From the IMG/VR virus record IMGVR_UViG_3300036851_000411, positions 1-64,000 of that record: a stretch of DNA of 64,000 nucleotides; one strand, 5' to 3'. Positions 1 through 64,000 of this stretch are shown here, piece after piece. The number at the start of each line of letters is the position of its first letter. Positions within the stretch are counted from its first letter, which is position 1. The position numbers and the translations under genes were made by a program. This DNA is from a virus. The notes below the pieces were generated by a model, which did no database searches, was not told the origin of the DNA, and saw only the letters and a program-made list of their open reading frames with translations.

Positions 1-109
1 GGGCGTATCTGACGCGGGGCTGAGGCGAGTTGTAGGGGGGAGGGCTGCGGGTTACATTGCGCGTTCCGTTGTGGCTCCGGTTGCCTGAGGAGTCGCGGTG
101 GGAAGTAGA

Positions 110-183
110 CGGGACGTAGCGCAGCCCGGTAGCGCACCTGAATGGGGTTCAGGGGGTCGCGGGTTCAAATCCCGCCGTCCCGA
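110..183 (+). tRNA. tRNA-Pro(GGG), host; probable prophage attachment site
   Basis: Cloverleaf CGGGACG...CGTCCCG-A; anticodon arm CCTGA-ATGGGGT-TCAGG; T-loop GTTCAAATC; CCA not encoded. Phage-type genes start directly downstream. Confidence 0.95.
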
Positions 184-205
184 TAGAATCGTAAGCATGG
201 AAGTC

Positions 206-244
206 GAACGCCGACACCGCTTTCCACACAGCGGGTCGGCGTTC
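206..244 (+). terminator. Hairpin downstream of the tRNA, possible terminator
   Basis: GAACGCCGAC-ACCGCT...AGCGG-GTCGGCGTTC inverted repeat; weak U-tract. Confidence 0.45.
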
Positions 245-322
245 GTGCGTTAGGCGGTCTGGCAACGTTGCTGGCAAACCGGCGCACACAACGCTGTCCC
301 AACCCTGGCAAGGGGGGACGGT

Positions 323-1258
323 ATGGCTCCATCGATGCGACCGCTGGGCGTGCCCGGCGAGGCGACCGTTGCGGTCGCCGTGGCTTCACGAACGTTCGGC
401 AAGCGCGACGGCGCCTGCTGCCTTCGGGACTTCGATTTCGACGGCGAGTGCCCCGACCATCATCGATGTCCGGGCCCGTGCAACCGGAGCATCGAGCGGG
501 CGTTCACGCTCTGCACGGAGTGCGCGGCGAAGGCTGACGTAGTCTCGCCCGCCGTCGTTGCTGCGATAGCTCCTACGGCGCTGCCTTCGGTGCCCGCGGC
601 CGATGGCGATGCCACGGAGTGGCAGAAGGTCCACGCGGAAGGCCTGGCGTGGCTGGAGGACGCGGCGGCGCATTCGCGCGTCGAGTCGGCGGAGTCACGG
701 CACGCTGAGTATCGGCGAGTTGCCGAGGCGCTGATACCTGGACGTAGTGAGGATAGCGAGCATCTCCCGCGCGTCGTGCTCGCGCTGCTCGACGACATCG
801 CGGACAGCCGGCAGCTCGGCCGGATCAGCATTTACCACCTCGTCACTGCGAACGCGCGCATTCGAGATGACGTTGGTCGCGCGAGCTGCATCTGGTGTCA
901 CTGGTCGTTTGAGTCATCGGTCCCGCTGACGGATCGCGGCGACGGCCTCTCCTCGGCGGCGATCGAGAGCGATGCCGAGGCGATGGCGCGCATCACGCGC
1001 GAGCGCCGCGTGGAATCGATAGCCGCGATCAAGGCGCACGTTGCCGAGTGCCCGAGCCATCCGATGCGTGGTCTGGAGCGAGCGATCGCTGCCGCCTGCG
1101 CGATCATCGAGACCGGTGACCAGCGGTTGCTTGCTGGCGACGGCCCAGCAGGCGGTCAGCCGCCGGAGCTGTCGCTCGCCGAGTGGAAGGAGATGTATGA
1201 CGCGCTCGATCGGGCACGGACGACTGCCGCGCGACGCATCGGCGTGGCGGGGCGATGA
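323..1258 (+). CDS. Hypothetical phage protein with Cys/His clusters
   Basis: Long ORF, RBS-like GGGGGA, stop overlaps next start (ATGA). Confidence 0.65.
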   Translation: MAPSMRPLGVPGEATVAVAVASRTFGKRDGACCLRDFDFDGECPDHHRCPGPCNRSIERAFTLCTECAAKADVVSPAVVAAIAPTALPSVPAADGDATEWQKVHAEGLAWLEDAAAHSRVESAESRHAEYRRVAEALIPGRSEDSEHLPRVVLALLDDIADSRQLGRISIYHLVTANARIRDDVGRASCIWCHWSFESSVPLTDRGDGLSSAAIESDAEAMARITRERRVESIAAIKAHVAECPSHPMRGLERAIAAACAIIETGDQRLLAGDGPAGGQPPELSLAEWKEMYDALDRARTTAARRIGVAGR

Positions 1259-1596
1259 CGACTGCCGCGCTGGAGCGTGAGATCCGACTTTCTACCGCCG
1301 CCTCGTTGCGTGTGGTCGACGGCGCACTCGAGGTGAAGATCGAGGACGCACTGCCAGGCCGGTGGCTGCAGTATCTCGATGCTGCGCAGACGGCGGAGCT
1401 GCGCGACGCGTTGAACACGCTCGCGGCACCGGTCGCACTCACGCGCCTCGCGTGGACTGCCGACATGGGCAACGTGTTCTGGTGGGCGTTCCCCGTCGAG
1501 CAGGCGCCGTACGTCGGGACGCCGCTCGATGAGGCGTTCCCCGAGCACTGCACGCACTGGACGCCGCTCATCATCCCGCGGAGGCCGGGACGATGA
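1255..1596 (+). CDS. Hypothetical protein with a C-terminal THW motif
   Basis: Translationally coupled; ends HCTHWTPL as in many small phage early proteins. Confidence 0.65.
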   Translation: MTTAALEREIRLSTAASLRVVDGALEVKIEDALPGRWLQYLDAAQTAELRDALNTLAAPVALTRLAWTADMGNVFWWAFPVEQAPYVGTPLDEAFPEHCTHWTPLIIPRRPGR

Positions 1597-2030
1597 GCGC
1601 CTTCACACCGCTATGGGACGAGCGGCTGCTACTCGTGAACGAGTGGCTTGTGGCCATCGCGTCCTGCGGGCGGCAGTTCTTCCATCGCATCGATGGGACG
1701 GTCGCGCAGTTCGCGATCGACGGCCGCGGGCGCCTCGTGTACCTCGATCGCTGCGACGCCCATGCCATCGTCGTGAACCGGCGCGCCCGCTGGCGTGGGT
1801 TCTCCGAGGGGTCGACGCTCAAGTGGTTTGTGGAGATGCTGGCGGACTACGTCCGCAGCGCTGAGACGATCCCCGCGGACTGTTGCGTATTCACGCATTG
1901 GGGCTACGGGGACGCAGCGTTAGGTGTCATCGAGACCGGGCGCCGCCTTGGGGTGGTCGTCGGCACGCGCACGAAGCCGTTCACGCAATACGGAAAGGCG
2001 CCGACGGCCATGGTAGAGGTGACGCCGTGA
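1593..2030 (+). CDS. Hypothetical phage protein
   Basis: ATGA/GTGA coupling on both sides. Confidence 0.65.
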   Translation: MSAFTPLWDERLLLVNEWLVAIASCGRQFFHRIDGTVAQFAIDGRGRLVYLDRCDAHAIVVNRRARWRGFSEGSTLKWFVEMLADYVRSAETIPADCCVFTHWGYGDAALGVIETGRRLGVVVGTRTKPFTQYGKAPTAMVEVTP

Positions 2031-2293
2031 GCGCTTTTGACATGGGATTTGATGAGCGTGGGAACCCGCGCGTCTCCTTTGGCGATTCGCTCAAGGATTG
2101 GACGGCGTCGATGCGCGAGATGCGGAAGGTCGTCGAGCAGAACACGACGCCGGCAGGGTTCGTCCGCAAGACGATCAAGATGCGTGGCGTGGTCGTCGGG
2201 ATCGTCGTGCCGACCGACCTCACAGCGGCCGAGCTCCAACAGCTCCACGCCGTCCTCGATGACATCGCGGCGAAGCAGCAGGCGACGCCATGA
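2027..2293 (+). CDS. Hypothetical protein
   Basis: GTG start overlaps the upstream stop. Confidence 0.55.
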   Translation: MSAFDMGFDERGNPRVSFGDSLKDWTASMREMRKVVEQNTTPAGFVRKTIKMRGVVVGIVVPTDLTAAELQQLHAVLDDIAAKQQATP

Positions 2294-2523
2294 ACGCCGA
2301 GAACGCGCCGACCCGCCACACGATGACCATCGTGCGCACCGAGCAGGTGAACTACGCGCACGTCCGCGTCGAGTTGTCTGGCGCTGAGCCCTGTACGCTC
2401 GTCCCACCGACCGGCGCGACGCGGCTCGATCTCACCGTTCCGAACCGTGAGGCTCCAGCGTTCCCGATCGGCGCACGGTTCACGGTCACCATCGAGCCTG
2501 ACCTGGCGGAGCCGTTGCCATGA
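2290..2523 (+). CDS. Hypothetical protein
   Basis: Coupled ORF in the operon. Confidence 0.55.
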   Translation: MNAENAPTRHTMTIVRTEQVNYAHVRVELSGAEPCTLVPPTGATRLDLTVPNREAPAFPIGARFTVTIEPDLAEPLP

Positions 2524-2885
2524 GCCGCGGCGTCAATCCGTGGCAGAGCGACCCGGCCGCCGTCTCCTACACCGACGACAGCGACGGCCGCACGCCGCTC
2601 CCCGTGCCACCTGAAGCGCCGCGGCGCGGGGATCTCGTGCGACGGCTGGACCGGAATATCTGGCAAGTCATCGAGACGAGCGGACACAGCCCGCAGTTCG
2701 GGGTCTGGCAGGTGTCGCTCGCGTTCGTGAGCGGGAAGGCCGCACTCCCGGTCACCAACGGGCCTGAGCATCCGATCCTGTGGGTGGCGCGCGCGCCGAC
2801 GGACGATCGGCTGCACCACTGGCAGGAGGCGTACGGCTACGTCGCCTACGATCCCGGGACGGGCGAGGAGGCATCCCATGCCTAA
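2520..2885 (+). CDS. Hypothetical protein
   Basis: Coupled ORF in the operon. Confidence 0.55.
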   Translation: MSRGVNPWQSDPAAVSYTDDSDGRTPLPVPPEAPRRGDLVRRLDRNIWQVIETSGHSPQFGVWQVSLAFVSGKAALPVTNGPEHPILWVARAPTDDRLHHWQEAYGYVAYDPGTGEEASHA

Positions 2886-3420
2886 CGCACTTAGCCCACT
2901 CGAACCGCTCGGCGACCTCCGCGCTCTTACGCTGACCGAGCCGTGGGCAACGCTGATGGCGTTCCGCGAGAAGTGGTGGGAGACGCGGAGCTGGGGCACG
3001 AGCTACCGGGGCTGGGTGGCCATCCATGCCGCGAAGGGGATGCCGCGCGATGCACTCGCCGCCTGTACGCTCAATCCGTTCTGGGTCGCGCTGCACCGCC
3101 ACGGGTGCGTCGATGTCGAGGTCGCACCAGCGTACCAGCTCATCACGACGTTCGACGAGACGCGCGGCCGGATCGTCGCCATTGGGCGCGTCGTGTCCTG
3201 CGTGAGGATCACGCCCGAGTTCGCGCATCGCATGGCGACGCAGCAGCCCGTGCCGCCCGCGCATGCGGAGCACGAATTCGCGTTTGGGGATTACACGCCG
3301 GGCCGGTTCGCCTGGCGGTTCGCCGAGGTCGTTCGCGTTGAGCCGATCGCGACGCGCGGCGCGTTAGGGCTCTGGACCGTTCCCGAGGATGTCCGTAGCC
3401 AACTGAGGGCCGCCGCATGA
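2878..3420 (+). CDS. ASCH domain protein
   Basis: ALTLTEPWATL..KWWETRSWGTSYRGWVAIHAAK...RGALGLW signature. Confidence 0.85.
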   Translation: MPNALSPLEPLGDLRALTLTEPWATLMAFREKWWETRSWGTSYRGWVAIHAAKGMPRDALAACTLNPFWVALHRHGCVDVEVAPAYQLITTFDETRGRIVAIGRVVSCVRITPEFAHRMATQQPVPPAHAEHEFAFGDYTPGRFAWRFAEVVRVEPIATRGALGLWTVPEDVRSQLRAAA

Positions 3421-3596
3421 AGCGCTTCAGCTGGCTCATCGGACTCTATGGCGCCGTCGGCGTCGTCATCGGGGTCACGTTGCTCATCACGGAGCGCGCG
3501 CCCGCCCAGCCCTGCCGGATCTTCGCGACCGTCGGCGCGGCGATGGTGCTTGTGTCGGCGATCATCGACGGCATCGAGGAGGACGCCCATGCCTAA
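3417..3596 (+). CDS. Small two-TM membrane protein (59 aa)
   Basis: MKRFSWLIGLYGAVGVVIGVTLLI...FATVGAAMVLVSAII; fills the gap with coupled start and stop. Confidence 0.6.
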   Translation: MKRFSWLIGLYGAVGVVIGVTLLITERAPAQPCRIFATVGAAMVLVSAIIDGIEEDAHA

Positions 3597-4089
3597 CGGT
3601 GCCGTCGTTGGGGCGGCCGGCGCTTCCGAGATTCGGTTCTACCGCGCAAGCGACCAGCCGTACGGCGCGTTCTCGAATCTCTTGCGTTGCCAGATGGTGT
3701 TCGAGGACCGGGCGTTCCCGACCGCCGAACACGCTTACCAGTTCGGCAAGGCGGCGAAGCACAACGTTCGCGAGTGGCTCATGTCGGCGCCGTCGCCATC
3801 GCTCCTCGCGGTCACGGCGCACAACCTCCTGCCGTGGGACATCGTCCCCAACTGGACGCGCATCAAGGTCGACCGCATGCGCCGCGTGCTCCACGCGAAG
3901 TTCACTCAGCACGAGGATCTCCGCGCCCTGCTGATCGGCACCGGGAGCGCCCGCATCGTCGAGTGCGCCACGGTCAACAACGCCGTCAACCGGTTCTGGG
4001 GCGAGGTGAACGGGAAGGGCGAGAACACGCTCGGCGTACTCCTCATGGAGCTGCGGGCCGAGATGGCGACGGAGGCGACCAATGCCTAA
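3589..4089 (+). CDS. NADAR (YbiA-like) family hydrolase
   Basis: IRFYRA..PYGAFSN..FPTAEHAYQ..K, KFTQH..LR.LL..TG, FWG...GENTLGVLLMELR. Confidence 0.88.
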   Translation: MPNGAVVGAAGASEIRFYRASDQPYGAFSNLLRCQMVFEDRAFPTAEHAYQFGKAAKHNVREWLMSAPSPSLLAVTAHNLLPWDIVPNWTRIKVDRMRRVLHAKFTQHEDLRALLIGTGSARIVECATVNNAVNRFWGEVNGKGENTLGVLLMELRAEMATEATNA

Positions 4090-4726
4090 GCCGGCGCCTA
4101 ACGGCTTCTCGGTTTTGGCCGCGGATCCGCCGTGGTTCTACGCGCACTCGCGGTCCACCTCGCGCAAGATCGACACGCACTACCCGACAATGCGCACCGC
4201 GGACATCGCCGCGCTCGACGTGGCCGCGCTCTGCGATCCCGCCGGCGCCGTCTGCTACCTCTGGGTACCAGCACCCAAGCTGTTCGAAGGGATGCTGGTC
4301 CTCGCGGCGTGGGGCTTCGCGTACAAGACGCATCGCGTGTGGGACAAAATGCAGATCGGCATGGGCTACTGGACGCGTGGGAAGCATGAGGACCTGCTGA
4401 TCGGTACCACCGGGCGGAAGTCACCGCCCGCACCGGCCAACCGCCCGCCGTCTCTCCTGCACGAGGCGCGGTCCAAGGTCCACTCCCGGAAGCCGACGCT
4501 CGCACGCCAGCAGATCGAAGCGGCGCATCCACACGAAGAACGCCTCGAGCTGTTCGCGCGGGAGACGCACCCGGGGTGGACCGCGTGGGGACACGGCGTC
4601 GAGAGCGCCGTGTCCATCGGCACGCGTGCCCGCTCGACGATGCTCCCGCTCGTCAACCGCATCCAACACGACATCGCCCGGCAGCTGCTCGTGCCGATGG
4701 GCGAACCTATGGAGGGCGAGGAATAG
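4082..4726 (+). CDS. MT-A70 family N6-adenine methyltransferase
   Basis: ADPPW, HYPTM, GMGYWTRGKHE, HSRKP and LELFARE motifs. Confidence 0.9.
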   Translation: MPKPAPNGFSVLAADPPWFYAHSRSTSRKIDTHYPTMRTADIAALDVAALCDPAGAVCYLWVPAPKLFEGMLVLAAWGFAYKTHRVWDKMQIGMGYWTRGKHEDLLIGTTGRKSPPAPANRPPSLLHEARSKVHSRKPTLARQQIEAAHPHEERLELFARETHPGWTAWGHGVESAVSIGTRARSTMLPLVNRIQHDIARQLLVPMGEPMEGEE

Positions 4727-5101
4727 ATGCGCATCACCGATACCCCGCCGTCGAGCCATGCGCCGACGACGAGCCGCCGCAAGCAGTGGCCGACGCTCGA
4801 CGAGGTGCTCGCCCTCATGGTGGCGACCGGCGCAGTGCTGGTGCGCGTCCCAACCTCGGCCGGGTTTCAAACGATCGTCGGCGGGACGGAGGTCCACGGC
4901 CGCACGTACCAGGTGCTCTATCAACGGCGCTATATCCGCATGAAGACGGACGCCGCCGGTCACATCCGCGGGCATTATGAGCTGTCGCCGTTAGGCGCGG
5001 CGCACGCCCGCTCACGCGAGGCCTTTCGGGCGGCGACACAGAATCTCCAGGCGGTCGCGGAAGCGGACGCGCAGGCGTCGGCCGCACGGAGGTCCGCATG
5101 A
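4727..5101 (+). CDS. Hypothetical protein
   Basis: Adjacent ORF in the operon. Confidence 0.55.
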   Translation: MRITDTPPSSHAPTTSRRKQWPTLDEVLALMVATGAVLVRVPTSAGFQTIVGGTEVHGRTYQVLYQRRYIRMKTDAAGHIRGHYELSPLGAAHARSREAFRAATQNLQAVAEADAQASAARRSA

Positions 5102-5493
5102 GGCACGATGGCGCCGAGCGGCGTCCGCGAACGGGGATGGATGCCACGGACCGCGTGCGCGTGTCGACGGCCGAACAGACCGAAGGGCTCGGGCTGTTCG
5201 CGCAGACCAAGCCCAAGCCGCGGCGGATGGCCGACACGAGCATCAGCGCCGAGGCGAAGGAGGCCGCGCATCGCGAGATCCACAAGGTGATCTGTCGCCA
5301 GGCAATTCGCGAAGCGAAGGGCGACGGCATCACGCGGCAGGAAATCTCGGACCGCACGGGCCTCAAGGTGAACACCGTCAACGCCCGATGCCGGGAGATC
5401 CTCGACGACACCGGCGAAGGCGTCGGGATCTTCGGTCGGCGTGGCGCGGAGAGCGTGCTCATGGAAGTGGGATACAGCGGCGGGAGGGCCTAA
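5098..5493 (+). CDS. Winged-helix DNA-binding protein
   Basis: GITRQEISDRTGLKVNTVNARCREI HTH. Confidence 0.65.
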   Translation: MRHDGAERRPRTGMDATDRVRVSTAEQTEGLGLFAQTKPKPRRMADTSISAEAKEAAHREIHKVICRQAIREAKGDGITRQEISDRTGLKVNTVNARCREILDDTGEGVGIFGRRGAESVLMEVGYSGGRA

Positions 5494-5494
5494 C

Positions 5495-5959
5495 GTGGCC
5501 AATCACAGCGAACGGCGAGAGCAGGCACGTGCCCGCGAGCAACTCGCCGAGATCGTGGCCCGGCGCAAGGGCGACATCCGTGACTACCTGCGCGTCCACG
5601 ACCGTGGCCGAGAGGCGATCGAGGTCCTGAGCGAACCCGAGAACGCGGCGATACGTGTGGGATCGTGGCTGACCGATGTATTTCGTCGCGGCAACGCTGG
5701 GGCGTACGCCGAATGTGAGACAATCCTCGCGATGCTGACGTTGCTCAGCGATGCCGAGGGCGATCGGATCGACCTGGCGAGCGCGCTGCTCTCGTTAGGA
5801 ATCGGACCTGACCCGCGGTTCGGCGTCGAGGCGATCGACATCGCCGCCATCGGGCGCATGGGCGACCGGCCATTCAGCGCGCCGGCCGCGCGTCCGCTCA
5901 CCATCGAGGAAGCCGACGCGGTGATCGCCGCATGGCGGGAGGCAACCCGTGGACGCTGA
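5495..5959 (+). CDS. Hypothetical protein
   Basis: GTG start after GGAGG. Confidence 0.55.
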   Translation: MANHSERREQARAREQLAEIVARRKGDIRDYLRVHDRGREAIEVLSEPENAAIRVGSWLTDVFRRGNAGAYAECETILAMLTLLSDAEGDRIDLASALLSLGIGPDPRFGVEAIDIAAIGRMGDRPFSAPAARPLTIEEADAVIAAWREATRGR

Positions 5960-6156
5960 GACTCTCCTCGCGCGCATCGTGGCTGACGCCGATCGCGCCC
6001 GAGGACCGAAGCAACATGTGTGCGTCGTCGTTGTGACCGAGGTGCCCGACGGGATGCAGCTCAACAGCGCGCACACGGTGGGATGGACGGGCGACACGTG
6101 GGCGATGATTCTCGCCCGCGCCGCGCACGGCGTGCCGGGACAGCGCGGGGGTGCCC

Positions 6157-7041
6157 GTGGCTGAGCACACCGGAATCGAATGGTGCGACAAGACGTTCAA
6201 CATCGCGTGGGGCTGCGAGAAGCACTCGCCGGGCTGCAAGAATTGCTACGCCGAGCGCGACTCGACGCGCTACGGACACAAGGTGTTCGGACCCGCGAAG
6301 ACGACCGAACGCCGGACCTTCGGCGATGGCCACTGGGCGGAGCCGCTCAAGTGGAACCGCGACGCGATGGTCACCGGCATCCGGTTGCGTGTGTTCTGCT
6401 CGAGCATGGCCGACTGGGCCGAAGATCACCCGACGATCGCGGCCCAGCTCCCGCGGATGTGGGCGCTTATCCGCGCAACGCCGTGGCTCGACTGGCTCCT
6501 GCTCACGAAGCGCATCGAGCGCGTGTCGCAGCTCCTGCCCGACGACTGGGGCGCGGGCTACGCCAACGTGTGGCTCGGAACGTCCGTCGAGAACCAACAC
6601 TACGCCGACAAGCGGATCCCGCACCTCATCGCCATCCCGGCGGCGATTCGGTTTCTGTCGTGCGAGCCGCTGCTCGGACCGGTCGATCTCAAGCCATGGC
6701 TCCGGAAGGTCCGCGAGGACCTACTGATGACAGACGGCCAGTACGATGAGGCGAAGCACGAGGCGAACAACGCCACGAAGATCTTCGCCCATCCGGATGC
6801 GTGGGCGATCCACTGGGTGATCGATGGCGGGGAGTCCGGCTTCACCGCGCGGCCGGCGGAACTCGACTGGTACCGCCAGCATCGCGACCAGTGCGACCAC
6901 TACGGCGTGCCGTATCTGCTCAAGCAGCTCGGCGGTCGTGGCGTGACGAAGGAACAGGTGCGCGGCGGGCCGTATGCGCTGCTCGACGGGAAGCTGCACC
7001 GCCAGTGGCCGAAGCCGCATCCGGAGGCGCTCCATGCCTAA
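6157..7041 (+). CDS. Phage Gp37/Gp68 (DUF5131) three-Cys protein
   Basis: TGIEWCDKTFN..GCEKHSPGCKNCYAE, LLTKR, NVWLGTSVEN, RFLSCEPLLGP, WVI.GGESG. Confidence 0.9.
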   Translation: MAEHTGIEWCDKTFNIAWGCEKHSPGCKNCYAERDSTRYGHKVFGPAKTTERRTFGDGHWAEPLKWNRDAMVTGIRLRVFCSSMADWAEDHPTIAAQLPRMWALIRATPWLDWLLLTKRIERVSQLLPDDWGAGYANVWLGTSVENQHYADKRIPHLIAIPAAIRFLSCEPLLGPVDLKPWLRKVREDLLMTDGQYDEAKHEANNATKIFAHPDAWAIHWVIDGGESGFTARPAELDWYRQHRDQCDHYGVPYLLKQLGGRGVTKEQVRGGPYALLDGKLHRQWPKPHPEALHA

Positions 7042-7624
7042 GAAAAAGCTGGAGGCTGTGGCCACCTCGCGCGGGCTTGAGCTGGTCGAGGCACTCCGTG
7101 CACTTCGGCGGGATGCGAAGTACCCGCCCGACGTTGAGTTCCACGGCAACTGGACTGCGTGGCGGAGCGGCGCTTCGTGTTTCCTCGGTGGTGTGTTCCT
7201 CACGAACATCTATCGCCGTCAGGATTGCGTCGACGGTTGGGATGCCGGGTTCGCGTGGGCCGAACGCGAGTGGGCGAAGCGCGTCGCGCCGATCTTGGCG
7301 GCGATCGAGCAGAACGAGCGGGCCATGGTGCCGGCAATGCCGACCGAGAAGGCGCTCGCGATCATGGCGCTCTACAGCGCCCACGTGCTCGCCAGTTTCA
7401 CCGGTGGTGATTCACCACCGGCCCTTGCCACGTATTCGCTTCGTGAGATCGTCGAGGCGAAAGCCATCGTCGAGGCGTTGAACGCTGAAGAGTCCAAGAA
7501 TGGTTATCGGACCATCTATGTCGTCCCCGACGATGAGATGATCGCGGTGTTGTACGTCGCATGCCGCATCGAGAATGGCGCCGCGCTGGTGGCGATCGAA
7601 ACGATGGCGGTAGCGCATGCCTAA
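7034..7624 (+). CDS. Hypothetical phage protein
   Basis: GGAGG RBS; coupled to neighbours. Confidence 0.6.
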   Translation: MPKKKLEAVATSRGLELVEALRALRRDAKYPPDVEFHGNWTAWRSGASCFLGGVFLTNIYRRQDCVDGWDAGFAWAEREWAKRVAPILAAIEQNERAMVPAMPTEKALAIMALYSAHVLASFTGGDSPPALATYSLREIVEAKAIVEALNAEESKNGYRTIYVVPDDEMIAVLYVACRIENGAALVAIETMAVAHA

Positions 7625-9536
7625 CGTACCAGCTACCCGGGCGTGGCTCGACCCGGACGAGATCATCGTGGACAGCTTCGCCGGCGGCGGCGGCGCCTCG
7701 CAAGGGATCACCGAGGCGCTTGGCCGCGCGCCCGACATCGCCATCAACCACGACGCGGAAGCGATCGCGCTCCACAAGGCGAACCATCCGACGACGGAAC
7801 ACTTCCCCGAGAACGTCTGGAAAGTCGACCCGGTGACCGTCTGTCGCGGCCGACGCGTCGGGCTGATGTGGCTCTCGCCGGACTGCAAGCACTTCTCGAA
7901 AGCGAAGGGCGGCAAGCCGGTTGAGAAGAAAGTCCGCGGCCTCGCGTGGGTCGCGGTGCGATGGGCAAAGGCGGTGCGGCCGAGGGTGATCGTCCTCGAG
8001 AACGTCGAGGAATTCCAACACTGGGGCCCGCTCTTCCGGTCGGACCACCCGAACAGGAAGCTGCGCGACCGTCCAGACCCTGAGCGGAAGGCGCTCACGT
8101 TCCGCCGGTTCGTGGGCCGGCTGCGTGCGTTAGGCTACGTCGTCGAGTGGCGGGAGCTCCGTGCCTGCGACTACGGTGCGCCGACGACGCGCAAGCGCTT
8201 GTTCCTCGTCGCGCGCTGTGACGGCCAGCCGATCCACTGGCCCGAAGCGACGCACGGGAAGCACCGCCTACTGCCCTGGCGCACGGCGGCCGAGTGCATC
8301 GACTGGTCGATCCCGTGTCCGTCGATCTTCCTCACGCCCGTCGAGGCGAAGTCGTTGGGGGTCAGGCGTCCGCTCGCCGATGCGACGCTCCGTCGAATAG
8401 CCCGTGGCGTACAGCGCTATGTTATCGACGCGGCGGATCCGTTCATCGTCAGCTACTACGGTGCGAAGCGAGATGGTGACGACCGCACCGCGCCCCTCGA
8501 TGGGCCATTGCCGACGCAGACGACGGAGAACCGCTTCGCGGTGGTCGATCCGTTCATTGTGCCGGTGAGTCACAGCGGCGATGATCGCACGCACTCGGTC
8601 CACGATCCACTCCGCACCATCACCGGCGGGTCACGCGGGACGCACGCGATCGTCCAGCCGTTCATCGCTGGCGTTGGTGGAAGGATGGGGCAGTCCGCCG
8701 AGCGCGGCGTCGACCGTCCGTACCAGACGATCACCGCGAAGGCCGATGCCGCGTTGGTCGTCCCGACGCTCATTCAAACGAGCTACGGCGAAGACAAGAA
8801 GCGGAATGGCGGAATGGGACAGCCGCCTCGCGTGCTCGATCTTGGGGCACCGCTAGGTACGGTCGTCGCGGGCGGGATCAAGCATTCGCTCGTGTCGGCG
8901 TTCCTCGCCAAGCACTACGGCGGGCATGAGACGCCGGGGTCGTCGCTCGCGCAGCCGATCGACACGGTGACCGGCACCGATCATCACGCAGTCGTGAGCG
9001 CGCACATCGCGAAGCACTACGGCGGTCGCGTGGGATCGTCGATGGACGAGCCGCTGCACACGGTGACAGCCGACAGCGTGCATCACTCGGTCGTCGCGTC
9101 CTCGCTCGTGAAGCTCAAGGGCACGGCGAAGGACGGCCAACAGCTCTCGCTGCCGCTCCATACCGTGCAGGCGGGCGGGAACCACTACGGCGAGGTGCGG
9201 GCCTTCCTCATGAAGTATCACGCCACCGGCGGGCAGTGGAACGCGCTCAGCGCGCCGATGCCAACCGCCGTCGCGAAGGACAGCATCGCGCTCGTGACGG
9301 TGGCCGGCGCCCAGTACGTCATCGCTGACATCGGCATGCGGATGCTCGCGCCGCGGGAGCTCTACCACGCGCAGGGCTTCCCGTCGACCTATCGCATTGA
9401 CATCGAGTTCAACGGCAAGCCGCTGAGCAAGACGGCCCAGGTGAAGATGTGCGGCAATTCTGTCTGTCCTCCGCTCGCGGCGGCCATCGTCCGCGCGAAC
9501 TTCGCCACCACGGACCGGCAGGAGGTGGCAGCGTGA
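7617..9536 (+). CDS. DNA cytosine-5 methyltransferase with a repetitive insert
   Basis: DSFAGGGG (motif I), SPDCKHFS (IV), ENV (VI), RKRLF (VIII), GNSV (X); repeated PL.TVT units. Confidence 0.92.
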   Translation: MPNVPATRAWLDPDEIIVDSFAGGGGASQGITEALGRAPDIAINHDAEAIALHKANHPTTEHFPENVWKVDPVTVCRGRRVGLMWLSPDCKHFSKAKGGKPVEKKVRGLAWVAVRWAKAVRPRVIVLENVEEFQHWGPLFRSDHPNRKLRDRPDPERKALTFRRFVGRLRALGYVVEWRELRACDYGAPTTRKRLFLVARCDGQPIHWPEATHGKHRLLPWRTAAECIDWSIPCPSIFLTPVEAKSLGVRRPLADATLRRIARGVQRYVIDAADPFIVSYYGAKRDGDDRTAPLDGPLPTQTTENRFAVVDPFIVPVSHSGDDRTHSVHDPLRTITGGSRGTHAIVQPFIAGVGGRMGQSAERGVDRPYQTITAKADAALVVPTLIQTSYGEDKKRNGGMGQPPRVLDLGAPLGTVVAGGIKHSLVSAFLAKHYGGHETPGSSLAQPIDTVTGTDHHAVVSAHIAKHYGGRVGSSMDEPLHTVTADSVHHSVVASSLVKLKGTAKDGQQLSLPLHTVQAGGNHYGEVRAFLMKYHATGGQWNALSAPMPTAVAKDSIALVTVAGAQYVIADIGMRMLAPRELYHAQGFPSTYRIDIEFNGKPLSKTAQVKMCGNSVCPPLAAAIVRANFATTDRQEVAA

Positions 9537-9790
9537 CGAGGCGGGTCGTGAGGTGGCACCAGCAGACGACGGCGAGCTATGGCGACGCCGAGACCTGGTA
9601 CGCCCGCTACCGTGGCTGGACGCTGTACGCGCATCGCATGAAGAAGCGCCGGGTCTGGTACCCGAGCGTGCATCGCTTCACGGGCGGCGGGGCCGACGAC
9701 GCGCGCAGCGTGGCGATCTATGGCTCGCCCGAAGGCGCGCAGAATGCCGCCGAGTTCTACGCCGAGCACGGACGGTGGCCGCATGCCTAA
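9533..9790 (+). CDS. Hypothetical protein
   Basis: GTGA coupling to the MTase; GGAGG RBS. Confidence 0.55.
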   Translation: MTRRVVRWHQQTTASYGDAETWYARYRGWTLYAHRMKKRRVWYPSVHRFTGGGADDARSVAIYGSPEGAQNAAEFYAEHGRWPHA

Positions 9791-10499
9791 CGCAACGGTC
9801 GCCGTTCGCGAGCGCGGGATCATCATGCAAGCCGAGAGCGTGCTGGCCACGCTCGACGGTCGGAAGACCCAGACGCGACGCATCGTGAAGCTCAAGCCTT
9901 GGATGGCACGTGACGCGATGACGCGCGACGCGGCGTGGGCCGACCCCGGCATCGGTGCCGGTGGCTACCTCAAGGTCCCCCGCGGCCAGGACAACACCGC
10001 ACATCGACTGTATTGCCCGTACGGCGCGGTCGGTGATCGGCTGTGGGTGCGGGAGACGGCGTGGTTCGACCGAGAAATGATGCCGTTGCTCGGGTATCTC
10101 CGATGCTTCTTCGAAGGCGGTGATGTCCGGCATGAAGGGGACCCGACGACGGCGAAAGCGCCAGGCCTGCCGGGGTCGCACGTCGCCAGCGTGTTCAATC
10201 TCAACACGGCGCTCGTTCGGCGTTCGTCGATATTCATGCCGCGCTGGGCCTCCCGCCTCACCCTCCAGATCACTGGCCTACGCGTCGAGCGGCTGCAGGC
10301 GATCAGCGATGCCGACACACTCGCCGAAGGCGTCCGGTCGCACACCACGAGCGACGACACCGCAACGGGGGCAGCGTCTCGGCGGCAGGTCTACCGCAAT
10401 CTCTGGGACTCGCTGAATGCGAAGCGCGGCTACGGATGGGATGCGAACCCGTGGGTCTGGGTCATCGGGTATCGACGCCTAACGGGCGAGGTGGCCTGA
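9783..10499 (+). CDS. ASCH/PUA-like phage protein
   Basis: DGRKTQTRR, CPYG.VGDRLWVRE, SIFMPRWASRLTL.IT..RVERLQ.IS, W..NPWVWV. Confidence 0.8.
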   Translation: MPNATVAVRERGIIMQAESVLATLDGRKTQTRRIVKLKPWMARDAMTRDAAWADPGIGAGGYLKVPRGQDNTAHRLYCPYGAVGDRLWVRETAWFDREMMPLLGYLRCFFEGGDVRHEGDPTTAKAPGLPGSHVASVFNLNTALVRRSSIFMPRWASRLTLQITGLRVERLQAISDADTLAEGVRSHTTSDDTATGAASRRQVYRNLWDSLNAKRGYGWDANPWVWVIGYRRLTGEVA

Positions 10500-10500
10500 C

Positions 10501-11343
10501 ATGGCGCCGAAAAACAAGGAGTTCTCGACCGAGAACCCGCTCTACTGGATGCCGTTCCCATGGGAGAAGTGGCACGAGATCGTCGACACCATGACGCGCG
10601 CCCAGACGCTCGCGACGCTCCAACTGCTCGAGCTGGCGTGGAAGAACCGCGGAATCCTGCCAGCGTCGGAGGAGATCCTCGCGAAGGGTGCGGGTCTCTC
10701 CGACGACGAGTGGACACGGATCGGAGGCCCGGTGCGCGCATTGTTCGTCACAGACCCCGGGCAGCCGGGTATGCTGCGCTGGCCGTGGGTCTTCGGGCTC
10801 TTCGCCGCCCAGCTCGCGAAGCACGAGTCAGCGGTGACGAAGGGGAAGATGGGCGGCCGTCCAACGAAGGAGGAGGCCGAGGCAAAGAAGAAGCACCAGC
10901 CGAAAAGCCGAAGGAAAAGCCCAAAGAAAGCTGAGGTTCTAGCTGAGGATTCCCCCGGGGTTTCACCTCAGCTAGATGCCCAGCCAAAGCCCGGCGTAAA
11001 GTCCAACGAAACAGAACTAGAACTACAGGGTTTTTCTCTCTTACAGAGAGAAAAAGACCCTGCCGCTGCTTCGTCGCGCTCGCCTGACGGCGCGCGGCGC
11101 AGCGGGACGAGCGAACGGCGCCCAGCCGAAGTGCATTCGCGGATCCCGTCGATCGACGATCCCGAACGCCGTCGAACAGGGCCGGCGTCGAAGCACCCCA
11201 TCGCGCTCGCCGATCTCACCGGCCCCGCGCTCGTCCGCCTCGAGCCCGAGCTCGTGACGCTGCTCGCCGCGCGGGTCGAGGCCGAGCAGGGCGCCGAGCA
11301 CTCCAGCCATCTGCAACATCACCGTCAGGAGGCCGTGTGCTGA
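10501..11343 (+). CDS. DUF1376/YdaU-like replication initiator
   Basis: YWMPF...LLELAWKNRGILP N-terminus, GKMGGRP motif, A-rich repetitive central DNA. Confidence 0.65.
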   Translation: MAPKNKEFSTENPLYWMPFPWEKWHEIVDTMTRAQTLATLQLLELAWKNRGILPASEEILAKGAGLSDDEWTRIGGPVRALFVTDPGQPGMLRWPWVFGLFAAQLAKHESAVTKGKMGGRPTKEEAEAKKKHQPKSRRKSPKKAEVLAEDSPGVSPQLDAQPKPGVKSNETELELQGFSLLQREKDPAAASSRSPDGARRSGTSERRPAEVHSRIPSIDDPERRRTGPASKHPIALADLTGPALVRLEPELVTLLAARVEAEQGAEHSSHLQHHRQEAVC

Positions 11344-11654
11344 CAGCTCTCATGCAGTGGCTGACATCGATCTCGCCTGTGGTCGTCGCGTTGTTCTGGG
11401 CGGTCGGGTGCGCGGCGCTCGCGGTCGCGATGGTGTTCGCGCTCGCCGCGGCCGAGCAGTTCAAGGCTGGCATCGAGGCCAAGCGGCAGCTCGCGATTGA
11501 GGAACGCCGTTGGTTCGACACCCCCTTTCCCATAGAGCTCGCGTCCGACGCGGCACTCGACGCGATCAGCCGACGCCTCGAGGCGAAGCTCGATCAGGCG
11601 CGGGGCACGAAGAAGGCGCGCGCCATCGCCGCGGTCGCCCCACACCTCGCGTGA
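11337..11654 (+). CDS. Hypothetical membrane protein
   Basis: N-terminal hydrophobic helix; GGAGG RBS. Confidence 0.55.
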   Translation: MLTALMQWLTSISPVVVALFWAVGCAALAVAMVFALAAAEQFKAGIEAKRQLAIEERRWFDTPFPIELASDAALDAISRRLEAKLDQARGTKKARAIAAVAPHLA

Positions 11655-11661
11655 AGTCCGC

Positions 11662-12255
11662 ATGAAGTCTGCGCCCGTGTTCGTCCCCAGCTCGCTCGGT
11701 CCCGACTCGCCGTTGCTCACGGCGGGCGGGAATCTGCGCGCGCCAGGGCCGAGCGAAGCCGATGCACAGATCGCGTACATGGCGCTCTGTGTCGGTGCGG
11801 TCCGGAAAGGGCAGCCGCGCCGGATGGGCGACGGGATGACCGGCCGCTATCCCGAGCTGTATCTCCTCCGCGCCAACAACCCGAACAAGGGCGGCCAGCG
11901 TTCGAAGGCGGCGCGCGGGTTCGCGAAGGCGATGGGTCTCCTGCGTGACGTTCCCGATATCACGCTGCCGGTCGCCCGGGGGCCGTTCACCGCGTTGGAG
12001 CTCGAGTTCAAGAAGCCGGGTGAGTATGGCACGCCGAATCAGCGCGCGATGGCGGAGCTGCTGTGCGCACAGGGCCATTGCGTCGTGGAAGTGCAGGGGT
12101 GCCAGGAAGCGCTCGATGTGACGCTCGGCTATCTCGGGTTCACGCCGCACGACGAGTGGGTGCTCGACTGGGCGAGCCAGAAATACGGGCTCCGACAGCC
12201 GCTCGCGCCCATGCGCGCGAAGATGTACGAGCAGCTCAAGCCGAGGAGGCGTTAG
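11662..12255 (+). CDS. VRR-NUC (PD-(D/E)xK) nuclease
   Basis: AMGL..DVPDI...LELEFK.PG...TPNQ. Confidence 0.75.
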   Translation: MKSAPVFVPSSLGPDSPLLTAGGNLRAPGPSEADAQIAYMALCVGAVRKGQPRRMGDGMTGRYPELYLLRANNPNKGGQRSKAARGFAKAMGLLRDVPDITLPVARGPFTALELEFKKPGEYGTPNQRAMAELLCAQGHCVVEVQGCQEALDVTLGYLGFTPHDEWVLDWASQKYGLRQPLAPMRAKMYEQLKPRRR

Positions 12256-12517
12256 GCTGATGGGTAAGACGAAGCTAGGCAAGCGCGCATGGGACGTGCT
12301 CGAACGCCCGCAGGGGCTTTCGTTCTACTCGGACGCGATGTGTGGTGAGTCCGACGAAGAGGTGGCCGCGTTTCTCGCGTTCGCGGTCCCGCACGCGCAG
12401 ACGGTCGTGCGTGAGATGCGTCGATTGCTTCGCGAATACATCGCGACATTGCCCAAACCCGAACAGCCCTCCGGACCGTTGTCATTATGACCACCACCTG
12501 CCGGAGGCGTTAGGCCC

Positions 12518-12802
12518 ATGGCGGTCTACGTCGACAATATGCGCGCCCGGATGGGCCGGATGGTGATGTGCCACATGTTCGCGGACACGACGGCGGAGCT
12601 GCACGCGATGGCGGAGCGGATCGGCGTTGAGCGGCGATGGGTCCAGAACGAGGGCACGCACCGCGAGCACTACGACATCGCGCTCAGCAAGCGGGCGCTC
12701 GCGATCGCTGCTGGCGCGCGGGTCATCGGGATGCACGAGCTGAGTCGATTACTCAACGCCAAACGCGGGAACGCAGATGCGGCAGTGGTGAATGACGCCT
12801 AA
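12518..12802 (+). CDS. DUF4031 protein
   Basis: MAVYVD...MCHMFADT.AELHAMA.RIG..RRW.Q...HYDI. Confidence 0.85.
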   Translation: MAVYVDNMRARMGRMVMCHMFADTTAELHAMAERIGVERRWVQNEGTHREHYDIALSKRALAIAAGARVIGMHELSRLLNAKRGNADAAVVNDA

Positions 12803-13671
12803 CGGTGCTCCGTCGCGGCCCGTGCTTCGGTACCACGGCGGCAAGTGGCGTCTCGCGCCCTGGCTTCTCGGCGTGTTCCCGCCGCACCACGTGTACACGG
12901 AATCGTTCGGGGGGGGCAAGCGTGTTGCTCCGTAAACCGCGCTCCTATGCCGAGGTCTACAACGATCTCGACGACGAGATCGTGAACCTGTTCCGGGTGC
13001 TCCGAGACGACGGTGCCGCGCTCCTGCGCGCAGTGGAGCTCACGCCATACGCTCGCACCGAGTTTCACGGCAGCTTCCGTCCGACGAGCGACCCGATCGA
13101 GCAGGCGCGTCGCACCGTGGCGCGGAGCTTCATGGGGTTCGGCGGGAACCTCACGCGAGCGAATAGAGACCAGTCGCCACAACGCACCGGGTTCCGCAAC
13201 TACAGCTCGACGAACCGGCGAGCGACGCCGGCGAGTGACTGGCGCAACTGGCCTTCCGGGCTGGTGGAGATCATCGACCGCCTGCGAGGCGTGATCGTCG
13301 AGCACCGCGACGCGATGGTGGTTCTGCTCGCGCACGATGGGCCGAACACGCTCCACTACGTCGACCCGCCCTATGTCCATGTGACGCGTGGGTATGATGC
13401 CGGCGGATCGCATCGCGGCTACCGCCACGAGATGACCGATGATGGCCATCGCGCGCTCGCTGCCGTGCTCCGCGGGCTCGAGGGGATGGTCGTGCTGTCT
13501 GGCTACCCCTGCGATCTCTATGACCGCGAGCTCTATCCGGACTGGACACGCTACGAACGACCGCACGTTGCCGACGGCGCGCGCCCGCGCACCGAGGTCG
13601 TCTGGCTCAACCCCGCGTGCGTCGCTGCGCTCCATTGCAGCCGCGCGCAATTGGAGATCCCGCATGCCTAA
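12792..13671 (+). pseudogene. D12-class (Dam-like) adenine methyltransferase frameshifted at a G8 tract
   Basis: First frame LRYHGGKWRLAPW...YTESFGG stops at TAA 12933; second frame carries ASVLL..EVYNDLD...YVDPPY; the switch is at G8 12909-12916. Confidence 0.85.
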
Positions 13672-14377
13672 CACCACCAGCACGCCACTGACGCGGGCCG
13701 AGCTCGCGCGCTGGCTCCGCTCAGAGGTCGAAGGGCAAACCTACCTCGCCGCCGACTTCGCCATCAACCAAGGCGGAGAGGCGGCGAAGCTCTGCGTCAT
13801 CCGCGCCGACCGACTGAACGCCGCCGCGGCGCTGCTTGAAGGGATGGCGCCCTCCTTCGACGATCGCATGCGGGCCATCAGCGAACGTGTGGCTGCCGCG
13901 GCGCAGGCCCACTCCCACTCTCGCGTCGACTTCATTCACCCCGAGTGGCTCACGATTGTGCGCGACCGCGTGGCCGGCGGCGCGTTGCATCACCAGGTGG
14001 TGGAACTCGCCCCGCACGAGTGCATCGCGCTCTTCGCGATGGTGGACACGGCGACCGCCAACATGCTCGGCCTCCTCACGCCGGCCGGCCTCGAGTCGTC
14101 GCTCCAGCGGGAAGTCCTCCGCTCGCTCGGCTACGGGTATGAGGTCACGGTATCGACGGCGCTCCGGTGGCTGCGCCATGACCGCGACGAGCTGCGCGCG
14201 GCGGATGAGGTCCTCGATGAACTCGACGTGCCCGACTCGTGGGAGGATGAGCGTGACCCCGAGCGGCCGAGAGGCGGTCACCTCACGCTGAGCCAGCGCA
14301 TTCGCATGCTCCAGGAGCGGTACGAGCGCGAGTTCGCGTCTCTCCGTGCGGAGAACGAGGCGCCCGCACCCGCATGA
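13664..14377 (+). CDS. Hypothetical protein
   Basis: GGAG RBS; coupled. Confidence 0.6.
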   Translation: MPNTTSTPLTRAELARWLRSEVEGQTYLAADFAINQGGEAAKLCVIRADRLNAAAALLEGMAPSFDDRMRAISERVAAAAQAHSHSRVDFIHPEWLTIVRDRVAGGALHHQVVELAPHECIALFAMVDTATANMLGLLTPAGLESSLQREVLRSLGYGYEVTVSTALRWLRHDRDELRAADEVLDELDVPDSWEDERDPERPRGGHLTLSQRIRMLQERYEREFASLRAENEAPAPA

Positions 14378-14913
14378 GCGCCGCTGCTGCTGCGACCAAC
14401 GCCATCGGTTGGCGTGCCTCGACGACGCCGGCACAGAGCGTTGAGTGGGGCACACCCCCAGCGCTCTACCTGGCGCTCGATCGCGAATTCGGGTTCACGA
14501 TCGACATCGCGGCCGACCCGGCGATGGCGAAGCACGTTCGCTTCGTCGCGAAGGAGACCGATGCACTAACGCTATCGTGGGCGGGCGAGCGCGTATTCGC
14601 GAACCCGCCGTATGGGCGCGGGCTCGATCGCTGGATGCGCAAGGGCTTCACCGAGGCGAGCGAGCACGGCGCGCTGGTCGTCATGCTCGTCCCCGCGCGC
14701 ACTGGTAACGCGTGGTTTCACGACTACGCCTTGCCCCATGCGGAGGTGCGCTTCATCCGCGGGCGTCTGAGCTACCAACGCGACGGGCAACCGACCGGCC
14801 GCCAGCATCGATGCCCGTTCGATAGCTGCGTCGTGATCTTCCGCCCGCACAGCCGCGGCGCGGGGCGGATCATCCAGCAACACGTCATGCCGTTCCTGAG
14901 CCGGGTCGTCTGA
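14374..14913 (+). CDS. Phage DNA N6-adenine methyltransferase
   Basis: EWGTPPAL, F.IDIAA, FANPPYGR, VMLVPARTGNAWFH, VRFIRGRL. Confidence 0.9.
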   Translation: MSAAAAATNAIGWRASTTPAQSVEWGTPPALYLALDREFGFTIDIAADPAMAKHVRFVAKETDALTLSWAGERVFANPPYGRGLDRWMRKGFTEASEHGALVVMLVPARTGNAWFHDYALPHAEVRFIRGRLSYQRDGQPTGRQHRCPFDSCVVIFRPHSRGAGRIIQQHVMPFLSRVV

Positions 14914-14979
14914 CCGGCGGCCGTTAGGCAGTTTCCCCGTTCGATCCCACACACCAACTCATCACCACGGAGCGATCCC

Positions 14980-15192
14980 ATGGCACGCGTCAGCGGCATC
15001 ACCTACCTCACCGATCTCGTCGAGAAGCTACGGCGCCGGAAGCGCTGGCCCTCGCTCGGCGAGGTGGCGGAGTCCCGCGCCATCCGCGCGCGCAGCGATC
15101 GACGAAGCCTCAACCTCAAGCCGACGGAGTTGGCGCGGCCGAGGCACAACCATCCGGCGAAGCCGGCGGTGGGGAAGGGCCGCGCCCGTTAG
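14980..15192 (+). CDS. Small basic hypothetical protein
   Basis: GGAG RBS; last gene of the + operon, converging with the island. Confidence 0.5.
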   Translation: MARVSGITYLTDLVEKLRRRKRWPSLGEVAESRAIRARSDRRSLNLKPTELARPRHNHPAKPAVGKGRAR

Positions 15193-15530
15193 GCAGGCAA
15201 AGCGGCGGGAAGCCCCAAGGCGGCAGCCACCACGCGTCGGGCGACGCGTCGGTAGGCTGCCCGCCGGTCGTCCGAGATCCGCGGCCACCACGCGCTGGCG
15301 TCCCGCGCATCCTCCGGTGTCTGAGCGGCGAGGGCGATCGCTCCGCGCTCGACCATGGCATCGAGATCCGCCGGACCGGTGATCATCCGCGCGAACGCCT
15401 CCGCGTCCTCCTCGTTCATCGGCCCCGAGAGCTCGTGCTCACCGTCCTCGGTGACGACGATCAATCGACCCGCGTTCGGGCCGTAGGTCTGCTCGTCGTC
15501 TGCGAGCTGATAGGGCTTGGCGATCGTCAT
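15189..15530 (-). CDS. Hypothetical protein (island, leftward operon)
   Basis: MTIAKPYQ...; coupled to the upstream minus ORF. Confidence 0.6.
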   Translation of the reverse strand: MTIAKPYQLADDEQTYGPNAGRLIVVTEDGEHELSGPMNEEDAEAFARMITGPADLDAMVERGAIALAAQTPEDARDASAWWPRISDDRRAAYRRVARRVVAAALGLPAALPA

Positions 15531-15793
15531 CGGGCGGCCTCCAATTCGGCGCGCTGGAAGTAGTTGGGCTCCGTCTCGCCGTCGAGCCGCACCGCGAGCA
15601 TCCCATCGACCACGTCGACGATCTCGCCCGAGCGGCCGAAGTCGATGTCCGCCGTCACCGTGACGCGCCGACCGACGACGCGCGCGCGGTAGCTCGCCGC
15701 TTGGGCCGCAGCCGCCTCGCGACGGTTCTGCTCGGCGATCGGGTCGCGCCGGTAGGCGTACCCACGGCCCATCGAGTTGAAACTGCCGCCCAT
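15527..15793 (-). CDS. Small SH3/KOW-like protein
   Basis: VGRRVTV....GRSGEIVDV..GMLAVRLDG pattern; GAGGA RBS. Confidence 0.55.
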   Translation of the reverse strand: MGGSFNSMGRGYAYRRDPIAEQNRREAAAAQAASYRARVVGRRVTVTADIDFGRSGEIVDVVDGMLAVRLDGETEPNYFQRAELEAAR

Positions 15794-15804
15794 GGCTCGG
15801 GTCC

Positions 15805-16035
15805 TCAGCGGTTGATGGTGGTGGAAACAGTCGTCGAGCGTGCGGCGCGCTCGGCGGCGCGGAGCTGCTTCCAGCCCGGCACCCACGCGCAGCCGCCGAG
15901 GCTCTGGCACTCGTCGGCGTCGTGGCCCGCCTCTTTGCCGCAGACCACCCATTGCTCGGTCGGGTGGATCTCGCCGCAGAACCCCATCCGGCGCGCCTCG
16001 CGCTGCAACCCTGCTTCCGTCCGAACCCGTGCCAT
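15805..16035 (-). CDS. Small Cys/His protein
   Basis: GGAG RBS; first gene after the leftward promoter. Confidence 0.55.
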   Translation of the reverse strand: MARVRTEAGLQREARRMGFCGEIHPTEQWVVCGKEAGHDADECQSLGGCAWVPGWKQLRAAERAARSTTVSTTINR

Positions 16036-16063
16036 CGTGCCCCGCTCCGTTTGTCGTGTGGGA

Positions 16064-16093
16064 TATGATACCATATGCTACCACATAACACAA
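16064..16093 (-). promoter_or_regulatory. Class II promoter (leftward)
   Basis: TTGTGT-17 nt (containing TGGTAGCATATGG)-TATCAT. Confidence 0.75.
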
Positions 16094-16182
16094 GAGGGAA
16101 GATGTTGCCGATGTTCCCGGACGCGTGCGCGGTGGCCACCCCTTCCAGAACGTACTACTCGCGCCGGTTGTTTGCTTCAATC

Positions 16183-16199
16183 TATGTGATAATTGCCTA
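16183..16199. promoter_or_regulatory. Class I operator (degenerate)
   Basis: TATGTGATAATTGCCTA, 2 mismatches to TATGTGATAATCGCATA. Confidence 0.6.
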
Positions 16200-16229
16200 T
16201 TGCGTAATCTGGTAGCATATGGTATCATA
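16200..16229 (+). promoter_or_regulatory. Class II promoter (rightward)
   Basis: TTGCGT-17 nt (containing TGGTAGCATATGG)-TATCAT. Confidence 0.75.
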
Positions 16230-16286
16230 CTCCTACACAGAGAACGTCAATCGCGACACGGTCAGCACGGACGAGGGGTCGACGCA

Positions 16287-16766
16287 ATGGGCAATCGGGG
16301 CGACGCAGCAAAGCGGCGGAAGCGCTACGGATGGCGGCTGGTGCGGGAGTCGGACGCGGGTGTCGAAGTCTCCTCGGCGGATCGCCTGCCGTGCCGGAGC
16401 CCCCGCGATGCCTACACGATCATGGCGCCGTTCGCGGCGCAGGAGGGGCAGGAGGTGTTCTGGATGCTTTGTCTGGACTCGCAGCATCGCGTGACGCGTG
16501 ACGGCGTCGTGGTGATCACGCGCGGCATTCTCAACTCGTCGCTCGTCCACCCGCGCGAGGTCTTCCGCGAGGCCGTGCTCCGCGAGTCGGCGGCGGTGAT
16601 TCTCTGCCACAACCACCCGTCGGGCGACCCGACGCCGAGCCCCGAGGATCGGCTCATCACCGAGCAGCTCGCCGCTGCCGGTCGCGTCCTCGACATCCCC
16701 GTGTTCGACCACGTCGTGATCGGCGCGGGATGTTACACGAGCTTCGCCGAGCAGGGGTTGCTATGA
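16287..16766 (+). CDS. radC: RadC-like JAB domain protein
   Basis: QEVFW.L.LD, SLVHPREVFREAV, ILCHNHPSGDPTPSPED, DHVVIG. Confidence 0.92.
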   Translation: MGNRGDAAKRRKRYGWRLVRESDAGVEVSSADRLPCRSPRDAYTIMAPFAAQEGQEVFWMLCLDSQHRVTRDGVVVITRGILNSSLVHPREVFREAVLRESAAVILCHNHPSGDPTPSPEDRLITEQLAAAGRVLDIPVFDHVVIGAGCYTSFAEQGLL

Positions 16767-17275
16767 GCCGACTGCGACTCACCGCCAACTCTGCGCTCGC
16801 CCTCGCCGTGGCGTCGGTGCGTGAGGCGGTGAACGACGCCGCCGCGCGGACCCCCGAGCCAGCGCTGGTCATCTCGGGCTACACGCGGGCGCAGGGGATC
16901 GCGGACGGCGTGCTCTTCGACGCCATGGCGCCGGAGCTGGCCGAGGTCACCCGCCAGCACTGGCCGAGCTGGGCCGCGCAGCGGCTCGGCGTCGCGATGA
17001 CGGACGGCGTGCACGCGCTCCTCGGCCGAGCGGTGGCGAACAAGCGATGGCGCCACGACTGGAAAGGGCTGTGGCACGACGTGCTGTGGATCTCTCGCCG
17101 CGCGGTCGGCCGTGCGATTCAGAAGGCGATCGCGAGCGGCCACGGCGAGCGGGTGGAATTCCAAATGGTGATCACGGGCGTCGGGCGCCAGCGCTACCAG
17201 TGGCTGAGCGTCCACGTCGGCCCCGGCGATGATGGGATGCCGGTGCTCACGTTCCTGTTGCCTGACGAGGACTAA
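16763..17275 (+). CDS. DUF6573-like mobile-element protein
   Basis: YTRAQGIADGVL...LWHDVLW...GPGDDGMPVLTFLLPDED. Confidence 0.65.
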   Translation: MSRLRLTANSALALAVASVREAVNDAAARTPEPALVISGYTRAQGIADGVLFDAMAPELAEVTRQHWPSWAAQRLGVAMTDGVHALLGRAVANKRWRHDWKGLWHDVLWISRRAVGRAIQKAIASGHGERVEFQMVITGVGRQRYQWLSVHVGPGDDGMPVLTFLLPDED

Positions 17276-17280
17276 CGACG

Positions 17281-17574
17281 ATGCTGGACATCACATGGGT
17301 GATTGCTGACGTGCGAGCACAAATCGCTCTCGCGAAGCGGTCGCCGAATGCGAGCGGTGCCGTCACGATCGGCGCCGAAGCCGCTGAGACGCTGCTTGCG
17401 CACCTGACCCACCATGCGGCCGAGCCAACGGTCGAGGAGATCGCGAGCGCTCGACACCAGGCGCAGGGCGGCGATCAGGACGCGTGGCGATCGCTCTGCC
17501 ACCGGTATCCCGAGTGGAACGAGAACGGCGGCTCGGCCGACGCATGGGCAGACGACTCAGAGCTTTACCTCTAA
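17281..17574 (+). CDS. Hypothetical protein
   Basis: GAGGA RBS; in operon. Confidence 0.5.
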   Translation: MLDITWVIADVRAQIALAKRSPNASGAVTIGAEAAETLLAHLTHHAAEPTVEEIASARHQAQGGDQDAWRSLCHRYPEWNENGGSADAWADDSELYL

Positions 17575-17585
17575 CCTAACGAGTG

Positions 17586-17801
17586 ATGCGAACCCGATGC
17601 CTGAACGGCGTGCGGACTCCCGCCGGCATGGTGCGATGTGGATGGAGTGGCCACGGCTACGAGCTCACGACCGAGCGCGGCGCGAAGAGCTGCCCGCGAT
17701 GCAAGTCGAGCACGACGCTGGTCGTGGTCCGCGAGGTGGCGGCGGTGGTGTACAGCGCGCCCCGCCGGGCGGTCGCGGCGCGGCTCGCGCGGAGGGCTTG
17801 A
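17586..17801 (+). CDS. Small zinc-ribbon protein
   Basis: RCLN...RCGW...SCPRCKS. Confidence 0.5.
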   Translation: MRTRCLNGVRTPAGMVRCGWSGHGYELTTERGAKSCPRCKSSTTLVVVREVAAVVYSAPRRAVAARLARRA

Positions 17802-17804
17802 GCG

Positions 17805-18131
17805 ATGAGCATCGAAGCGCTCCGCCAGGCATTCAAGGATGGATGCCGGCACAACGCGTGTGCGATGTACGACGAGGCCGAAGTTGAGAGCGAGGCCTCC
17901 GAGCGGTTTCCCACGCCCGCGATCGCACCGGAGGACCGGTCCACCCAGGTCTATCCGAGGCTGACGCCGCGCGGGTCTCGGCTACTCGCGGCGTTCGACA
18001 ACGCCGCGTTCGCGTGCGGCGAGTGGTCGCAGGATGATGACGAGCCGTTCGTGGCCGTCTACCGACGCTCTCGGCGAGCCCAAAAGGCGCTGCTCGACTA
18101 CTTCGTCGAGTTGGAGGCGCGGACGCCGTGA
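17805..18131 (+). CDS. Hypothetical protein
   Basis: GGAGG RBS; coupled to the next gene. Confidence 0.55.
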   Translation: MSIEALRQAFKDGCRHNACAMYDEAEVESEASERFPTPAIAPEDRSTQVYPRLTPRGSRLLAAFDNAAFACGEWSQDDDEPFVAVYRRSRRAQKALLDYFVELEARTP

Positions 18132-18925
18132 ACAAGCGATGGCGCGATCGCTCGCAGCGCTGGCGCGCGCCGGGCGACGTGTTCGACCCGCGTCGCTTCG
18201 CGGTCGATGGGATCGCCGACGACACCCGGCCGAAGGAATTCGTCGAGCAGCATCACTACGCGGCGAGTTATCCGGCGGCCGTCTTTCGCGTCGGGCTGTT
18301 CGGTCCGCGGGCCGCGCTCGTCGGCGTCGCGGTATTCAGCGTCCCGCCACAGCAGGCCGCGCTCCCGAAGTGGACCGGCGTCACGTTAGGCGAGGGCGCG
18401 GCGGAGCTCGGCCGCTTCGTGCTCCTCGACGACGTGGGCTACAACGCCGAGACGTGGTTCCTCTCGCGCGCGTTTCGCCTCCTCCGAACGCACAAGCACT
18501 ATCGACGCATCCTCTCCTACGCGGATCCGCTCGAGCGCCCGGAGATCGCGAAGCCCGCGCACTGGGGAACGGTCTATCAGGCGGCGAACGCAACGTTTGC
18601 GGGTCGATCGGAAGCCCGGTGGCAACACATTGCGCCGACAGGCGAGGTCGTCAGCCGGCGGATGCTCAACAAGATCCGCCAGGGCCATCAGGGATGGCAG
18701 TATGGAGTCGACTGGCTGAGAGAGCGCGGCGCGCCAGTGCAGGGAACTGCCGAGCCGTCCCGTGGATGGGTCGATCGGGTGCTCTCAGCGTGGCGACGTG
18801 TGTACCACCCCGGCAACCTCGCCTATGTGTTCGGGCTCGACGATCGCGCGAAGTCGGCGCTCCGGACGCTCCACGCTGGTGGGTTACCCTACGTGCGCCC
18901 TGCGGCGGCTTGTGTGCAATGGTAG
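18128..18925 (+). CDS. Mom-family (GNAT-fold) adenine modification protein
   Basis: FVEQHHYAASYP...GLF...LVGVAVFSVP...ELGRFVLLD...NAETWFLSRAF...SYADP...H.GTVYQA.NA.F.G. Confidence 0.75.
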   Translation: MNKRWRDRSQRWRAPGDVFDPRRFAVDGIADDTRPKEFVEQHHYAASYPAAVFRVGLFGPRAALVGVAVFSVPPQQAALPKWTGVTLGEGAAELGRFVLLDDVGYNAETWFLSRAFRLLRTHKHYRRILSYADPLERPEIAKPAHWGTVYQAANATFAGRSEARWQHIAPTGEVVSRRMLNKIRQGHQGWQYGVDWLRERGAPVQGTAEPSRGWVDRVLSAWRRVYHPGNLAYVFGLDDRAKSALRTLHAGGLPYVRPAAACVQW

Positions 18926-18938
18926 CATATGGTATTAT
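18910..18938 (+). promoter_or_regulatory. Class II promoter (third copy)
   Basis: TTGTGT-17 nt (containing TGGTAGCATATGG)-TATTAT. Confidence 0.75.
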
Positions 18939-18969
18939 TCGTGTGTCGTCAGCCAGTGAGTGTTATCAT

Positions 18970-19176
18970 ATGCGCCAGTCATCGACTGTGCCCCTCAGCG
19001 CCGAACAAGTGAACGCGATCCTCGCGCGCGCTGCCGGCGATATCGATGTTTGCGAGAACCCGCCGGGGCGGAATACGTCCGCGGTGCTCGCGGTGTTTGG
19101 CTTTGCTGCGCATCGGAGCGTCGACCAGGCAGCCGACGCCGAGGCGATGCTCGACGCGCTGGAGAGCGACAGGTGA
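18970..19176 (+). CDS. Hypothetical protein
   Basis: First ORF after the third class II promoter. Confidence 0.5.
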   Translation: MRQSSTVPLSAEQVNAILARAAGDIDVCENPPGRNTSAVLAVFGFAAHRSVDQAADAEAMLDALESDR

Positions 19177-19396
19177 GAATCGAGCCGATGGAGTGCGCTG
19201 GCGGGTCCGCCGTCGTCGTGCATGCCGCCGACGGCGAGCCAGCGCTCCTCATCGCCGAGCGCGATGGATTGCTCATGTGGATGGAGGTGCGGCGCGGCTA
19301 TCGTCGGAGCGCCCACAGTCGACGCGCGGGGCTCGCGAGCGCGGCGGCGAAACGGAACCGCGCCAACCCCGACGCTGTGGCGACCTTGCCAACCCC

Positions 19397-19870
19397 ATGA
19401 CACCGCGTAGAATGCCCGCGGTGCCCCGCAAGCCACTCGGCCCCAAGCCCAAGTTCCCGAAGCAGAACCTCGGTGCGCGCGACGCGCAGATCAGCGTGCG
19501 ACGTGCGAACCTTCACGAGCCACTGCTCGCCCGCGAGCGCACGGGGCTCAAGCCGGTCGACATCATCCGGCGCGACCTCCTCCGCTTCTGGACGGCGGCC
19601 GACGACAGCGCCTCCCGGCTCGCCCTCTCACGCGAGGATCTCGAGAAGATCGGCAAGGCGATTGCGGGGGTGGCGTTCGACGATCCGAAGCACGCGCGCA
19701 TGCTGCCGGCGTTCGTGGCGGCGGAGCTCGGCGACGATGACCCAATCGTCGATCGACTCAAGGGCGCGGGAAGCGGGGCATGGCCGCTCGCGGTCCTGTA
19801 CGGCGTGATCGATGCAGCCGATCGCGCGTGGAACAATGGCATGGCGAGAGATGAGAAGGGCGATGCCTGA
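19397..19870 (+). CDS. Putative ribbon-helix-helix-like regulator
   Basis: Basic N-terminus, then QISVR strand followed by two predicted helices (LHEPLLAR..., PVDIIRRDLLRF). Confidence 0.4.
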   Translation: MTPRRMPAVPRKPLGPKPKFPKQNLGARDAQISVRRANLHEPLLARERTGLKPVDIIRRDLLRFWTAADDSASRLALSREDLEKIGKAIAGVAFDDPKHARMLPAFVAAELGDDDPIVDRLKGAGSGAWPLAVLYGVIDAADRAWNNGMARDEKGDA

Positions 19871-20195
19871 CGATCGCGATGAAGAGCGCCGTCACCTCCG
19901 GCTCGAAAAGTCTGACGCCCGCGACGAGACCGAGCCGCGTCCAATTCGCGAACGGCCGCCGATCGTGACCATTGATCCGGCGACACTGCGCGGGTACTCG
20001 GAGATGCGTGCGATCGGGCTCAGGGTCACGCAGGCCGCGGAGCCCGGCGGTGGTCACGGTTGGGTCGGATGGGTCGCAACGTGCGATGCATTTCCGGGTC
20101 TGGAAGGTCTCGGTGATATGCCGGACTACGCAATCGGCTCGCTCCTCTCCAAAGTGATCGATCGGTACCACGCGCTGGAGAATGAGCGTGGCTGA
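19863..20195 (+). CDS. Hypothetical protein (weak HicB-like fold)
   Basis: GWVATCDAFPGLEGLGD resembles a HicB N-terminal domain. Confidence 0.4.
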   Translation: MPDDRDEERRHLRLEKSDARDETEPRPIRERPPIVTIDPATLRGYSEMRAIGLRVTQAAEPGGGHGWVGWVATCDAFPGLEGLGDMPDYAIGSLLSKVIDRYHALENERG

Positions 20196-20541
20196 GACCG
20201 TGGTGCCCAACGACCAACCGAGCCGCGATCTCGACTTCGCCGTCGCTCGCGCGATGGGCATCGAGCTGCAGCAGCTGCCGGGCGAAAGCGAGCCGAGTGT
20301 CGTCGAGCGAACGGTCGCGGGTGCGGTGCGTTCGCTGGCGCGTGTTCGCGGCTACTCCGGAGACGAGCGCTATCTCGGGGATCTCCTGCGGTTCCTGGTG
20401 AACAAGGGATGGACGTTCTCGTTCGGTCGCGAGCTCGACGGATGGCACGCGGCCATCCCGCTCGTTCAGGTCCGGATGCGCGGCGATTCGCTATCGGTGC
20501 TGCTCTGCGCCGTGATCGTCGCCGTGACCGAAGCGCGATGA
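20182..20541 (+). CDS. Hypothetical phage protein
   Basis: SRDLDFAVARAMG...YS pattern common in phage early proteins. Confidence 0.55.
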   Translation: MSVAETVVPNDQPSRDLDFAVARAMGIELQQLPGESEPSVVERTVAGAVRSLARVRGYSGDERYLGDLLRFLVNKGWTFSFGRELDGWHAAIPLVQVRMRGDSLSVLLCAVIVAVTEAR

Positions 20542-20786
20542 CGATGGCCCCGCGGCTCTCGCCCGAGATGCACGCTCGGATCATCGCCGAATTGCGACGG
20601 CGGCTCCAGAGCGCGATCGAGCGAGCGGCGCGCGAGGGGTGCGACACGCCGGTGATCCACATGAGCGCCGAGCGGCGATGTGGCGCGGTGGGCGTCGACG
20701 AGGAAGGGCATTGCCTGCGGTGCGGCCTCGTGCCTCCCGAAGAGGACACCGAGACCGAGTGCCCACCGGGCTTCTTCGACAGTTAG
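20538..20786 (+). CDS. Small Cys-rich protein
   Basis: ATGA coupling; HCLRCG...ECPPGF. Confidence 0.5.
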   Translation: MTMAPRLSPEMHARIIAELRRRLQSAIERAAREGCDTPVIHMSAERRCGAVGVDEEGHCLRCGLVPPEEDTETECPPGFFDS

Positions 20787-20918
20787 AAGGCTGTGCGGCA
20801 ACGCTCAGACGGCTGTGCGGCGACGGAACGGCAGCGCCACGAGTCAGAGCCGGCATGTACGGGCAATGCCAAGCCGTACAAGGCGTTACGCGAGGTGTGG
20901 TGTCACACGCTCGTACAC

Positions 20919-20986
20919 TGTTGCAACACGTGTTGCACACAATGTTGCACAAAGTGATGTGAAACATATTTCACATGCATGCAACA
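20919..20986. repeat. TGTTGCA repeats and palindromes
   Basis: TGTTGCA at 20919, 20931 and 20943 (12-bp period), inverted copy at 20980; palindromes TGCAACACGTGTTGCA and ATGTGAAA-N4-TTTCACAT. Confidence 0.8.
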
Positions 20987-20997
20987 CCGTGTATAAT
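20969..20997 (+). promoter_or_regulatory. sigma70-like promoter antisense to the phage tRNA
   Basis: TTTCAC-17-TATAAT. Confidence 0.5.
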
Positions 20998-21038
20998 CAA
21001 CGGTGGGTGGCGGCCGAATCATTCAGTCGTCACTCGGA

Positions 21039-21133
21039 AGGAGCGTGGGGGATTCGAACCCTCGGCCCGGTGCGCTAACACCGGACGCCTCATTGATAGT
21101 GAGGTGCTTTCAGCCAGACTCAGCCAACGCTCC
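21039..21133 (-). tRNA. Type II (Ser-like body) tRNA with AUC anticodon
   Basis: GGAGCGT/ACGCTCC acceptor; D arm GCTGAGTCTGGCTGAAAGC; CCTCA-CTATCAA-TGAGG anticodon arm; 8-bp variable stem; GAGGG-TTCGAAT-CCCCC T arm. Confidence 0.85.
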
Positions 21134-21243
21134 GCCTTCAGGAACTCGGGCCGGTCGAGGGATCACTCCTTCGGCCGGTTCGTGCATCTACCACCGTCGC
21201 TCACGAACATTTGAAGGGCTGGGCGACAGGTGGCGGCACAAGC

Positions 21244-21272
21244 ATGCTAATACATAGTGTGGATCTTCGCAA
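21244..21272 (-). promoter_or_regulatory. sigma70-like promoter for the phage tRNA
   Basis: TTGCGA-17-TAGCAT on the minus strand, about 110 nt upstream of the tRNA. Confidence 0.5.
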
Positions 21273-21492
21273 AGCGTACAAATGAACGGGTGACAAACCT
21301 AACCGTCATGAATGCAACGTGTTACAACCCATTCACCGGCCGGCGCTAGAAGTCGTTGTCACGCGTTGGGTTGTTTCATCTCGCCACCCCAGTATAGGTG
21401 CCGCCGCAAGCGCGCGGTATTGACGCTAGCGTCAGATAGATAGACTACTGGTGCGACGACGAGCCGCTTCTCTGAAGAAGTGGGCTTAGGCG

Positions 21493-21518
21493 TTATCCAC
21501 ATTGTTTCACGTGAAACG
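21493..21518. promoter_or_regulatory. DnaA box plus parS
   Basis: TTATCCACA (21493-21501), then TGTTTCACGTGAAACG (21503-21518; 15/16 match to the parS consensus). Confidence 0.75.
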
Positions 21519-21552
21519 TTCATAACTCCACGCTGGAGACCCGGCGGATCTA

Positions 21553-21581
21553 TTGCGGATTATGCTTTAATCACATAATCT
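21553..21581 (+). promoter_or_regulatory. Class I promoter/operator upstream of the packaging operon
   Basis: TTGCGG-17-TAATCT enclosing TATGCTTTAATCACATA. Confidence 0.65.
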
Positions 21582-21721
21582 GAGCGCGCACCTGGCGACC
21601 GCCACGGTGCGCGCGCTGCGTTCGGGCACCTCGCCGAGGCAGTGCGCTCCGGACACGACGCCCCCGGCTCCCACGAGTGCGGGGGCGTCGATGGCCTCTA
21701 CTCGGTCTGGTGGAGCGGCGC

Positions 21722-22408
21722 GTGCCACGGCGACATCCTGCACCTCGTCCTATCCGACGAAGCCAGCGAGCGAAGCGCACGGCGCTCGATGCGATACGAC
21801 GCAGGCCTGCCGTTCCGCTGGAGCTCTGCGAGGCGGGTGGGAGTGAGTTTGCCCCGGCGCTCGATGTGGCCACGTGGCTCCGCGACACGTTCGTCACCGA
21901 AGGCTCGCCGCTCTACAACGAGGACCACAAGCACCTCGCCTTCGCGGCGATCGGCGTGCTGTGGACCAACGTTGCGAACTCAGGGCAGCAGCGCACGGTG
22001 CTCGCGACCGCGGAGATGCCGACGCCCAAGGGTGCGCGGTGGACGATCGCGCGCGCCAAGTATCAGCTGGCGCAATGGTTCGGCGACGTGCCGGACTTCG
22101 TCATCACGCTGTCGGCGCCGCTCCTCTCGGACGTGGATGACGCAACGTTCTGTGCGGTCCTCGAGCACGAGCTCTATCACTGCAGCCAGGCGCGGAATGA
22201 GTTCGGCGCGCCGAAGTGGCATCTCGATGGCTCGCCGGTCTTCGGGATCCGTGGTCACGATGTCGAGGAGTTCGTGTCGATCGTCGCGCGCTACGGTGCT
22301 GGAGCGACGCGGGTCGGTGCCCTCGTCCAGGCCGCCCAGCAACGACCGCTCGTCCAGGCGGCATCGATCGTTGGTGCCTGCGGGACGTGCATCGCGAGGG
22401 CCGCATGA
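21722..22408 (+). CDS. Putative phage metallopeptidase
   Basis: WFGDVPDFVITL, HELYHC (HExxH), GHDVEEF; GTG start with GGAG RBS. Confidence 0.8.
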   Translation: MPRRHPAPRPIRRSQRAKRTALDAIRRRPAVPLELCEAGGSEFAPALDVATWLRDTFVTEGSPLYNEDHKHLAFAAIGVLWTNVANSGQQRTVLATAEMPTPKGARWTIARAKYQLAQWFGDVPDFVITLSAPLLSDVDDATFCAVLEHELYHCSQARNEFGAPKWHLDGSPVFGIRGHDVEEFVSIVARYGAGATRVGALVQAAQQRPLVQAASIVGACGTCIARAA

Positions 22409-22609
22409 GGCGTCGGTCACCCGAGGAGTCGCTCGACCGGGCCTTGAAGTGGTTGATCGCCGCGTTGGTGGTCAACGCTGTCGCAGCGGTCGTTAAAGCG
22501 GTGATCGCGGTGGGCGTCCTGTTCGGCTGGTGGGGCCGATGAGGCCCTGCCGTGCTGGCATCTCCACGCTGCCGCTGCGGCGTGACCTGGGCGCGACGGG
22601 CCGCGGCTG

Positions 22610-23167
22610 ATGGCGACACTCGTGGACGAAGTCAAAGCCTTCATCGTGCAGCGACTTGCGTGTTGGGATAGCCCGAAGCAGGTCGCCGCGGCCGTCACCG
22701 AAGAATTCCGCATCAAGATGGACCGGCGTCAGGTCGAGAAGTACGACGCCACTCGGGCGGGGAAGAAGCCGGCGAAGAAGTGGGTCGCACTGTTCACGGC
22801 GACTCGCAACCGATTCGAGGACACGATCGACGAGATCCCCGCGGCGAAGAAGGCGGTCCGCGTTCGCCGGCTCGATCGCATGGCGCTCAAGGCGGAAGAG
22901 TCGGGGAACTTCCCGCTCGCGAAGGAGCTCCTCGAGACGGTCGCGAAGGAGGTTGGCGGGGCGTTCACCAACCGGCGCGAGCTGACGGGCGCTGGTGGCG
23001 GACCAATTCAGGCGAAGGTCGATGGCGTGTTGTCGGCCGAGGAGATGGCGGCGCGGCTTCGCACGCTGCTCGATCGCACGACCGCGGTGGTGCACTCGGC
23101 GCCGGCCGTGGTCGCGCCACCCATCGCCCAACCTCCATCGATTCCTCCAGCGGCGGTGTCGCCATGA
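22610..23167 (+). CDS. Terminase small subunit (DUF2280-like)
   Basis: VKAFIVQRLAC.DSP.QVA.AV.EEF...KEVGGAFTNRRELTGAGGGPIQ. Confidence 0.8.
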   Translation: MATLVDEVKAFIVQRLACWDSPKQVAAAVTEEFRIKMDRRQVEKYDATRAGKKPAKKWVALFTATRNRFEDTIDEIPAAKKAVRVRRLDRMALKAEESGNFPLAKELLETVAKEVGGAFTNRRELTGAGGGPIQAKVDGVLSAEEMAARLRTLLDRTTAVVHSAPAVVAPPIAQPPSIPPAAVSP

Positions 23168-23173
23168 CCCGCG

Positions 23174-23821
23174 ATGCGAGGCGTTGACGTATGCGCACTT
23201 CGCTGCGAAGGGCCGATCGCCGGCCGGTTCGCCGGCTTCGACTGGTGTGCTGCTCACCTCGACCGCGTCCGCGCCATCGCGGCCGACGCTGGAGTTATTG
23301 AGATGCCGGAGATCCGCGTGCCCATCGAGCGCGTGTACCAGATGAAGCCGTGCGAGAAGTGCGAGCGGCTCTTTCAGCCGAGTGGGCCGCGGTCGACCGA
23401 GTGTAAGCGCGAGAACTGCGCGTCGGCTACTGCAGCCCTGCACGCGGCGATCGAGCGCAACACGAGCAGCAACGGCGAGACGCCAACCATCACGGAGGAT
23501 CTGCCGGATGCGCCCAAGCCAAAACGGAAGCGACCCGCGGCAAAGGCGAAGGCTGCGCGATCGGTGAGGCGACCGGTGAAACGGTCGGTGAAGCGAACGA
23601 AGGTTGTCGTTAGGCCGCGCCGCGCTAAGCCGTCGATCGGTCTGACGAGCGTGGGCCCCGTGCTCGGTCTCATCGAGCAGTTCGGGCTGGACTACTATCT
23701 CGGCACGGCGGTGTGTCGCGTCCTCGAGAGGGATGACGGCGACGAGATCGAGAACCTCATGGACGCGCGGTTCTACCTCGACCGCGCGATCGAGCTGCGC
23801 CAAGCGGAAGCGAACGCGTGA
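23174..23821 (+). CDS. Hypothetical protein with a degenerate DUF3310-like C-terminus
   Basis: CxxC pair, basic linker, GLDYYLGTAV...ENLMDARFYLDRAI. Confidence 0.55.
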   Translation: MRGVDVCALRCEGPIAGRFAGFDWCAAHLDRVRAIAADAGVIEMPEIRVPIERVYQMKPCEKCERLFQPSGPRSTECKRENCASATAALHAAIERNTSSNGETPTITEDLPDAPKPKRKRPAAKAKAARSVRRPVKRSVKRTKVVVRPRRAKPSIGLTSVGPVLGLIEQFGLDYYLGTAVCRVLERDDGDEIENLMDARFYLDRAIELRQAEANA

Positions 23822-24014
23822 AGCCATCCATCGGCACCGCGGGGGATCACCCGCCCGGCTCACACGCGGCGAAGCGGCAGGGATGCACGTGCCCGATGCC
23901 GGAGAACCAATACGGGCACGGGACGCGGCCGACGTACCTGTCACGGCCAGAGCAGGCGGTGTTCGTCGTCGCGCCCGACTGCCCGATCACCGCGCATCAG
24001 GAACTGGCGACCCG

Positions 24015-24575
24015 ATGAGCGTCGATCCCAACGACCACATGGGCCTCCTCTACTGGGAAGCGGCGCAGATGGCGCGCACCTACGGGCGGCCAGTGTCGGA
24101 GCTCGTGGGCTCGGGCTATCTCGGCCTCGCGCGCGCGGCGCGGCGGTTCGATCCGTCGTTAGGCCTCGCGTTCGCGACGTTCGCCGTCCCGCACATCCGC
24201 GGCGCGATCCTCGACGGGCTTCGTGCTGAGCAGCCGAGAGGGAAGCGCTACGGCCGTCGTGCGCACATCTCCCTCGAGTCGCTCCTGACGTTGCCGCCGG
24301 CCGCGATGCCTCCGCGCCTCGCCGACGCACTGACGACGAACCCCGACTATGGGGCAGCGGTGGACCGTGAGCGGCGCGCCTCACGCGTGCGCCGCGCCGT
24401 CGACGCGCTCAAGCCCCGACCACGCGCAGCGATCCATGCGCATTTCTGGGGCGATGGGCCGTCGGCGCTCGCGGCGCGCTGGGGATGCACGATCGCCAAC
24501 ATCTCACACATGAAGCGCCGGGCGCTTGCGCGCCTCGCCCGCATGCTGGCGCCGCTCGCGCCGGAGGGTGCCTAA
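24015..24575 (+). CDS. sigma70-family (FliA/SigF-like) RNA polymerase sigma factor
   Basis: Region 2 ELVGSGYLGLARAARRFDPSLGLAFATFAVPHIRGAILDGLR; region 4 LAARWGCTIANISHMKRRALARL. Confidence 0.85.
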   Translation: MSVDPNDHMGLLYWEAAQMARTYGRPVSELVGSGYLGLARAARRFDPSLGLAFATFAVPHIRGAILDGLRAEQPRGKRYGRRAHISLESLLTLPPAAMPPRLADALTTNPDYGAAVDRERRASRVRRAVDALKPRPRAAIHAHFWGDGPSALAARWGCTIANISHMKRRALARLARMLAPLAPEGA

Positions 24576-24578
24576 ACC

Positions 24579-24980
24579 ATGCACGACAGCATGCACGACG
24601 CTGACGACCGTTTTACGAAACCGTTCGGGCACGTGCCGCTGCCCCTGCGCTCGCCCGATCAGGCGCGCACGGTCGTGATCCGCAACCTTGGAGGCACGCC
24701 GCTCGCCCCGCTCCAGAGCATCGCGATCGACGGGCGGGAGCTTCACGGTGTGCACGACGTGCGGGTCCACATCACGCACGATCGTCGGCCCCGCGTCGAG
24801 CTCCGCACGTGGTGGGCGATCGACATGGACGCGCTCGTCGGCCTCGGTGTCGTCGCCGTGCACGAGGAGGGCGAGACGTACCGGAGGGGCCGCATCCGGT
24901 GGGTGACCGCGTTCGCGTGGGGCACGTTCGTTGGTTCGATGGCGATGTGGACGGTGCTCAGCCTAACGGGGCGGCTGTGA
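24579..24980 (+). CDS. Hypothetical protein with a C-terminal TM helix
   Basis: GGAGG RBS; hydrophobic tail. Confidence 0.55.
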   Translation: MHDSMHDADDRFTKPFGHVPLPLRSPDQARTVVIRNLGGTPLAPLQSIAIDGRELHGVHDVRVHITHDRRPRVELRTWWAIDMDALVGLGVVAVHEEGETYRRGRIRWVTAFAWGTFVGSMAMWTVLSLTGRL

Positions 24981-25423
24981 TCAACCACGACGAAGCGAGC
25001 GAGCCGGTCGGGCCCGCGGTCGCAATCAACCCAGGCGATCTCTTCGAAGCGCTGACGCCGATTCCGCGCTACGGCTGGATCGGCGTCGACCTCGATGGGA
25101 CGCTGGCCAAGCACCCTCGCGGTCCGTTCGAACCGACGGAGATCGGGGCCCCGATTCCTCGCATGGTCGAGCGCGTGCAGCTCGCGATCACGCGCGGGTA
25201 CACCGTGAAGATTGTCACCGCGCGCATGTGCGAACAGGACGACGACACCCGGCGCGCGGTACAACAGGCGATCGGCGACTGGACGGGCGAGCACATCGGG
25301 CAGCGCCTCATCGCCGTGTTCTACAAAGACTATTCGATGTTGGAGCTGTGGGACGATCGCGCGGTGCAGGTGATCTGCGACACGGGCGAGTTCGTCGGAC
25401 AATCGGCGTTAGGTATCGACTGA
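24977..25423 (+). CDS. HAD-superfamily phosphatase
   Basis: WIGVDLDGTLA, IVTAR, K and WDDRA motifs. Confidence 0.8.
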   Translation: MINHDEASEPVGPAVAINPGDLFEALTPIPRYGWIGVDLDGTLAKHPRGPFEPTEIGAPIPRMVERVQLAITRGYTVKIVTARMCEQDDDTRRAVQQAIGDWTGEHIGQRLIAVFYKDYSMLELWDDRAVQVICDTGEFVGQSALGID

Positions 25424-25436
25424 TGAGGGGGGCGCA

Positions 25437-25931
25437 ATGAGCGAGACGAACGCGGCAGCGGTCAATCTGCCAAAGTGGATCCCGACACAGGTAGCCACCG
25501 CCTGCGCCGATGGGATGGTGGCCGAACCCTCCATCGTGCACGAGTGGTGTCCTGGCCTCGCCGTCACGATGCATGACTTCGGAATCTTTCGCGTCACACA
25601 CATCGCGTCAGGCATGGCGCTGGGCGGCCGATACGAGCGCGTTGGGAGTGCGTGTCGCGAGCTCGCTGAATGGGCGGCGGTGGGACGGGCGATCGGAATG
25701 GCGTTCGCGCTGGCCGATGCCGTGGTGGTGCGCGACACCTTGATGGCCCACCTCGACGATGCGGTCCCGTTCCCCGGAGCGACCACGACCGAGAAGGGTG
25801 TCACGCGCCCGTCGACCGTCCGTGAGTGGTACCAGCTCATCCGGACATCGGACTTGGTCGATGAATTTCCATGGGAGTCTGAGTCGCCTATGGATCGGTG
25901 CGACGAGTTGCTCAAGACGCTCGCCCCGTGA
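25437..25931 (+). CDS. Hypothetical protein
   Basis: GAGGGG RBS; in operon. Confidence 0.55.
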   Translation: MSETNAAAVNLPKWIPTQVATACADGMVAEPSIVHEWCPGLAVTMHDFGIFRVTHIASGMALGGRYERVGSACRELAEWAAVGRAIGMAFALADAVVVRDTLMAHLDDAVPFPGATTTEKGVTRPSTVREWYQLIRTSDLVDEFPWESESPMDRCDELLKTLAP

Positions 25932-26170
25932 CGATCGCCGACAAGCTCGCGACCATACCGCTTCTGAGAGGCGAGGGGAGGCGTAGACGCGTTGACCGCC
26001 TTCGCGGCGAGGCCACGCTCGCATCTCTGGATTACACCGTGCACGTCATGCGGGAGCGAAAGAAGTGGCTGTTCGCGTGGGCCACCTCACGACGCGCGTT
26101 CCCGCGGCTGCACGAGCGCCGCCGATGAAACCGTGTCCGCAGTGACGCAAAGCTCGCGAGCTCGCGAAGC

Positions 26171-26488
26171 ATGAAAAAGCGGCCACCCGTTAGGCGGCTG
26201 ATGACCGATGAGGAGCGGCGGATGGCGCTGGCCATCGCGCCGCCGCACGTCACGTACGTCCCGGGCATCGGCACGAAGCGCTTCGCGCGCGAGATCGCGC
26301 AGGAAGCCGAGCGCGCGGACGCGGAGATCACCGAGGGGCAGGCGAGCTACCTGCGCGAGGTGGTCGTACGGTTCCGACGCCAGATACCACGCGAGGTCGT
26401 CACACTCGCGCTTGACGGCCGTGTCGTGCCCCTCTATGCCGACCACGGCGCGTCGAACGCCGACGTGCCGCGCGACCGCCGCGCCTAA
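26171..26488 (+). CDS. Hypothetical protein
   Basis: ORF directly upstream of the large terminase gene. Confidence 0.55.
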   Translation: MKKRPPVRRLMTDEERRMALAIAPPHVTYVPGIGTKRFAREIAQEAERADAEITEGQASYLREVVVRFRRQIPREVVTLALDGRVVPLYADHGASNADVPRDRRA

Positions 26489-26500
26489 CGGCGCCGCCCC

Positions 26501-28114
26501 ATGCTTACCGCCGCCGAGATCGAAGGGCTCCTCGAGCGGGTCCGGTCCGGCACCCTGACGCTCGATCAGCAACGCGAGCTCTCGTTCCTCCTCTGTGATG
26601 TGCCGCCGGCGCCGCCGGCCATCCCGTTCACGGACTTCGTTGCCGAGGCGAAGCCCGACTATCGGTGGTGGGAGTGGAACACCCGACTCGCCGCGCGGCT
26701 GCAGGACGTGGCAGATGGGAAGATCCGTCGCCTCATGGTGTTCTGCCCGCCGCGCTATGGAAAGTCCGAGCTCACATCGAAGCTGTTCCCGGCCTACTAC
26801 CAGTACCGCTTCCCAATACGGCGCGTCGGGCTCAGTGCGTACGGCGAGGACCGCGCGCACGAGTATCTGAGCCACGCGCAGGAATACTATCTCCGCGTCG
26901 GCGGCAAGCTCCGCTCGTTGCGCGATGCGGGGCTCCGTCGTGGGTTCGAGGTCGAAGGCCGAGGCGGCATGTGGGCCGCGGGTCTCAATGGCGCGTTGCC
27001 TGGCCTCGGCTTCCACCTTGGCATTATCGACGATCCGCTGAAGAACATGGCGGAGGCGGCCAGTAAGGTCATCCAGTCGCGGAACATCAAGTGGTACAAC
27101 ACGACGTACTACAGCCGCCGGGAACCGAACGACGCGATCATTCTCATCACCACGCGGTGGCACCCGCGGGACCTCGCCGGGCAGATCCTCGAGCAGGAGC
27201 GCATCAACAAGGACGACGAGGGCGCGCTCGAAAACTGGCACATCGTCATCTACGACGAGACCCGCGACGAGAAGGAGCCCTACGACCTGCCGGACAATTG
27301 CTCGCTGGAGCCCGACTGGCGTAAGCACGGGGAGCTGCTGTGCCCCGAGCGATGGCCGGAGTCGGAGGTCAAGAAGAACCGCGCCAAGGGGACGTACAGC
27401 TATAGCACGGTCTACCAGCAGCGCCCGAAGACTTCGGAGGGCACGCGGTTCAAGGCTGAGTGGTTCCCCACGGTCGACGCCATGCCGGTGGATGTCACGG
27501 CGCGCGTGAGGTATTGGGATCTGGCGGGCACCGACGAGCCGAGCGACGAAGACTCGGATCCCGACTGGACGGTCGGCTTCCGCGTGTCACGCGGGCGGCA
27601 GGACCAGATCATCTATTTCGAGAAGATGAAGCGGTTCCGGAAGAAACCCGGCGGCCGCAATGCCACCATGCGTGAGACAGCGGAGGCCGACGCGCGGGAA
27701 TTCGGATCGGAGGAGCAACCCAATCGGCACGCGGTCGTGCAGTGGTGGGAAGGCGAGTCGGGGGTCGATGGCGGTGATCGCAATAAGGCGCTCGGCGCGG
27801 CGCTCGCCGGCCACATCTGCAAATTCGATCGACCCATCGCGAGTAAGGAAATGCGTCACGAGGTCCTCGCGGGGCAGGCGGAGGTCGGGAATGTGCGGCT
27901 AGTGGAGCCCAAGCGCGATGCGCATGGCAACCTGCTCGATGGGGAAGAGGACTGGATTCCAACGTTCCTCGACGAGATGACGAGCGTGCCGTTCGGGGCG
28001 CACGACGACATCGCGGACGCGGCGAGCGATGGCACGGCCAAAGTGCTCGACGCGCCCGAGCCCATTCTCGCCGAGATCGTGACGGTGGAGCTCAAGAGTC
28101 CCTTCGCGCTCTAG
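26501..28114 (+). CDS. terL: Terminase large subunit
   Basis: Walker A PPRYGKS, Walker B IIDDP, TRWH..DLAG, RYWDLA, HDDIADA nuclease motif. Confidence 0.95.
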   Translation: MLTAAEIEGLLERVRSGTLTLDQQRELSFLLCDVPPAPPAIPFTDFVAEAKPDYRWWEWNTRLAARLQDVADGKIRRLMVFCPPRYGKSELTSKLFPAYYQYRFPIRRVGLSAYGEDRAHEYLSHAQEYYLRVGGKLRSLRDAGLRRGFEVEGRGGMWAAGLNGALPGLGFHLGIIDDPLKNMAEAASKVIQSRNIKWYNTTYYSRREPNDAIILITTRWHPRDLAGQILEQERINKDDEGALENWHIVIYDETRDEKEPYDLPDNCSLEPDWRKHGELLCPERWPESEVKKNRAKGTYSYSTVYQQRPKTSEGTRFKAEWFPTVDAMPVDVTARVRYWDLAGTDEPSDEDSDPDWTVGFRVSRGRQDQIIYFEKMKRFRKKPGGRNATMRETAEADAREFGSEEQPNRHAVVQWWEGESGVDGGDRNKALGAALAGHICKFDRPIASKEMRHEVLAGQAEVGNVRLVEPKRDAHGNLLDGEEDWIPTFLDEMTSVPFGAHDDIADAASDGTAKVLDAPEPILAEIVTVELKSPFAL

Positions 28115-28148
28115 CGACTCCGGCTAAGGCTGTCGCGGATTTTCGATC

Positions 28149-28165
28149 TATGCTATTATCACATA
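28149..28165. promoter_or_regulatory. Class I operator upstream of the portal gene
   Basis: TATGCTATTATCACATA (reverse complement TATGTGATAATAGCATA). Confidence 0.7.
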
Positions 28166-28207
28166 ACTCGCGGTCTCCTCTCCACGGCCCCACCCGGAGT
28201 GCATCGG

Positions 28208-29653
28208 ATGTCCAAACGGCGGCGCGGCGGCACTGCCCTCGACGCACTCGCCGGGTCGCCCGGCCCATCCGGTGGTCGGTCGAGCCCCTATGTCGAGCTG
28301 GGCTCCACCGGCCTCTCCAACGTCGGCGGGTTCGTTCGCGCGGATTTCCTCCCGCAGCTCGTCGGCCGGCAGGGGATCCTCGCTTATCAGGAGATGGAGA
28401 ACAACGATGCGCTGATCGGCGGCATCCTCTACGCCATGCAGATGCTGATCCGCTCGGGCGAGTGGACGATCGAGCCCAACGAGCTGGCGACGAAAGCGGC
28501 CGGACCGGGCGGGAAGATCAGCCCCGCGGCGCAGAACGCGGTCGACTTCATGCGCGATGCGTTGTTCGAAAGCATGGATCACCCGTTCGATGAGCTGATC
28601 ACCGACGCGCTCACGATGCTGCCCTACGGGTTCGCGCCCTGCGAGTCCGTGCTCAAGAAGCTTCCGGCGTCCAACCTCGGGCCCGCGCGCATCGGCTTCA
28701 AGTCAGTCCGGCTCCGCGCCCAGGATACGCTCTACAAGTGGGAGTTCGATCCGGAGTCCGGTGACCTGTTAGGCATGTGGCAACAGGACTTCCAGAACCC
28801 GGTCGCCTACATCCCGTACGACCGGTTGGCGTTGTTCCGCACCAACTCGAGCCGTGGCAATCCCGAGGGACGCTCGGTTCTCCGCAACTCGTACAAGTAT
28901 TACAAGCGCAAAGGGGCGATCGAGGAGGCCGAAGGTCGCGCCGCACTCCGATCGGCTGGTCTCGTGGTGATGCGGGTGCCGTGGAGCATCATGAACCCGA
29001 CCGCCGGCCAGATCGAGCGAAACATCTTCGCGCAGCTCAAGACCGCGCTCGCCAGCATCGCCGAGGACCGGCAGGGCGCGGTCATCCTGCCGAGTGATCC
29101 GTACGAGGGTCAGCAGGGCAAGCGTGGCGGCTATCAGTACGACATCGACTACAAAGTCGCCGATGGCCGGCGATCGGCCGACATGAGCACGCTGGTCGAG
29201 CGCATGGACAAGCGCATCGCCGGATCCGTGCTCGCCGACTTTATCCTCATCGGGCAGCAGGCTGCCGGTTCGTACGCCATGCACGGCGACAAGACCGAGA
29301 TGTTCACGAACGCGTTAGGTGGGTACAACCGCGTCATCGAGGCGGAGCTCAACCGCCGGACGATCCGACGATGGTGGCACCTCAACGGCCTGCCGGACGA
29401 GCTGCGTCCGCGACTCAAGCCGAAGAAGCTGTCGAAAGAGCAGCTCGAGAAGATCGGCGCGTTCGTCGGGCAACTGGCGGCTGCCGGCATGCTCCCGCCG
29501 GACAAGGCGTTGTCGAACAGACTGCTGGGGATGGCCGAGCTGCCACCGTCCGAGGTCCCGCTTCCGCCGCCGAGGAGCGCGACGCCCCCACCGGGGCGGC
29601 CTAACGCGCTCACAGGGACGGATCCCGACGACGAGGAGCACGCTGATGCCTGA
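28208..29653 (+). CDS. Portal protein
   Basis: Position after terL; ELGSTGL, YGFAPCE.V.K, GNPEGRSVLR, GSYA motifs. Confidence 0.85.
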   Translation: MSKRRRGGTALDALAGSPGPSGGRSSPYVELGSTGLSNVGGFVRADFLPQLVGRQGILAYQEMENNDALIGGILYAMQMLIRSGEWTIEPNELATKAAGPGGKISPAAQNAVDFMRDALFESMDHPFDELITDALTMLPYGFAPCESVLKKLPASNLGPARIGFKSVRLRAQDTLYKWEFDPESGDLLGMWQQDFQNPVAYIPYDRLALFRTNSSRGNPEGRSVLRNSYKYYKRKGAIEEAEGRAALRSAGLVVMRVPWSIMNPTAGQIERNIFAQLKTALASIAEDRQGAVILPSDPYEGQQGKRGGYQYDIDYKVADGRRSADMSTLVERMDKRIAGSVLADFILIGQQAAGSYAMHGDKTEMFTNALGGYNRVIEAELNRRTIRRWWHLNGLPDELRPRLKPKKLSKEQLEKIGAFVGQLAAAGMLPPDKALSNRLLGMAELPPSEVPLPPPRSATPPPGRPNALTGTDPDDEEHADA

Positions 29654-29867
29654 TTTCGGCCGGCACGTCACGTCGATCACCCCGAACCACGAGGGGCTCG
29701 ACGAGGACGACATCGCGCTCACCCGCCGGCATGCGCGCATCGCCGCCGAGTTCGCGGCGGAGCTGGAGCGGCAGGGCATGGACGAGAGTCGCGTCACCTT
29801 CATCACCGGTGACTACATCGCGAGCCTTGCGGCGAACGATGACCCCAAACAGCCGTGGGCATCGTGA
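29646..29867 (+). CDS. Hypothetical protein
   Basis: GAGGAG RBS; coupled. Confidence 0.5.
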   Translation: MPDFGRHVTSITPNHEGLDEDDIALTRRHARIAAEFAAELERQGMDESRVTFITGDYIASLAANDDPKQPWAS

Positions 29868-30062
29868 GCGACGCCGCCGTGCGCTGCCACTACGTGTGGG
29901 TGATGGCCACCACAGTCCGCGTGCAGACCGTGTGTGAGGACGACTCGTTCACGTTCGGCGTAGTCCACCCGGGTCAGGCCTTCCATGGCGTGCCGTACGA
30001 GGCGCTGCAGGCCGGGAAGTATGACGCGGCGATGCAGTTCGTCCCGTTCGGCACCTAACGCG

Positions 30063-32675
30063 GTGGCGACGCTCTTCGCGGCGCTCCGGGCCGAGGCGCA
30101 GTCGGCAGTCGCCAAGGGCGCGGCGATGTACGTCGGCCGCCGGCTGCTGAACGAGCGCGCGCTCCGCACCTGGTGGGTGGCGAACAGAAAGGCGGGTGAG
30201 CCTGACCTCGATCCGAACCCGCACATCACCGTTGCCTACTCGCGCACCGCGGTGCATCTGGCGCCCGACGATGACCTGGTCGTCGTGCCGCCGGCCGCCA
30301 TGATCGGCTTTCGCGTGTTAGGCACGGATCGCGCGGTCGTCCTGGAGATCGATGGCGCGCTCGCCCTGCGCGTCATGCACAGCGGCGATCCTGCCGGTCA
30401 CGCTGGCAACGACGGCGAGGCCGGCGTCCTCAATGCGCGCTTTGCCCAGTATCGCGAGGCGGGCGCGACGTGGGACCATGGGTCGTATACGCCGCATCTG
30501 ACGCTGTTCTACCTGCCCGCTGGCTACGACTCGACCGACTGGCGCGACGGCCCCGACCAGTGGCCGCCGTTGCCGGACTTCCCGCTGGTGTTCGGCCGGG
30601 AGCTGCGCGCGAACGGCGACGACGATGCGTTCGACCAGCCGGGCGCAGAGGCGGGCGTCGAGAAGCTGCTGCGCATGCTGTTCGGCGGTGAGCAGATCGC
30701 GAAGGCCACGACGGTCGCCGCGCCGATCCTTCGCGCGACATGGCTGGCGTGGCCTGATGCCGAGTCTCTCGCGGACACGTCGGACGAGTGGCTGTACCAC
30801 GTCACCAGCGCGGCCAACGCCGACGCGATCCTGACTGAGGGCTTCGCGCCCGACGATTGTGAGCGGACCATCACCGGTGGTGTGGACGAGGCGCAGTCGG
30901 TCGGGCGCTCGTTCTTCACCGACCGGGGCGGCGTCGCCTACTGGGCCGAGCGCATCGGGACTGCGTTAGGCGGCGTTCCGTTGGCCGTGGTTGCCATTCC
31001 GAAGCGAAGCGTCCCGCACGCCGAGCACGACGCGTTAGGCACGCAGCAGGCCGGCGGGCACGCCGCGTTTTGCGTTGAGGGTCCGATTCTGCCGCGTGGC
31101 GTCGGGCGGTCGACGTGGGGCGAGCTGGTTGACCGTGTTGTTGGCAAGCGCGAGACGAAGGTCCCAAGCCCGCCGCTCCGGCGCGGGTTGCAATGGCTCA
31201 CAGCCGCCGGCCAGCGGCGCGCGCAGTCCGCCGCCGACCGCTACGCCGCAGATCTCCGCGCCGGGCGCGCCACGGTGTTCGATCGCGTTCTGCGCGACGA
31301 GCGACGGGATCGCCAGCTGCAGCGCATGCGGCGCGAGGACGAGCCGCCGCCGCCGACGCTCATCGACACACTCGCGGCGACGTACCGCCGACGCCTCGAG
31401 CGGCATTACCACAACGTCGAGCACCAGTACGCCGACGTAGTGGAAGAGGCACGCCGGGACCGCGCGGAGTGGGATGGGATGATGGAGTCCTATGTCCGCG
31501 ACGGTGGCAGTCGCTACCTCGTGACGAAAGAGTGGGTGACCGCCGAGGATGAGCGGGTGCGTCACGCCCACGCCGCGCTCCACGGCCGCACCATTCCGTA
31601 CGACGCGCTCTTTCAGGGTCAGCACGGACCGGTCTGGGGGACGCCCGACGGACTCGGATGTCGGTGCCGACTTCGCGTTGCGTTCCCGACAATCGACGGC
31701 GACGCGCTCGAGGAGTCAGCCGAGAAGTCGTTGACACGCTCCGTCGGTGCCTGGCTCGTGGCCAAATTCCGCCCCGCGCAACACCGCGTGCCGGGCGGTC
31801 TGCCGCGTGGTGGTCGGTGGGCAGGCTCGGCGTCGGCGCGAGCGCACCAGACGCTCGCCGTGTTGCCGTCGGCGGACGATGCGGGGCATTACGTGGCGGT
31901 GCCATTCCCGCTGCATCAGCGGTTCGAGCATGAGCGGGCGTATGGACGTGCGATTTCGATGCGTGCCCGCCCGACGGTCGAGTCGGTGCCGCTGTCGGAG
32001 CTCCACGCCACGCAAGCACTCGTGCACCGCGCTGGCGTCGCACGGTGGATCGACGGCAGGGACGAGGCCGATGCGCAACCCGCGCGCCTGATGCGTGATC
32101 CGAGCGGACGCGTGCTCATCCAGCAGGGCCATCATGAGGCGACCGCAGCGCGGCTCCGAGGGGACACGCACCTCGACGCCGAGGTCTACGATCTCGCGTC
32201 CGAGGCGCTCTGGAAGGAATGGGCACCGACCGACGTACCTGAGCACATCCAGAAAGCGCTCGACGCCAGACTCGGGATTTCGGATATCGAAAAGTCGGAA
32301 GACGAGCAACGGCTCGTTACCGGATGGGCGCTCGTCTGCACGGAGCCCGACGGCACGCCGCTGGTCGATCGACAGAATGACATCGTCGATATCCGCGAGC
32401 TCGAGCAGGCCGCGCACCGTTTCATGGTGGAGTATGCCGACGGTGGGATTGTGCATCTGCGCGACGCGGACGGCGAGCCCATTGTCGCTGGCCGGATCGT
32501 CGAGTCCATGGTGGTGACGCCCGAGCTCAAGGCGGCGTTAGGCCTGCCGGGGGACACGCCACTCGGCTGGCTCGTGACCTTCCATGTCACGAGTGACGAG
32601 GTGTGGGCGCGCGTGAAAGCGGGCGAGCTCCGCATGTTTTCGATCGGCGGGAAGGCGGACCGCGTACCGGTTTGA
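30063..32675 (+). CDS. Multidomain head protein: Acb1-like 2H phosphoesterase + ART-like + MuF + ParB-like + XkdF-type prohead protease
   Basis: PHITVAYS/PHLTLFY; LYHVTS..NADAIL.EG; KEWVT.EDERVR.AH..LHG...GCRC; LHATQ...QGHH; EQRLVTGWA...GWLV...MFSIGG. Start uncertain (29985/30063/30126). Confidence 0.8.
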   Translation: MATLFAALRAEAQSAVAKGAAMYVGRRLLNERALRTWWVANRKAGEPDLDPNPHITVAYSRTAVHLAPDDDLVVVPPAAMIGFRVLGTDRAVVLEIDGALALRVMHSGDPAGHAGNDGEAGVLNARFAQYREAGATWDHGSYTPHLTLFYLPAGYDSTDWRDGPDQWPPLPDFPLVFGRELRANGDDDAFDQPGAEAGVEKLLRMLFGGEQIAKATTVAAPILRATWLAWPDAESLADTSDEWLYHVTSAANADAILTEGFAPDDCERTITGGVDEAQSVGRSFFTDRGGVAYWAERIGTALGGVPLAVVAIPKRSVPHAEHDALGTQQAGGHAAFCVEGPILPRGVGRSTWGELVDRVVGKRETKVPSPPLRRGLQWLTAAGQRRAQSAADRYAADLRAGRATVFDRVLRDERRDRQLQRMRREDEPPPPTLIDTLAATYRRRLERHYHNVEHQYADVVEEARRDRAEWDGMMESYVRDGGSRYLVTKEWVTAEDERVRHAHAALHGRTIPYDALFQGQHGPVWGTPDGLGCRCRLRVAFPTIDGDALEESAEKSLTRSVGAWLVAKFRPAQHRVPGGLPRGGRWAGSASARAHQTLAVLPSADDAGHYVAVPFPLHQRFEHERAYGRAISMRARPTVESVPLSELHATQALVHRAGVARWIDGRDEADAQPARLMRDPSGRVLIQQGHHEATAARLRGDTHLDAEVYDLASEALWKEWAPTDVPEHIQKALDARLGISDIEKSEDEQRLVTGWALVCTEPDGTPLVDRQNDIVDIRELEQAAHRFMVEYADGGIVHLRDADGEPIVAGRIVESMVVTPELKAALGLPGDTPLGWLVTFHVTSDEVWARVKAGELRMFSIGGKADRVPV

Positions 32676-32722
32676 GCATAGCTCGAGCGGGGTAGATTCG
32701 TCCGGGTTCCGTGGCACGACGC

Positions 32723-32750
32723 TTGACTCTATGTGATAATCGCATAAGTT
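32723..32750 (+). promoter_or_regulatory. Class I promoter/operator upstream of scaffold and capsid
   Basis: TTGACT-C-TATGTGATAATCGCA-TAAGTT. Confidence 0.8.
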
Positions 32751-32816
32751 GCGCGACGTGAAGACACCAGCCGCCCTCGCCGAGCGCCCCATGGGCCTGT
32801 CGTAAGGCTCGATGCG

Positions 32817-33791
32817 ATGCCGAGCGACGCCTCGACTCCGACGTTCCTCCGGCGGCTCCGCCTCCGTGAGGTGTCGCTGGTCCCGCGCGGCGCGAACCAG
32901 CGGGCGGACGTGCTCATCGTCAAATCCGACGCCGACCCCGGTCCCGCCTCCGCGGAGCGCTCCATGAGAAACCCGATCGTGAAGTTCCTCGGTGGCCTCA
33001 AGCACGCGGTCCTCGCCATGGCCACGACCGACGCCCAGAGGGCCGCGGTCGCGAAGGGTTTTGGCGACGCCGAGGCCGCGCTCGCCGAACCGGTCACCGA
33101 TGGTGGCGCCGACAACGGGGATGGGAATGGTGCGGCTGCGGTCGACGTAGCCGCGATCGCCGATGCCGTGGCCGAGAAGATGGCGGCGCGCTGCGCGAAG
33201 GCGGGCTGTGGTGGGATGATCGAGAAGGGCAAGTGCGCCAAGTGCGGCGCCATGACCAAGGCCGACAACTCGGGAGATGCCGCGATGGATCAGGAAGCGA
33301 TCAACAAGGCGATCGGCGACGCGGTCGGCGCGGTCCGGACCGAGTTCACCACGGCGATCACGAAAGCGCAGGCCGACATCACGAAGGCGAACGAGCGCGC
33401 TGACGCCGCCGAGGCCAAGGTCGCCACGCTCGAGAAGGCGCAGAGCGAGCAGACGAACATCGCGAAGGCGCAGGAGCTGCTCGGCGAGCTGCCGGGCGAT
33501 GCCAAGCCGATCGCGAGCCTCCTCGCGAAGGCCAGCCCGGAAGAGCGCGCCGAGTTCGAGAAGATCGCGAAGGCCGGGAACGCCGCGACGCAGAGCGCCC
33601 GCCTGTTCGTGCCCGCCGGCCGCGATGTCGCGATGAGCGGCAGTGCGCTTGCCGAGATCGAGTCGAAGGCCGCCCAGGTGGCCAAGGACCAGAAGATCAC
33701 GAAGGAGCAGGCGTTCGACGTGGTCGTCAAGGCGGATCCGTCGCTCTACACGCGCTACCGCGCGGAGAACGAGATCCGTCCGCAGAGCTGA
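32817..33791 (+). CDS. Scaffolding protein with an N-terminal protease-like strand
   Basis: LRLREVSLVPRGANQ, then Ala/Lys/Glu coiled coil; precedes the capsid genes. Confidence 0.7.
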   Translation: MPSDASTPTFLRRLRLREVSLVPRGANQRADVLIVKSDADPGPASAERSMRNPIVKFLGGLKHAVLAMATTDAQRAAVAKGFGDAEAALAEPVTDGGADNGDGNGAAAVDVAAIADAVAEKMAARCAKAGCGGMIEKGKCAKCGAMTKADNSGDAAMDQEAINKAIGDAVGAVRTEFTTAITKAQADITKANERADAAEAKVATLEKAQSEQTNIAKAQELLGELPGDAKPIASLLAKASPEERAEFEKIAKAGNAATQSARLFVPAGRDVAMSGSALAEIESKAAQVAKDQKITKEQAFDVVVKADPSLYTRYRAENEIRPQS

Positions 33792-33867
33792 GTCCCGGTC
33801 CGACCTCGCGTTCCCCGTGTTCCAACTCGCGTTTCTCCTGTCACCGCGTTAGGCGAGGACCGATCCT

Positions 33868-34305
33868 ATGGCAACCGAAGGCGGCAACACCCGATCGACG
33901 CTCGCAGGCGTGGCCGGCGAGGACCTCAGCGCCAAGGCCGGCTACATCGCGAAGATGAATTCGAGCGGTGTCTGGGTGCTCGCCAGCACCGGTGAGATGG
34001 GCTTTCCGATCATCGTCGGCGCGGCCAGCGGTGGCGCCATCACGCTCGCGACCCCGGGCTATGTCGCCTGCGTGGTGGCCGGCGCGGCGATCGCCACGCC
34101 GTTCACGACGCTCAAGGCCGACTCGGCGGGCAAGGTGCAGGCCGCCGTCAAGGGCCGCACCGATACGTCCGATGCGGGCGCCGCGGTGGATCCGCTTCTC
34201 GGCTCCAACGTGCTCGGTTTCAATCTCACGGCCGCCGCGGGTGACCTCTCGGTCATCGAGATGCTGGTCTGTCCCGTCGGCGCTGTGCCCACGACTGCCG
34301 CCTAA
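33868..34305 (+). CDS. Capsid decoration/cement protein
   Basis: Small Ala/Gly-rich protein directly before the major capsid gene. Confidence 0.65.
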   Translation: MATEGGNTRSTLAGVAGEDLSAKAGYIAKMNSSGVWVLASTGEMGFPIIVGAASGGAITLATPGYVACVVAGAAIATPFTTLKADSAGKVQAAVKGRTDTSDAGAAVDPLLGSNVLGFNLTAAAGDLSVIEMLVCPVGAVPTTAA

Positions 34306-34367
34306 CGGCGGACGGCGCTCACCCTCCCGACTTCTTCCATCCCGGTTTCGCTCAGGAGACGCCAGCT

Positions 34368-35366
34368 ATGCCGTTCGCCCCGACCCGCGGTCAGATCCAC
34401 GTCGACCGCCTGCTGACGAACATCACGATCGGCTTCTTGCAGGATGCGCGAGCGTTCGTCGCACCGCGCGTCTTCCAGCGCGTTCCTGTCCTCAAGCAGA
34501 GCGACCGGTACGCCGTGTATGACCGCGGCTTCTTCTTCCGGAACCAGATGAAGAAGCGGGCGCCGGGCACCGAAGCGGCACGTGTCCACTACGCGATCGA
34601 CAACACGCCGACGTACTACGCCGACGTGTGGGCGCTCGCCAAGGACATCGCTGACCAGGACCGCGCCAACTACGACCAGCCGCTGCTCGGCCCGGACCGT
34701 GAGGCGTCGCTGTTCCTCGGTCAGCAGGCGCTCCTGAACCAGGAGACGGAGTTCGTCACCAACTGGTTCAAGACGGGCGTCTGGACGACCGAATACACCG
34801 GCGTCGCGTCGAGCCCGAGTGGCCCGCAGTTCCTCCAGTGGAACGACGCGGCGTCGAATCCGATCGAGGACATCCGTGCGCGGAAGCGCGCGGCCCGCGA
34901 GCTCACCGGGTACGAACTCAACATCCTCACGCTCGGCCGCGCGGTCTACGACGCGCTGCTCGATCACCCCGACATCATCGACCGCATCAAGTACGGCCAG
35001 ACGCCTGGCCAGCCGGCGATGGCGAACGAGCAGATCCTCGCGCAGCTGTTCGAAGTCGACGAGGTGAATGTCATGAACGGCATTCAGACGACTTCGAACG
35101 AAGGCGCGACCAACACGTTCGCCTTCATCGGCGGCAAGCACGCGATGCTCACGTACCGCCCACCGGCCCCGGGGCTCTTCGTCCCAGCAGCTGGCTACAC
35201 GTTCGTGTGGACGGGCTACCAGGGCAGCGCGGGCGAGCTCGGCACGGAAGTCAGCCAGTACCGGATGCCGGAGCTCAAGAGCGACCGCACCGAGATCGAG
35301 GCCGCGTACGACCAGAAGCTCGTGTCGGCCGACCTCGGCGTGTTCTTCGCCAGCGCCGTCGCGTAA
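34368..35366 (+). CDS. Major capsid protein
   Basis: HVDRLLTNI.IG, F..VPV.KQSDRY, WND.ASNPIEDI, LLDHPDIIDRIKY; strongly biased codons. Confidence 0.88.
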   Translation: MPFAPTRGQIHVDRLLTNITIGFLQDARAFVAPRVFQRVPVLKQSDRYAVYDRGFFFRNQMKKRAPGTEAARVHYAIDNTPTYYADVWALAKDIADQDRANYDQPLLGPDREASLFLGQQALLNQETEFVTNWFKTGVWTTEYTGVASSPSGPQFLQWNDAASNPIEDIRARKRAARELTGYELNILTLGRAVYDALLDHPDIIDRIKYGQTPGQPAMANEQILAQLFEVDEVNVMNGIQTTSNEGATNTFAFIGGKHAMLTYRPPAPGLFVPAAGYTFVWTGYQGSAGELGTEVSQYRMPELKSDRTEIEAAYDQKLVSADLGVFFASAVA

Positions 35367-35373
35367 CGCAAGC

Positions 35374-36081
35374 GTGCGACGCGGCCGGGTCTTCCCGCCT
35401 TTCGATCCCGCCGGGCCCTTCGTGGCTCGGCGGGAAGGCCTCACGCTAGGCGGGACGGCGTACCATGCTGGTGCGGTGGTCGATGTCAGCGGCGTCAATG
35501 CACGCCGCGTGCGGCAGCTGTTCGACTGGCGGTGGATCGCGCATCCGGCGAAAGCCACGACCGACGAGTCGACCGCGACTCAGCCGCCAGTCGGCAGCAG
35601 CTCCACCGAGACGCCATCGACCGATGATGGCCGCTTAGCCCGCGAGGCCGCGGTTGCACTGCTCGCTTACGAGGCGCCGGCCATTCGCCGGATCCTCGCT
35701 GAGCATTTCGTGAATCCTGAGCACCTCGCGGGTGCAAAGCTGATGCTTGGGCTCGCGCGTGATATCGAGGGATCTGAGCGACAGCGCGCCGAAGTCATCG
35801 ACGCGATCACCGCACAACTCGCCGCGTATGACGGGAGCGCTGCGATCAGCGGCGACGGCATCGGCGAAGCATTGCCGCCGTTCGAACTCCGACCGACCGA
35901 GTTGGGACTGCGGGTCGGGCTCGGAGGTGCTGGGGACGAGGAGCCTAACGAGGATTCTACAACCCCGCCCAGCGGGGTCAGCGATGACCCCGAGACGAAT
36001 GCGCCCAGCACGTCCCCGTCTGAGGACGCGTCGCCGTCCGCGGGGCAGGGCACACCGCGCCCACCGAAGCGGAAGCGCTAG
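35374..36081 (+). CDS. Hypothetical head-associated protein
   Basis: Follows the capsid gene; low-complexity C-terminus. Confidence 0.55.
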   Translation: MRRGRVFPPFDPAGPFVARREGLTLGGTAYHAGAVVDVSGVNARRVRQLFDWRWIAHPAKATTDESTATQPPVGSSSTETPSTDDGRLAREAAVALLAYEAPAIRRILAEHFVNPEHLAGAKLMLGLARDIEGSERQRAEVIDAITAQLAAYDGSAAISGDGIGEALPPFELRPTELGLRVGLGGAGDEEPNEDSTTPPSGVSDDPETNAPSTSPSEDASPSAGQGTPRPPKRKR

Positions 36082-36114
36082 CGCCCGCGTCACCCTGCAT
36101 CCAGGAGTCCGCGC

Positions 36115-36729
36115 GTGGCGTTTACCGTCGAAGACGGTTCCGGGTTAGCCAACGCCACCGCGCTTGTTGCCGTGGCGACGGTCGATGCGTTCTGGGCCGA
36201 CCGCGGTGGCAACGCCACGTGGGATGCGATCGCCGACATTCCCTCCGGCGCGACCGAGGAGGAACAGAAGCAAGCGGCGATTGTAAAGGCGAGCGACTAC
36301 GTCCGCTCGCATCCCGGCTATCGCTGGCGCGGATCGAAGAAGACGGCCGCGCAGCGCATGCCATGGCCGCGCACCGGGGCGCAGGAACGCGACGGTGCCG
36401 AGGCGCTGCCTGACGACGCGGTGCCGTGGCAAGTCGTTGACGCCGTGTGCGTGCTCGCGCCTCGCGCCGCGGCCGGCGAGAACCTCTTCCCGGATCTCAC
36501 GCGCGGCGGGCAGATCGCGTCGCAGACGGTTGGGCCCATCTCGACGAGCTACTTCAAGAATGCGCCGGTCGGGAAGGTCCTCCAGGCGGTCGACGGGCTG
36601 GTTGCGCCGCTCCTCCGCCTCGGCCTGAGCGACGACCCGATCGACCCGTTCTTCTCGATCCTCTCGGTGCCTGACGTGTTCGTGGAGTCGAACTACTCCA
36701 ACCTGACCGGTGGAGCGGGTGCTCCGTGA
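36115..36729 (+). CDS. Head-tail adaptor (DnaT-like family)
   Basis: MAFTVEDGSGLANA, W.G.K....Q...WPR, VGPIS.SY. Confidence 0.8.
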   Translation: MAFTVEDGSGLANATALVAVATVDAFWADRGGNATWDAIADIPSGATEEEQKQAAIVKASDYVRSHPGYRWRGSKKTAAQRMPWPRTGAQERDGAEALPDDAVPWQVVDAVCVLAPRAAAGENLFPDLTRGGQIASQTVGPISTSYFKNAPVGKVLQAVDGLVAPLLRLGLSDDPIDPFFSILSVPDVFVESNYSNLTGGAGAP

Positions 36730-36753
36730 GCGGCGACGTATGAGTAGCGCCGT

Positions 36754-37152
36754 ATGAATTCCGCCGAGATGCGCGAGATGGCGCAGACGAACCTCCGCGA
36801 GGCGCTCGAGCTCACGAGCCCGAACCTCACGCTTACGAAGCGTGCGACGGGCATACTCGCTCCCATCACGGACACGACGACGCCGTCGACGCGCACGCCG
36901 ACGAGCTACGCGGCGTACGGGGTCGTGTTGCCGAAGAAGCCACGTCGGTTCGAGCCGGGGAGCACGGCGACTGGCATGGCCGAGCAGGTTCTTATCGCCG
37001 CGGCGGAGCTGCCGGACGGGATCGCGCCCGAGCCGAACGACCTCGTCACGATGAGTGGCGGTCGCCAGATCGTCATCGGCCCAGTCGACACGCTTCGGCC
37101 GGACGGCGTCACGCCGGTGCTGTACACCTGCGACGCGACAGGAGGGCGTTAG
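36754..37152 (+). CDS. Head-closure protein
   Basis: Synteny; P.PND.V...P.G..PVLY motif. Confidence 0.6.
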   Translation: MNSAEMREMAQTNLREALELTSPNLTLTKRATGILAPITDTTTPSTRTPTSYAAYGVVLPKKPRRFEPGSTATGMAEQVLIAAAELPDGIAPEPNDLVTMSGGRQIVIGPVDTLRPDGVTPVLYTCDATGGR

Positions 37153-37155
37153 GCG

Positions 37156-37608
37156 ATGGCTGACGACCTCAACGCCTTCATCGAGGAGCTTGCGCGCGCG
37201 GGGAGCCAGGTGCTCCACGCGGTCGACCGCATCGCCAAGGAGGCGACGAACGACCTCGCGCGGGAGATCGTCATCGGCGGCTCGTATTCGCCCGGCACGC
37301 CAGTCGCGAGCGGTGCGGCACGCGGGCACTGGGGCGCGTCGATCGATGGGAACGGTGGACCGCCGCCCTTCCTGCCATCGCACGTCGACCCCGCAGGCGA
37401 CGCAACGTTAGGCGCGATCCACCAGAGTGTCCTCGGCGCGCCGCTCTTCGCCGAGGTCGGGCTGACGAACAGCGCGCCCTACATCGAGAACCTGGAGAAC
37501 GGGCTGTCGGGGCAGGCACCCGAGGGCATGGTGCGGCTTGCCGTTGCCCAGTGGGAGCCGATCGCCACCGCCGCGGCCGAGCGCGTGATCCGACAGGAGC
37601 TGGTCTAG
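37156..37608 (+). CDS. HK97 gp10-like tail component
   Basis: TPVASGAARGHW, N.APYI..LE.G.S.QAP.GMVR. Confidence 0.75.
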   Translation: MADDLNAFIEELARAGSQVLHAVDRIAKEATNDLAREIVIGGSYSPGTPVASGAARGHWGASIDGNGGPPPFLPSHVDPAGDATLGAIHQSVLGAPLFAEVGLTNSAPYIENLENGLSGQAPEGMVRLAVAQWEPIATAAAERVIRQELV

Positions 37609-38063
37609 TGCCGCTCTCGACCGATGTCGCGGCCTTCGAAGGCAAGGTGCGGAGCGCCCTCGTGACCGCGCTGCTCGGGGTGAGTGGCTTCCCCACCAAC
37701 CCGGCGCATCAGGGCTGGGAAAACCGGCCGTTCACGCCGCCGGCGCAGACGACGCACTTCCGCTTCCGCCTGGTGATGGGTGAGCCGACGCAGATGAACA
37801 TCGGCCGGCAGCCGCGGCTCCTCCGCTACCGCGGGACGGCGGCCGTCGATCTGTACTTCCCGGCGGGTGACGGCACTGTGCCGGCCTCGACGCTCGGCGG
37901 CGCCATCGTGGCCGCGTTCCCGCCCGGGCACGAGCTCACGTACAGCGACCAGCGCGTGCGGATCACGAAGGCCGTGAAAGAAACCGGGAAGCCCGGCAGC
38001 GAGTGGTTCCACGTCCCCGTCACGATCACGTGGTGGGCCGACGTGCTCGACACGTCCGCCTAA
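37608..38063 (+). CDS. Tail terminator protein (DUF4128-like)
   Basis: WEN.PFTPP, G...VDLYFP.G.G, WFHVPVTI.W. Confidence 0.7.
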   Translation: MPLSTDVAAFEGKVRSALVTALLGVSGFPTNPAHQGWENRPFTPPAQTTHFRFRLVMGEPTQMNIGRQPRLLRYRGTAAVDLYFPAGDGTVPASTLGGAIVAAFPPGHELTYSDQRVRITKAVKETGKPGSEWFHVPVTITWWADVLDTSA

Positions 38064-38122
38064 CGCACCGTTCAACCCGCGTTCTCACCGCGCTCACCGA
38101 ACACCTAACGAGGGACTGACCC

Positions 38123-39592
38123 ATGGCACAAGCCACCACCGATCGCGTCCGACTCGCCTACGTCCCCGAGGTGACGTTCAAGACGACGCCCGCGAGCCCG
38201 CTCTTCCGGCTCTGGCGCAACAAGTCGCAGGGACTGGGTGGGACGCCCAAGTCCGTCGTCTCCGAGGAGATCATCTCCTCGCGCGAGATCGCCGATTTCA
38301 TCCTCGTCGGCAAGGATGTCGCGGGCGATGTCGGCGGCGAGCTGATTCACGATGCGTACGAAGAGCAGATGGCCGGCGCGTACGCCAACGCGTGGGTCGG
38401 CGGGCCGCGTCGGTGGAATGCCTTCGCCGGGCAGATCACCGCGGTGTCGAGCTCCCAGTACACGGTCCTCGCGGTCACCGGCGAGGCGTTCGCCGAGGGC
38501 ATGCTCGTCCGAGCGACCGGATTCACCAACGCCGGCAACAACCGAATCTTCCGCGCGGCGGCCACGTCGAGTGGCACGGCGGTCGTCGTCTCCGGCGGAA
38601 CCACCGAAGCCTCACCGCCTGTGACGGCGCGGCTCCAGGTGATCGGCTTCGCGGGCGCATCGGGCGATGTCACCGCCACGACCACGGGCCTCGCCTCGAC
38701 GGTGCTGGACCTAACGACGCTCGGACTCACCGTGGGCCAGTGGTTGTACGCGCCGGGCACCGCCGACGCGTTCGGCACCGCGGCGGGCAACAAGTTCGCG
38801 GGGATTCCCGGCGGGTTCCTCCGGATCAGTGCCATCGCCGCCGCGGCGATCACGTGTGACATCCGACCGGCGGGGTGGACGACCGACGCCGGTGCGTCGA
38901 AGACGATCCACGTCTACGGCGGGAAGTTCCTCAAGAATGGAACGACACGCACGTCGTTCACGATCGAGCGCGCGTTCCTCGATACCGACGCGGTCACGTA
39001 TGAGTACTTCACCGGGTCGATCATGGACAAGATGTCCGTGAGCGCCAAGCCGCAGGCGATCATGGAGATCGGCTTCTCGGTGCTGTCGGCGGTGCACACG
39101 CTGACGGAGACGGAAGCCTCGGGCGCCACCCGCACGACGATCTCGAGCGACGACGTGATGAACACGTCGAGCAACGTCGTGGAGCTCATGGAGGGCGGCT
39201 CGTCGATTCTGGCCGGGCCGAACTTCGTGCTCGGGATGGATTTCCAGATCAACAACAACGTCCGTCAGGGCCCGGGCATCGGCACGCTCAACTACGTCGT
39301 CGTGAACCTCGGCACGTTCGAGGTCTCAGGGAAGGTCGAGACCTACTTCGCGAGCAAGGCGTTGCTCGACAAACTGCTCTCGCAGTCGGAGACGCAGCTC
39401 ATGCAAGCGGTGATCGACGGCGATCACCATGGCCTGCTGTTCGACTTCCCGAACGTGAAATACGGGTCGGGCTCGCCGGCTGTCCCGGGGCGCAACGAAG
39501 ACGTGAAGGTCACGCTCGACTTTCGTGCCAAGCGCGACCCGACGCTGCTCTACACGGCGAGCGTCACCCAGTTCGAATCGATCGGCAGCTAA
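38123..39592 (+). CDS. Tail tube (major tail) protein
   Basis: LAYVPE.TF.TTP, SEEI...R, NGT.RTSFTIE, G.FEVSG.VETYF. Confidence 0.85.
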   Translation: MAQATTDRVRLAYVPEVTFKTTPASPLFRLWRNKSQGLGGTPKSVVSEEIISSREIADFILVGKDVAGDVGGELIHDAYEEQMAGAYANAWVGGPRRWNAFAGQITAVSSSQYTVLAVTGEAFAEGMLVRATGFTNAGNNRIFRAAATSSGTAVVVSGGTTEASPPVTARLQVIGFAGASGDVTATTTGLASTVLDLTTLGLTVGQWLYAPGTADAFGTAAGNKFAGIPGGFLRISAIAAAAITCDIRPAGWTTDAGASKTIHVYGGKFLKNGTTRTSFTIERAFLDTDAVTYEYFTGSIMDKMSVSAKPQAIMEIGFSVLSAVHTLTETEASGATRTTISSDDVMNTSSNVVELMEGGSSILAGPNFVLGMDFQINNNVRQGPGIGTLNYVVVNLGTFEVSGKVETYFASKALLDKLLSQSETQLMQAVIDGDHHGLLFDFPNVKYGSGSPAVPGRNEDVKVTLDFRAKRDPTLLYTASVTQFESIGS

Positions 39593-39713
39593 TCGGCAGC
39601 TCACAGGAGGGTAACCGGAAACTCCATCACCTGCGCTGCACCAGCACACTCTCATAGATACTGAGCCTGGCGCGGTGGCGTGGGTGCTCTGCAAGACCGG
39701 TTACCCGATCCAT

Positions 39714-39753
39714 GCACGTTAGGGCACGTTAGGGCACGTTAGGAGTCGTTAGG
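39714..39753. repeat. 10-bp tandem repeat (GCACGTTAGG)x3 + AGTCGTTAGG
   Basis: Read directly; four CGTTAGG heptamers at 39717, 39727, 39737 and 39747. Confidence 0.95.
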
Positions 39754-39888
39754 CATGGCCTCGGCGGCGTTCATGCCGTCGTCGGGGAGCGGAGCGGAGG
39801 GGGACTCACAGCCCCAAACCGGGCGCGGCTCGCGAGAGCCGGCATGACGCCCGGGGAGGGGCATCCGCGTTTACCGGAGAGACTCGTT

Positions 39889-40392
39889 ATGGAAGGCGAC
39901 ACATCGAACACCACCGTGAACCCGCTCGCCCGTCAGGAGATCGCGACCACGCAGCCCGACAACCCGCGCCCAGTGCCGGCGCTCTGGGACCGCTACGCGC
40001 AATCGGAAGAGGCGATCGAATCAGGCGCGTGGGTGGATCTCGGCGACGGCATCCGCGTCAAGGTCCGGTCGGTCCACTCGACGCGCGTGCGGAAGAAGAA
40101 CGCCGAGACGCTGCGGAAGGACCGGGCGAAGTATGCCGCGCGCGGGTTCGTCCTCGATCCGGCCGAGCAGGATGCAAAGGAGATCGCCGACGCCGTCGAG
40201 GTGTTGGTCGACTGGGAGGGCGTGACCGATGCGTTTGGCGAGGTCCTCGTCCCATCGCGCGAGAACAAGGAGGAGATTTTCAAGGCGCTCCCGCCGTTCC
40301 GTCGCGATGTGCTTGCGGCGGCGGGGATGGACGAGACGTACCGGGCCACCGCGCTCGCCGGTATCGCGGGAAACTCACGGCGACCCGCTTAG
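39889..40392 (+). CDS. Tail assembly chaperone (G-like)
   Basis: Between tail tube and tape measure; LVDWEGV motif; ends with slippery G GGA AAC. Confidence 0.8.
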   Translation: MEGDTSNTTVNPLARQEIATTQPDNPRPVPALWDRYAQSEEAIESGAWVDLGDGIRVKVRSVHSTRVRKKNAETLRKDRAKYAARGFVLDPAEQDAKEIADAVEVLVDWEGVTDAFGEVLVPSRENKEEIFKALPPFRRDVLAAAGMDETYRATALAGIAGNSRRPA

Positions 40393-40781
40393 CGCTCTTT
40401 CGCTACGGCGGGATGGCGAGCGCGCTCGAGATCGCCGAGCGTGCGCTGCGAAAGGGTCTGGCCATTCCGGAAGGTGTGGAAGCGGTACTCTCGATTCCGG
40501 AGCCGCTGCAGCCCTACTGGGACGCGTGGGACGTGCTCCACGCGGGGCGCCACTACGCGGCGGGTATGGCGGGTGCGCTGCCCATGGGGCTCGCGGTGAG
40601 TGAAATGCTGGCGTACGCGCACGCGTTCGGCTTCGCGGAGAGTGACGAGGATCTCGCGGAATTCTTCGACTATATGCGCGCGCAGGACAGCGGATTCTTC
40701 CAGGCGTTCTCGGAGCTCCACGGCGCGCCCGGGTCGGATGGTGGGCACGCGCAGAAACGACTCGGATCGCCGGAAGGGTAG
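40368..40781 (+). CDS. Tail assembly chaperone -1 frameshift extension (T-like)
   Basis: GGGAAAC at 40368-40374; the -1 frame is open to 40781. Confidence 0.75.
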   Translation, partial: GKLTATRLALFRYGGMASALEIAERALRKGLAIPEGVEAVLSIPEPLQPYWDAWDVLHAGRHYAAGMAGALPMGLAVSEMLAYAHAFGFAESDEDLAEFFDYMRAQDSGFFQAFSELHGAPGSDGGHAQKRLGSPEG

Positions 40782-40926
40782 TGCCGGAGTGAGCAAGTCT
40801 GGCGAAAGGGTCCGCCGTTAAGCGGGCCACCCTGATCCAGGTACTACGCGCTCCGGTGCATCCGGCCGCTTGCGCAACCGCGCGGGCGGCGCCAGCCTTC
40901 CCGGGAAGCTCATCCGGGAGCGATGT

Positions 40927-41313
40927 ATGTGGGCATGGTTGGCGATCTTCGCGGGCGGGGTGCTCGCGGGCTATTTCGTCTGGCGCTTTACGACACGGAG
41001 CGGGAAAGCCCATAGCGCGCGACTCCTCGAGCGATCACAGCGCGCCGTCGGTTCCCTCCAGGACATCCGAGTTACTCAGGAACTGCGTCGGCGCGCACTG
41101 GAGAACGAGGCGCTCACGCGTAATGCTGGCGAGTCGCTCATCTGCCCGAAATGCGGATCCGAATCGGTCGGCGTCGGACGCCGCGGGTTCAGTGCCGGGA
41201 AGGCCGCTTTAGGCGCCCTGACCGCGGGTGGCGTGCTGTTAGGCGCCGTGGGCGCGGGGAAGGTCGAGAACGCGTGCGGCCACTGCGGTCACCGGTGGAG
41301 CCCATCCAGCTGA
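40927..41313 (+). CDS. Membrane-anchored zinc-ribbon protein (moron)
   Basis: N-terminal TM, CPKCGS...GFSAGKA...C..CGHRW. Confidence 0.7.
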   Translation: MWAWLAIFAGGVLAGYFVWRFTTRSGKAHSARLLERSQRAVGSLQDIRVTQELRRRALENEALTRNAGESLICPKCGSESVGVGRRGFSAGKAALGALTAGGVLLGAVGAGKVENACGHCGHRWSPSS

Positions 41314-41338
41314 GAGACAGTCGGTTCGCCGGGTAAGT

Positions 41339-41367
41339 TTGCACTGTCGTACCGCGCGCCGTAGGAT
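41339..41367 (+). promoter_or_regulatory. sigma70 promoter of the lower-GC moron
   Basis: TTGCAC-17-TAGGAT. Confidence 0.6.
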
Positions 41368-41403
41368 TGTGTGTCTCTCACATTCAAACGGGACCGACGA
41401 CCT

Positions 41404-41838
41404 GTGAACGTGACATTTGCCCATCTGTGCGACTACGCGACAGTTTCGCGAGAGGGAAAGTTAAGCATGATGGGCATTTTTGACCGGATTGGGGTTCAGT
41501 CCCTTCCGGCCATGCACCCGCTCTTTTATCTGGCGTTCGAACTGGAGCTATTCCCGGCCGAGTTGGGCCGGCCATTCAAGCTTGCGATTCGACTTGCCGA
41601 TGCTGATGGGGGGAAGGTCCTCGAGACCGAAGCTGACGCAAAGATAGAGGGGCAGGCCAAGCCCGGTGATATGGTTCGCAGTCCGCAAGTGATTGCCTTC
41701 GCCGGACTTCCATTCCGGAAGGCCGGTCGGTACAGCGTCGATATCTTTCTCAACGGCGACCGCAAGTCAGGCGCGACATTCGAGGTCATCGCTGGCGCTA
41801 CCCAAGCCGACGTTTCACCGCCCGACTTACCGAAGTGA
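41404..41838 (+). CDS. DUF6941-like beta-sandwich protein
   Basis: LCDYA....GKLSMMGIFDRI...P..HP...LPF...GRY.VDI; start may be 41371. Confidence 0.65.
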   Translation: MNVTFAHLCDYATVSREGKLSMMGIFDRIGVQSLPAMHPLFYLAFELELFPAELGRPFKLAIRLADADGGKVLETEADAKIEGQAKPGDMVRSPQVIAFAGLPFRKAGRYSVDIFLNGDRKSGATFEVIAGATQADVSPPDLPK

Positions 41839-42101
41839 GCCGTTACGCGTCTGCTATCAATACGCTGACGGCGTGGCAATCCGATCCAGCCGGAGCTACG
41901 ACGGAGGCGGTGCGGCAACTCCTTCACGATATCGGGTATACAGAGGAGACGGCTGCCGATTACCGGACCGTTCTGTTGTTCTACCGGAAGGGATGGTGTC
42001 GTTGGACGCTCGTTGCGGGAACGCCTTTCGTTCCGGTGGGCTATTTGCAAGAGATTGCGAGCACGATGATTCCAATTCTTTCAGCTGAGAGTGATACATG
42101 A
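41835..42101 (+). CDS. HicA-like small protein (divergent)
   Basis: 88 aa, EAVRQLLHDIGY helix, coupled upstream of a HicB-like gene; lacks the GSH motif. Confidence 0.45.
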   Translation: MSRYASAINTLTAWQSDPAGATTEAVRQLLHDIGYTEETAADYRTVLLFYRKGWCRWTLVAGTPFVPVGYLQEIASTMIPILSAESDT

Positions 42102-42466
42102 CTACCTCCGGCATCCTTGGGGCGGCTCAACAGCCGATCATACCGGGCATGTTTGTACTCGGGGGATACAGGGTGGAAACGCGCGATGACGCGTATCCCG
42201 ATGGAACGGGGTGCGTGGTGGCAAAGCATCCGGACCTACCGGGTTGCGTTGGCTACGGGGCTGATCATTCGGAAGCCCTCCAATCGCTTGAGGCAGCGCG
42301 GTGCGCCTACATCACCAGTTTGCGCACACACGGGGAAGAAGTCCCCGCATCGCTGATCCTTTCAATTTCGGGTTCCGCGCATTGGCAGCTTACTGCGGCG
42401 CCGATGTGGACCAAGACCACGGTTAACCCGACGCTAGGGGCTCAGCCCGCGCTGCAGACCGCGTAG
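42098..42466 (+). CDS. hicB: HicB-family antitoxin
   Basis: VAKHPDLPGCVGYG....EAL..L..A...YI..L...GEEVP. Confidence 0.8.
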   Translation: MTTSGILGAAQQPIIPGMFVLGGYRVETRDDAYPDGTGCVVAKHPDLPGCVGYGADHSEALQSLEAARCAYITSLRTHGEEVPASLILSISGSAHWQLTAAPMWTKTTVNPTLGAQPALQTA

Positions 42467-42484
42467 CAGCTGTCCCACGAAGGT

Positions 42485-42523
42485 GCGGCGGCGTCCCGAG
42501 CGGGGCGCCGCCGCTCGTTGTTT
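42485..42523 (+). terminator. Intrinsic terminator after the moron
   Basis: GCGGCGGCGTCCC-GAGC-GGGGCGCCGCCGC-TCGTTGTTT. Confidence 0.75.
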
Positions 42524-42535
42524 CCATCTCGGGCG

Positions 42536-42563
42536 TTGAGTATATGTGATAATCGCATAGATT
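42536..42563 (+). promoter_or_regulatory. Class I promoter/operator upstream of the tape measure gene
   Basis: TTGAGT-A-TATGTGATAATCGCA-TAGATT. Confidence 0.8.
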
Positions 42564-42593
42564 CCCCGGCATGCCTCGGCCGGAGCGCGCGCC

Positions 42594-45500
42594 CTGAGCA
42601 CCTACACGCTCAATATTGCGATCAACGCTGGGCCGGCCCAAGCGGGCGGCCAGCTGGTCGTCCGCACGCTCGAGGAGATCAAGGCCGCAGCACAGCAGAC
42701 CGTCGCGGCGGTCTCGCAGTCGAACCAACTGCTCGGCCAGATCCTCGGTGCCGTGCAGACTGGTGCACAGCAAGGGGCCAACGGTGTCAAGCAGCTCAGC
42801 GCCCAGGTCTCCGCGCTCCAGCGGACGATGCAGAGCGCATGGGCGGTCGCCAAGCAGTGGCTCGCGTTCGCGGGGATCGGGCTCGGCGTCAAGCAACTCA
42901 TCGACTACGCCGACGGCTACCGGCTCGTCGAAGGGCGCATCAAGCTCACGACGAAGTCGACCGACGAGCTGCGCGCCGTCGAGGCGAAGCTGTTCGAGGT
43001 CGCCAACGCGACGCGCACGAGCTACGCGGCGACGGCCGATCTCTATTCGAAGGTCGCGCGATCGTCCGGTGAGCTCGGGATCAGCCAGCGGCAGGTCGTC
43101 ACACTGACGCAGGCCGTCGGCCAAGCCCTGCAGATCTCCGGTGCGAGCACCGGGGAGGCGACGGCGGCGACGCTCCAGCTCGGGCAGGCGTTCAGCTCCG
43201 CGCGCCTCAGCGGCGACGAGCTGCGGTCCGTGCTTGAAAATGCGCCGCGCCTCGCCAAGGCAGTCGCCGACGGCATGGGCGTCACGGTGGGCCAGCTCCG
43301 CACGTTAGGCTCGCAGGGGAAGCTCACTGGCGAAGCCGTCGCGAAAGCGATTCTCAGCCAGGCCGACGCGCTCAACCGGGAATTCAAGAGCGTCCCGCTC
43401 ACGATCGGCCAGAGCTTTACGGTTCTGGGCAACTACATCCAGCGGTACGTCGGCTGGTCGGACCGCGCGACGGGTGCCAGTGCGCTGCTGGCGCGCACGA
43501 TCATCCTGCTCGCGCATAACGTCGACCTCCTCGCCAACTTCGCGATCTACGCCGGGGTCGTATTCCTGCTGTATCGGAACCTGACACTCCTCACCGCCGG
43601 CATGGCGATCGCCCGGGTGGCGGTGCTTGCGCTCGCGGCGGGGAACTGGGCGGGCGTCGCGTCCACGTTAGGCCTCACCGCCGCGGTCAATGGGCTCAAG
43701 GCGGCCATCGCCTCGACCGGCATCGGGCTCCTCCTCATCGCGATCGGCGCCATCGCCGTGGCGCTCTACACGTGGTACCAGCGCACGAAGCAGCAGAAGG
43801 AGGCGCTCCGCGAGCTCTCGGACGAGATCAAGAAGCAGAAGCAGGCGTCCGACAGCGCGCGCGCCAGTGTGCTCAACGAGGCCGCGGCCGATCAGATCCG
43901 GCAGCAGCAGCAGCTCGAGGCGCTCCGCCGCAGTGGGCCCAAGGCACTGGAGCGCGTGCAGAACGTGCAGTCCGATGAGAACGCCGCGCTCGAGGAGGGG
44001 AAACGTCTCTACGGCGAGTATGTGAAGAAGTCCGAAGAGGCGGCGCAAGCCCGCGGCAAAGCTATCACCGTCGAGAGGGATTTCACGAAAGCGCTCGCCG
44101 GTGGCAACAAGGAGGCGCAGGCCTTCCTCCTTATCGCTGCCGAGACGGCGCTCCGGAAGCGTGCGGTCACCACCGAGACGGAGCTCGTCACGAAGGCAAT
44201 CGAGATCCAGAACGACCGCCTCGAGAAGGAAGCCGACGCGTGGGCGACGGTGGGGCAGGCCGTGCGTCAGGCACAGCGCGACGGCGCTGGGCTCAAGACG
44301 CTCACCACGGCGTATCAGAACGCGGAGACGCGGGCGCGCGCCGCGGCTGGGGCCTCTGGTGGCTACGCGCTCGCGTTAGGGAACGAGCTGCGCGCGATCG
44401 AGAACTACGTCAAGGAGGCCGAGCGCGCGACGGAGATCGGGGAGGCGATCAACGGGCTGTCGTTCGACGCCGCGGCGATCGTGACGAAAGAGATGAACGC
44501 GCGCTACAAGCTCGCCGACGCCCTCGACGAGCAGACGCGGAAGACAAAGGACCTCGCCCGACTCCAGGCCGAGGCGCAGAACCGACAGCTCAAGGCGACG
44601 CTCCCGTCCACCCCGCCCAAGAGCGCCTTTGCGCAGGCGAACGACGCCGAGGAGGGGGACATCGCGGCCCGCATTCAGGCGCGGGCGCAGGAGATGAAAC
44701 TCATCGTCGAGAACGTGTTCCGCGGCATGCAGGAGTCGGCGGCGCAGTTCTTCCTCAACGTCTTCACGCAGGGTATCCGCTCGTTTCGCGATCTGTTCAA
44801 CAGCATCCGGCTGCTCTTCCTCCAGATGCTGGCGCAACTGGCCGCCGCGAAGCTCGTGACGAAGCTGCGCGACACGATCCGCGCGCAGGTCGGCGGGGTG
44901 AGCGAAGACGGCCTGACGAAGATCGCGCCCACTTCGCCCGGGTACGGGACCGCTGCATCGAAGCTCGGGGCGGCGGGCCAGGTGGCCGGCGCCGTGGGAT
45001 TCGTCGCCTCCATCATCACGGGCTTCGGCAACACCCTCGCCAAGAGCCGCGACCAGGCGAAATACGGCGGGGCGGCGTTAGGCTTCGCCGCGTTCGGCCC
45101 GGTCGGGGCACTGGCCGGCGCCGCGCTCTCGCTCGCGGGGTTCGACAAGAAAGCGAAGGCCGCGGCGAAGGCAATGGCTGAGGCGCAGAAGGAGTTCGCG
45201 CGCAACCTCGACAGCTTCGTGGCGACGGCGTTCGGCACCGGCTCGGGGCTCGCCGACGCGTTGCGCGCGAATCAGCAGGCGCGGGACGAGCTCCGGAAAG
45301 AAGCCAACGTGGCGCTCTCGGGCAAGAAAAACGAGAAGGTCCGTAACCAGCAACTCGAGGAGATCGACACCGCGACGAAAGCCAATGCCGCTCGGCTGGC
45401 GAAGGAGTTCACCGACGGCATCGAGGCGCAGATCAACGCCCTCACCGGGAAGAGCGACCTCAACGCGCGGGCCGCGCTGGAAAAGGAGTACGCCGAGAAC

Positions 45501-46979
45501 CTCCGCAACGCCGCCGCGGCGGGCTCCGACGCTGCCAGGGTGACGGAACTCTACAACCTCAAGCTCAAGGCCCTCAACGACGAGGTGGCGCGCGCCGCGG
45601 CCAGCATCGGGGCCAACGTTGGCGCACGCGAAGCGTTGTTAGGCGGGCGGGGCGACGAGGCGCAGGGGATCGCTGCCAGGGAGACGGCCGCCGCCGCGCT
45701 GTTCGAAGCGCAAAAGCTCTATCAGGCCGGCACCATCAGCGAGGAGCTGTTCAAGCGACTCGCCGCCGTCATCGAGGGCGAGCTCAATCGCTCGCTCGAT
45801 CAGATCGCGCAGGAGGCGAAGCAGCGCGCTGGCGATCTCGAGGCGCGTCGGCTCACGGCGGCTGGCCAGACGCAGGAAGCCGACGCGCTCCGGTTCAAGC
45901 TCGCACAGGAGAAGGAACTCAACGACGCCGTCGCAGCCGGCACCTCGGCGGCGGAGATCGCCACGCTCCGATACGTGCAGGCGCTGGAGGCCGAGGCGTT
46001 CGCCAAGGCGCAGGCGCAGCAGAAAGCTGACGCCGCGGGCGAGTTCCAGGTGCGCGCACTGCTCGCGCAGGGCCGCACGCAGGAGGCCGACGCCATGCGG
46101 ATCCAGCTCGCCAACGAGAAGGAGCTGCGCGACGCGCGCGAGCTCGGCATCGAGTCGCTGGTGAAGGAGACGCAGGCGCTGGAAGCCGCCACGCGCGCTC
46201 GCGAGGCTGCTGCTGCCGCCGCCAACGCGCTGGCCGATCTCGAGATACGGAAGCTCCAGGCGGAGGGCCGAACCGCCGACGCCGATGCGCGACGGCTCGA
46301 TCTGCAGCAGGCGCAGGAGCGCGAGCAGTTCGCGAAACAGTTCGGCGAAGACTCGCCGGTCTTCAAGCAGCTGCTGGAAGTGCAGCGGTTGGAGAAGGAG
46401 CGAAAGACCGCCGAAGCCGCCAGCGCCCTTGCGGGGAGCACCAGCGCCGCTCCAGGCCCGAGTAATGGTGCCGTGGTGTCGAGTGGGTTCCAGGCGATCT
46501 CGCGCGAGGCGGGCGATCGGTTGGCCGACTACGGGCGGACCGCGCTCATCGTGTTCCGCGAAATCCGGCAGGATACGGCGACGCTCCCGAAACTGCTGGA
46601 CGCGTTCCGCGCCGGCCAGTTCCCGTTAGGGGGAGCGTTAGGCGGTCCGACGGCGGCACCCGCGGCGATCGCGCCGTCACCAGCTGCCAGTGCGTTCGCC
46701 CAGACTGCCACGACCGCCAGCCCGGGTTTTGTGTCCGCGTTCGGCGCGGGATCGACCGGAAGCACCGCTCCGCCGAGCACCGGCACGCACGGCCCGCTCA
46801 TCGGGCAGATCACATTCGACGTGGTGGTCGCCGCCGATGTGCCCGACGCGAAGGCGAAAGGGCAGGAGATCGCGGACGCCGCGCTGGAGCGCTTCATGGA
46901 GCGCATCGACGAAGGGCTCTTCGACCGTCTCGCTCGCCAGGACGCGGCGCGCGGTAGCACCACGCTGAGCATCCAATGA
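42594..46979 (+). CDS. Tape measure protein (probable CTG start)
   Basis: Ala-rich helical protein of about 1460 aa with tape-measure domain QLGQAF.S.RL.GDELRSVLEN.PRLA. Confidence 0.9.
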   Translation: MSTYTLNIAINAGPAQAGGQLVVRTLEEIKAAAQQTVAAVSQSNQLLGQILGAVQTGAQQGANGVKQLSAQVSALQRTMQSAWAVAKQWLAFAGIGLGVKQLIDYADGYRLVEGRIKLTTKSTDELRAVEAKLFEVANATRTSYAATADLYSKVARSSGELGISQRQVVTLTQAVGQALQISGASTGEATAATLQLGQAFSSARLSGDELRSVLENAPRLAKAVADGMGVTVGQLRTLGSQGKLTGEAVAKAILSQADALNREFKSVPLTIGQSFTVLGNYIQRYVGWSDRATGASALLARTIILLAHNVDLLANFAIYAGVVFLLYRNLTLLTAGMAIARVAVLALAAGNWAGVASTLGLTAAVNGLKAAIASTGIGLLLIAIGAIAVALYTWYQRTKQQKEALRELSDEIKKQKQASDSARASVLNEAAADQIRQQQQLEALRRSGPKALERVQNVQSDENAALEEGKRLYGEYVKKSEEAAQARGKAITVERDFTKALAGGNKEAQAFLLIAAETALRKRAVTTETELVTKAIEIQNDRLEKEADAWATVGQAVRQAQRDGAGLKTLTTAYQNAETRARAAAGASGGYALALGNELRAIENYVKEAERATEIGEAINGLSFDAAAIVTKEMNARYKLADALDEQTRKTKDLARLQAEAQNRQLKATLPSTPPKSAFAQANDAEEGDIAARIQARAQEMKLIVENVFRGMQESAAQFFLNVFTQGIRSFRDLFNSIRLLFLQMLAQLAAAKLVTKLRDTIRAQVGGVSEDGLTKIAPTSPGYGTAASKLGAAGQVAGAVGFVASIITGFGNTLAKSRDQAKYGGAALGFAAFGPVGALAGAALSLAGFDKKAKAAAKAMAEAQKEFARNLDSFVATAFGTGSGLADALRANQQARDELRKEANVALSGKKNEKVRNQQLEEIDTATKANAARLAKEFTDGIEAQINALTGKSDLNARAALEKEYAENLRNAAAAGSDAARVTELYNLKLKALNDEVARAAASIGANVGAREALLGGRGDEAQGIAARETAAAALFEAQKLYQAGTISEELFKRLAAVIEGELNRSLDQIAQEAKQRAGDLEARRLTAAGQTQEADALRFKLAQEKELNDAVAAGTSAAEIATLRYVQALEAEAFAKAQAQQKADAAGEFQVRALLAQGRTQEADAMRIQLANEKELRDARELGIESLVKETQALEAATRAREAAAAAANALADLEIRKLQAEGRTADADARRLDLQQAQEREQFAKQFGEDSPVFKQLLEVQRLEKERKTAEAASALAGSTSAAPGPSNGAVVSSGFQAISREAGDRLADYGRTALIVFREIRQDTATLPKLLDAFRAGQFPLGGALGGPTAAPAAIAPSPAASAFAQTATTASPGFVSAFGAGSTGSTAPPSTGTHGPLIGQITFDVVVAADVPDAKAKGQEIADAALERFMERIDEGLFDRLARQDAARGSTTLSIQ

Positions 46980-47107
46980 ACGGCGATCACGTGCTAGTCA
47001 TCCCGCCGATCGTACCTGCCGGCACGTCGATGGTCATCGCCATGGTGCACGACGGCACCGTCCTGTACGTCTACATCAACGGCAAGGAGGTGTTAGGCCA
47101 TGGCTGA
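46976..47107 (+). CDS. 43-aa ORF resembling a LamG strand pair
   Basis: ATGA-coupled to the tape measure gene; MVHDGTVLYVYINGKEV. Confidence 0.45.
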   Translation: MNGDHVLVIPPIVPAGTSMVIAMVHDGTVLYVYINGKEVLGHG

Positions 47108-47897
47108 CCTCCTGCTGAGTGACGTGGATGTGGCGAGCTTCGGCGTCACCGTCTCGGAGTGGGATGGTGTACTGCCGCCTCCCGACATTTCGTACGCGAC
47201 CGTTGCGATCCCGGGCGTGGAAGGGACCGTGCTCGAAAGCGATGAGCCGATCGTCGCAGCGCGCTCATTCCGGGTGAAGGGCGCGGTGGAAGCGGCGTCC
47301 GTCGCGGCGCTTGAGACCGCGGTGCGTGTGCTCCTGCGGTGGATCCACCATAAGCGGCTCGTCGGGATCCGCACTGGGCACGATGCGACGAAGGTTGCCT
47401 ACGGCCGGCTCACCAAGTGCGACTTTCCGAACTATCCGCACCAGCTCGTGCAGCCACTCGTGAAGGTCGACCTCACGCTGGAGTGCCACGACCCGCTCTG
47501 GTACGCGGTGACGCCGACGGCACTCGCGTTCACAACGGCCACGCAGGTGCCGTTAGGCAGCTGGCGCGTGCGGAAAGGCGTGGTCCGACTGACGGGCGTC
47601 CAGAACACGCCGACCGTGAGCATCACGGACTGGAATGACGTGGCCGTCTCGAGCTTCACCGTAGCGGACAGCGTGCCAGGCGCGAGCGACTACATCGAGG
47701 TCGACGGCGGCGCGCAGAGCTGCATCAAGAGCGTGAGCAGCGTCATCACGAACATCATCGATAAGTTCTCGGGCGCGATGCCGGTGATCGACATCGCGAA
47801 CGCCAAGGACGATTTCAGCGTGTGGCCGAAGATCGCGCGGACGGCCGTCTCGGGCACGCCGGCCGGGCTGTTTACGTACGCGCCGACCTGGCTCTAA
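47100..47897 (+). CDS. Distal tail protein (Dit)
   Basis: Position; IPGVEG and L.LECHDPLWY motifs. Confidence 0.75.
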   Translation: MADLLLSDVDVASFGVTVSEWDGVLPPPDISYATVAIPGVEGTVLESDEPIVAARSFRVKGAVEAASVAALETAVRVLLRWIHHKRLVGIRTGHDATKVAYGRLTKCDFPNYPHQLVQPLVKVDLTLECHDPLWYAVTPTALAFTTATQVPLGSWRVRKGVVRLTGVQNTPTVSITDWNDVAVSSFTVADSVPGASDYIEVDGGAQSCIKSVSSVITNIIDKFSGAMPVIDIANAKDDFSVWPKIARTAVSGTPAGLFTYAPTWL

Positions 47898-47911
47898 TGA
47901 GCGCGCGTTAG

Positions 47912-50900
47912 GTGCCAGCCGCTACGTCGAAGTTTCTGCACCTTGCCATCCGCGACAACCCGCGGTGCGTGAGCGGCTCGCTGCAGCTCGGGATCGACCA
48001 ACATCCTATCTCACTTCTCGAGGTCGAGCGCGACACCGACGAGGACGCGCTCACCTTTGAGCTCGCGTCGGACAGTCCGCTCCTCACGCTCGTTCGGGAG
48101 CGGCGCGTGGCGTCGGTCCACTATGCGGGCAATCCCGCGACCGATTTCGACGAGTGGCGCATCATCCAGCCAGCGCGCCAGCGGAAGGGCCCCGGCCGCC
48201 GCTGGGAAGTCGTCTGCGCGCCGATGGTGTGGGATCTGGCGCTCCCCGGCGTGCTCGTCGACCCGACGCTCTTTGGCGAGCAGCGGCAGGTCATCCGCTT
48301 CGCCGGAGCCACCGTCGAGGAAGCCTACGACGAGTTTGTCGCGCCGTTTCTCATCGACAAGGGCTACACGTGGATCGGGAAGGGGCTCATCGTCCCAACC
48401 ACGCCGCTCACGGACGCGCGCGCCTCCTTCGCCACGCCGCTCGAGTTCCTGCGGTTCTGTGCCGGTGCAGTCTCGACGCCAGAGATCACCTATATCGTGA
48501 GGCTCCGCCGGAACGGCGTCACGAACTATCTGGTCGACATCGTCGAGCGCGGCACCGATGCGGCCGGCGATCCGCTGCCGATCGCCGACGTGCGCTACGG
48601 GAAGAATCTGATCGACGCGCGCATCGAATCGGACGGCCGGGAAGTCGCGACCGATCTCGAGGCGAAGGGCACGGAGATCCCGATCACGGGCGGGTTCTAC
48701 ACGATCGCGCGCACGGGCTTCAAGATCACCGCGAAGTCAACCGACGTGTTGACGGTGGCGGACCCGGACCCCGATGGCGGGCCGATGATCCGCGAGGACG
48801 ACCAACTCGTCGGCCGCTATCTGCAGCCGACGAGCGCGGCGGTCCCGCCCAAGCTCATCACCGACTCCGACGCTACGGCGCAAACGCTCACGATGGCGAG
48901 TGGCGCGGGCGCATCGTTCGCGGTGAACGACATCGTCGAGCTGCGGGCCGATACGAGCGGCACCCTGGTCACGAGCCTCTCAAGCCCGGCCGCGCGCGCG
49001 CGGTATGCCGGCAGCATCATCACGCGCGTCGTCGAGCGATCGGACCTCACGGGCGAGCGGAACCTTCACCCGAACGCGTTTCTCCGCGACTACGCGAACT
49101 CGTCGAGCGTGGCGGACGGCTTCACCCTCACGAGGATCGACGCCGGGGGGGCCAACGGGACGATCGTGCGCGACAGCGACCCGACGTATGCCATGTTCGG
49201 GCCGTACACGATGCGGATGCGCAACAATTTCAAGGGCCTTGGCATCCAGGGGATTCCGTTCGGGGTCGCGGGGGCGCCTGGTGCGGATCGGATGAGCGTG
49301 ATGGTGCGCGTCGCGTTCCGATCATGGCAAAAGCCGAGCTGGATGCGGGTGACGCTCCTGCAGACCGTCCCGCTCGTGCTGGGGCTGCCGGTGGTGCTCG
49401 CGACGATCCTGCTGCAAACCCCGGATAATGCCTTTGGCGGCGTGTCGGTCATTCAGGGGTCGTTCAAGGACATCATCCTGCAGGACATCCCCATCCCCAC
49501 GAGCCCGATCACCTGCCGGGTCGATGTCGAGGCGGTGACGCCGAGCGACGAGCTCACGTTAGGCGCGTGGTACGATCTCCATGTCGGCCCGTACATGGTC
49601 GTGCAGTATGCGCGGGGGCCGGAGAGCTATAGCGAGTTCGGGAACGCGAACAAGCTGTATGCCGCGGTGCAAAAGGCGTTCGAGGCGGTGGTGCTGCCGA
49701 TCGACACGTACCGCGTGGGCGCGGTCGATTTCACGCGATTGGATGGCACCGCGTACCCGTACGATGCGCTCGTGCGGCATGCGCAACTCCGGGTCACCGA
49801 TGCGGGGCTCCTCGTGCCCAATGGGGAGCTGCTGCGCATCGCGGGCCTTGAGCGCGACAAGCTGGTCGAGACGAGCACGACACTCGTCCTCGCGTCGCGG
49901 CGGAAGACGCTCACCGAGACGCTCCGCGACTCCGTCGGTGGCGCGGGCACCATCACCATCACGAGCGCGACCGGCTCGGCGGCCACACCACCGCCGACCT
50001 CGACGCCGCCTCCGACGACGACGCCGCCCCCGGGCAGCGGCACGCCAGGCGGCGGCACGCCCGTCACGCCCGGCCCGTTGCCGGACCCGGGCGGTGTGGT
50101 CACCGGCGCCCCGGGCAATTTCAGCCTAACGATTGTCGGCGGGCCCGCGCTCGTCATCGATCCGGTCCCGGCCGTAGCGACGCGACCGCCGGAATGGGAT
50201 GTCTCGCCCAAGGCGCACAATTTCAAGAACGTGAAGTCCATCCGTGTCCAGGTGCCCGTGTTGTCGGCCGGCCCGGCGGACTCGCGGGTGGCGGTGCGCG
50301 CGTTGCTGTTTGATGGGGGCGCCTGGCGCTACTTCAATACCATCGAGTCGGCGCCGTGGGCACCCATCGACGCCGTCATCGAGGCGGACGGCGTCATCCT
50401 GCCGTCAACCGGCGCGTGGTTCACCCTGGACCCGGCGTTGCAAGTCGAGAACGTCATCCTCGAGCCGGTCACGGTCGGGGGCGATGACGCGTCGCCGGCC
50501 ACGTTAGGCAACGTCTACGTCGATTGCAGTTCGATCCTCATGCCGCCGTCGGGCGAGCTGGCCACGCCGGAAATCCCGACCGATGGACTCATCGCCTATT
50601 GGGAGCTCACGGAAGGCAGCGGGTCGTCGGTGGCGTCGAAAGACCCGGCGCCATCGGGCCCATCGCTCACGCTCGGGTTCACGACGGGCACCGAGTCAGA
50701 TCCGCGATTCGATCCGTCGTGGCAGACTGGCCCACGGCGTTTGCGGCCTGCTGGGTTCGACCTCGTGTATTCGGCATTTAGCCATCTCGCGAATATCCCA
50801 TCGTACGCTGCCGGCTCCGCGTGCTTCATGTACGTCGATGTCACGACCTTTGGAGGCTTGGCGAAATTCTTCATGGGCACGGGCAACTCGCCCTACGTCT

Positions 50901-51295
50901 ATCGGATGGGGGTCGACGGGTCGAATAAACTGTTCGCGCAAATTACCGAGGATTCGGGCGGGACACCGACACGCACGGCGACCGGCACGACGACCATTTC
51001 CAACGGATCGAAGCATCTCGTCGGATTCATTCACGACGGCACCAATCTCAAGGTTTACGTCGATCCCGTTGACGGACTACCCGAAGGCACTGTGGCGTGT
51101 GCGGCGGCGCTGTTCGACGCGACGACGGACCTCATCATCGGCGGTGGCGCCTATCCGCCAGGCGCCGGTCAGCCTGACAACTTCGATCATGGCGATGTGG
51201 TATACGCATCGGGCGCGGCGGTCGCGAACCTAACGCCCGATAAGATCGCGGAGCTCTACGCGAAGATGAAGCTCACCTACACGGCGCTCCCATGA
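47912..51295 (+). CDS. Baseplate hub/central tail fibre with Pro-rich linker and C-terminal LamG domain
   Basis: VRYGKNL hub motif; GLIAYWEL.EGSG...HDGTNLKVYVD. Confidence 0.75.
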   Translation: MPAATSKFLHLAIRDNPRCVSGSLQLGIDQHPISLLEVERDTDEDALTFELASDSPLLTLVRERRVASVHYAGNPATDFDEWRIIQPARQRKGPGRRWEVVCAPMVWDLALPGVLVDPTLFGEQRQVIRFAGATVEEAYDEFVAPFLIDKGYTWIGKGLIVPTTPLTDARASFATPLEFLRFCAGAVSTPEITYIVRLRRNGVTNYLVDIVERGTDAAGDPLPIADVRYGKNLIDARIESDGREVATDLEAKGTEIPITGGFYTIARTGFKITAKSTDVLTVADPDPDGGPMIREDDQLVGRYLQPTSAAVPPKLITDSDATAQTLTMASGAGASFAVNDIVELRADTSGTLVTSLSSPAARARYAGSIITRVVERSDLTGERNLHPNAFLRDYANSSSVADGFTLTRIDAGGANGTIVRDSDPTYAMFGPYTMRMRNNFKGLGIQGIPFGVAGAPGADRMSVMVRVAFRSWQKPSWMRVTLLQTVPLVLGLPVVLATILLQTPDNAFGGVSVIQGSFKDIILQDIPIPTSPITCRVDVEAVTPSDELTLGAWYDLHVGPYMVVQYARGPESYSEFGNANKLYAAVQKAFEAVVLPIDTYRVGAVDFTRLDGTAYPYDALVRHAQLRVTDAGLLVPNGELLRIAGLERDKLVETSTTLVLASRRKTLTETLRDSVGGAGTITITSATGSAATPPPTSTPPPTTTPPPGSGTPGGGTPVTPGPLPDPGGVVTGAPGNFSLTIVGGPALVIDPVPAVATRPPEWDVSPKAHNFKNVKSIRVQVPVLSAGPADSRVAVRALLFDGGAWRYFNTIESAPWAPIDAVIEADGVILPSTGAWFTLDPALQVENVILEPVTVGGDDASPATLGNVYVDCSSILMPPSGELATPEIPTDGLIAYWELTEGSGSSVASKDPAPSGPSLTLGFTTGTESDPRFDPSWQTGPRRLRPAGFDLVYSAFSHLANIPSYAAGSACFMYVDVTTFGGLAKFFMGTGNSPYVYRMGVDGSNKLFAQITEDSGGTPTRTATGTTTISNGSKHLVGFIHDGTNLKVYVDPVDGLPEGTVACAAALFDATTDLIIGGGAYPPGAGQPDNFDHGDVVYASGAAVANLTPDKIAELYAKMKLTYTALP

Positions 51296-51600
51296 GCAAT
51301 CGCGCTCGCCTGCTCGGGATCGAAAGCGCACCAACGGGCCAGCTCGAGGGCTGGGGCCAGTTGGCGAGCGGCGTGTGGGTGAAGGCGAGCGGCACGCCGA
51401 GCGCCGGCAAAGCGGTCGTGGTCAACGCGACCGGCGATGGCTTCGTGTGGGGCGCCGCCAGCGGGGGTAGCAGCGCAACGTCCGCTGCGCTCACGGCCGC
51501 GCTCCAGGTCGACGGGGATGCCCGGGTCCGAGAGTCGGCAGGCGGCGGCACCATCAACGAAGAACAAGTGGTCTTGCTCGCTCAATTCTACGGAGCCTAA
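51292..51600 (+). CDS. Minor tail protein
   Basis: Coupled ORF in the tail module. Confidence 0.55.
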   Translation: MSNRARLLGIESAPTGQLEGWGQLASGVWVKASGTPSAGKAVVVNATGDGFVWGAASGGSSATSAALTAALQVDGDARVRESAGGGTINEEQVVLLAQFYGA

Positions 51601-51603
51601 CGC

Positions 51604-51960
51604 ATGGCACTCGCGAAGCTGAAACTCTCAGGGTCCACGGATGGGAAGCCGATCAAGGTCGCGGCCACCGCGATCGGGTCCGGCACGACCATTCACACCG
51701 CGCAGTCGGGCACCTCGTTCCTCGATGAAATCTGGCTGTGGGTGTCGAATACCGACTCGGTTGAGCGCACGCTCACCATCGGGCACGGCGGCACGACGGA
51801 CCCGGATGACCTAACGCTCAAAGCCGTCACGATCGCCGCGAACTCTGGCCCACAATGCATCTCGCCAGGGCTCCCCCTGCAGAACTCCCTCATCGTGAAA
51901 GCCGCGGCGAGTGTGGCGAACGTGCTCACGATCACCGGCCACGTCAACCGGCAGAGCTAA
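51604..51960 (+). CDS. Minor tail protein
   Basis: LSGSTDGKPIKVAAT...DEIWLW...PGL.L..S..VKA; beta-rich. Confidence 0.6.
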   Translation: MALAKLKLSGSTDGKPIKVAATAIGSGTTIHTAQSGTSFLDEIWLWVSNTDSVERTLTIGHGGTTDPDDLTLKAVTIAANSGPQCISPGLPLQNSLIVKAAASVANVLTITGHVNRQS

Positions 51961-53066
51961 TGACCGGGCGTCGTGGGACTCCGTGGGATGAGCACCGACT
52001 GACGAACGTCGGGGCTGGTGCGGGCGTGTTCAAGCGAAAGACGGCCGGTGCGCTCGAGCTGCGCACGATCACCGGCGGGGTCGGCATCACCGTCACGGAG
52101 AACGCGAACGAGATCACGCTCGACACTGGTGGCGGCGGCGGCGGGACGTTCGACCCGAATTACACCGTCGCCGATGGCATCCGCCAATCGCCGTGGATTC
52201 CCGAGTTGCGCCGCATGGTGGTCGCGCGCCGTAACTCCGGCCTGATGGTGTTCGTTGATCCCGTCTTGAAAACGACGGAGGAACGCACCGCGCACGGCGC
52301 GACGACCGATGCAACGCCGACCTGTGCATACGACCCGACGAACTTCCAACTCTTTGTCAGCAACTACATCAACGGCGGAGGGACGAAGGTCCACGTCCTC
52401 GATCTCACCACGCTACAACGCATTGCCGAAATAACCGTTGGCACTGGCCCGCTCGGCATCGCCTGGTGCCCGACGAACGACTGCATCTACGTCGTCAACG
52501 TTTTTAGCAACTCTGTTTCGGTCATCAGCACATCGTCGCTCACAGTCGTGGCGACCGTAACAGTCGGGACGCTGCCCATTGGGATCTGTTATTGCCCCTC
52601 GAATGACTCGATGTACGTCGGGAACCGCACATCGAATTCTGTCTCGGTGATCGCCTGCTCGAGCAACACGGTCACGGCGACCATCACGTCGATGGGCGCG
52701 GCGGATTGCCCGTTCTACGTGCCGAGTAGTGACGAAGTCATCGTCACCGCAACAACGGCGAACGTTCACAAGTGGATCAATCCATCAACAAACGTCGCCA
52801 CGTCGCTCACGACGAACGGATTTAGCAATTGTCGTGGTGGCACCTACGTCCCGCCGACGGACGAATACTGGATGGCTGCCGGGAACGGTCGCTTTGAGGT
52901 CTACGATGCCGCGACCAATAATGCCGTCACGACCATCACGACGGCGGGGGTGGGCGCGCCTGCCTATTGTCCGATCACCGAGCAAGTCATCTATCGCGAT
53001 GAAGGGGAAAGCTATTGGGCGATTATTGATCCGGCGACTCGGAATATTGCCTACATGGGATTCTAA
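51960..53066 (+). CDS. YVTN/YncE-type beta-propeller tail fibre or receptor-binding protein
   Basis: Repeated YV.N..SNSVSVI...V.ATI.VG..P.GI blades; N-terminal NVGAGAGVFK...LELRTI. Confidence 0.8.
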   Translation: MTGRRGTPWDEHRLTNVGAGAGVFKRKTAGALELRTITGGVGITVTENANEITLDTGGGGGGTFDPNYTVADGIRQSPWIPELRRMVVARRNSGLMVFVDPVLKTTEERTAHGATTDATPTCAYDPTNFQLFVSNYINGGGTKVHVLDLTTLQRIAEITVGTGPLGIAWCPTNDCIYVVNVFSNSVSVISTSSLTVVATVTVGTLPIGICYCPSNDSMYVGNRTSNSVSVIACSSNTVTATITSMGAADCPFYVPSSDEVIVTATTANVHKWINPSTNVATSLTTNGFSNCRGGTYVPPTDEYWMAAGNGRFEVYDAATNNAVTTITTAGVGAPAYCPITEQVIYRDEGESYWAIIDPATRNIAYMGF

Positions 53067-53085
53067 CCATCCAACCGCCACCGCA

Positions 53086-53544
53086 ATGAACCCGACCAAT
53101 CTTGAGCTCGTGAGGTGGGTGCTCGGAGTCGCCGGGACGCTCGTTGTCACGGCGATCACCCTAGCGTGGCGCTTCCATCGTCACAGCATGAGCGAGGTAC
53201 GGCGATCGACGGAGGAAGCCGGGAAGCAAACCGCCGCCATCACGAAGATTTCGACCTTTCTCGAGGAGACGCTCCCTCTCAAGCTGGGTGAGGCGCAGAG
53301 CAACGTCGTAGACCGCGTCACGAAGAACTCGGACTTGGGATTCGAGCGAGTGAACGGCCGGATCGACGGCATCGATTCGATGTACCGAGGCCTCACCCGC
53401 GAGCTGGACGGCGCGAAGGGCGACATCAAGCGGCACGACGCGCAGCTCGACGACCACGCCCAACGGATCGAGCGCCTCGAGGAAACGCCCCTCAATCGCG
53501 TGCTGGGCTGGCCAGGCACGCAGGCGCCGCCGAAAGCCGACTGA
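53086..53544 (+). CDS. Holin-like/membrane coiled-coil protein
   Basis: Single N-terminal TM plus coiled coil, before the lysis genes. Confidence 0.5.
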   Translation: MNPTNLELVRWVLGVAGTLVVTAITLAWRFHRHSMSEVRRSTEEAGKQTAAITKISTFLEETLPLKLGEAQSNVVDRVTKNSDLGFERVNGRIDGIDSMYRGLTRELDGAKGDIKRHDAQLDDHAQRIERLEETPLNRVLGWPGTQAPPKAD

Positions 53545-53574
53545 TCGCCGACTGGCGCCCCAAAGAACATACCG

Positions 53575-53602
53575 TTGTGTCTATGTGATTATCGCATAGA
53601 TT
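53575..53602 (+). promoter_or_regulatory. Class I promoter/operator upstream of the lysis module
   Basis: TTGTGT-C-TATGTGATTATCGCA-TAGATT. Confidence 0.8.
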
Positions 53603-53609
53603 CAGCGGC

Positions 53610-54032
53610 ATGGTTCCCGAGAGCACGACCGTGCCGCGGGGGTGGCCAGACCCGCACAACACCCCGTGGGGCTACTTCATCGGCCATCCGAAGACGGAGT
53701 GGCTCTTCGGTGACGACGGGGACCGGATGCGGCTCTGTCAGGACTTCGCGTACTGGGACCGCCGGTCGATCCGCTGGGTCGCGCGCGAAGGGCTGGAATT
53801 CGACGGCGCCAGCAAGCCGCGGTTCTTGTGGTGGGGCGGGGGACCGTACGAGGGCCGCTATCGTCGTGCGGCGATCATCCACGACGCGCTCTATCACGAC
53901 CGCCGCGTCGATCGCGCCACGGCGGACCGCGTCTTCTACGAGGGCATGCGCGCGGATGGCGTGAGCGCGACGCGCGCGCTCCTCTACTACTGGGCCGTCC
54001 GCTGGTTCGGCCCGCGGTGGGAGCCCGAGTGA
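53610..54032 (+). CDS. DUF1353 protein
   Basis: G..FDGAS.PR..W...AAIIHDALY...ADRVF.E.M...GV...AVR.FG. Confidence 0.85.
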   Translation: MVPESTTVPRGWPDPHNTPWGYFIGHPKTEWLFGDDGDRMRLCQDFAYWDRRSIRWVAREGLEFDGASKPRFLWWGGGPYEGRYRRAAIIHDALYHDRRVDRATADRVFYEGMRADGVSATRALLYYWAVRWFGPRWEPE

Positions 54033-54709
54033 CGACGGCGCATGCGTTCCCGACCTTTCGCGTGCTCGCGCCGGAGCTCCGGCCGCGGCGGTTGCAGCTG
54101 GCGTCGCGCCACTGGCCGGTGCCAGGGCGATGGCTCCGACCGCAAGGGCAGGGGCTGCCCGACCCGAACTGCACGCAGCTCCAGAAGAACATCGTGCTGC
54201 GCATGCACGTCGATCTGGACGAGCTGGAGCAACCGTTAGGCAGCAATTGCTCGCCGTACGTCAACGAGCTGAAAGTCTGGGCGGGGTTCGGCGCCACGGA
54301 GGACGTGCCGTGGTGCGCGATCTGGGTCGCGCGGGTGTGGGTCGACGCCGGAGCGACGGTGCCACGCGACTTCGCGTCAGTCGACAACTGGCTGCCGTAC
54401 CTGGTGCCGTTCGACAGCCTCTCGCCGCGCCAGCGCGTTGGTTGTGCGATCGCCTACGGGAAACGCGGAGCCGGTGACCCGAGCGCGGACGTGGCGGACA
54501 TGCGGCGGCGCGGGTGGGACGGCAAGCACCTCGAGCTCATCAAGCGCGAGCACCCGGAGCTGACACTCGTGCAGGGCGGGAACCGCGGGTACGCGGGCCT
54601 CGTCGGCAAGCTCGATCTCGGTCCGAACACCAACAACGGGTTCGCGATCGATTCGGCGCCGCTCGTCCGCACCGACGTGCTCGGGCTGATCATCCCGGCG
54701 GCGGCCTAA
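54029..54709 (+). CDS. CHAP/NlpC-like endolysin
   Basis: E.P.GSN, PWCAIWV, H-x-E-L, VQGGN. Confidence 0.65.
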   Translation: MTTAHAFPTFRVLAPELRPRRLQLASRHWPVPGRWLRPQGQGLPDPNCTQLQKNIVLRMHVDLDELEQPLGSNCSPYVNELKVWAGFGATEDVPWCAIWVARVWVDAGATVPRDFASVDNWLPYLVPFDSLSPRQRVGCAIAYGKRGAGDPSADVADMRRRGWDGKHLELIKREHPELTLVQGGNRGYAGLVGKLDLGPNTNNGFAIDSAPLVRTDVLGLIIPAAA

Positions 54710-54711
54710 CG

Positions 54712-55425
54712 ATGGCCGCCCCGATTCCCGTGTTCTGGCTGGAGCTGAGCGACCAGCAGCGCGTGTGGCTGCGCCGCCATCGCACCGGGCCCTGTGGCGA
54801 TCGCGGTGAGCATTCCTACCACAACGCGATGGCGCTCAAGTATGACGTGATCGGTGCCCACATCACGCTACGGGGCGATGTGAATGGTGCCGGCGCTGAG
54901 GCGAAGCCCGGTGGCGGGCTCGATCTCATCAGCGCTGATGATCCGCTCTGGCCAACGCACTGCGAGCACTGCGGCTGTGCGTTCCACCCAACCGACGATC
55001 CTAAACAGATCTTCGCGCATGCGCTCTACAGGGGGGCGCCCGACGGGAACCTCTACACGCTGGTGGACGCGCCGGTCGGCGCGATGTGGAACGCGGACTG
55101 GTTGGCGGATCTCGCATCGGGATGGGGCACCGGGCCGGATGGGTTGTCGCTGCACGTGAAGACCCCCGGTGGCGATTGGTGCCCCGATAACGAGGCGTCG
55201 AACTGCGACCGTACCCAGTACGGCCCGAAAGAGATCGACGGCGTCCTGCACAACAAGGTGTGGCTCGGCCGCACTCACTACTGCTGGGTGCGACACGGCG
55301 ATCCACGTCAGCCGTCGACGCTTCATATCGACAAGAACGGCACCACGTGCGGAGCCGGCGCCGGTTCGATAGCGCAGGAGACCTGGCATGGGTTCCTCCA
55401 TCACGGCCACCTCGTGACGGCCTAA
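54712..55425 (+). CDS. Cys/His-rich protein with a DUF6527-like C-terminus
   Basis: APVGAMW, L.V.TPGG.W..D, ends GSI....WHGFLHHG.L. Confidence 0.6.
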   Translation: MAAPIPVFWLELSDQQRVWLRRHRTGPCGDRGEHSYHNAMALKYDVIGAHITLRGDVNGAGAEAKPGGGLDLISADDPLWPTHCEHCGCAFHPTDDPKQIFAHALYRGAPDGNLYTLVDAPVGAMWNADWLADLASGWGTGPDGLSLHVKTPGGDWCPDNEASNCDRTQYGPKEIDGVLHNKVWLGRTHYCWVRHGDPRQPSTLHIDKNGTTCGAGAGSIAQETWHGFLHHGHLVTA

Positions 55426-55427
55426 CG

Positions 55428-55805
55428 ATGAGCGTGCGCGCGAAGATCGTTCGTGACGGTGAAGGCCGGTTGTACGGCATCCGCGTCAATTGCCCCGGCT
55501 GCGAGTCCGGCGCGCATGTGCTTCCGGTGTCGTGGCTGCCAGAGAGCGAGTCGATCGAGTCGCCGCACAGCGCCGGGAAGCCGCACTGGACTTTCAACGG
55601 CGACTTCGAGCGCCCGACGTTCGGCCCGTCCGTGCTATCACGAGGTACGTACGGCGAAGCCAACGAGGCGCGAGTTTGCCACTCCTTCGTGCGCGACGGA
55701 CGCATCGAGTTCCTGAGCGATTGCACGCACGCGCTCGCAGGCCAGACCGTGGATCTCCCCGAGATCGCTGACACGGACAGTGAGGCCGATTGCCACGATG
55801 CCTAA
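55428..55805 (+). CDS. DUF6527-like protein
   Basis: CPGC...H, WTFNGD.ERPTF.PSVL, CHSFVRDGRIEFLSDCTHALAGQTVDLP. Confidence 0.75.
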   Translation: MSVRAKIVRDGEGRLYGIRVNCPGCESGAHVLPVSWLPESESIESPHSAGKPHWTFNGDFERPTFGPSVLSRGTYGEANEARVCHSFVRDGRIEFLSDCTHALAGQTVDLPEIADTDSEADCHDA

Positions 55806-55926
55806 CGCACCTTCGACATCACCGTCGAGGCGATTGACCGCCCGCACCGCCCGCTTGACGACGTTGACCTGTGACGCCGCTCGTCACGCCAGTCGAGCGC
55901 ATCCCACTGCCTAACGGACCCGACCA

Positions 55927-56445
55927 ATGCCAATGACGAACGCTCTCCTGACCAACGCACTCCGCTCCGCCTCGCTCGCGATTGCCATCACCCTCGCACT
56001 CGCCATCGCCGCCTGCACGTCTCCGACGGCGCCACACGCCACGGCGCTACCGCACTCGCCGGCGTTCGGGATCTACGACGCCACCCGTCCGGCTCCGGTG
56101 ATCATCAGTGCTGTGCGTGTGGACGCGTCCACGGTTCAGCTCACGTTCGTCGATAACGCCGAAGACGAGACGTTCGCGTCGGCCTACTTCACCAGCGCTG
56201 GGGATACTGGGCCGACCTCCACATCAAATCCGATCTTCACTCCGATGGGGACGGGTGAGCGCGTCGTGGATGTGTATGCGCCGGCGGATAAGGTCTACGT
56301 GCGCTTGGATTTCGCGTGGGGGCCATTCCCGACGACTGATACGAGCCTGCGCATCTGGGGGCCGTTCTCGGAGAGGGCGGAGGTCACGGCAGCAATCATC
56401 ACCACCGCGACCGCGTGCAAGGCACACGGGAAGTGCAAGCCGTGA
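55927..56445 (+). CDS. Putative lipoprotein
   Basis: Signal peptide with lipobox IAAC. Confidence 0.65.
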   Translation: MPMTNALLTNALRSASLAIAITLALAIAACTSPTAPHATALPHSPAFGIYDATRPAPVIISAVRVDASTVQLTFVDNAEDETFASAYFTSAGDTGPTSTSNPIFTPMGTGERVVDVYAPADKVYVRLDFAWGPFPTTDTSLRIWGPFSERAEVTAAIITTATACKAHGKCKP

Positions 56446-58622
56446 GCTGCCGAACGCTGACGCTCCGCCTGATGCTGGTCGCCGCCGCCTCATGCGGCGG
56501 CGGGCTGATTCCGGTCGCGGCGCAGGGCACGAGGGCGGACACGACGCTCGCGAACAACGCCCGTTCGCGCGTCACGGATTCGCTCCGCCTCGAGGCCGCC
56601 CGGAAGCAGGGCATCCGCAAGACCGTGATCACGCGGCTTGCGACGCGTGCGGACTCGCTGCTCCGCGATCACCTCAGGCCGATCGCTCCACCGCCACCTC
56701 CACCGCCTGTTACGCCGGCCGCGCCGGTTGCGTCGTTCGAGGTCGTGTGTGCGCAGCTCCAGTGTGCGTTCAACGCTGGCGCCAGTACCGGCGCGCGCCT
56801 GAGTCTCGCGTGGGACTGCGGTGCCTTTCCGAACTGCACCAGCACCGCCTCGAGCTTCTCCTTCTCGTACCCGCACGAGGGTCCTCGCGTCGCTGCGCTG
56901 ACTGTCCGTGACTCGTTAGGCCGGACGGCGAGCAAGAGCCAGACGTTCACCGTGCCTGGCATCCCGGTGCCAGTCGATACTGGCCCGCCGCTGCCTCCGC
57001 CTCCCCCGCCACCACCACCGCCAGTCGATACGATCGTTGCGAACGTAACGGCGACGCCGCCGGCTGCTCCCGCGCCCGTGACTCCGTTCAATCTCACCAG
57101 CACGCGCATCGTTCGCGTCGCGCCGCCTATGGACCTGCAGGCGGCGCTCAATGGTGCCACGCCGGGCACGGAGTTTCGTCTCGCGGCTGGCGCGACCTTC
57201 ACGGGTGTGTTCACGCTTCCCGTTGTGTGCGGCGTTGGCGCGGTCACGCTCCGCACGGACATCAATGTGGATTCGCTGGTGCCACCGGACGCGCGGATGA
57301 CGCCGACGAAGGCCGTGCCGCTCGCGAAGCTCGTCAACACCACCTACCAAGCGACGCTCAACATCGACGGCCCGAGCTGCAACATCCATCTCCTCGGGCT
57401 CGAGATCGCGTACACACCGCCGCCGAATTATCCATCGATCAACTACGGGCTGTTGCTCCTGGGCAACGGCGGCTGGAAGGACGGCGGCGAGACACAGCTC
57501 ACGGTCGACCGTGTGCCACGCAACATCCGCATCGACCGCAGCTATATCCATGGCTCGTCGATCAGCGAGCTGCGCCGCTGTGTAGCGCTGAACAGCGCGA
57601 ACACGGCGATTGTGAACAGCTGGATCGACGAGTGTCACACGAGCGGCTTCGACGCGCAGGCGATCGCCGGGTGGAACGGGCCCGGGCCGTTCTTGATCGC
57701 GAACAACTACCTCGCTGGCAGCGGCGAGAACGTCATGTTCGGCGGCGCGGACCCCGCGATCCCGGCGCTCATTCCCGCCGACATCACGATCGACGGCAAT
57801 CACATCACGAAGCCCAGCAGCTGGCTGGGTAAATGGGCGCTGAAGAACCTCTTCGAGTTGAAGGACGCCCGCCGGGTGCTGTTCACCCGCAACGTGGTGC
57901 GCTACTCGCCGCCGTCAGGGCAGGAAGGCATGGCGATCGTGATCAAGTCGAGCATCGGCGGCGACCCGAGCAAGACATGGCAGGGCACGACCGATCTGGA
58001 TATGAGCTGGAACATCGTCGACGAAGACGCCGTGGGTCTCAATCTGCAGGCGGTCGACTGCTCGGGTCAGGCGTGCACCGACGTGCATCTGGCCCGCGTC
58101 CGAGCCACGAACAACCTCTTCACCGGCGTAGGGACGTTTCCCAACCGCAATTCGCTAATGCTGTTCGGCGGCGATCTGCGTGACGTGCTCATCGCCAACA
58201 ACACGATGGTGCACGCGGCCACTGCGACCTACGGGCTGCCGATGACGTTGGCCTACGGCGGCGGGCTCGCGCGGAACATGGTGTGGCGCGACAACGTGCT
58301 CACCGCGCCGTCGGCGTATCTCGCGCACTTCAGCGACTCGGGCGTGGAGAGTCAGGTGAACCGCCGGGCGCTCGCGGCGTTCGTCAACGACGGCAGCTGG
58401 AGCTTTCAGCGCAACGTCGTTGGCGGCATCGACCCGCAGTACCTGGGCAACCTTCCGAGCACGAGCTGGTATCCGTCGACCGTCGCAGCTATCGGCTTGG
58501 CGGCCGACTACTCGCTGCTCGCGACCTCGCCATTCAAGGGCAAGGGCTTGAACGGCACGGATCCGGGGGCGGACATCGCCGAGCTCACGCGCCGGACCGC
58601 GGGCGTCGTGGTCGCGCCCTAA
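56442..58622 (+). CDS. Secreted PKD + right-handed beta-helix protein
   Basis: Signal peptide, APVASF...LTVRDS.G PKD domain, poly-Pro linkers, Asn-ladder beta-helix repeats. Confidence 0.8.
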   Translation: MSCRTLTLRLMLVAAASCGGGLIPVAAQGTRADTTLANNARSRVTDSLRLEAARKQGIRKTVITRLATRADSLLRDHLRPIAPPPPPPPVTPAAPVASFEVVCAQLQCAFNAGASTGARLSLAWDCGAFPNCTSTASSFSFSYPHEGPRVAALTVRDSLGRTASKSQTFTVPGIPVPVDTGPPLPPPPPPPPPPVDTIVANVTATPPAAPAPVTPFNLTSTRIVRVAPPMDLQAALNGATPGTEFRLAAGATFTGVFTLPVVCGVGAVTLRTDINVDSLVPPDARMTPTKAVPLAKLVNTTYQATLNIDGPSCNIHLLGLEIAYTPPPNYPSINYGLLLLGNGGWKDGGETQLTVDRVPRNIRIDRSYIHGSSISELRRCVALNSANTAIVNSWIDECHTSGFDAQAIAGWNGPGPFLIANNYLAGSGENVMFGGADPAIPALIPADITIDGNHITKPSSWLGKWALKNLFELKDARRVLFTRNVVRYSPPSGQEGMAIVIKSSIGGDPSKTWQGTTDLDMSWNIVDEDAVGLNLQAVDCSGQACTDVHLARVRATNNLFTGVGTFPNRNSLMLFGGDLRDVLIANNTMVHAATATYGLPMTLAYGGGLARNMVWRDNVLTAPSAYLAHFSDSGVESQVNRRALAAFVNDGSWSFQRNVVGGIDPQYLGNLPSTSWYPSTVAAIGLAADYSLLATSPFKGKGLNGTDPGADIAELTRRTAGVVVAP

Positions 58623-59300
58623 CAGGACGTTAACGCTCGGATATAATGTGCGCTTGTTGGATGGCGGCTGCAATGAAACGATGACGCTCGGGCGCTGCGC
58701 TGCGCCCATCCATGTCCGGCATGAGCCTCTTCGAATGGTGGGACCTGCCGGGCTTTACGTCGATTGGGCTCGCGTTCCTACGCCCGGCGGGTCATCCCCG
58801 CAAGTCCCGTCGACGCCGGTCGATCGCCCGCCGGAGGTCGCCTAACGACGCGCGCTCCCAAGCCGCGAAGGTGCGCTCTTCGAAAGACGCCAGCTCGTCG
58901 GGCCCCATCGAGGCCACGCGCTCGCACCAGAGCCTCACCGTCTCCGACGGGGCAGGGCCCACACCGCCCGAATCGGCGCTCGGTGTGTCGTCAGTCACGG
59001 GACGCGAACCGGAAGCGAAGTGACGCACCGAGTGACCAGCCGGGTCTGTAACACGCCGGGGTCATCATCAGCGAGAGGCTAAGAGAACCGCCCAAGGCGG
59101 TCACAGGGGTTGGATTCGGCCATTTTGGCCCGTGCGTCAGTCAATGCGTCCACTGCATGCAAATAGACTCTCGCCACATAGCGCCAAGCAGTCCGATATT
59201 GCGGGGCCCGCCGCATCGCGTTACCGTAGCCCGCCCAACCGAACTGACCAGAAACTAACCGCAGTGCCCGCCACCCTGTTCCCGCCCTGGTCACCGCTCA

Positions 59301-59702
59301 GTGATTTCTCTCTGCGAGAGCTCCACCTCCGCTGCCCCAGCGCTCGACGCCGCGGCCGATCCCGCCGTTGCGGATCACACCGATTCGCTCCCGACCGACC
59401 CGTCCGTGCGCGTTCCCGCCGGCCCGCTGCTCCCCGCTGGTGCGGAGATCGCGATCCTCATGACCGGCGCGAAGATGAACGGGACCACCGCGCTGTCGAT
59501 CGGCGACCCGGCTCACGAGCACGAGTATGCGTACATCCGGCTCGACAACCGGGTCTACGATGCCGAGACCTATTGCATTCTGCAGACGCTGGCCTCTCAC
59601 ATTGCGGATCTCGGCCTCGTGAGTGCGCTCGCGAGCGTTGCGAAGCCGAGCCTCGCGCTCGTTGACGACCCATCACCATCGGCACCAGTAGCAACGGGAT
59701 AA
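59301..59702 (+). CDS. Hypothetical protein
   Basis: Only plausible ORF converging on the hairpin; start uncertain. Confidence 0.4.
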   Translation: MISLCESSTSAAPALDAAADPAVADHTDSLPTDPSVRVPAGPLLPAGAEIAILMTGAKMNGTTALSIGDPAHEHEYAYIRLDNRVYDAETYCILQTLASHIADLGLVSALASVAKPSLALVDDPSPSAPVATG

Positions 59703-59733
59703 AACGAGAGCGGGCCCCGACCCCGGGGCCCGC
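59701..59733 (-). terminator. Terminator for the repressor transcript
   Basis: GCGGGCCCCG-N4-CGGGGCCCGC followed by TCTCGTTTT on the minus strand. Confidence 0.65.
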
Positions 59734-59792
59734 ATCCACCGTCGCATCCACACGACTGCCCATCGCTTCGCTCGTGCAGCTGGTGACGCTGA

Positions 59793-60386
59793 CTACCGTT
59801 TCCTGCCCGACCTGCGACTGCCGGCGGCTTTCTTCGCCGGTTGTTCACGCCCCGCGGTGGGCGGTGCCGGTGCCGGTCGGTAGCTGACCCTCGGCAACCC
59901 CTCGGCGACTGCTGGGGCCTCCACCCGATACGCGCGCAGCACCTCGAGCTCGGCGGCCTCGCCACCGACCACGTACGCGAGCGTCCGCCCAGACAGCGCG
60001 GCGACGGCGACGTTCTCGTCGTTGTAGAGGTCCAGCACGCCGAGCTCCGCCCGCGAGATGCGGGACTGGTCGACGACCAGTCCGGTCATCGACGCGATCA
60101 GGTCCGCGAAATCCCCCTGCGACATCGCCACCGGCGGCTGCATGCGGGCGCCGGCCTCGAGCCGGCACCGCTTGAGCCGCCGTCCTCGTTCGACCTTCGC
60201 CTGCTTCCCGACTTCGGTCGGCGGGAGTACCGCCCCCGCGGCCGACCGGCCCCCTGTGCCTCCGGCCACAACCTTCCTCCAGAATGAGGTCGATCCGAAC
60301 CCGGCTGGCGACCCGGTTGCCAGCCCTGGTGTCCTGGTCGGTCTCGTGCTCCTACCTGTGCGCGTGCTTGTGCTCGGTACAGTCAT
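59793..60386 (-). CDS. XRE-family HTH repressor (CI-like, no peptidase domain)
   Basis: GRRLKRCRL...MSQGDFADLI....VDQSRISRAELG; divergent from the early operon. Confidence 0.75.
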   Translation of the reverse strand: MTVPSTSTRTGRSTRPTRTPGLATGSPAGFGSTSFWRKVVAGGTGGRSAAGAVLPPTEVGKQAKVERGRRLKRCRLEAGARMQPPVAMSQGDFADLIASMTGLVVDQSRISRAELGVLDLYNDENVAVAALSGRTLAYVVGGEAAELEVLRAYRVEAPAVAEGLPRVSYRPAPAPPTAGREQPAKKAAGSRRSGRKR

Positions 60387-60463
60387 CGGTCTCGATCCCC
60401 CCGCCGGAGAAGCCGTCCCCGCCGCACTGCGAACGTCGTTGCGTACAACTATGCGATCGGGGC

Positions 60464-60491
60464 TTGACGGGATGTGATTAGTGCATAAGTT
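60464..60491 (+). promoter_or_regulatory. Class I promoter/operator (early rightward promoter)
   Basis: TTGACG-G-GATGTGATTAGTGCA-TAAGTT; extra half-site TATGCGAT at 60450. Confidence 0.7.
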
Positions 60492-60497
60492 ATGCTC

Positions 60498-60899
60498 ATG
60501 CACGAGCGACATAATACACCCGACAGGGCGCGGCGCGCAATCGAGCGTCGCATCCGCGCCACAGATATCCGGGTGCTCCGTCTCGGGGGCGACTCCGAGG
60601 ATCGGCGTCGCAAGTTCACGCGGTTCATCGCGAGCCGCACCGGCTACTCCGAGGGCTACGTCAGTAACCATCTGTGGGGTCATCGAGGGAAGGGTGGGCG
60701 TCCACGGTTCGCGCTGTATCTCGAGATCTACCTCGCCGGGTTCTTTGGCGATCGGATGGATCTCAAAGCATTGCCGCCTGCAGCGAAAGACGTGGTGGTG
60801 TACGCGGAACCGGTCGAGGATGCCGGCGATGTCGAGACGTTGATCGATGTGCGCGACGCGGCGCACGCGGCCACGCAAAAACCCAGCCAGGGTGCGTGA
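60498..60899 (+). CDS. Cro-like HTH protein
   Basis: FIASRTGYSEGYVSNHLWG HTH; first gene divergent from the repressor. Confidence 0.6.
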   Translation: MHERHNTPDRARRAIERRIRATDIRVLRLGGDSEDRRRKFTRFIASRTGYSEGYVSNHLWGHRGKGGRPRFALYLEIYLAGFFGDRMDLKALPPAAKDVVVYAEPVEDAGDVETLIDVRDAAHAATQKPSQGA

Positions 60900-60999
60900 A
60901 CACCACTGGCTGGGGGCAAGGAGGCGACTGCAGGCGATACGGGCTGCCTGAGTCGACCGCACGATAGACGAAGCCTGGGGCGCAAGGCAAGAGGCAGAC

Positions 61000-61650
61000 A
61001 TGGAACACCCCGAGACAGTTTCACCGCCGGTGATGCTGTACGCCGGCTCCGACGGAGCGCCGGGCGACAGTGCGAACAAGGGCACATCACCGACGCCCAA
61101 TCTTGTATTCCCAACCAAACCCGAACGGCCAGCGCCGGGCACGGTCTTGCCGTGCGAGAGCTGCAACGGCGGCACGTGGCGCGACCCGTTAGGCGCTGAC
61201 GACGCCCTCTGCGCGCGATGCCAGGGCTCCGGCAGTGTCACCGTTCGGAGCCAGGCGGACCTGACCGCGCTGATGCACGCGTGGGAGGCCGAGGGCGCTG
61301 TGTGGGCGCTCCAGGAGGTCGAGGGCTTCGGTTACCACTACGACGAGCTCAAGGCATACGCCGTGGCTCGCGGGCGGACACTAGCGAAGGCGGCCGAGAG
61401 TCGCGCACGCCAGAAAAAACAGCAGGAACATCAGCGCCTCCAGCAGCTTGCCGAGTCGCTCGATCTCATTCCCGATTCGGAGGCTGACCACGAAGAGCGC
61501 ATGCGCGTGCGCACGGTGTTTCGGGCGCTGGTGATCGACCGGTTCGACCGATTGATCGGTGCCATCGATCGACTCGGCTCGACCATCGCGCACACGAGTG
61601 CCGAGCAGATCGACCAGATGGTGCACGAGAGCCGGAGGAGCGAGCGATGA
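61000..61650 (+). CDS. Hypothetical protein with DnaJ-type CxxCxGxG motifs
   Basis: CESCNGG...CARCQGSG. Confidence 0.6.
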   Translation: MEHPETVSPPVMLYAGSDGAPGDSANKGTSPTPNLVFPTKPERPAPGTVLPCESCNGGTWRDPLGADDALCARCQGSGSVTVRSQADLTALMHAWEAEGAVWALQEVEGFGYHYDELKAYAVARGRTLAKAAESRARQKKQQEHQRLQQLAESLDLIPDSEADHEERMRVRTVFRALVIDRFDRLIGAIDRLGSTIAHTSAEQIDQMVHESRRSER

Positions 61651-62597
61651 CCGCCGCCGCGCTCGTCCGCCCCTCTCCGCGCAACGTGGCCGCCATCCTC
61701 GATGCACTCGCCGCGCCGTTCGCGGCCGAGCATGTCGGATGGATGCTGCGCGATGGGAAGCTCGACAACAACGTGCCGAAATCGGTGGCGGTGCCGTTCA
61801 TCGACATCTGCGCCGTGATGGACCGGCTCGACCAGGTGCTCGGACCGGAGAACTGGAAGGACGACTACCGTCCGGTGCCGAATTCCACGACGGGCTTGCT
61901 CTGCGAGCTCTCGATCCGGATCTGGCGTGAGGACGAGGGCTACACGTGGCTCACGAAGGTCGATGGTGCCGACCCGACGGCGATCGAGCGCACGAAAGGG
62001 GGGATTTCGAGCGCGATGAAGCGCGCCGCGGTGCGGTTCGGCATCGGTCGCTATCTGCACCGGCTGCCCAAGATGTACGCGTCGTTCGTGCTCGACCGGA
62101 GGCGACAGGGCCCGGGGAGGTACTTCGGCTATGTCAAGGCGTCGAAGGACGACAAGCGCGGTGTTGGCTTTGCGTGGAACCCGCCGACGTTGCCGTCGTG
62201 GGCACTGCCTAACGGCAGCGGATGGCCGGGGCCGACGCGCACGAGCGAAGGAGACAAAAAGGGAGACACAAAGACTGACCGGACCCGAGGCGGCCAGAGC
62301 AACGCTGCCGCCGCCTCACATACCGCTGGGGCGGCAGGAGTCCCTGCCGGCGGGGTGTCTGAGTCAGGGTCGTCGTCCGAAGGCGCCCCCATCGACCCAT
62401 GCCGCATCGAGCTTCCAAAGCTGATCGGCTTCACCGACCTGCGCGGCGTGCCGTTAGGCAAGATCCCGGTCGCCGATCTCCGACGTATCCACCGGCACGT
62501 CGAGAAGCGGAAGCCGCACTTGGCGGAGAAGGTTGCGCACGTGATCGCTGCGTGCGAACAGGCCCCCGGAGGGCGCATCGATGACCTGCCGTTCTGA
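61647..62597 (+). CDS. Rad52/Rad22 (Sak) single-strand annealing protein
   Basis: LAAPF, FID..AVMDRLD.VLGPENW, KGG.S.AMKRAAVRFGIGRYL..LP. Confidence 0.9.
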   Translation: MTAAALVRPSPRNVAAILDALAAPFAAEHVGWMLRDGKLDNNVPKSVAVPFIDICAVMDRLDQVLGPENWKDDYRPVPNSTTGLLCELSIRIWREDEGYTWLTKVDGADPTAIERTKGGISSAMKRAAVRFGIGRYLHRLPKMYASFVLDRRRQGPGRYFGYVKASKDDKRGVGFAWNPPTLPSWALPNGSGWPGPTRTSEGDKKGDTKTDRTRGGQSNAAAASHTAGAAGVPAGGVSESGSSSEGAPIDPCRIELPKLIGFTDLRGVPLGKIPVADLRRIHRHVEKRKPHLAEKVAHVIAACEQAPGGRIDDLPF

Positions 62598-62608
62598 GGG
62601 CGTCGGCC

Positions 62609-62965
62609 ATGGCGATCACCGAGAAGAGTGCTCGGTGCCGCAAGTGCGGATGGTTCCTCCCGGAACCGCCCGCCGAGCAGGCCTGCGGCATGTGTGGCAG
62701 TGGAGCGGGCGACCCGATCGAGCTGACGGCGCTCGACCGCATCTACCTCCTGGTGCGGGCGGCGCAGCGGTTGCGGGCGAAGCTGGAATCCGAGGCCGGG
62801 CTCGACGATCGGACGTACTGGGACCGGAAGCTGTTCAACCACTACATCGACCAGGACCAGCAGCCGTCCCCGGAAGGGTTCACGGTGCAGACGCCGATCG
62901 CCGACATGGCCAGGAAGATCAAGGAGGAGTCGGGGGTCTGGCGTCAGGCGGGGTGCCCGGTATGA
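62609..62965 (+). CDS. Zinc-ribbon protein
   Basis: CRKCG...CGMCGS. Confidence 0.55.
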   Translation: MAITEKSARCRKCGWFLPEPPAEQACGMCGSGAGDPIELTALDRIYLLVRAAQRLRAKLESEAGLDDRTYWDRKLFNHYIDQDQQPSPEGFTVQTPIADMARKIKEESGVWRQAGCPV

Positions 62966-63261
62966 CGCGCCCGAAACCACGATGCGAATGGTGCGGTGCC
63001 GTGATTCCCGCCCGGCGATTGGAGCGGGTGAGTTCCATGCGTGGCGCGTGGAGCTTCTGCTCGGATCACTGCGAGCGCGATGAGCGCGTCGCGAACGCTG
63101 GCGGCGGGGATGGCGAAGTGGCTGACGTTAGGCAACCGCGCTGCTCCGCGGAGTCCTGCGCTTGTGGCGCGTATCGCCCGCGGGACGACGGCGAGGAGGC
63201 ATGCCACTGCGGGTGCCGGTGGTGCGACAACTCTCTCTTTCAGCCAGAGCGGATCGACTGA
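62962..63261 (+). CDS. Cys-rich protein
   Basis: CEWCG..IP..RL...FCSDHC. Confidence 0.55.
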   Translation: MTRPKPRCEWCGAVIPARRLERVSSMRGAWSFCSDHCERDERVANAGGGDGEVADVRQPRCSAESCACGAYRPRDDGEEACHCGCRWCDNSLFQPERID

Positions 63262-63650
63262 TGCAGATCCTCGCGGACAAGGTGGAGACGTTCATCGGCA
63301 CGCTCGAGTCGCGCGCTACCCAGCGAGAGAAGGAGGGCGCGAACACTGCGCTCGCCTACCGCAGCATCGCGGCGGAGCTGCGGACGAAGCTCGACGAGTG
63401 GATGCACACGGCCCTCAAGATCAGCGAGGCCGTCGAGGTGAGCGGGTACAGCAAGGCGCAGCTCAACAACCTGCGCCGGCAGGGGCTCACGACGTTCTGT
63501 TTGTGCGACCTCCCGATCAAGCCGCGCCCGCGGAAGCCGGCGCTCGTTACCCGGGCGCGTGTGTCGAAGGGGAAGGGAAGCGGAAAGGGTGCACCGCGCC
63601 GGAAAGGCCCCGAGCTCGCCGCGTCGATGCTCCGACGGAGGCACGGATGA
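63261..63650 (+). CDS. Excisionase-like HTH protein
   Basis: LKISEAVEVSGYSKAQLNNLRRQG followed by a basic tail. Confidence 0.55.
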   Translation: MQILADKVETFIGTLESRATQREKEGANTALAYRSIAAELRTKLDEWMHTALKISEAVEVSGYSKAQLNNLRRQGLTTFCLCDLPIKPRPRKPALVTRARVSKGKGSGKGAPRRKGPELAASMLRRRHG

Positions 63651-64000
63651 CGGTGCTCCGTGTCGTCACCATGAGCGCCGAACGGGTGGCGGAGTACCGG
63701 CCAGCGCCGGGCGACATCTGCATCTCGATCACGAGCGACGCCAACCGGCCGGCGCAGTTGGCTTACGGATTCGCCGACGTGCTCCGACTCACGTTCATCG
63801 ATGACCCGTTCCCGAATCCGAATCGGCCGCCGCAAGGCATCCAGCCGGTGCACGCCGATGGGATTGCGGCGCTCATTGCGAAACACATCGATCAGCCAGT
63901 GACGTGTGTCGTGCACTGCATGGTCGGCACGTCGCGCTCTCCGGCGATCGCGCTCGCGCTTGAAGACGCGGGGCTCGTTCGGTACGAGCGACCATGGTGG
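63647..64000 (+). CDS. Protein-tyrosine/dual-specificity phosphatase-like protein (truncated by the window edge)
   Basis: CISIT...VVHCMVGTSRS (HCx5R). Confidence 0.8.
   Translation, partial: MTVLRVVTMSAERVAEYRPAPGDICISITSDANRPAQLAYGFADVLRLTFIDDPFPNPNRPPQGIQPVHADGIAALIAKHIDQPVTCVVHCMVGTSRSPAIALALEDAGLVRYERPWW

Follow-up and report, generated by a model that had tools for sequence, protein, structure and literature searches.

The heptamer CGTTAGG, hyper-abundant in a prophage, is the local dialect, CGTTAGG(C), of a chromosome-wide word with the core GTTAGG, which reads YGTTAGGC in most hosts and marks a subset of soil Gemmatimonadota at 0.1–1.6 copies per kb. The DNA of the prophage has been overwritten with this word to host level, on both strands, wherever the protein tolerates it. 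By analogy with known systems, the word is a putative self word of the uptake-signal type, a reading that we hold tentatively and rate as quite possible, short of probable.

Copies of the word in the prophage

The window, that is, the whole stretch of 64,000 nucleotides analysed here, belongs to an 82-kb contig that is a prophage integrated in tRNA-Pro(GGG) of a Gemmatimonadota host. The tRNA-Pro sequence at attL has exact matches in Gemmatimonadota MAGs only, and the host is therefore assigned to that phylum. The features discussed below are:

110–183, + strand: tRNA-Pro(GGG), called by ARAGORN
142–185, + strand: attL, 44 bp (3′ part of the tRNA), with an exact direct repeat at contig 69046–69089, beyond the window (attR)
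248–63132, both strands (41 +, 28 −): CGTTAGG copies, mostly CGTTAGGC, located by exact search and judged against shuffle and Markov nulls
2878–2887, + strand: word-built gene junction ATG-CCT-AAC-G, the Met-Pro-Asn start of gene 2878–3420, whose TAA stops gene 2520–2885
5489–5495, − strand: word-supplied stop GCC-TAA-CG of gene 5098–5493
39717–39753, + strand: tandem array of four copies with a 10-bp period and a CACGTTAGGG-type unit, located by exact search
39754–43302, no strand: longest copy-free stretch in late-gene DNA, GC 0.64, including a lower-GC insert at ~41.3–42.5 kb
43303–46642, + strand: tape-measure gene with six sense-strand copies, all in frame NCG-TTA-GGN (X-Leu-Gly)
51817–54233, no strand: second copy-free stretch, GC 0.63, with lower-GC gene(s) after the tail fibre

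The prophage appears intact and has exact 44-bp att repeats. Relatives were sought in several ways. Blastn with 8 kb of the phage against 50,697 phage records gave no match, no phage record exceeds 33% identity in TerL, and neither scans for TerL patterns in viral, genome and metagenome contigs nor a search of 20 word-rich genomes turned up a relative. The tail-fibre tip gave a sole match, G001, a provirus that is 63% identical in this tip and otherwise unrelated (TerL 24% identical); it holds 25 copies in 30 kb, and in the segment homologous between the two proviruses the copy positions differ.

An exact search found 69 copies of CGTTAGG in the window, 41 on the + and 28 on the − strand, which are the very numbers that a sequence-only reading had reached by hand, and the outermost coordinates, 248 and 63126–63132, agree as well. 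The copies are dispersed at a density of about 1 per 0.93 kb. That reading had also claimed an excess over chance, and 100 dinucleotide-preserving shuffles of the window bear it out with 3.28 ± 1.97 copies and a maximum of 10. Its GC estimate by eye (67–68%) is matched by 66.5%, and for the seven or so TGTTAGG/CCTAACA variants that it reported, the counts are 7 (window) and 8 (whole contig). Over the 82-kb contig there are 87 copies (47+/40−) where Markov models of order 0–3 expect 1.6–6.6, and 63 of the 87 lie within the 8-mer CGTTAGGC. An order-5 Markov model, proposed beforehand as a check, expects 45 copies against 47 observed on the + strand, but this null is invalid for a 7-mer because its 6-mers are frequent only through the motif itself. 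The codon-preserving null proposed alongside it leaves the enrichment standing: a synonymous-codon shuffle that holds proteins and codon usage constant yields 2.36 ± 1.57 in-gene copies (maximum 8, n = 500), compared with 46 observed. In the phage, the copies are spaced more evenly than random (CV 0.79, P = 0.009, 6-mer core). The word also shows a shortage of closely spaced pairs and, in a few cases, inverted pairs that make hairpins.

The sites used are NCG-TTA-GGC for X-Leu-Gly, CCT-AAC for Pro-Asn, TAA or TAG stops, and spacers. With GC3-based gene calls, one reading frame dominates among the coding copies, which mostly read NCG-TTA-GGC; the six copies of the tape-measure gene are typical in this respect. 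The impression that the rare TTA codon is mostly due to the motif proved correct, since 27 of 34 TTA codons lie within CG-TTA-GG. Gene ends of the form GCC-TAA-CG were found as predicted at 5493, 12802, 26488, 30058, 34305, 38063, 51600, 54709, 55425 and 55805, and those of the form CGT-TAG-G at 12255, 15192 and 37152; altogether, 13 stops of these two kinds occur in the window beyond that at 5493, and TAA ends 30 of the 94 called genes. The ATG-CCT-AAC start noticed at 2878 is likewise real, and the same junction design recurs, as had been reported, at 3589, 7617 and 9783. Copies occur in both orientations relative to transcription. The reported absence of the motif from a low-GC moron and from a second region also stands, with no exact copy in 39754–43302 and zero in 51817–54233. 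Copies form in situ, and recently acquired low-GC inserts are still without the word.

The word in Gemmatimonadota chromosomes

Most of 401 sampled Gemmatimonadota genomes contain 10–40 copies of CGTTAGGC, and about 20 contain 450–4,469; a reversed control word occurs 130–290 times per genome, compared with up to 4,469 for CGTTAGGC. (G067, G107, G167 and G192 enter these survey counts only, with no individual claim made on them.) The peak host density is 0.97 per kb for the 8-mer and 1.6 per kb for the 6-mer core. For instance, 400 kb of G410 hold 181 copies against 4.7–8 expected. De novo k-mer ranking places YGTTAGGC first in G410, G292 and G228, and in word-poor relatives the same ranking returned no such hyper-abundant word. 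The word is shared out between genes and spacers in proportion, and its flanking-base logo differs among G228/G285/G393, G292/G410 and the phage, as dialects would. Permissive [S/P/T/A]-Leu-Gly sites are spelled with the word in 52% of cases in the prophage and 26–49% in four hosts, these being related hosts of slightly different dialects, and in 0 of 131 in a word-poor relative.

In an RpoB tree of 21 rows (quick FastTree, with the mis-extracted G116, G009, G012 and G007 left out), the word-rich genomes form one clade that also contains word-poor members. The word-poor G006, G008 and G260 are nested within it and carry no replacement word; therefore, loss or repeated gain of the reader is needed. 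The sequence-only reading had proposed a lineage-specific signal that the phage has accumulated. Lineage specificity stands, as a subset is rich, the rest lie near background and the prophage is at host saturation; the signal is, however, a property of the host lineage and is not special to the phage. It had further stated that the motif is none of those already described, in agreement with our literature search, in which no paper describing or naming the GTTAGG word was found.

These counts bear directly on whether the copies are regulatory sites private to the phage, namely repressor stoperators, or sites at which a phage protein acts in packaging or partition. The many copies at gene junctions and the phased array would fit such sites, and in cluster A mycobacteriophages the stoperators, which are asymmetric 13-bp sites bound by the repressor, are similarly dispersed in many copies that often overlap starts and stops. 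Stoperators, however, are private to their phage and co-oriented with transcription, whereas the GTTAGG word belongs to the host and lies in both orientations. Thousands of copies in host chromosomes, 13 copies in the 13 kb of DNA beyond attR and the copies in unrelated proviruses speak against this explanation, which is refuted by the host counts and which we regard as having next to no chance of being right.

Similarly, strand distribution bears on a classical Chi site, which would switch RecBCD or AddAB from degradation to repair and be accumulated by phages for the sake of their linear DNA. An asymmetric 7–8-mer over-represented in host and phage is what such a site looks like, and Chi itself is indeed short and asymmetric, marks self DNA and can build up in phages. 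The proposed check of replichore strand bias nevertheless revealed no polarity in G410 or G292. In G410, 20 windows of a 1.7-Mb contig gave 98+/89−, with the strands mixed throughout (the initial 20 kb has 7+/6−), and in G292 the figures were 261+/253− for 40 windows of a 5.3-Mb contig (rho 0.22, P = 0.18); no replichore-scale strand switch was seen along the 60 windows of the two contigs, and local strand bias weakly follows gene strand. The strands of the phage contig are as mixed as its 47+/40− count implies. RecC was found in 2 of 10 word-rich genomes, and neither RecC nor the PDDEXK_1 nuclease gave a match in the three densest, G228, G285 and G393, which are MAGs, so that absence is not proven. 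The 30–60-fold excess also goes far beyond that of known Chi sites, which are much less over-represented. Lacking replichore polarity, and with RecC/AddAB-type nuclease domains not found in the densest genomes, the word is disfavoured as a classical Chi site; this explanation is already largely refuted and in our estimate highly improbable. Among the roles that had been listed for the motif (Chi-like, uptake, nucleoid-protein or methylation-driven), it is the Chi-like one in its classical form that loses ground through the polarity and nuclease results.

Repair drive, intracellular reading and DNA uptake as possible explanations

Elhai reportedly tied the HIP1 palindrome of cyanobacteria to orphan methylases in 2015, and a drive of this type could be imagined here. 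A methyltransferase would mark the word, and methyl-directed or very-short-patch-like repair would convert near-matches in any replicating DNA, so that individual copies need no function. The in situ copies at non-homologous positions are in line with this, and so are the similar saturation of phage, neighbouring island and host and the enrichment of one-off variants such as TGTTAGGC in G410 (42 against ~3 expected). HIP1 (GCGATCGC) likewise is ~100-fold over-represented, is thought to arise in situ and is missing from recently acquired genes, which its scarcity serves to flag (PMC3025956); the GTTAGG word resembles it in its excess and in situ origin, and the low-GC inserts here are without the word. 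The apparently intact prophage is saturated, however, where HIP1 scarcity would mark a recent acquisition. Known words of the HIP kind are palindromic, whereas the GTTAGG word lacks this symmetry. Nor does any cognate methylase follow its distribution: the widespread enzyme of the Eco57I/MmeI type fails to do so, and searches of G292 and G228, the densest pair of genomes examined for this, yielded neither C5 methylase nor Vsr nor N6_N4 methylase. A drive by C5 methylase and Vsr was rejected, as neither turned up in these two genomes. We consider a HIP1-type drive unlikely.

Alternatively, the word may be read inside the cell. A cytoplasmic sequence-specific reader, which could be a nucleoid protein or a component of a defence or nuclease/helicase machine, would bind the word and spare or favour DNA carrying it, which is the logic of Chi without RecBCD, and phages would be directly selected to copy the word and build phased arrays. 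At least three unrelated (pro)viruses (G000, G001 and G003) carry the word at host-like density, phage saturation equals or exceeds the host level, and the spacing in the phage is, as described, more even than random. Arrays phased at 10 bp occur in phage spacers, with 4 copies here and 5 in the (pro)virus G003. The array of the window lies in a 250-bp spacer between the tail tube gene (38123–39592) and late genes (39889–40392), followed downstream by the tail assembly chaperone gene (40413–40781), with neighbours assigned by Pfam; neither a sigma-70 promoter consensus nor that of an intrinsic terminator was found near it. One family of contigs from soil, L300, has a promoter with three CGTTAGG copies in 10-bp phase; this array is conserved, but the spacers between the copies vary. 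Conserved heptamers with free spacers in a chromosomal promoter imply that some protein in these cells reads CGTTAGG repeats, which points to an intracellular DNA-binding protein, unlike an uptake receptor. Perhaps, however, this protein is a distinct regulator whose recognition of GTTAGG is coincidental. The GT4 orthologues of the L300 family in G411, G260 and G312 have other upstream neighbours and no array. Pattern scans for arrays gave 88 matches to a 2-copy pattern in viral contigs and at least 120 to a 3-copy pattern in metagenomes; most were discarded as unrelated, being chance pairs, 7- or 12-bp satellites, or low-GC contigs with a 10-bp GTTAGGTTAC unit, which we take to be insect telomere-like satellites.

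Several observations weigh on the other side. Strand polarity is absent, slippage can produce arrays, and phage HP1 demonstrates that enrichment in a phage is possible without such a reader. No reader was identified, and the single conserved candidate module, a Type IIG (MmeI/Eco57I-like) methylase-nuclease with an SNF2 helicase, was rejected as a sufficient cause. Intact copies occur in 13 word-rich genomes, and the module is broken in four word-poor members of their clade, but a phylum-wide search found intact full-length orthologues in many word-poor genomes, and four word-poor genomes with the intact module have no hyper-abundant word at all. An intracellular self tag is accordingly rated as somewhat unlikely. 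In its boldest form, an undescribed self/non-self system in which an intracellular reader gauges genome-wide word density and word-lacking DNA is degraded, silenced or excluded, it is doubtful. If true, the survival of phages would depend on recoding as much as half of the permissive codons and on adding phased arrays, and a Chi-like principle would exist without RecBCD, polarity or methylation.

We return to the uptake-signal reading. The word would be a self tag comparable to USS in Pasteurellaceae and DUS in Neisseriaceae, and a DNA receptor of the host type IV pilus/ComEC machinery would favour fragments bearing it. Biased uptake followed by recombination would raise the word to about 1 per kb in long-resident DNA, which would include temperate phages, as with Haemophilus phage HP1; the tandem 10-bp array would act as a cluster of high affinity for a protein that reads GTTAGG, be it the same one or another. 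We counted 17 USS cores in the 32.4 kb of HP1 (0.53 per kb), so that uptake systems offer a precedent for a temperate phage that approaches host density.

The traits shared with USS and DUS are an asymmetric 7–8-mer, a density of ~1 per kb, equal representation of both strands and lineage-restricted dialects. USS (AAGTGCGGT core) is also alike in its preferred frame in genes and its near-host density in a temperate phage, whereas the GTTAGG word has 7–8 bp and no AT-rich flank, belongs to another phylum and is patchy within its clade. DUS (GCCGTCTGAA), which is read by the minor pilin ComP, resembles the word in density, non-polarity, dialects and occasional inverted hairpin pairs; unlike DUS, the word is proportional to coding and non-coding DNA and is not concentrated in terminators. 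ComEC is present in 10 of 10 word-rich and 9 of 10 word-poor genomes, and secretin and DprA in 5 of 5 word-rich genomes tested. Word-poor genomes have such genes just as often, and many bacteria that are not transformable have them too, so that their presence is only permissive. The word-poor genomes nested within the word-rich clade also count against the uptake reading. No report of natural competence in Gemmatimonadota was found in the literature searched.

Implications for Gemmatimonadota and their phages

To our knowledge, hyper-abundant words that pervade a genome are few, either understood (USS, DUS, Chi) or recorded without an explanation (HIP1), and each of the earlier ones opened a piece of DNA biology. 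The GTTAGG word matches those densities in a poorly studied, largely uncultured soil phylum, where some quarter to half of the permissive Leu-Gly sites are made to use TTA, the rarest codon. As the word is common to hosts and prophages, it is of practical use as a marker, both for predicting the hosts of Gemmatimonadota viruses in metagenomes and for recognising recently acquired DNA. Should it turn out to be an uptake signal, it would be the first of its kind beyond the Proteobacteria, with the implication that abundant soil bacteria undergo sequence-selective natural transformation; otherwise, the reader of the word would be new biology.

Abundance and placement of CGTTAGG in the phage record

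Exact search of the window locates 69 copies of CGTTAGG (41 on the plus and 28 on the minus strand) between 248 and 63132, which bears out the earlier hand count. Dinucleotide-preserving shuffles of the window give 3.3 ± 2.0 copies, with a maximum of 10. The window comprises positions 1 to 64,000 of a single virus record of 82,133 bp and 66.5% GC. That record contains 87 copies (47 plus, 40 minus) versus the 1.6–6.6 expected under Markov models of order 0 to 3, and 63 of the 87 are in the extended form CGTTAGGC. The test that matters is a synonymous-codon shuffle, which preserves every protein and the codon usage. It yields 2.4 ± 1.6 intragenic copies against an observed 46, and the enrichment claimed by the sequence-only reading therefore stands. 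The order-5 Markov check proposed in that reading was also run. No excess of the word is seen in the record under order-5 or maximum-order models, but this test is invalid because its input 6-mers are frequent only through the motif. Spacing along the phage is more even than random for the 6-mer core (CV 0.79, P=0.009), and not significantly so for the 7-mer.

With GC3-based gene calls, the sense-strand copies in phage genes are almost all NCG-TTA-GGN, encoding X-Leu-Gly, and those in antisense supply stops (GCC-TAA-CG), starts (ATG-CCT-AAC) or a Pro-Asn pair (CCT-AAC). The motif holds 27 of the 34 TTA codons of the phage genes, and TAA terminates 30 of the 94 called genes. The stop, start and codon anatomy described earlier is retained under these calls. 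So is the absence from lower-GC DNA, since exact search of the window returns 0 copies in both the 39.8–43.3 kb and the 51.8–54.2 kb stretches. One array is present, and no promoter or terminator consensus was found flanking it:

39717-39753, four tandem copies of the word with a 10-bp period, in the spacer that follows the tail tube gene

The prophage and the adjoining element

The features that delimit the prophage, and the integrase beyond its end, are as follows.

110-183, tRNA-Pro(GGG)
contig 69046-69089, exact recurrence of the last 44 bp of the tRNA-Pro
contig 70524-71762, minus strand, second tyrosine integrase, past attR and followed by genes without a Pfam family

The exact 44-bp repeat marks attL and attR, and the phage is therefore a prophage about 69 kb long. 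At least 120 genome contigs, all from Gemmatimonadota MAGs (Gemmatimonadales and Longimicrobiales), carry an identical tRNA-Pro. Homologues of the second integrase adjoin tRNA-Pro in many Gemmatimonadota genomes. The DNA past attR (contig 69090-82133, L089:6957-20000) suggests a second integrated element or island, and is probably an element integrated in tandem at the same tRNA-Pro. It carries 13 copies of the word in 13 kb, or 1 per kb.

By Pfam, the late region is of siphovirus type, with a Mu-like portal, a MuF/protease fusion, a tail tube and a tape measure, and a C5 methylase, MT-A70 and NADAR are among the early genes. A 537-aa ORF (26501-28114) is without a Pfam match; relatives of it in phages, with identities of 33% or less, carry the annotation large terminase. 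No close phage relative was found in the searched collections. Directly after attL, a 311-aa ORF (323-1258) has no Pfam match; the prophage's own integrase was not identified. Three further features were observed:

21039-21133, minus strand, an odd 95-nt tRNA (ARAGORN) with anticodon ATC (Asp) and a long variable arm
29985-32675, head-module ORF joining an Acb1-like (anti-CBASS) segment, a Mu F-like domain and an XkdF-type protease
36115-36729, DnaT-like ssDNA-binding protein family (PF20557), within the structural gene block

The word in Gemmatimonadota genomes and other proviruses

Most of the 401 sampled Gemmatimonadota genomes contain 5–40 copies of CGTTAGGC, below the reversed control word, and the tRNA-Pro surroundings in 120 genomes hold 32 copies of the word in 788 kb, which is the chance level. 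About 20 of the 401 have 450 to 4,469 copies, with a top density of 0.97 per kb; in the three densest genomes the core GTTAGG attains 1.4–1.6 per kb. When k-mers of sampled sequence are ranked de novo, YGTTAGGC stands far above all other words in three rich genomes (G410, G292 and G228), and no conserved flanks extend past the 8-mer. That the copies are operators private to the phage is scarcely credible.

The word in the prophage and in Gemmatimonadota genomes: copies of CGTTAGGC, genome size, and share of permissive [S/P/T/A]-Leu-Gly spelled NCG-TTA-GGN (the saturation measure)
Prophage: 27/52 (52%)
G292: 4,469 copies, 7.5 Mb, 26%
G285: 4,141 copies, 4.4 Mb
G228: 3,896 copies, 4.0 Mb, 38%
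G393: 3,479 copies, 4.0 Mb, 49%
G410: 29%
G006, word-poor relative: 0/131

Saturation of the prophage equals that of word-rich hosts. The flanks vary as dialects: in G228, G285 and G393 C follows GTTAGG in 88–99% and the preceding base is relaxed, and in G292 and G410 the form is YGTTAGGC. The prophage and the DNA past attR have a preceding C in 88–100% and a relaxed following base (C in 62–75%). These flanks differ from both host dialects, and the true host would therefore speak a further one. In a quick RpoB tree, read with four mis-extracted rows ignored, a single clade unites the rich and intermediate genomes and also includes the word-poor G006, G008 and G260; the other word-poor genomes lie outside it. 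No alternative hyper-abundant word was found in the nested poor genomes or in four other poor genomes. Small contigs of five otherwise word-poor genomes (G370:C2, G014:C43, G130:C51, G072:C14/C15 and G017:C49) show 3–5 copies in a few kb, always on a single strand; these contigs may belong to phages or islands of word-rich hosts that ended up in the bins.

Within host chromosomes, 77% of copies are fully intragenic, with genes making up 83% of the sequence, and the sense frame xxG-TTA-GGC accounts for 57% of all copies. Distances between copies are nearly random there, except that close pairs are too few, and some small number of inverted pairs could fold into hairpins. Among 40 sampled 20-kb windows of G292, a single one (G292:C1:2660001-2680000, L246) is copy-free. 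It holds a Type I-like N6 methylase (2669114-2670007) and, near its end, a PDDEXK nuclease (2679041-2679391), and is probably a recently acquired restriction island.

Other proviruses also carry the word. G001 (30 kb) has 25 copies versus 4 of the control, and G003 (11 kb) has 9, including a 5-copy array with a 9–10-bp period. The terminases of G001 and the prophage are 24% identical and their tail-fibre C-termini 63% identical, the latter arguing for a similar host range. In a homologous segment of the two (70% nucleotide identity) copy positions differ, some with amino-acid changes, and the copies were therefore made in situ, independently. An intracellular self-tag on which selection acts directly in phages is a possible, if doubtful, account of the word.

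What reads the word

A recombination signal of the classical Chi type is very unlikely. Both orientations occur everywhere in 20 windows of a 1.7-Mb contig of G410 (98/89 by orientation, 7-mers counted) and in 40 windows of a 5.3-Mb contig of G292 (261/253), so that these 60 windows of two long contigs display no polarity and no replichore-scale switch; links of orientation with GC skew or gene strand are weak there. RecC is present in just 2 of 10 rich genomes, and neither RecC nor a PDDEXK_1 nuclease was found in the densest three, all being MAGs in which absence is not proven. A repair drive like that of HIP1 is somewhat less improbable, yet searches of G292 and G228 yielded no C5 methylase, Vsr or N6_N4 methylase.

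An Eco57I/MmeI-like Type IIG methylase-nuclease adjoining an SNF2 helicase is intact in 13 rich genomes. Loci at which the module was viewed:

L481:5040-10504, in G228
L482:5333-9088, in G292
L483, L484 and L485

Homologues of the module occur in 252 of the 401 sampled genomes, unusually stable for a restriction-like module. In four poor genomes the module is disrupted by a frameshift, a truncation or an interruption; these four are every word-poor genome examined that was assigned to the word-rich clade or its vicinity (G006, G008 and G260 placed by the RpoB tree, G412 not placed). As the cause of the word it was rejected: a phylum-wide search recovers intact orthologues in many poor genomes, four of them without any hyper-abundant word.

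At least 120 metagenome contigs bear three or more CGTTAGG with a 10-bp period. Many are low-GC with a GTTAGGTTAC-type unit, and we take these for insect telomere-like satellites, irrelevant here; 51 of those listed have GC of at least 58%, and many come from soil samples. One orthologous contig family (75–85% identical) keeps a triple array about 40–65 bp upstream of a small ORF that precedes a GT4 glycosyltransferase gene and an LPG-synthase-like one:

L300:3380-3620, conserved promoter region of the GT4/LPG-synthase-like operon (orthologues L383, L330, L405, L322, L343 and L347)

Also in this promoter are a GCCTAACA copy and, separately, a near-palindrome (GGTATGATACCTCC..GGAGGTATATTACC). 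Across the family the heptamers of the triple array never change but its 3-bp spacers do, so some protein in these bacteria reads phased CGTTAGG repeats, and it may also be the one that reads the dispersed copies. In viral contigs L085, L050 and L076 (GC 54%), about 15 GCGTTAGGA in both orientations lie within 1.2 kb, an iteron-like cluster of unrelated lower-GC phages.

No paper in the literature searched names the word or ties Gemmatimonadota to an uptake sequence. Among uptake genes, ComEC is present in 10 of 10 rich and 9 of 10 poor genomes, and secretin with DprA in 5 of 5 rich genomes; these genes are permissive only. Haemophilus phage HP1 contains 17 USS cores in 32,355 bp (0.53 per kb), against about 0.8 per kb in its host. 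Near-host density in a temperate phage is therefore just what an uptake-sequence system displays, and in this HP1 resembles the word-saturated prophage described here.

Genome-wide in the host lineage, the word is written at the level of DNA and arises in situ; it has no polarity and comes in dialects. The prophage and the other proviruses carry it at host saturation, and recent inserts are without it. As to what reads the word, we infer, tentatively, that it would be a self word of the uptake-signal type, the single most likely reading judging by the word statistics, its dialects, the precedent of HP1 and the uptake genes that these genomes encode.

Follow-up and report, generated by a model that had tools for sequence, protein, structure and literature searches.

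Three near-identical sigma-70-like promoters (P1, P2 and P3) carrying one and the same operator-like block were found in an island of a soil phage genome, and the third gene after P3 (ORF 19397) encodes a protein whose predicted fold matches that of AcrIE10. The best explanation, to which we lend somewhat more belief than doubt, is an accessory, probably counter-defence module in which the three promoters share an operator and the AcrIE10-like protein represses all of them. The island is probably a new example of the recently described phage control of counter-defence genes; its novelty lies in the reach over three promoters and in a cargo of RadC, DUF6573 and Mom-like proteins.

Genome and island

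The window analysed is a stretch of 64,000 nucleotides (positions 1 to 64,000 of the virus record IMGVR_UViG_3300036851_000411); the full record is 82,133 bp long, a soil genome of 67% GC, and holds the island at 15189-20786 (Table 1). The gene layout is phage-like: ORFs of 537, 484 and 1408 aa, all on the same strand, are taken as terminase, portal and tape measure by size and position only; on the basis of the 82-kb virus record and this layout the element is a phage and not the leading region of a conjugative plasmid. The island consists of 15 ORFs, three running leftward from P1, six rightward from P2 and six rightward from P3. Comparison of the island with 50,697 phage records (blastn) gave no match, and searches of IMG/VR and GTDB genomes with TerL, ORF 19397 and the close-family alignment A1 gave no relatives.

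Table 1. Promoters, proposed operators and genes of the island (positions in the window).
Feature	Position	Strand	Remarks
P1	16065..16093	-	TTGTGT, 17-bp spacer, TATCAT, TG extended -10; faces three leftward ORFs
P2	16200..16228	+	TTGCGT, 17-bp spacer, TATCAT, TG extended -10; faces RadC-to-Mom-like operon
P3	18910..18938	+	TTGTGT, 17-bp spacer, TATTAT, TG extended -10; faces six small ORFs
Proposed operator O1	16066..16083	-	TGGTAGCA-TA-TGGTATCA; dyad symmetry at 14/18 positions
Proposed operator O2	16210..16227	+	same as O1; spans extended -10 and 5/6 -10 bases of P2
Proposed operator O3	18920..18937	+	TGGTAGCA-TA-TGGTATTA; dyad symmetry 12/18
Class I palindrome, 17 bp	16183..16199	.	TATGTGATAATTGCCTA; directly abuts P2 -35
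ORF C, 113 aa	15189..15530	-	acidic; no family match
ORF B, 88 aa	15527..15793	-	sub-threshold KOW match only (E 0.0047)
ORF A, 76 aa	15805..16035	-	Cys/His-rich; first gene after P1; no family match
RadC-like JAB protein, 159 aa	16287..16766	+	PF04002 (Pfam) 5e-41
DUF6573 protein, 170 aa	16763..17275	+	Pfam 1e-9
Acidic ORF, 97 aa	17281..17574	+	no match
Basic ORF, 72 aa	17583..17801	+	four-Cys zinc-ribbon-like (CPRCK)
Acidic ORF, 108 aa	17805..18131	+	no match
Mom-like DNA modification protein, 265 aa	18128..18925	+	PF25680 (Pfam) 1.4e-22; PHROG 1384 1.9e-28
ORF, 68 aa, pI 4.4	18970..19176	+	first gene after P3; orphan
Basic ORF, 75 aa	19173..19400	+	no homologue but itself among 5.8 billion proteins
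AcrIE10-like protein (ORF 19397), 157 aa	19397..19870	+	third gene after P3; proposed P1/P2/P3 repressor
ORF, 110 aa	19863..20195	+	no match
ORF, 119 aa	20182..20541	+	no match
ORF, 82 aa	20538..20786	+	C-terminus Cys-rich; no match; last gene of the island

Promoters and shared block

P1, P2 and P3 have ideal sigma-70 geometry by computation (17-bp spacer and extended -10), from which we infer promoter activity; the downstream strings of ORFs begin 20-60 bp after each copy, and P3 overlaps the 3' end of the Mom-like gene, its final codons and TAG stop (18923-18925) included. The 29-nt pattern TTGYGT-N4-TGGTAGCATATGG-TATYAT gave 3 matches (16093, -; 16200, +; 18910, +) against 0.00 expected and no further copy in the whole 82,133-bp record; the three promoters claimed in an earlier, sequence-only reading of this DNA were thus recovered exactly. 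A scan of both strands of the whole genome for TTGNNN-N16-18-TANNNT yielded 17 sites, among which P1, P2 and P3 only (3/17) combine a TG extended -10 with a 5/6 -10 hexamer.

The P1 and P2 copies are inverted, 126 bp apart, and form the perfect 20-bp inverted repeat of that reading (16064-16083 and 16210-16229) within 37-nt arms that are 86% complementary; P3 is a direct copy 2.7 kb away. Such a perfect repeat would suit sites of recombination or inversion, or relics of duplication, in place of promoters, yet this is hardly credible: in each copy TTGYGT stands exactly 17 bp from TATYAT and points into a string of ORFs, the 15 island ORFs include no recognisable recombinase, and the flanks of the three copies are unrelated. 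An invertible segment marked by the repeats was likewise rejected (no recombinase; full promoter geometry at every copy).

The 16-mer TGGTAGCATATGGTAT is present exactly at 16068-16083 (-), 16210-16225 (+) and 18920-18935 (+), and the same three sites were obtained even with 3 mismatches allowed (0.06 expected, shuffles). Across the copies the -35 hexamers differ at a single base and N4 shows no conservation, while the following 16 nt are invariant; this variation beside 16 invariant nucleotides favours selection through a binding factor over recent duplication alone. The block is composed of two near-palindromic 8-mers with a 2-bp spacer and centres 10 bp apart, the second of which spans the extended -10 together with most of the -10 hexamer; the dyad is imperfect, and in O3 the second half-site departs from O1 and O2 by one base. 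No enrichment of half-sites was found elsewhere. Conserved beyond the needs of RNA polymerase, the block looks like a two-half-site operator.

We know of no base-specific need of sigma-70 for the ten further invariant spacer bases, and a two-fold structure with 10-bp periodicity is what dimeric repressor sites overlapping the -10 typically show; it is on these grounds very unlikely that the promoters are constitutive or activator-dependent and that the block serves RNA polymerase, a phage activator or a sigma-like factor as the mark of a temporal class, even though TGG-TATCAT is a textbook extended -10 and the phage has another conserved-spacer promoter class, for late genes. Since the -35 hexamers are already adequate, an activator seems unneeded.

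The class I operator placed between P1 and P2 by the sequence-only reading was confirmed as a palindrome, centred at about -44 from the inferred P2 start; it is found genome-wide, with further copies near 21561, 28149, 32730, 42543, 53582 and 60471. Being genome-wide, different from the operator block and adjacent to P2, it points to another regulator that also acts here.

Motif matches outside this genome were rejected as chance: 13 exact matches in IMG/VR, all in low-GC contigs without promoter context, and, of 5 matches in metagenomes, the two in 68% GC contigs, where a 21-nt identity lies inside coding sequence (...YGSIWYYF stop); tblastx of these two contigs against the phage gave noise only.

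Candidate regulator

ORF 19397: No match was found in Pfam or PHROG, nor any RHH family of Pfam, and ESM Atlas gave a weak RHH_1 lead only (score 0.88). Homologues were obtained at 60-65% identity, the closest (P0002-P0004) on Logan or short JGI contigs (P0003, contig of 13.7 kb). The first AF2 model (4 sequences) was poor (pLDDT 63.6; no fold match). The good AlphaFold (AF2) model has a mean pLDDT of 86.9 and shows an extended segment (30-35), helices 36-46 and 53-74 and then a helical domain, that is, a basic Pro-rich N-terminal arm, a predicted ribbon-helix-helix (RHH) at ~30-74 and a C-terminal helical domain at 79-156.

Superposition of this model (VIA-align) gave all three AcrIE10 structures first (8ji9_D, 9m71_A and 9m7t_A; Z 9.1, 9.0 and 8.9; next match 4.6-4.9), though with helical models middling Z scores may arise by chance; rmsd was 2.8-3.2 A over 106-107 of 113-115 residues, model residues 26/27-143 being paired with AcrIE10 residues 2/3-116, RHH included. 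At E up to 0.001 Foldseek yielded nothing for the good model, AcrIE10 being absent among the matches listed. In sequence the likeness to AcrIE10 is weak (10-13% identity), and the profile against PDB sequences gave E 0.7; with the family profile against pKPHS2 ORFs (two parts, ~86 of 111 kb) AcrIE10 was the best match (E 0.0076), and hhalign of the ORF 19397 family (A3) with the AcrIE10 family (A4) gave 78% probability and E 1.8e-5 over 72 columns. This alignment begins at the end of RHH helix 2 (RYY vs DRY), consistent with the structural alignment, and covers the C-terminal domain. ORF 19397 is accordingly predicted to be an RHH protein whose whole fold matches AcrIE10; from the model and hhalign its C-terminal domain appears homologous to the five-helix 'Acr' domain of AcrIE10.

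The gene lies downstream of the third promoter, as had been claimed, with its start ~460 bp from P3. A conserved regulator behind two small ORFs without usable homologues is the usual acr/aca pattern; the 68-aa ORF, for which ESM Atlas gave no usable match, occupies the acr-gene position of acr-aca operons.

Among the 15 island products that of ORF 19397 is the only one with a predicted DNA-binding fold: no HTH or RHH was found in the 14 others (Pfam, E up to 0.01), and a rescan of nine other ORFs of no known family (Pfam, E up to 10) gave no DNA-binding family. This, together with the match to AcrIE10, whose autoregulation through sites of such geometry is proven, makes it rather unlikely that the promoters are co-regulated through a block read by some other protein (another island product such as the Cys-rich ORF A, a phage regulator elsewhere or a host factor), with ORF 19397 only inhibiting a host protein or regulating something else. 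That reading would accord with the position of ORF 19397, adjacent to none of the promoters, and with the class I palindrome beside P2 as a sign of other regulators; the DNA-binding screen was, moreover, centred on island ORFs.

With ORF 19397 as the repressor, the circuit would run as follows: in its absence host RNA polymerase would fire P1, P2 and P3; the AcrIE10-like protein would then build up in the cell; its N-terminal RHH dimers would bind TGGTAGCA and TGGTATCA as a dimer of dimers, masking the extended -10 and the -10 and silencing all three promoters, its own included. In addition, a defence protein of the host may be a partner of the C-terminal domain, as Cas7 is of AcrIE10. A further step, quite unlikely as judged at present, would make ORF 19397 a sensor-regulator: binding of a defence protein to its C-terminal domain would break the DNA-bound dimer of dimers, and expression of the whole counter-restriction set (RadC, DUF6573, Mom-type DNA hypermodification and about a dozen orphan ORFs) would rise in proportion to the defence load of the infected cell.

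The self-silencing anti-defence regulon under an RHH repressor, as proposed in the sequence-only reading, has thus gained sigma-70 geometry, an operator-like block and a predicted RHH fold matching AcrIE10, all by computation only.

Gene content

For 12 of the 15 island ORFs no family match was obtained (Pfam, PHROG). The RadC and Mom-like identities given earlier were upheld by the family matches (Table 1): the RadC-like protein has an intact H-x-H...S-x-x-D metal site (motif HNHPSGDPTPSPED), and the Mom-like protein scored 80.8 bits against PF25680 (curated cut-off 27.1). A search with the latter gave one 81-kb low-GC phage (L017), without the shared promoter motif. Relatives of the DUF6573 protein were found in 53 plasmid records, 30 of which are conjugative.

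Among the cargo only the Mom-like enzyme was assigned (Pfam, PHROG) to a known counter-restriction family, RadC and DUF6573 being plasmid-type; an anti-defence role is presumed for the cargo as a whole. The 72-aa zinc-ribbon ORF sits two genes upstream of the Mom-like gene and gave no match to the Com family (Pfam, E up to 10).

Comparison with known systems

The closest known systems to the island regulon are AcrIE10 and Aca14.

AcrIE10: This ribbon-helix-helix Acr-Aca protein is encoded in the acrIE9.2-acrIE10 operon of Klebsiella conjugative plasmids (PDB 8JI9, 9M71, 9M7T; PMC11317147, PMC13530269). Experiments showed that the protein uses its N-terminal RHH for autorepression of the operon, binding a 20-bp inverted repeat whose 2-bp spacer is obligatory and which overlaps the -10/-35 (PMC13530269). 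It also binds Cas7, and a Cas7-titration circuit was demonstrated on one plasmid operon. In both cases an N-terminal RHH (predicted here) precedes a small helical domain, the model matching the AcrIE10 structures over almost their whole length (Z ~9), the regulator gene stands behind small ORFs in one operon, and two half-sites 2 bp apart reach into the operon's own -10, here O3 in P3. The repeat of AcrIE10 on pKPHS2 is TGTATGACA-TC-TGTCATACA and ends within the likely -10; in a distant family member, of a 121-kb IMG/VR phage, TGTATGCA-AC-TGCATACA, unique in that genome, precedes the gene and ends within a TACAAT -10. Unlike AcrIE10, ORF 19397 has a 28-residue basic N-terminal arm, is 40 aa longer and is borne by a phage, whereas >97% of AcrIE10 occurrences are on plasmids, in Enterobacteriaceae; in place of a single inverted repeat with 9-bp arms there are here 8-bp near-palindromic half-sites, and in place of one target promoter with AcrIE9.2 there are three promoters with RadC, DUF6573 and Mom-like cargo.

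Aca14: In Pasteurella multocida this RHH anti-CRISPR-associated repressor acts on an inverted repeat overlapping the -10 and holds down two operons, its own and a neighbouring one with an anti-defence function (PMC13551039). One motif over the -10 of own and neighbouring operons is the common feature, with three copies on the extended -10/-10 here; Aca14 is, however, a small stand-alone RHH without an AcrIE10-type C-terminal domain, and no known acr gene was recognised in the present island by Pfam or PHROG.

ArdK: The sequence-only reading had cited ArdK of IncN/IncW plasmids as an RHH repressor, which is wrong; ArdK of IncN (pKM101) and IncW (R388) is a KorA-family helix-turn-helix dimer on direct TTGACA repeats at the -35 (PMC9723621). 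The ArdK/CUP system resembles the regulon proposed for the island in its small repressor (a role proposed here for ORF 19397), its several near-identical promoters, its early establishment/anti-restriction genes and its negative feedback, but belongs to a plasmid leading region and not to a phage; no HTH family was found in any island ORF (Pfam), and ORF 19397 has no sequence or fold relation to ArdK.

Phage Mu com-mom: There, too, a Mom-family modifier ends an operon under transcriptional control (proposed for the island). Control of mom involves the C activator, Dam/OxyR and the Com zinc-finger translational activator; in contrast, a Com match is absent here, and the Mom-like gene is the sixth of a sigma-70 operon with a putative repressor.

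Significance

For the discovery of new anti-defence genes no better handle is available than conserved Aca-type repressors. To our knowledge, AcrIE10-type proteins have so far been characterised from enterobacterial plasmids only, and the family would be widened by a remote branch of this fold in high-GC phages from soil. The shared operator would mark about a dozen orphan ORFs as counter-defence candidates, and would subject a DNA hypermodification enzyme of Mom type to the control known from anti-CRISPRs, a burst followed by repression. If the sensor reading were true, the Cas7-titration circuit of AcrIE10 would be extended to a phage regulon with three promoters and with DNA modification among its functions.

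Repeated promoter-like sites

The window covers bases 1-64,000 of an IMG/VR virus record (82,133 bp, about 90% complete, 67% GC). A search for the 16-mer TGGTAGCATATGGTAT with up to 3 mismatches allowed found three copies (0.06 expected), and no further copy was present across the entire record. The full pattern TTGYGT-N4-TGGTAGCATATGG-TATYAT gave exactly 3 matches vs 0.00 expected. The three promoter-like repeats P1, P2 and P3, proposed in a sequence-only reading, thus lie far beyond chance, and the perfect inverted repeat that it had described between P1 and P2 was recovered. A sigma-70-like scan (TTGNNN-N16-18-TANNNT, -10 matching at 4/6 or better, both strands of the genome) returned 17 sites; a TG extended -10 combined with five of six bases of the -10 hexamer occurred only in P1, P2 and P3. 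A stricter consensus scan missed all three because TTGYGT agrees with TTGACA at 3/6 positions. The three sites are very probably promoters.

Other sites were recorded nearby and elsewhere (see the table): a cluster holding 5/10 of the genome's TGTTGCA heptamers, with a near-consensus promoter, and, outside the window, a pair of back-to-back promoters that is possibly the lysis-lysogeny switch of the phage.

Coordinates of the island features and of further sites
Feature	Position	Strand	Remark
P1	16065..16093	-	16-mer at 16068-16083
P2	16200..16228	+	16-mer at 16210-16225
P3	18910..18938	+	16-mer at 18920-18935
Perfect 20-nt inverted repeat	16064-16083 / 16210-16229		Common to P1 and P2
Tandem 9-mer GATGTTGCC GATGTTCCC	16101-16118		Between P1 and P2; sole other match in 82 kb at 77448
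Class I palindrome (17-bp site recurring across the phage genome)	16183-16199		Abuts P2 -35
Three ORFs after P1	within 15189-16035	-	76, 88 and 113 aa
Basic 72-aa ORF	17583-17801		Four Cys including CPRCK; two genes upstream of Mom-like gene
P3 -35 hexamer and first operator half-site	18910-18925		Inside Mom-like coding sequence
ORF 19397	19397-19870	+	157 aa; third gene after P3
Second sigma-70-like site TTGCCA-16-TAGAAT	19386-19413		Spans ATG of ORF 19397; candidate internal promoter
TGTTGCA cluster	20913-20997		Right after the island's last gene; three direct copies 12 bp apart, two inverted
Near-consensus promoter TTCACA-16-TATAAT	20970-20997		
Back-to-back promoters	78680-78800	78707 (-), 78774 (+)	Perfect TTGACA -35, 17-bp spacer

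Putative operator

The invariant block reads TGGTAGCA-TA-TGGTATCA in P1 and P2 and TGGTAGCA-TA-TGGTATTA in P3. Each 8-mer differs at one base from the perfect palindrome TGGTACCA, the two are 10 bp apart centre to centre, and the putative operator 18-mer has dyad symmetry at 14/18 positions; single half-sites elsewhere occur at background frequency. Across the three promoters the -35 varies by one base, the following four bases are unrelated and the next 16 are identical; identity directly beside unrelated bases is better explained by selection for protein binding than by a recent duplication, and a reading of the repeats as recombination sites or duplication relics is very hard to credit. The downstream 8-mer holds the extended -10 TG and all but one base of the -10 hexamer; a protein bound there would therefore exclude RNA polymerase. 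A temporal promoter class, in which RNA polymerase itself or an activator would use the block, appears improbable.

Additional control elements surround the putative operators. The class I palindrome flanks P2, centred near -44, hence a second, phage-global regulator probably acts on this promoter. The tandem 9-mer could offer one more protein-binding site between the divergent promoters.

Gene content

By codon-position GC analysis the phage genome is almost wholly plus-strand; in the first 58 kb, only the three ORFs after P1 are convincing as genes on the minus strand. These three had no family match except a sub-threshold match to KOW. A putative terminase (537 aa, 26.5 kb), portal (484 aa, 28.2 kb) and tape measure (1408 aa, 42.8 kb) were recognised by size and position.

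The P2 unit comprises RadC (Pfam 5e-41; metal motif HNHPSGDPTPSPED intact), a DUF6573 protein (Pfam 1e-9), three small ORFs and a Mom-like protein (PF25680, 1.4e-22; PHROG 1384, 1.9e-28). One of the small ORFs, the basic 72-aa one, encodes a zinc-ribbon protein with four Cys, and its CPRCK motif is similar to the second of the zinc knuckles in Mu Com; no Com family match was found for this ORF at E up to 10. Relatives of the DUF6573 protein were found in 53 plasmid records, 30 of them conjugative, and on one conjugative plasmid the gene lies within a row of small hypothetical genes. The six ORFs after P3 had no match in Pfam or PHROG; further searches with two of the island ORFs that lack a family match showed both to be orphans.

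P3 covers the final codons of the Mom-like coding sequence, and the TAG of TGGTAG is the Mom-like stop codon; the Mom-like C-terminus (...AACVQW) is therefore constrained by P3. No terminator-like site was found between the P2 unit and the P3 unit, so P3 probably acts as an internal booster.

ORF 19397

Among 1.84 billion cluster representatives, ORF 19397 had 3 homologues at 60–65% identity and about 20 distant ones; all 10 members looked up were of metagenomic origin. The family alignment shows, in conserved order, hydrophobic-x-hydrophobic-Arg, a short helix, (I/V)xRRDLxRYY and a helical domain. Between P0023 and P0003, both members of the family, one carries an extra N-terminal XRE helix-turn-helix and the other is called as fused to an HNH nuclease, which may be a genuine fusion of domains or an error of gene calling. 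In the database, the ORF 19397 protein begins at the next ATG, 19412.

An AlphaFold model built from 24 sequences was confident (mean pLDDT 86.9), with an extended segment at 30–35, helices at 36–46 and 53–74, then a helical domain. Foldseek with this model returned nothing significant. Exhaustive VIA-align ranked first 8ji9 chain D, AcrIE10 in complex with Cas7 (Z 9.1, rmsd 2.8 Å, 106/114 residues aligned; runner-up Z 4.9); a second run gave AcrIE10 9m71 (apo) Z 9.0 and 9m7t (DNA-bound) Z 8.9, next match 4.6. Sequence comparison supports the relation independently of the fold, though less strongly: the profile of the family matched the 8ji9 AcrIE10 sequence weakly in the PDB (E 0.7); among ORFs in about 86 of the 111 kb of plasmid pKPHS2 its best match was the AcrIE10 gene (E 0.0076); hhalign of the two families gave 78% probability, E 1.8e-5; the 72 aligned columns begin where RHH helix 2 ends (RYY on DRY) and extend through the C-terminal domain. 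On the model, ORF 19397 is likely an RHH protein of the AcrIE10 fold, and the earlier guess of an RHH regulator at this position gains backing from structure prediction. Fold and profiles together indicate a remote structural relative of AcrIE10, probably a homologue.

Known and putative operators of relatives

The pKPHS2 AcrIE10 operator reads TGTATGACA-TC-TGTCATACA, its end falling inside the likely -10. In L024, a 121-kb IMG/VR phage, the sequence before a distant member of the ORF 19397 family is TGTATGCA-AC-TGCATACA within TTGTTT...TACAAT; here a perfect inverted repeat (L024:4860-4900; 18-bp arms, 2-bp spacer) covers both -35 (TTGTTT) and -10 (TACAAT), lies just downstream of a DndB gene and is unique in that genome. 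In three very divergent family members the known or putative operators thus have the same geometry: two half-sites, a 2-bp spacer, and a downstream half-site reaching into the -10. That a protein other than ORF 19397 reads the conserved block is unlikely.

Two 21-nt identities to the P3 core in metagenome contigs (L022:12222-12242 and L019:2093-2113) were rejected as chance; they lie inside coding sequence (...DYGSIWYYF stop), and the contigs, of 68% GC, are without other similarity to the phage. Such matches are a caution for motif-only searches.

Comparison with known systems and proposed mechanism

Among known systems, AcrIE10 and Aca14 come closest. AcrIE10 binds Cas7 of a Klebsiella type I-E* system (PMC11317147) and doubles as an Aca: through the N-terminal ribbon-helix-helix, a dimer of dimers binds a 20-bp inverted repeat that overlaps the acrIE9.2-acrIE10 promoter at its -10 and -35, with a 2-bp spacer required between half-sites; the operon is repressed about 80-fold, and Cas7 binding relieves repression (PMC13530269). 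Aca14, a second RHH Aca, acts through repeats over the -10 to repress both its own operon and an adjacent anti-defence operon (PMC13551039). Both were published in 2024–2026, so this kind of system is already known. The functional part of the sequence-only reading, a self-silencing anti-defence regulon, holds up well, all of its functional steps being ones that we infer; the RHH analogue it named, ArdK, was imprecise, since ArdK belongs to the KorA family of helix-turn-helix proteins and acts on direct -35 repeats to repress five R388 promoters (PMC9723621).

The phage island differs in three respects: its candidate regulator stands for a distant branch of the family, borne by a phage of high GC; one putative operator is common to three promoters in a divergent layout; and in place of recognised anti-CRISPRs it carries RadC, DUF6573, a Mom-type modifier and some dozen ORFs without family match.

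On entry of the DNA into a regulator-free cell, host RNA polymerase would fire P1, P2 and P3; the AcrIE10-like protein, supplied by P3 and by transcripts running on from P2, would accumulate, and its tetramer would bind the three operators and turn off the whole set, its own synthesis included. Such a shut-off would follow the burst-then-repress logic already established in acr-aca operons. Conceivably the C-terminal domain might, in addition, bind a host defence protein, which would couple derepression to defence load. On balance, the island is somewhat better than evenly likely to be an accessory, probably counter-defence module whose three promoters would be self-silenced by the AcrIE10-like ORF 19397.

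Follow-up and report, generated by a model that had tools for sequence, protein, structure and literature searches.

The described systems closest to the tRNA gene considered here are the allo-tRNAs (Mukai et al. 2017, Nucleic Acids Res 45:2776, PMC5389517; reviewed in PMC7609411), which are of serine type, carry a long variable arm and have either G73 or U73. By definition, they possess a 12-bp acceptor branch, arranged 8/4 or 9/3, along with features like those of tRNA-Sec (PMC5389517, PMC7609411). Their anticodons span 35 codons, with GUC (Asp) among the three commonest (PMC5389517, PMC7609411); the literature under this name already includes tRNAs of serine type with Asp anticodons (PMC5389517). 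In E. coli, serine insertion at leucine codons has been shown for some allo-tRNAs; others, located near toxin-antitoxin genes, are inactive (PMC5389517, PMC7609411). Anticodon variants of tRNA-Ser that mistranslate have been described as well, namely Candida tRNA-Ser(CAG), human tRNA-Ser(AAA) and yeast tRNA-Ser(UGG) (reviewed in PMC11415595). Here, we analyze a phage-borne tRNA gene with the anticodon AUC and compare it with these systems.

The window, by which we mean the whole stretch of DNA that was analyzed (64,000 nt), covers positions 1 to 64,000 of IMG/VR record IMGVR_UViG_3300036851_000411, an 82,133-nt virus contig of 66.5% GC from a soil metagenome, estimated to be ~90% complete. A 44-bp direct repeat, which matches the 3′ part of a host tRNA gene, points to a ~68.9-kb prophage integrated at tRNA-Pro(GGG) (Table 1). 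This supports the lysogen as a setting, in which, according to a first-pass annotation of the sequence, the tRNA may be expressed. That annotation also placed the tRNA opposite to the lytic genes, and indeed nearly all genes lie on the plus strand, the window tRNA being among very few features on the minus strand. A Mom-like protein and a DNA-repair protein of the RadC type are encoded to its left; genes on its right specify a phage metallopeptidase, a DUF2280 protein and the large terminase. Among the ORFs neighboring the tRNA, none matched a toxin-antitoxin, nuclease or other known protein family. The only other tRNA on the contig is tRNA-Pro. Searches of the contig for a class II synthetase core, and for a cytidine/adenosine-deaminase fold that could make I34, found neither.

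Several other features of the region were recorded. Just beyond attR, a tyrosine integrase is encoded whose Pfam match is clear; this suggests that a second element may be integrated in tandem at tRNA-Pro(GGG); inside the prophage, a 499-aa ORF gives a weak integrase signal. The window tRNA cannot be read as an attP relic, as the att site is tRNA-Pro. In the low-GC island around the tRNA, no other Rfam family matched, and two plus-strand ORFs of 79 and 84 aa that overlap the tRNA seem to be spurious. The right-hand part of the island contains a promoter-like stretch (TTGACG...TAGACT), a DnaA-box-like site (TTATCCACA) and a parS-like palindrome (TGTTTCACGTGAAAC(G)), and, situated between the early and packaging genes, may control replication or partition. 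Two 19-nt direct repeats (AGAAGGCTGTGCGGCAACG and AGACGGCTGTGCGGCGACG) are found just 3′ of the last small plus-strand ORF.

Table 1. Positions of features on the prophage contig and of tRNA loci on other contigs. Numbers without a contig name count from the first letter of the window.
Feature	Position	Strand	Basis
Host tRNA-Pro(GGG) (110-183) and attL (142-185)	110-185	+	ARAGORN; repeat search
Two 19-nt direct repeats, 22 nt apart	20785-20825		
Low-GC (49-56%) non-coding island, ~750 nt, with tRNA, both promoters, DnaA-box-like site and parS-like palindrome	20850-21600	.	sequence
Operator-like repeats around plus-strand promoter	20919-20992	.	sequence
Near-consensus sigma-70-type promoter, TTCACA-16-TATAAT, 11/12, antisense into tRNA	20970-20997	+	promoter scans
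Class II serine-type tRNA, 95 nt, anticodon AUC, U73, no encoded CCA	21039-21133	-	ARAGORN; Rfam RF00005; Ser vs Leu model
Variable arm: 9-bp stem (7 Watson-Crick, 2 G·U), 4-nt loop, flanked by unpaired C44 and C48	21065-21086	-	ARAGORN drawing; thermodynamic fold
Anticodon AUC (GAT on plus strand), loop C32-U33-A34-U35-C36-A37-A38	21095-21097	-	sequence; ARAGORN anticodon position 37
16-bp plus-strand-specific hairpin, just beyond antisense of tRNA	21147-21182	+	shuffle test
Weak promoter-like site on tRNA strand, TTGCGA-17-TAGCAT, 8/12	21244-21272	-	custom scan
Possible replication or partition control region	21420-21520		
499-aa ORF with weak integrase signal	contig 64963-66462		
attR, 44-bp direct repeat matching attL (3′ part of tRNA-Pro)	contig 69046-69089, outside window		
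Tyrosine integrase	contig 70524-71762	-	Pfam
U73 tRNA-Ser (CGA)	L138:1111-1200		
U73 tRNA-Ser (GCU, UGA)	L139:542-628, 637-723; L150:118-299		
U73 tRNA-Ser (UGA)	L152:517-604		
Asn/Gln tRNA with serine-type D arm	L036:8042-8128	-	
Asn/Gln tRNAs with serine-type D arm	L092:2276-2362, 5714-5800	-	
Asn/Gln tRNA with serine-type D arm	L115:670-760	+	
'tRNA-Ile(TAT)', 92 nt	L055:1429-1520	+	ARAGORN
A34 tRNAs (Asn ATT, His ATG)	L004:2260-2330, 2507-2579	-	

The window tRNA is a genuine, intact tRNA gene. ARAGORN and Rfam give exactly the same coordinates, and the RF00005 match runs end to end at 48.6 bits (gathering score 29, E 2.4e-07). The acceptor stem consists of seven perfect base pairs (GGAGCGU/ACGCUCC), followed by U73. 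The D arm has a 3-bp stem (G10-C25, C11-G24, U12-A23), a G13·A22 pair and a loop with 20a/20b. The anticodon stem contains 5 bp and its loop 7 nt, the variable region is 24 nt long, and the 5-bp T stem has a single mismatch, A50·C64, together with a standard T loop. Thermodynamic folding alone recovers the acceptor, anticodon and variable arms. Most of this agrees with the first-pass annotation, which had described a minus-strand cloverleaf with a perfect 7-bp acceptor stem, U73, a Ser-like D loop, the anticodon loop CU-AUC-AA and one A-C mismatch in the T stem; its variable-arm stem of 8 bp proved to be one pair too short. CCA is absent from the gene, which we do not regard as a defect because the host tRNA-Pro gene lacks it too. 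An alternative 8/4 fold fails at U8·C65, which cannot pair, and both ARAGORN and Rfam fold the molecule 7/5. Because its branch is 7/5, rather than 8/4 or 9/3, the window tRNA is not a member of the allo-tRNA class.

To which isotype does the body belong? Covariance models were built from 19 tRNA-Ser and 12 tRNA-Leu genes, none of which was picked via the shared D arm. Scoring was Ser versus Leu; five tRNA-Tyr sequences aligned poorly. The window tRNA obtains 58.1 bits from the Ser model and 23.1 bits from the Leu model. The corresponding ranges are 67–87 bits (67–82 for held-out genes) and 31–43 bits for true tRNA-Ser, and 45–60 bits and 84–93 bits for true tRNA-Leu. Hence the Ser-minus-Leu difference of the window tRNA (+35) falls among those of held-out true tRNA-Ser (+25 to +41), as opposed to true tRNA-Leu (−24 to −48), and its Ser-model score lies below that of the true tRNA-Ser genes. 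The 20-nt D arm is found, letter for letter, in 18 metagenome loci and one IMG/VR (viral) locus; wherever a tRNA was called at these loci, it was tRNA-Ser (CGA, UGA or GCU), with an overall identity of 69–75%. The acceptor stem and U73 are identical to those of a tRNA-Ser(GCU) on contig L139, and the T arm is nearly identical to that of phage and bacterial tRNA-Ser genes (e.g. L137 GCU, L139 GCU/UGA, L138 CGA, L140 CGA). These lines of evidence, model scores and homology, bear out the serine-type body claimed for the gene on first reading.

Identity elements tell a similar story. Those of bacterial tRNA-Ser are C72, G2-C71, R4-Y69, C11-G24, a large variable region and G73 (PMC9976931). All except G73 are present in the window tRNA, whose relevant pairs read G1-C72, G2-C71, A3-U70, G4-C69 and C11-G24, and the anticodon is AUC instead of NGA or GCU. 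Bacterial tRNA-Asp has six such elements (G73, G10, G34, U35, C36 and C38; PMC9976931). Three of them are found here (G10, U35 and C36), with U73, A34 and A38 in place of G73, G34 and C38, and the 24-nt variable region replaces the short variable loop of tRNA-Asp. Aspartate identity is thus poorly represented, in keeping with the original description. Overall, the reading of this sequence as a serine body with an Asp anticodon is well supported. Three further isotypes were considered and rejected: tRNA-Sec (8/5 branch, 6-bp D stem, UCA, G73) is ruled out by the 7/5 branch, 3-bp D stem, AUC and U73; tRNA-Leu by U73 in place of A73 and the low Leu-model score; and tRNA-Tyr by U73 in place of A73 and an anticodon other than GUA.

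U73 also replaces G73 in phage-type tRNA-Ser genes that have Ser anticodons, most of which lack an encoded CCA (Table 1). Since U73 recurs in such genes, we view it as a trait of a phage tRNA-Ser lineage and not as a sign of foreign identity. This suggests that the SerRS of the hosts of this lineage may tolerate U73, and the lineage bears on the question of how strictly bacterial SerRS needs G73. In a separate set of tRNAs, 87–91 nt long and encoded on uncultured phage contigs, an Asn (GUU) or Gln (UUG) anticodon is joined to a body with a long variable arm and a D arm of serine type (Table 1). Two of the contigs concerned, L036 and L092, are large (98–254 kb). These tRNAs score 54–66 bits with the Ser model versus 34–37 bits with the Leu model, adjoin ordinary class I Asn/Gln copies and retain G73/A73; they could have dual identity. 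The T stem of one of them (L092:5714-5800), GAGGG/CCCCC with an A·C mismatch, is the same as that of the window tRNA. On contig L055, a tRNA called by ARAGORN as tRNA-Ile(TAT) has a long unstructured variable region and scores only 24 bits with the Ser model; it may be a pseudo-tRNA or carry an insert.

Searches of cultured phages and IMG/VR revealed no homologue of the window tRNA or its phage. The tRNA locus had no blastn match among cultured phages, and an anticodon-arm pattern matched only unrelated Asn, Thr and Ile tRNAs in IMG/VR. A pattern combining the loop and the T loop gave no class II AUC tRNA among the at least 117 loci listed, and stricter Ser-body patterns with an ATC or GTC anticodon returned nothing relevant. 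Synteny was followed through the neighboring metallopeptidase, whose relatives (46–58% identity) have no tRNA at the equivalent site. For the large terminase, there is no IMG/VR relative, and the best cultured-phage match is 33%. In one scan each, the bacterial-genome and metagenome collections yielded only ordinary tRNA-Ser genes and one distant prophage locus without a tRNA. Among public runs, a single DNA run contains this DNA, and no RNA run is listed for it.

Transcription signals on the two strands differ in strength. A consensus promoter scan of the tRNA strand found no promoter. The best minus-strand match upstream is the weak site listed in Table 1, 111 nt from the tRNA 5′ end, and the gene's own candidate promoter, as the first-pass annotation called it, comes down to this site. 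On the plus strand, the near-consensus promoter aims at the tRNA from its 3′ side and is the sole 11/12 match in the 82-kb contig. It is preceded by three copies of TGTTGCA at 12-nt spacing (20919, 20931 and 20943), with the inverted form TGCAACA at 20922 and 20980, and a palindrome, TGTGAAACATATTTCACA (20958-20975), overlaps its −35 element. The hairpin beyond the tRNA reaches −30 kcal/mol on the plus strand (z −4.71, a value attained by 0 of 200 shuffles) and −18.3 kcal/mol on the minus strand (z −0.81); no U tract follows it. Based on this promoter and hairpin, we predict a cis-antisense RNA of ~180 nt, for which the hairpin is the candidate 3′ end, or at least convergent read-through towards the packaging genes. 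Transcription of either kind would oppose tRNA expression whenever the promoter is on. On the tRNA strand, we found no mask for the anticodon: pairing between the anticodon arm and the 400-nt flanks does not exceed that of shuffled flanks.

Our preferred reading, which we hold tentatively and with somewhat less than even confidence, is that the window tRNA is a restrained missense tRNA inserting serine at GAU codons; its expression, serylation, decoding and antisense control we infer. A serine-type class II tRNA of 7/5 shape, its anticodon altered to AUC, would thus be carried in the ~69-kb prophage. Recognition by SerRS rests on the long variable arm and the acceptor stem, not on the anticodon; serylation of this tRNA by the host enzyme is therefore predicted. 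Given U33, A37 and an anticodon loop of the standard 7 nt, the tRNA is expected to pair with GAU and would thereby place serine at a fraction of Asp GAU codons. Output would probably be kept low or conditional by the weak promoter, by U73, by A50·C64 (a mismatch at a T-stem pair that contributes to EF-Tu binding) and by convergent transcription, with the plus-strand promoter yielding a full-length antisense RNA that would end at the strand-specific hairpin. Among the allo-tRNAs examined by experiment, clear insertion of serine was seen only for a variant with G73 (PMC5389517), a base that the window tRNA does not have. Codon usage is relevant as well. GAT occurs 304 times in phage genes, at a frequency of 16.6 per thousand; it accounts for 29% of Asp codons, and for 31% in early and late genes alike. 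With GAT this common, efficient insertion of serine at GAU would be harmful to proteins of the phage itself. Such usage fits a dampened or conditional activity; it fits constitutive activity poorly.

A more elaborate arrangement, which we consider improbable, would be an RNA-only device for conditional mistranslation, in which the GAU-reading Ser tRNA is neutralized by antisense RNA from the operator-controlled promoter and serves as an addiction, exclusion or stress module. Ser-for-Asp mistranslation would then be on in one state only, for example upon prophage loss, upon superinfection, or in the lysogen.

It is also conceivable, although we think it fairly unlikely, that the tRNA-shaped RNA does not decode at all. 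It could be part of a sense/antisense RNA switch or poison-antidote pair, in which a stable tRNA-like RNA would come from the weak promoter and its antisense from the strong one, or it could be bait for some tRNA-binding factor of host or phage origin. The arrangement of the locus, with an antisense promoter of 11/12 facing a sense promoter of 8/12 and a hairpin (z −4.7) without a U tract, may be that of a cis-antisense-controlled RNA pair like those of type I toxin-antitoxin systems, and the strong antisense promoter, the operator-like repeats around it and the strand specificity of the hairpin would all suit such a function. Likewise, many allo-tRNA(UAU) species are inactive in translation and lie near toxin-antitoxin genes (PMC5389517). 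However, the anticodon loop is competent for decoding (U33, a purine at 37, 7 nt), and the universal tertiary nucleotides and the Ser acceptor elements are all retained, which an RNA that functions by pairing only would not need. The lack of known families among the neighboring ORFs, and of an anti-anticodon mask on the tRNA strand, also weighs against a non-decoding role. As bait, the RNA would be a poor mimic of tRNA-Asp, since it has A34 where tRNA-Asp has G/Q34; for the decoy of anticodon nucleases that was suggested at first, the neighboring ORFs, which match no family, provide no positive evidence.

Alternatively, the gene might be a silent or nearly silent passenger, that is, a disused copy of a phage tRNA-Ser with an altered anticodon, intact only since the change is recent. 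It is a singleton, its own promoter is weak, its T stem has a mismatch, and it stands opposite to all neighboring genes and faces a strong convergent promoter. Despite these points, we rate this explanation as fairly unlikely, given the distribution of differences between the window tRNA and its relatives. In an alignment with 14 Ser relatives on the Ser covariance model (23 modelled pairs), 7–15 of the 23 pairs differ from each relative, yet all but A50·C64 are still standard pairs in the window tRNA; 6–13 of the differing pairs per relative are preserved through changes on both sides. Its anticodon differs from GCU, UGA, CGA and GGA at all three positions, while U33, A37 and A38 are retained, and of 33 stem pairs just one departs from the standard. 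A gene in decay would not be expected to show three altered anticodon bases beside a single weak pair, and neutral drift of a disused gene would not so concentrate changes in the anticodon. This pattern argues against the decaying pseudogene that the first-pass annotation had named as a possible refutation. It suggests that either the structure is under selection or the anticodon change is very recent.

We give little credence to the idea that the window tRNA is a GAU-specialized aspartate tRNA, charged by AspRS despite its long arm and supplementing GAU decoding. U35, C36 and G10 are present, and the GAT share of Asp codons is higher in prophage genes (31%) than right of attR (22%). Moreover, A34 tRNAs for NAU codons occur in phage arrays: contig L004 has two of them, for two-codon boxes, beside normal GTT and GTC genes, and, judging from this array, A34 readers of NAU codons are recurrent in phages. 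Against this, half of the bacterial Asp determinants are missing, namely G73 and the anticodon-loop bases G34 and C38, and homology to tRNA-Ser extends over the whole body. Since AspRS comes at tRNA from the side of the variable loop, an extra arm of 9 bp should clash with it. Finally, we consider it very improbable that the contig is chimeric or that the anticodon reflects an error of assembly or sequencing: although the contig is a single metagenome assembly whose DNA occurs in one run only, the Logan assembly of that run, which is probably the source sample and so argues against an assembly slip rather than providing independent biology, has identical letters on a 13.3-kb contig (depth 11.6, no variant), and three adjacent substitutions are atypical of the read error that had been raised as a concern.

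If the window tRNA is charged with serine and used, it would be a natural missense tRNA of canonical 7/5 shape carried by a temperate phage. The principle of joining a serine body to a foreign anticodon would then not be bound to the 8/4 or 9/3 fold, and phages would be able to import genetically encoded mistranslation into the lysogen. The strong convergent promoter and hairpin also offer a concrete idea of how a potentially toxic tRNA might be restrained at the RNA level.

How does this locus relate to known systems? Phage tRNAs that escape host anticodon nucleases (PMC10264068; for PARIS and retron, PMC11464382, PMC11555353) are likewise phage-encoded and have odd anticodon loops, explained by conflict with host defense. 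Those tRNAs retain their cognate identity and stand in for host tRNAs that have been cleaved, whereas the body and anticodon of the window tRNA are mismatched, and it cannot replace tRNA-Asp. The tRNAProX/ProRSx systems of Streptomyces and Kitasatospora (PMC10404621) also involve genetically encoded bacterial missense tRNAs with a mismatch between anticodon and identity. However, tRNAProX has proline identity and Ala or Thr anticodons, and some have a dedicated synthetase, of which there is none on the window contig. Ordinary phage and bacterial tRNA-Ser genes (L137, L138, L139, L140) are 69–75% identical to the window tRNA, and lengths of 95–97 nt occur among them as well. They carry Ser anticodons, whereas the window tRNA differs at all three anticodon bases and additionally has A50·C64. 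With the mistranslating tRNA-Ser variants (PMC11415595), it shares the principle that SerRS ignores the anticodon, such that an anticodon change makes a missense tRNA. The natural variants have dampening features, for which the candidates here are different ones (U73, A50·C64 and antisense transcription), and the variants are eukaryotic or engineered, whereas the window tRNA is prophage-borne and bacterial. The likeness to allo-tRNAs is broader. Both have a long variable arm, G73 or U73 (here U73) and a non-serine anticodon; phages and soil metagenomes are where both have been found, and toxicity or regulation is suspected in either case. In contrast to the 8/4 or 9/3 branch of allo-tRNAs, the window tRNA has a canonical 7/5 branch; its D arm is that of ordinary tRNA-Ser, its anticodon stem has 5 bp, and its Asp anticodon is AUC (A34) instead of GUC. 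Toxin-antitoxin neighbors are known for some allo-tRNAs, and none was found at this locus, where a full-length cis-antisense RNA is predicted. By analogy, the window tRNA is a candidate for a molecule that works like an allo-tRNA though it lies outside the class.

Follow-up and report, generated by a model that had tools for sequence, protein, structure and literature searches.

A predicted MuF-anchored polyvalent head protein joining an Acb1-type domain to the prohead protease of a soil metagenome virus

Polyvalent proteins and the head-protein locus

The closest described systems are the "polyvalent" proteins of Iyer, Burroughs, Anand, de Souza and Aravind (2017; PMC5512222), in which one late-gene polypeptide gathers disparate effectors around a MuF hub and for which DNA-linked delivery is predicted. 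That survey lists 2H phosphoesterases, H-Y-D-type ADP-ribosyltransferases (ARTs) and ParB/Srx domains among the polyvalent components, reports 2H domains fused to MuF or to the portal, and finds H-Y-D ARTs and ParB domains in proteins for which packaging and injection are predicted; most of the processing peptidases it names are zincin-like MPTases, and XkdF is not mentioned. The experimental precedent for a packaged, injected effector is T4 Alt, and T4 proheads take up an ART and anti-restriction proteins, which are processed by the prohead protease and then ejected together with the DNA (PMC5512222). T4 Acb1 (gp57B; PDB 7t26/7t27), of about 150 aa, is not fused to other domains. In actinophages, fusions of MuF and a protease are annotated routinely, and metagenomes commonly contain cargo-XkdF proteins, frequently of the Acb1-XkdF type.

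Here we analysed a window of 64,000 nucleotides, the first part of an 82-kb IMG/VR virus record (IMGVR_UViG_3300036851_000411) from a soil metagenome. The initial annotation had read one gene of this window as a fusion of Acb1-like, ART-like, MuF, ParB-like and prohead protease domains that is carried into the capsid, cleaved free and injected, and our analysis confirms this account in part. The order is portal, two small ORFs, polyvalent gene, scaffold-like gene and major capsid gene, with the following features:

28199-29653, + strand: Mu-type portal protein, upstream (PF06074, E 6e-23; phrog_113)
29646-29867 and 29864-30058, + strand: two small translationally coupled ORFs, no family match
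30063-32675, + strand: polyvalent head-protein ORF, 870 aa, GTG start at 30063, stop at 32675
30120-30647, + strand: Acb1-type 2H phosphoesterase domain, residues about 20-195 (Pfam PF23474)
30768-31118, + strand: orphan domain with LYHVT, residues 236-352, possible Arr/Tpt1-type ADP-ribosyltransferase fold
31182-31706, + strand: MuF (SPP1 gp7 / Mu gp30-like) minor head protein domain, residues 374-548 (Pfam PF04233)
31779-31820, + strand: short linker motif QHRVPGGLPRGGRW, resembling the RDxxGRW motif of cargo-XkdF relatives
31971-32198, + strand: ParB/Srx-like domain, residues 637-712, degenerate signature QGHHE (consensus DGHHR)
32280-32672, + strand: XkdF-type (Peptidase_S78_2) prohead serine protease domain, with D769, H798, S815 and S860 conserved
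32817-33791, + strand: scaffold-like protein, matching the non-protease C-terminal part of protease-scaffold PHROGs
34368-35366, + strand: major capsid protein (phrog_1005, E 7e-84; PF03864)

The head-protein ORF is genuine. No in-frame stop interrupts its 2.6 kb, the GC1/GC2/GC3 pattern is uniform across every segment, indicating a uniform codon bias, and the flanking genes encode a portal and a scaffold-like protein, as originally placed. Besides the GTG, translation could start at an ATG at 30126 or, as a longer option that would overlap the upstream ORF ending at 30058, at an ATG at 29985. Scanning inside the gene for promoters and terminators gave nothing decisive, and none of the listed sequencing runs was an RNA dataset with the head-protein sequence. 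A promoter-like site is seen at 32711-32740, immediately downstream of the ORF.

As in the polyvalent class, a single late-gene polypeptide here combines disparate effectors with a MuF hub: Acb1, MuF and protease domains, thus at least two disparate domains together with the hub, are encoded between the portal and capsid genes. In contrast to that class, the processing enzyme is predicted to be the single prohead protease that the phage itself encodes; the ParB-like domain has a degenerate signature, and the LYHVT domain has no Pfam ART-PolyVal match. T4 offers an analogy, although there the cargo, with its short N-terminal targeting signal, and the prohead protease gp21 come from separate genes, whereas here the cargo is covalently joined to protease and MuF. 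Similarly, in the actinophage fusions a single gene immediately 3' of the portal encodes both MuF and the maturation protease, and the genomes are of high GC content and siphovirus type like this one, but no sequence similarity to them is detectable at E 1e-5. Metagenomic cargo-XkdF proteins (P0003, P0005, P0006, P0049, P0066 and P0070) share the C-terminal XkdF with an N-terminal cargo, and some also have the ParB-XkdF module, at 34-37% identity over residues 620-870. However, these relatives consist of two or three domains, with neither MuF nor the LYHVT domain, and none covers more than about 30% of the protein.

The exact five-part combination is unique among the databases searched. An index of 5.8 billion proteins held no full-length relative beyond the protein itself, no member of a set of 1.84 billion representatives covers more than about 30% of it, its sole match in IMG/VR is one weak match to the MuF region, and neither the GTDB genomes nor INPHARED contain a full-length relative; a search for sister phages through the portal found none. 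Thus the exact combination is new, as had been supposed, but the concept is not, since the polyvalent class and 2H-MuF, MuF-protease and Acb1-XkdF fusions have already been described.

Domains of the head protein

Three of the domains score above their Pfam cut-offs, and for these the initial reading stands. At the N-terminus, Pfam establishes an Acb1-type 2H phosphoesterase (PF23474, E 5e-11, 42.9 bits against a cut-off of 27). Both HxT motifs, HITV at residue 54 and HLTL at residue 145, are intact, align with the catalytic motifs of T4 Acb1 (7t26) and are kept in 20 relatives. Unlike T4 Acb1, this predicted enzyme forms the N-terminal part of a head protein of 870 aa and has an insert of about 20 residues at residues 100-122. 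Acb1-like domains also occur within annotated portal genes of cultured phages.

The MuF identity is likewise settled by Pfam, the Phage_Mu_F profile matching residues 442-537 with 34.6 bits against a cut-off of 29.6 (36.7 bits in the genome search). The region also matches phrog_3517 (head morphogenesis), one relative (P0046) aligns across residues 374-548, and the gene follows the portal, in agreement with the MuF motif set first noticed. The short QHRVPGG..GGRW motif is found at residues 573-586, also as described.

At the C-terminus, the XkdF profile (PF14550) matches residues 740-867 with an E-value of 4.5e-19 and 69.1 bits against a cut-off of 24 (73.2 bits in the genome search), which proves, at the level of Pfam, the protease that had been called XkdF-like. 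D769, H798, S815 and S860 fall in invariant or near-invariant columns of two alignments of relatives and are candidate catalytic residues. In profile searches MuF and XkdF are each single-copy in the 82-kb record, both in the head protein, and no S78, ClpP or S49 protease was found there. Because the record has this one XkdF domain and none of these other proteases, the fusion protein is probably the working maturation protease.

The ParB/Srx-like domain is supported through its relatives. ParB_N (PF02195) was not found when searched directly against the 82-kb record, and the domain has no direct Pfam match of its own, but eight relatives share the ParB-XkdF module, and among them ParBc_2 is matched weakly in four (best E 0.0043) and ParB_N weakly in one, with DUF1015 matched in three. 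A profile of the module gave similarly weak matches to the structures of SbnI (5uje, E 0.11) and ParB (4umk, E 0.32). The GHHE originally pointed out lies at residues 689-692, where the aligned relatives bear DGHHR. The (D)GxxR signature with its active-site Arg is therefore absent, QGHHE having lost both the Asp and the Arg, which argues that the domain is probably inactive and that a structural or adaptor role is likelier than a catalytic one. The motif is thus present as described, while the proposed nucleotide-targeting role is improbable.

The orphan domain was previously called ART/Tpt1-like, an assignment that we consider unproven. The LYHVT motif is present at residue 244, with His246 as candidate for the ART His of strand 1, and by comparison with Arr we tentatively take SFFT (283-286) and EHD (321-323) as candidates for the aromatic residue of strand 2 and the acidic residue of strand 5. 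All further leads are below significance. In the ESM Atlas, Arr-ms makes up 24 of the 30 nearest named clusters (score 0.93), with PARP and Tox-ART-HYD1 clusters also among the neighbours; NF002013 (RNA 2'-phosphotransferase) and phrog_6170 match at E 0.24 and 0.25. These Arr/Tpt1 leads rest mostly on the common LYHVT motif. Searches of the region against Pfam at E 10, against protein databases at near and shorter lengths, and by pattern in IMG/VR returned nothing, PDB sequences gave chance matches only, and the PF12120 and PF18760 profiles found nothing in the 82-kb record. Structure prediction and comparison had been suggested as the way to decide on the domains. Single-sequence AlphaFold2 models of the orphan domain (pLDDT 47.3) and of the whole 870-aa protein (pLDDT 36.6) are too poor for a firm fold call; with the domain model (pLDDT 47), Foldseek gave KptA chains at E 0.065-0.2 and a VIA search gave a best Z of 4.3, to unrelated folds, neither significant. 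PBS1 gp278 was considered as a relative and rejected, as its pairwise BLASTP E-value of 1e-7 becomes 4 against the database; its own relatives are confined to PBS1-like phages, which precluded a profile.

Carrier, antidote, toxin or artefact

We moderately favour the reading that this is a MuF-anchored polyvalent effector carrier that is taken into the capsid and cut by the protease it contains, the sole recognisable prohead protease of the phage. The protein would be expressed late, from the portal transcription unit, and would enter the procapsid through its MuF domain, which is portal-associated in related phages. It may also enter through the C-terminal XkdF domain, which would act within the procapsid together with scaffold and capsid proteins. 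The protease would then cleave the scaffold as well as the linkers of the polyprotein to which it belongs, and the freed N-terminal cargo, an intact Acb1-type 2H phosphodiesterase with an orphan, possibly ART-fold, domain, would remain in the head. Finally, the cargo would enter the next host with the DNA, where the Acb1 domain may destroy CBASS-type cyclic-oligonucleotide signals. Every step from packaging through self-cleavage to ejection is inferred, as are all the enzyme activities. That the effectors are carried in, cleaved free and injected is nonetheless the best-supported reading, since the architecture fits the MuF polyvalent model (PMC5512222) and the protease Asp, His and Ser are conserved.

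The three domains above Pfam cut-offs and the setting of the gene within the head module both support the carrier. Moreover, the relatives show a comparable cargo, as 71 of the 144 XkdF cluster representatives have at least 90 aa N-terminal to the protease, and these include Acb1, Zeta toxin, NUDIX, Gln deamidase, ART-PolyVal, PBECR1 and His phosphatase domains, the typical polyvalent repertoire. Several considerations count against it. The phage is known from a single metagenome, fragments made by prohead proteases usually exit the capsid, so that retention of the cargo is an assumption, and T4 Acb1 itself is not known to be a virion protein. In addition, published work places the firing of CBASS at a late stage of infection (PMC12991175; 10.1101/2023.05.21.541620), which argues for a late rather than an injected action of Acb1. 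As to the nucleotide-targeting counter-defence cargo first proposed, with the ART unverified and the ParB-like domain seemingly inactive this arsenal may shrink to one enzyme. The injection and counter-defence interpretation is partly supported.

It is also tempting to speculate, though with less confidence, that Acb1 is coupled to the prohead protease since it is the activity of this protease that sets off CBASS at a late stage of infection. The covalent link would then be an antidote in cis, present at the same time, in the same place and at the same stoichiometry as the trigger and neutralising the alarm in the producing cell; packaging or injection of Acb1 would be incidental, and the idea is compatible with the carrier. 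This late cytoplasmic role beside a CBASS-triggering protease, which the initial annotation did not contain, is an equally testable alternative. Prohead proteases are reported to cleave a CD-NTase activation loop and to suffice for CBASS activation, and T4 requires acb1 and acb2 to survive protease-triggered CBASS (PMC12991175); similarly, CBASS escape mutations are located in the prohead protease (10.1101/2023.05.21.541620). These data stem, however, from the T4 gp21 (S77) protease and not from XkdF. Minimal Acb1-XkdF proteins with these two domains and no MuF recur in 18 of the 83 multidomain XkdF relatives, a fraction inflated because the query itself holds both domains. In contrast, many other XkdF cargoes are unconnected with CBASS, and portal and MuF, neither of which is a protease, likewise occur fused to Acb1-like domains, which a general packaging logic fits better.

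A doubtful third possibility is that the protein is a MuF-type polymorphic toxin or superinfection weapon, whose N-terminal enzymes would hit the host, competitor cells or rival phages instead of serving counter-defence. MuF-toxin fusions are widespread (PMC5512222, PMC3482391), the relatives bear Zeta toxin, Gln deamidase and ART domains, and the orphan LYHVT domain may be an ART. However, the best-defined cargo belongs to the Acb1 family, whose known role is the degradation of immune signals, no immunity-like gene lies 3' of the ORF, and the effectors here are N-terminal to MuF, whereas those of classical MuF toxins are C-terminal. Finally, it is highly improbable that the fusion was created from separate Acb1, MuF and protease genes by faulty assembly or sequencing or in a chimeric contig: the sequence comes from one contig and one sample, and the databases searched lack full-length relatives, but an independent 26.6-kb Logan contig from the same soil metagenome spans 29500-33200 with 0 differences and 0 gaps, at a word depth of about 12.6x over the region, so the fusion is contiguous in a second assembly, the stop-free frame keeps its GC3 phase throughout, pairwise fusions of the same domains occur in many unrelated proteins, and the 82-kb record has no separate MuF or protease gene.

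Implications for capsid maturation and counter-defence

Should the carrier reading be true, an anti-CBASS enzyme and other effectors would be loaded into the capsid by fusion to two obligatory head components, and the maturation protease would double as the release mechanism. The orphan LYHVT domain and the ParB-like module with its degenerate signature could each belong to a new family of effectors or adaptors. Alternatively, and more tentatively, the covalent link between Acb1 and the protease may be a built-in antidote to protease-sensing CBASS, the trigger carrying its own destroyer of cyclic nucleotides. In this scenario, the cargo-XkdF fusions would represent a widespread and apparently undescribed route by which counter-defence is coupled to capsid maturation. 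The Acb1-XkdF fusions are timely, because prohead proteases have recently been reported as a CBASS trigger, and these natural fusions would thus offer a direct test of such a pairing of trigger and antidote.

The polyvalent gene and its surroundings

The ORF at 30063-32675 (+) encodes a real, well-formed polyvalent head protein of 870 aa. Its open frame spans 29985-32675 and, because the upstream ORF ends at 30058, GTG 30063 is the likely start; a CCTAACG heptamer in the 30051-30062 region contains the upstream stop codon, 4 nt ahead of this GTG, and ATG 30126 is an alternative start. The source is an 82,133-bp IMG/VR virus record from a soil metagenome (GC ~67%; completeness 90% by CheckV). 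Across the ORF, GC1/GC2/GC3 are ~0.75/0.50/0.83, with the same phase in all nine segments, including the parts lacking homologs. A 26.6-kb Logan contig, an independent assembly from the sole run holding the sequence, covers 29500-33200 with zero differences, gaps or joints; as its sample is the same and its reads therefore probably are too, the agreement rules out an error specific to the assembler, not one specific to the sample. The single ORF described by the initial annotation is thus borne out, and it is very unlikely that faulty assembly produced the fusion. The following features surround the gene:

26501-28114, large terminase, first in the gene order
28199-29653, Mu-type portal, after the large terminase
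29646-29867 and 29864-30058, two small overlapping ORFs, of 73 and 64 aa, separating the polyvalent gene from the portal
32711-32740, promoter-like site downstream of the polyvalent gene
32817-33791, scaffold-like protein (324 aa), with PHROG matches (3244, 80) covering C-terminal non-protease parts only
between the scaffold-like and major capsid genes, virion protein (145 aa)
34368-35366, major capsid protein

As originally placed, the gene lies between portal and scaffold. The small ORFs are coupled via stop/start overlaps (ATGCCTGA at the portal stop, and GTGA), and neither had a match in Pfam and PHROG searches. The PHROGs whose scaffold-like tails the 324-aa protein matches are "head maturation protease" families, and this protein looks like a scaffold split off from its protease. 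Directly past the capsid genes lies a DnaT_2-like putative ssDNA-binding domain (36115-36729; PF20557, E 8.5e-36). Elsewhere, ARAGORN labelled a 95-nt minus-strand tRNA (21039-21133, anticodon ATC) as Asp; its length and anticodon are unusual.

Domains of the 870-aa protein

Three domains are proven by profile, and all three had been recognised correctly by the initial annotation. Acb1, the 2H phosphoesterase family degrading CBASS cyclic nucleotides, exceeds the Pfam cut-off (PF23474, E 5.2e-11), and both of its HxT motifs, PHITVAYS and PHLTLFY, line up with their T4 Acb1 counterparts (PDB 7t26) and are kept in ~20 relatives. The minor head protein domain MuF (Phage_Mu_F, residues 442-537) also exceeds the cut-off, and the prohead protease XkdF (Peptidase_S78_2, E 4.5e-19) occupies residues 740-867; PHROG matches are concordant. 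Protease residues D769, H798, S815 and S860 fall in columns showing little or no variation among 83 relatives. The whole 82,133-bp record holds one MuF and one XkdF match, and profile searches of it found no HK97-type S78, ClpP or S49 protease; therefore, the C-terminal XkdF domain is the only recognisable maturation protease.

Seven cluster representatives align over residues ~620-870, which comprise XkdF and the region upstream. This upstream region reads L-S-D-L-x-A-x-Q ... KP-x-V-V-R ... (D/S)-(G/S)-H-H-R in five of the seven, four of them with the exact DGHHR of the ParB/Srx signature. ParBc_2 is matched by four of eight alignment members (best E 0.0043), DUF1015 and ParB_N are also matched by members, and the alignment profile meets the ParB/Srx-type SbnI (E 0.11) and chromosomal ParB (E 0.32) exactly at the DGHHR-type motif. 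Since these individually weak matches agree, we accept a ParB/Srx-like fold as highly probable. The proposed fold is well supported; a working enzyme is unlikely, the signature being degenerate (QGHHE) here and also degenerate in two relatives, and we infer a non-catalytic adaptor. In addition, PRGGRW (31803-31820) resembles an RDxxGRW motif close to the N-terminal cargo of three relatives with cargo fused to XkdF (P0038, P0066 and P0070), and may act as a signal for targeting or for cleavage.

The LYHVT domain (residues 236-352), proposed to be ART/Tpt1-like, has no significant relative in Pfam, PHROGs, NCBIfam, PDB sequences, two large-database searches or pattern scans. The motif itself is present, and the weak leads concur. 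Among the nearest named ESM Atlas clusters of the trimmed domain, 24 of 30 are Arr-ms rifampin ADP-ribosyltransferases, and other near clusters include a PARP-containing one and Tox-ART-HYD1 (score 0.93, a level that chance attains in 4-10% of cases). Its sole NCBIfam match, below threshold, falls on the LYHVT strand and is to RNA 2'-phosphotransferase (KptA/Tpt1; E 0.24); the same motif occurs in a Bacillus phage PBS1 protein, which in turn weakly matches Tpt1 at identical profile positions. With a low-confidence model (pLDDT 47) as query, Foldseek placed KptA/Tpt1 chains at ranks 2-7 (E 0.065-0.2, poor TM-scores), and VIA-align returned generic alpha/beta folds only (Z <5). The Arr and Tpt1 leads rest largely on one short motif and hence are not independent. 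We rate an ART fold as more likely than not, with catalytic residues that cannot be assigned.

Relatives and the known polyvalent class

Our census covered the 144 XkdF-matching representatives among the best 150 matches. XkdF is C-terminal, after at least 90 aa of cargo, in 71; it is N-terminal, with 90 aa or more of extension after it, in 22, solo in 39 and mid-protein in 12. The Pfam tally for 83 multidomain XkdF proteins gave Acb1 (18, a count inflated because a query with both Acb1 and XkdF ranks Acb1-XkdF proteins top), Zeta toxin (6), ChaB (3), NUDIX, Gln deamidase and ART-PolyVal (2 each), and histidine phosphatase, topoisomerase IB, PBECR1 and a peptidoglycan-binding domain once each. 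One relative, P0014 (1318 aa), joins Acb1, Zeta toxin and ART. The frequent C-terminal position of XkdF behind varied cargo in these metagenomic representatives (P0003-P0151) suggests a general cargo-on-protease architecture. Acb1-like 2H domains also occur within genes annotated "portal protein" in cultured Synechococcus, Rhizobium and Pseudomonas phages (for example, phiPSA1 of Pseudomonas, 43530-43976, and RHph_I72 of Rhizobium, 21449-21868).

Polyvalent proteins were defined as single polypeptides of 2-15 disparate domains whose genes accompany virion genes and whose injection along with the DNA is predicted (Iyer et al. 2017, PMC5512222). That survey named MuF, ART and DdrB-like ParB as network hubs, noted 2H fused to MuF or portal with a suggested degradation of defence-system nucleotide signals, and gave T4 Alt as experimental precedent for a packaged and injected ART. 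A 2025 preprint found extra domains, proteases among them, on 13 of 75 viral 2H phosphodiesterases. Thus, the class is already known, as are most of the pairwise fusions. The survey makes no mention of XkdF, in which, in contrast, the 870-aa protein ends; a 2021 paper named XkdF just as a probable head protease, and we met no account in the literature of XkdF serving as a hub for cargo in general. The protein belongs to the known class and its five-part combination, unfamiliar to the initial annotation, is new: no protein in any collection searched has the full architecture, and we found no description of it in the literature.

Proposed effector carriage and its alternatives

The best-supported reading, which we modestly favour, makes the protein a carrier of effectors. 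Its MuF and protease domains would bring the polyprotein into the procapsid, XkdF would cut the scaffold and its own polyprotein linkers, and Acb1, perhaps with an ART, would stay behind in the head to be delivered. In the main competing model, which is compatible with carriage and in our view possible though doubtful, the Acb1 domain would serve, late and inside the producing cell, as an antidote, linked in cis, to protease-sensing CBASS. Prohead proteases are reported to activate CBASS through CD-NTase cleavage (2026 report, PMC12991175), and we did not find the link between this activation and Acb1-protease fusions drawn in the literature. A toxin role for the cargo domains is improbable and, like an assembly artefact, less likely than carriage or the antidote. 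The interest of the 870-aa protein rests mainly on the coupling of Acb1 to the protease and on its orphan LYHVT domain.
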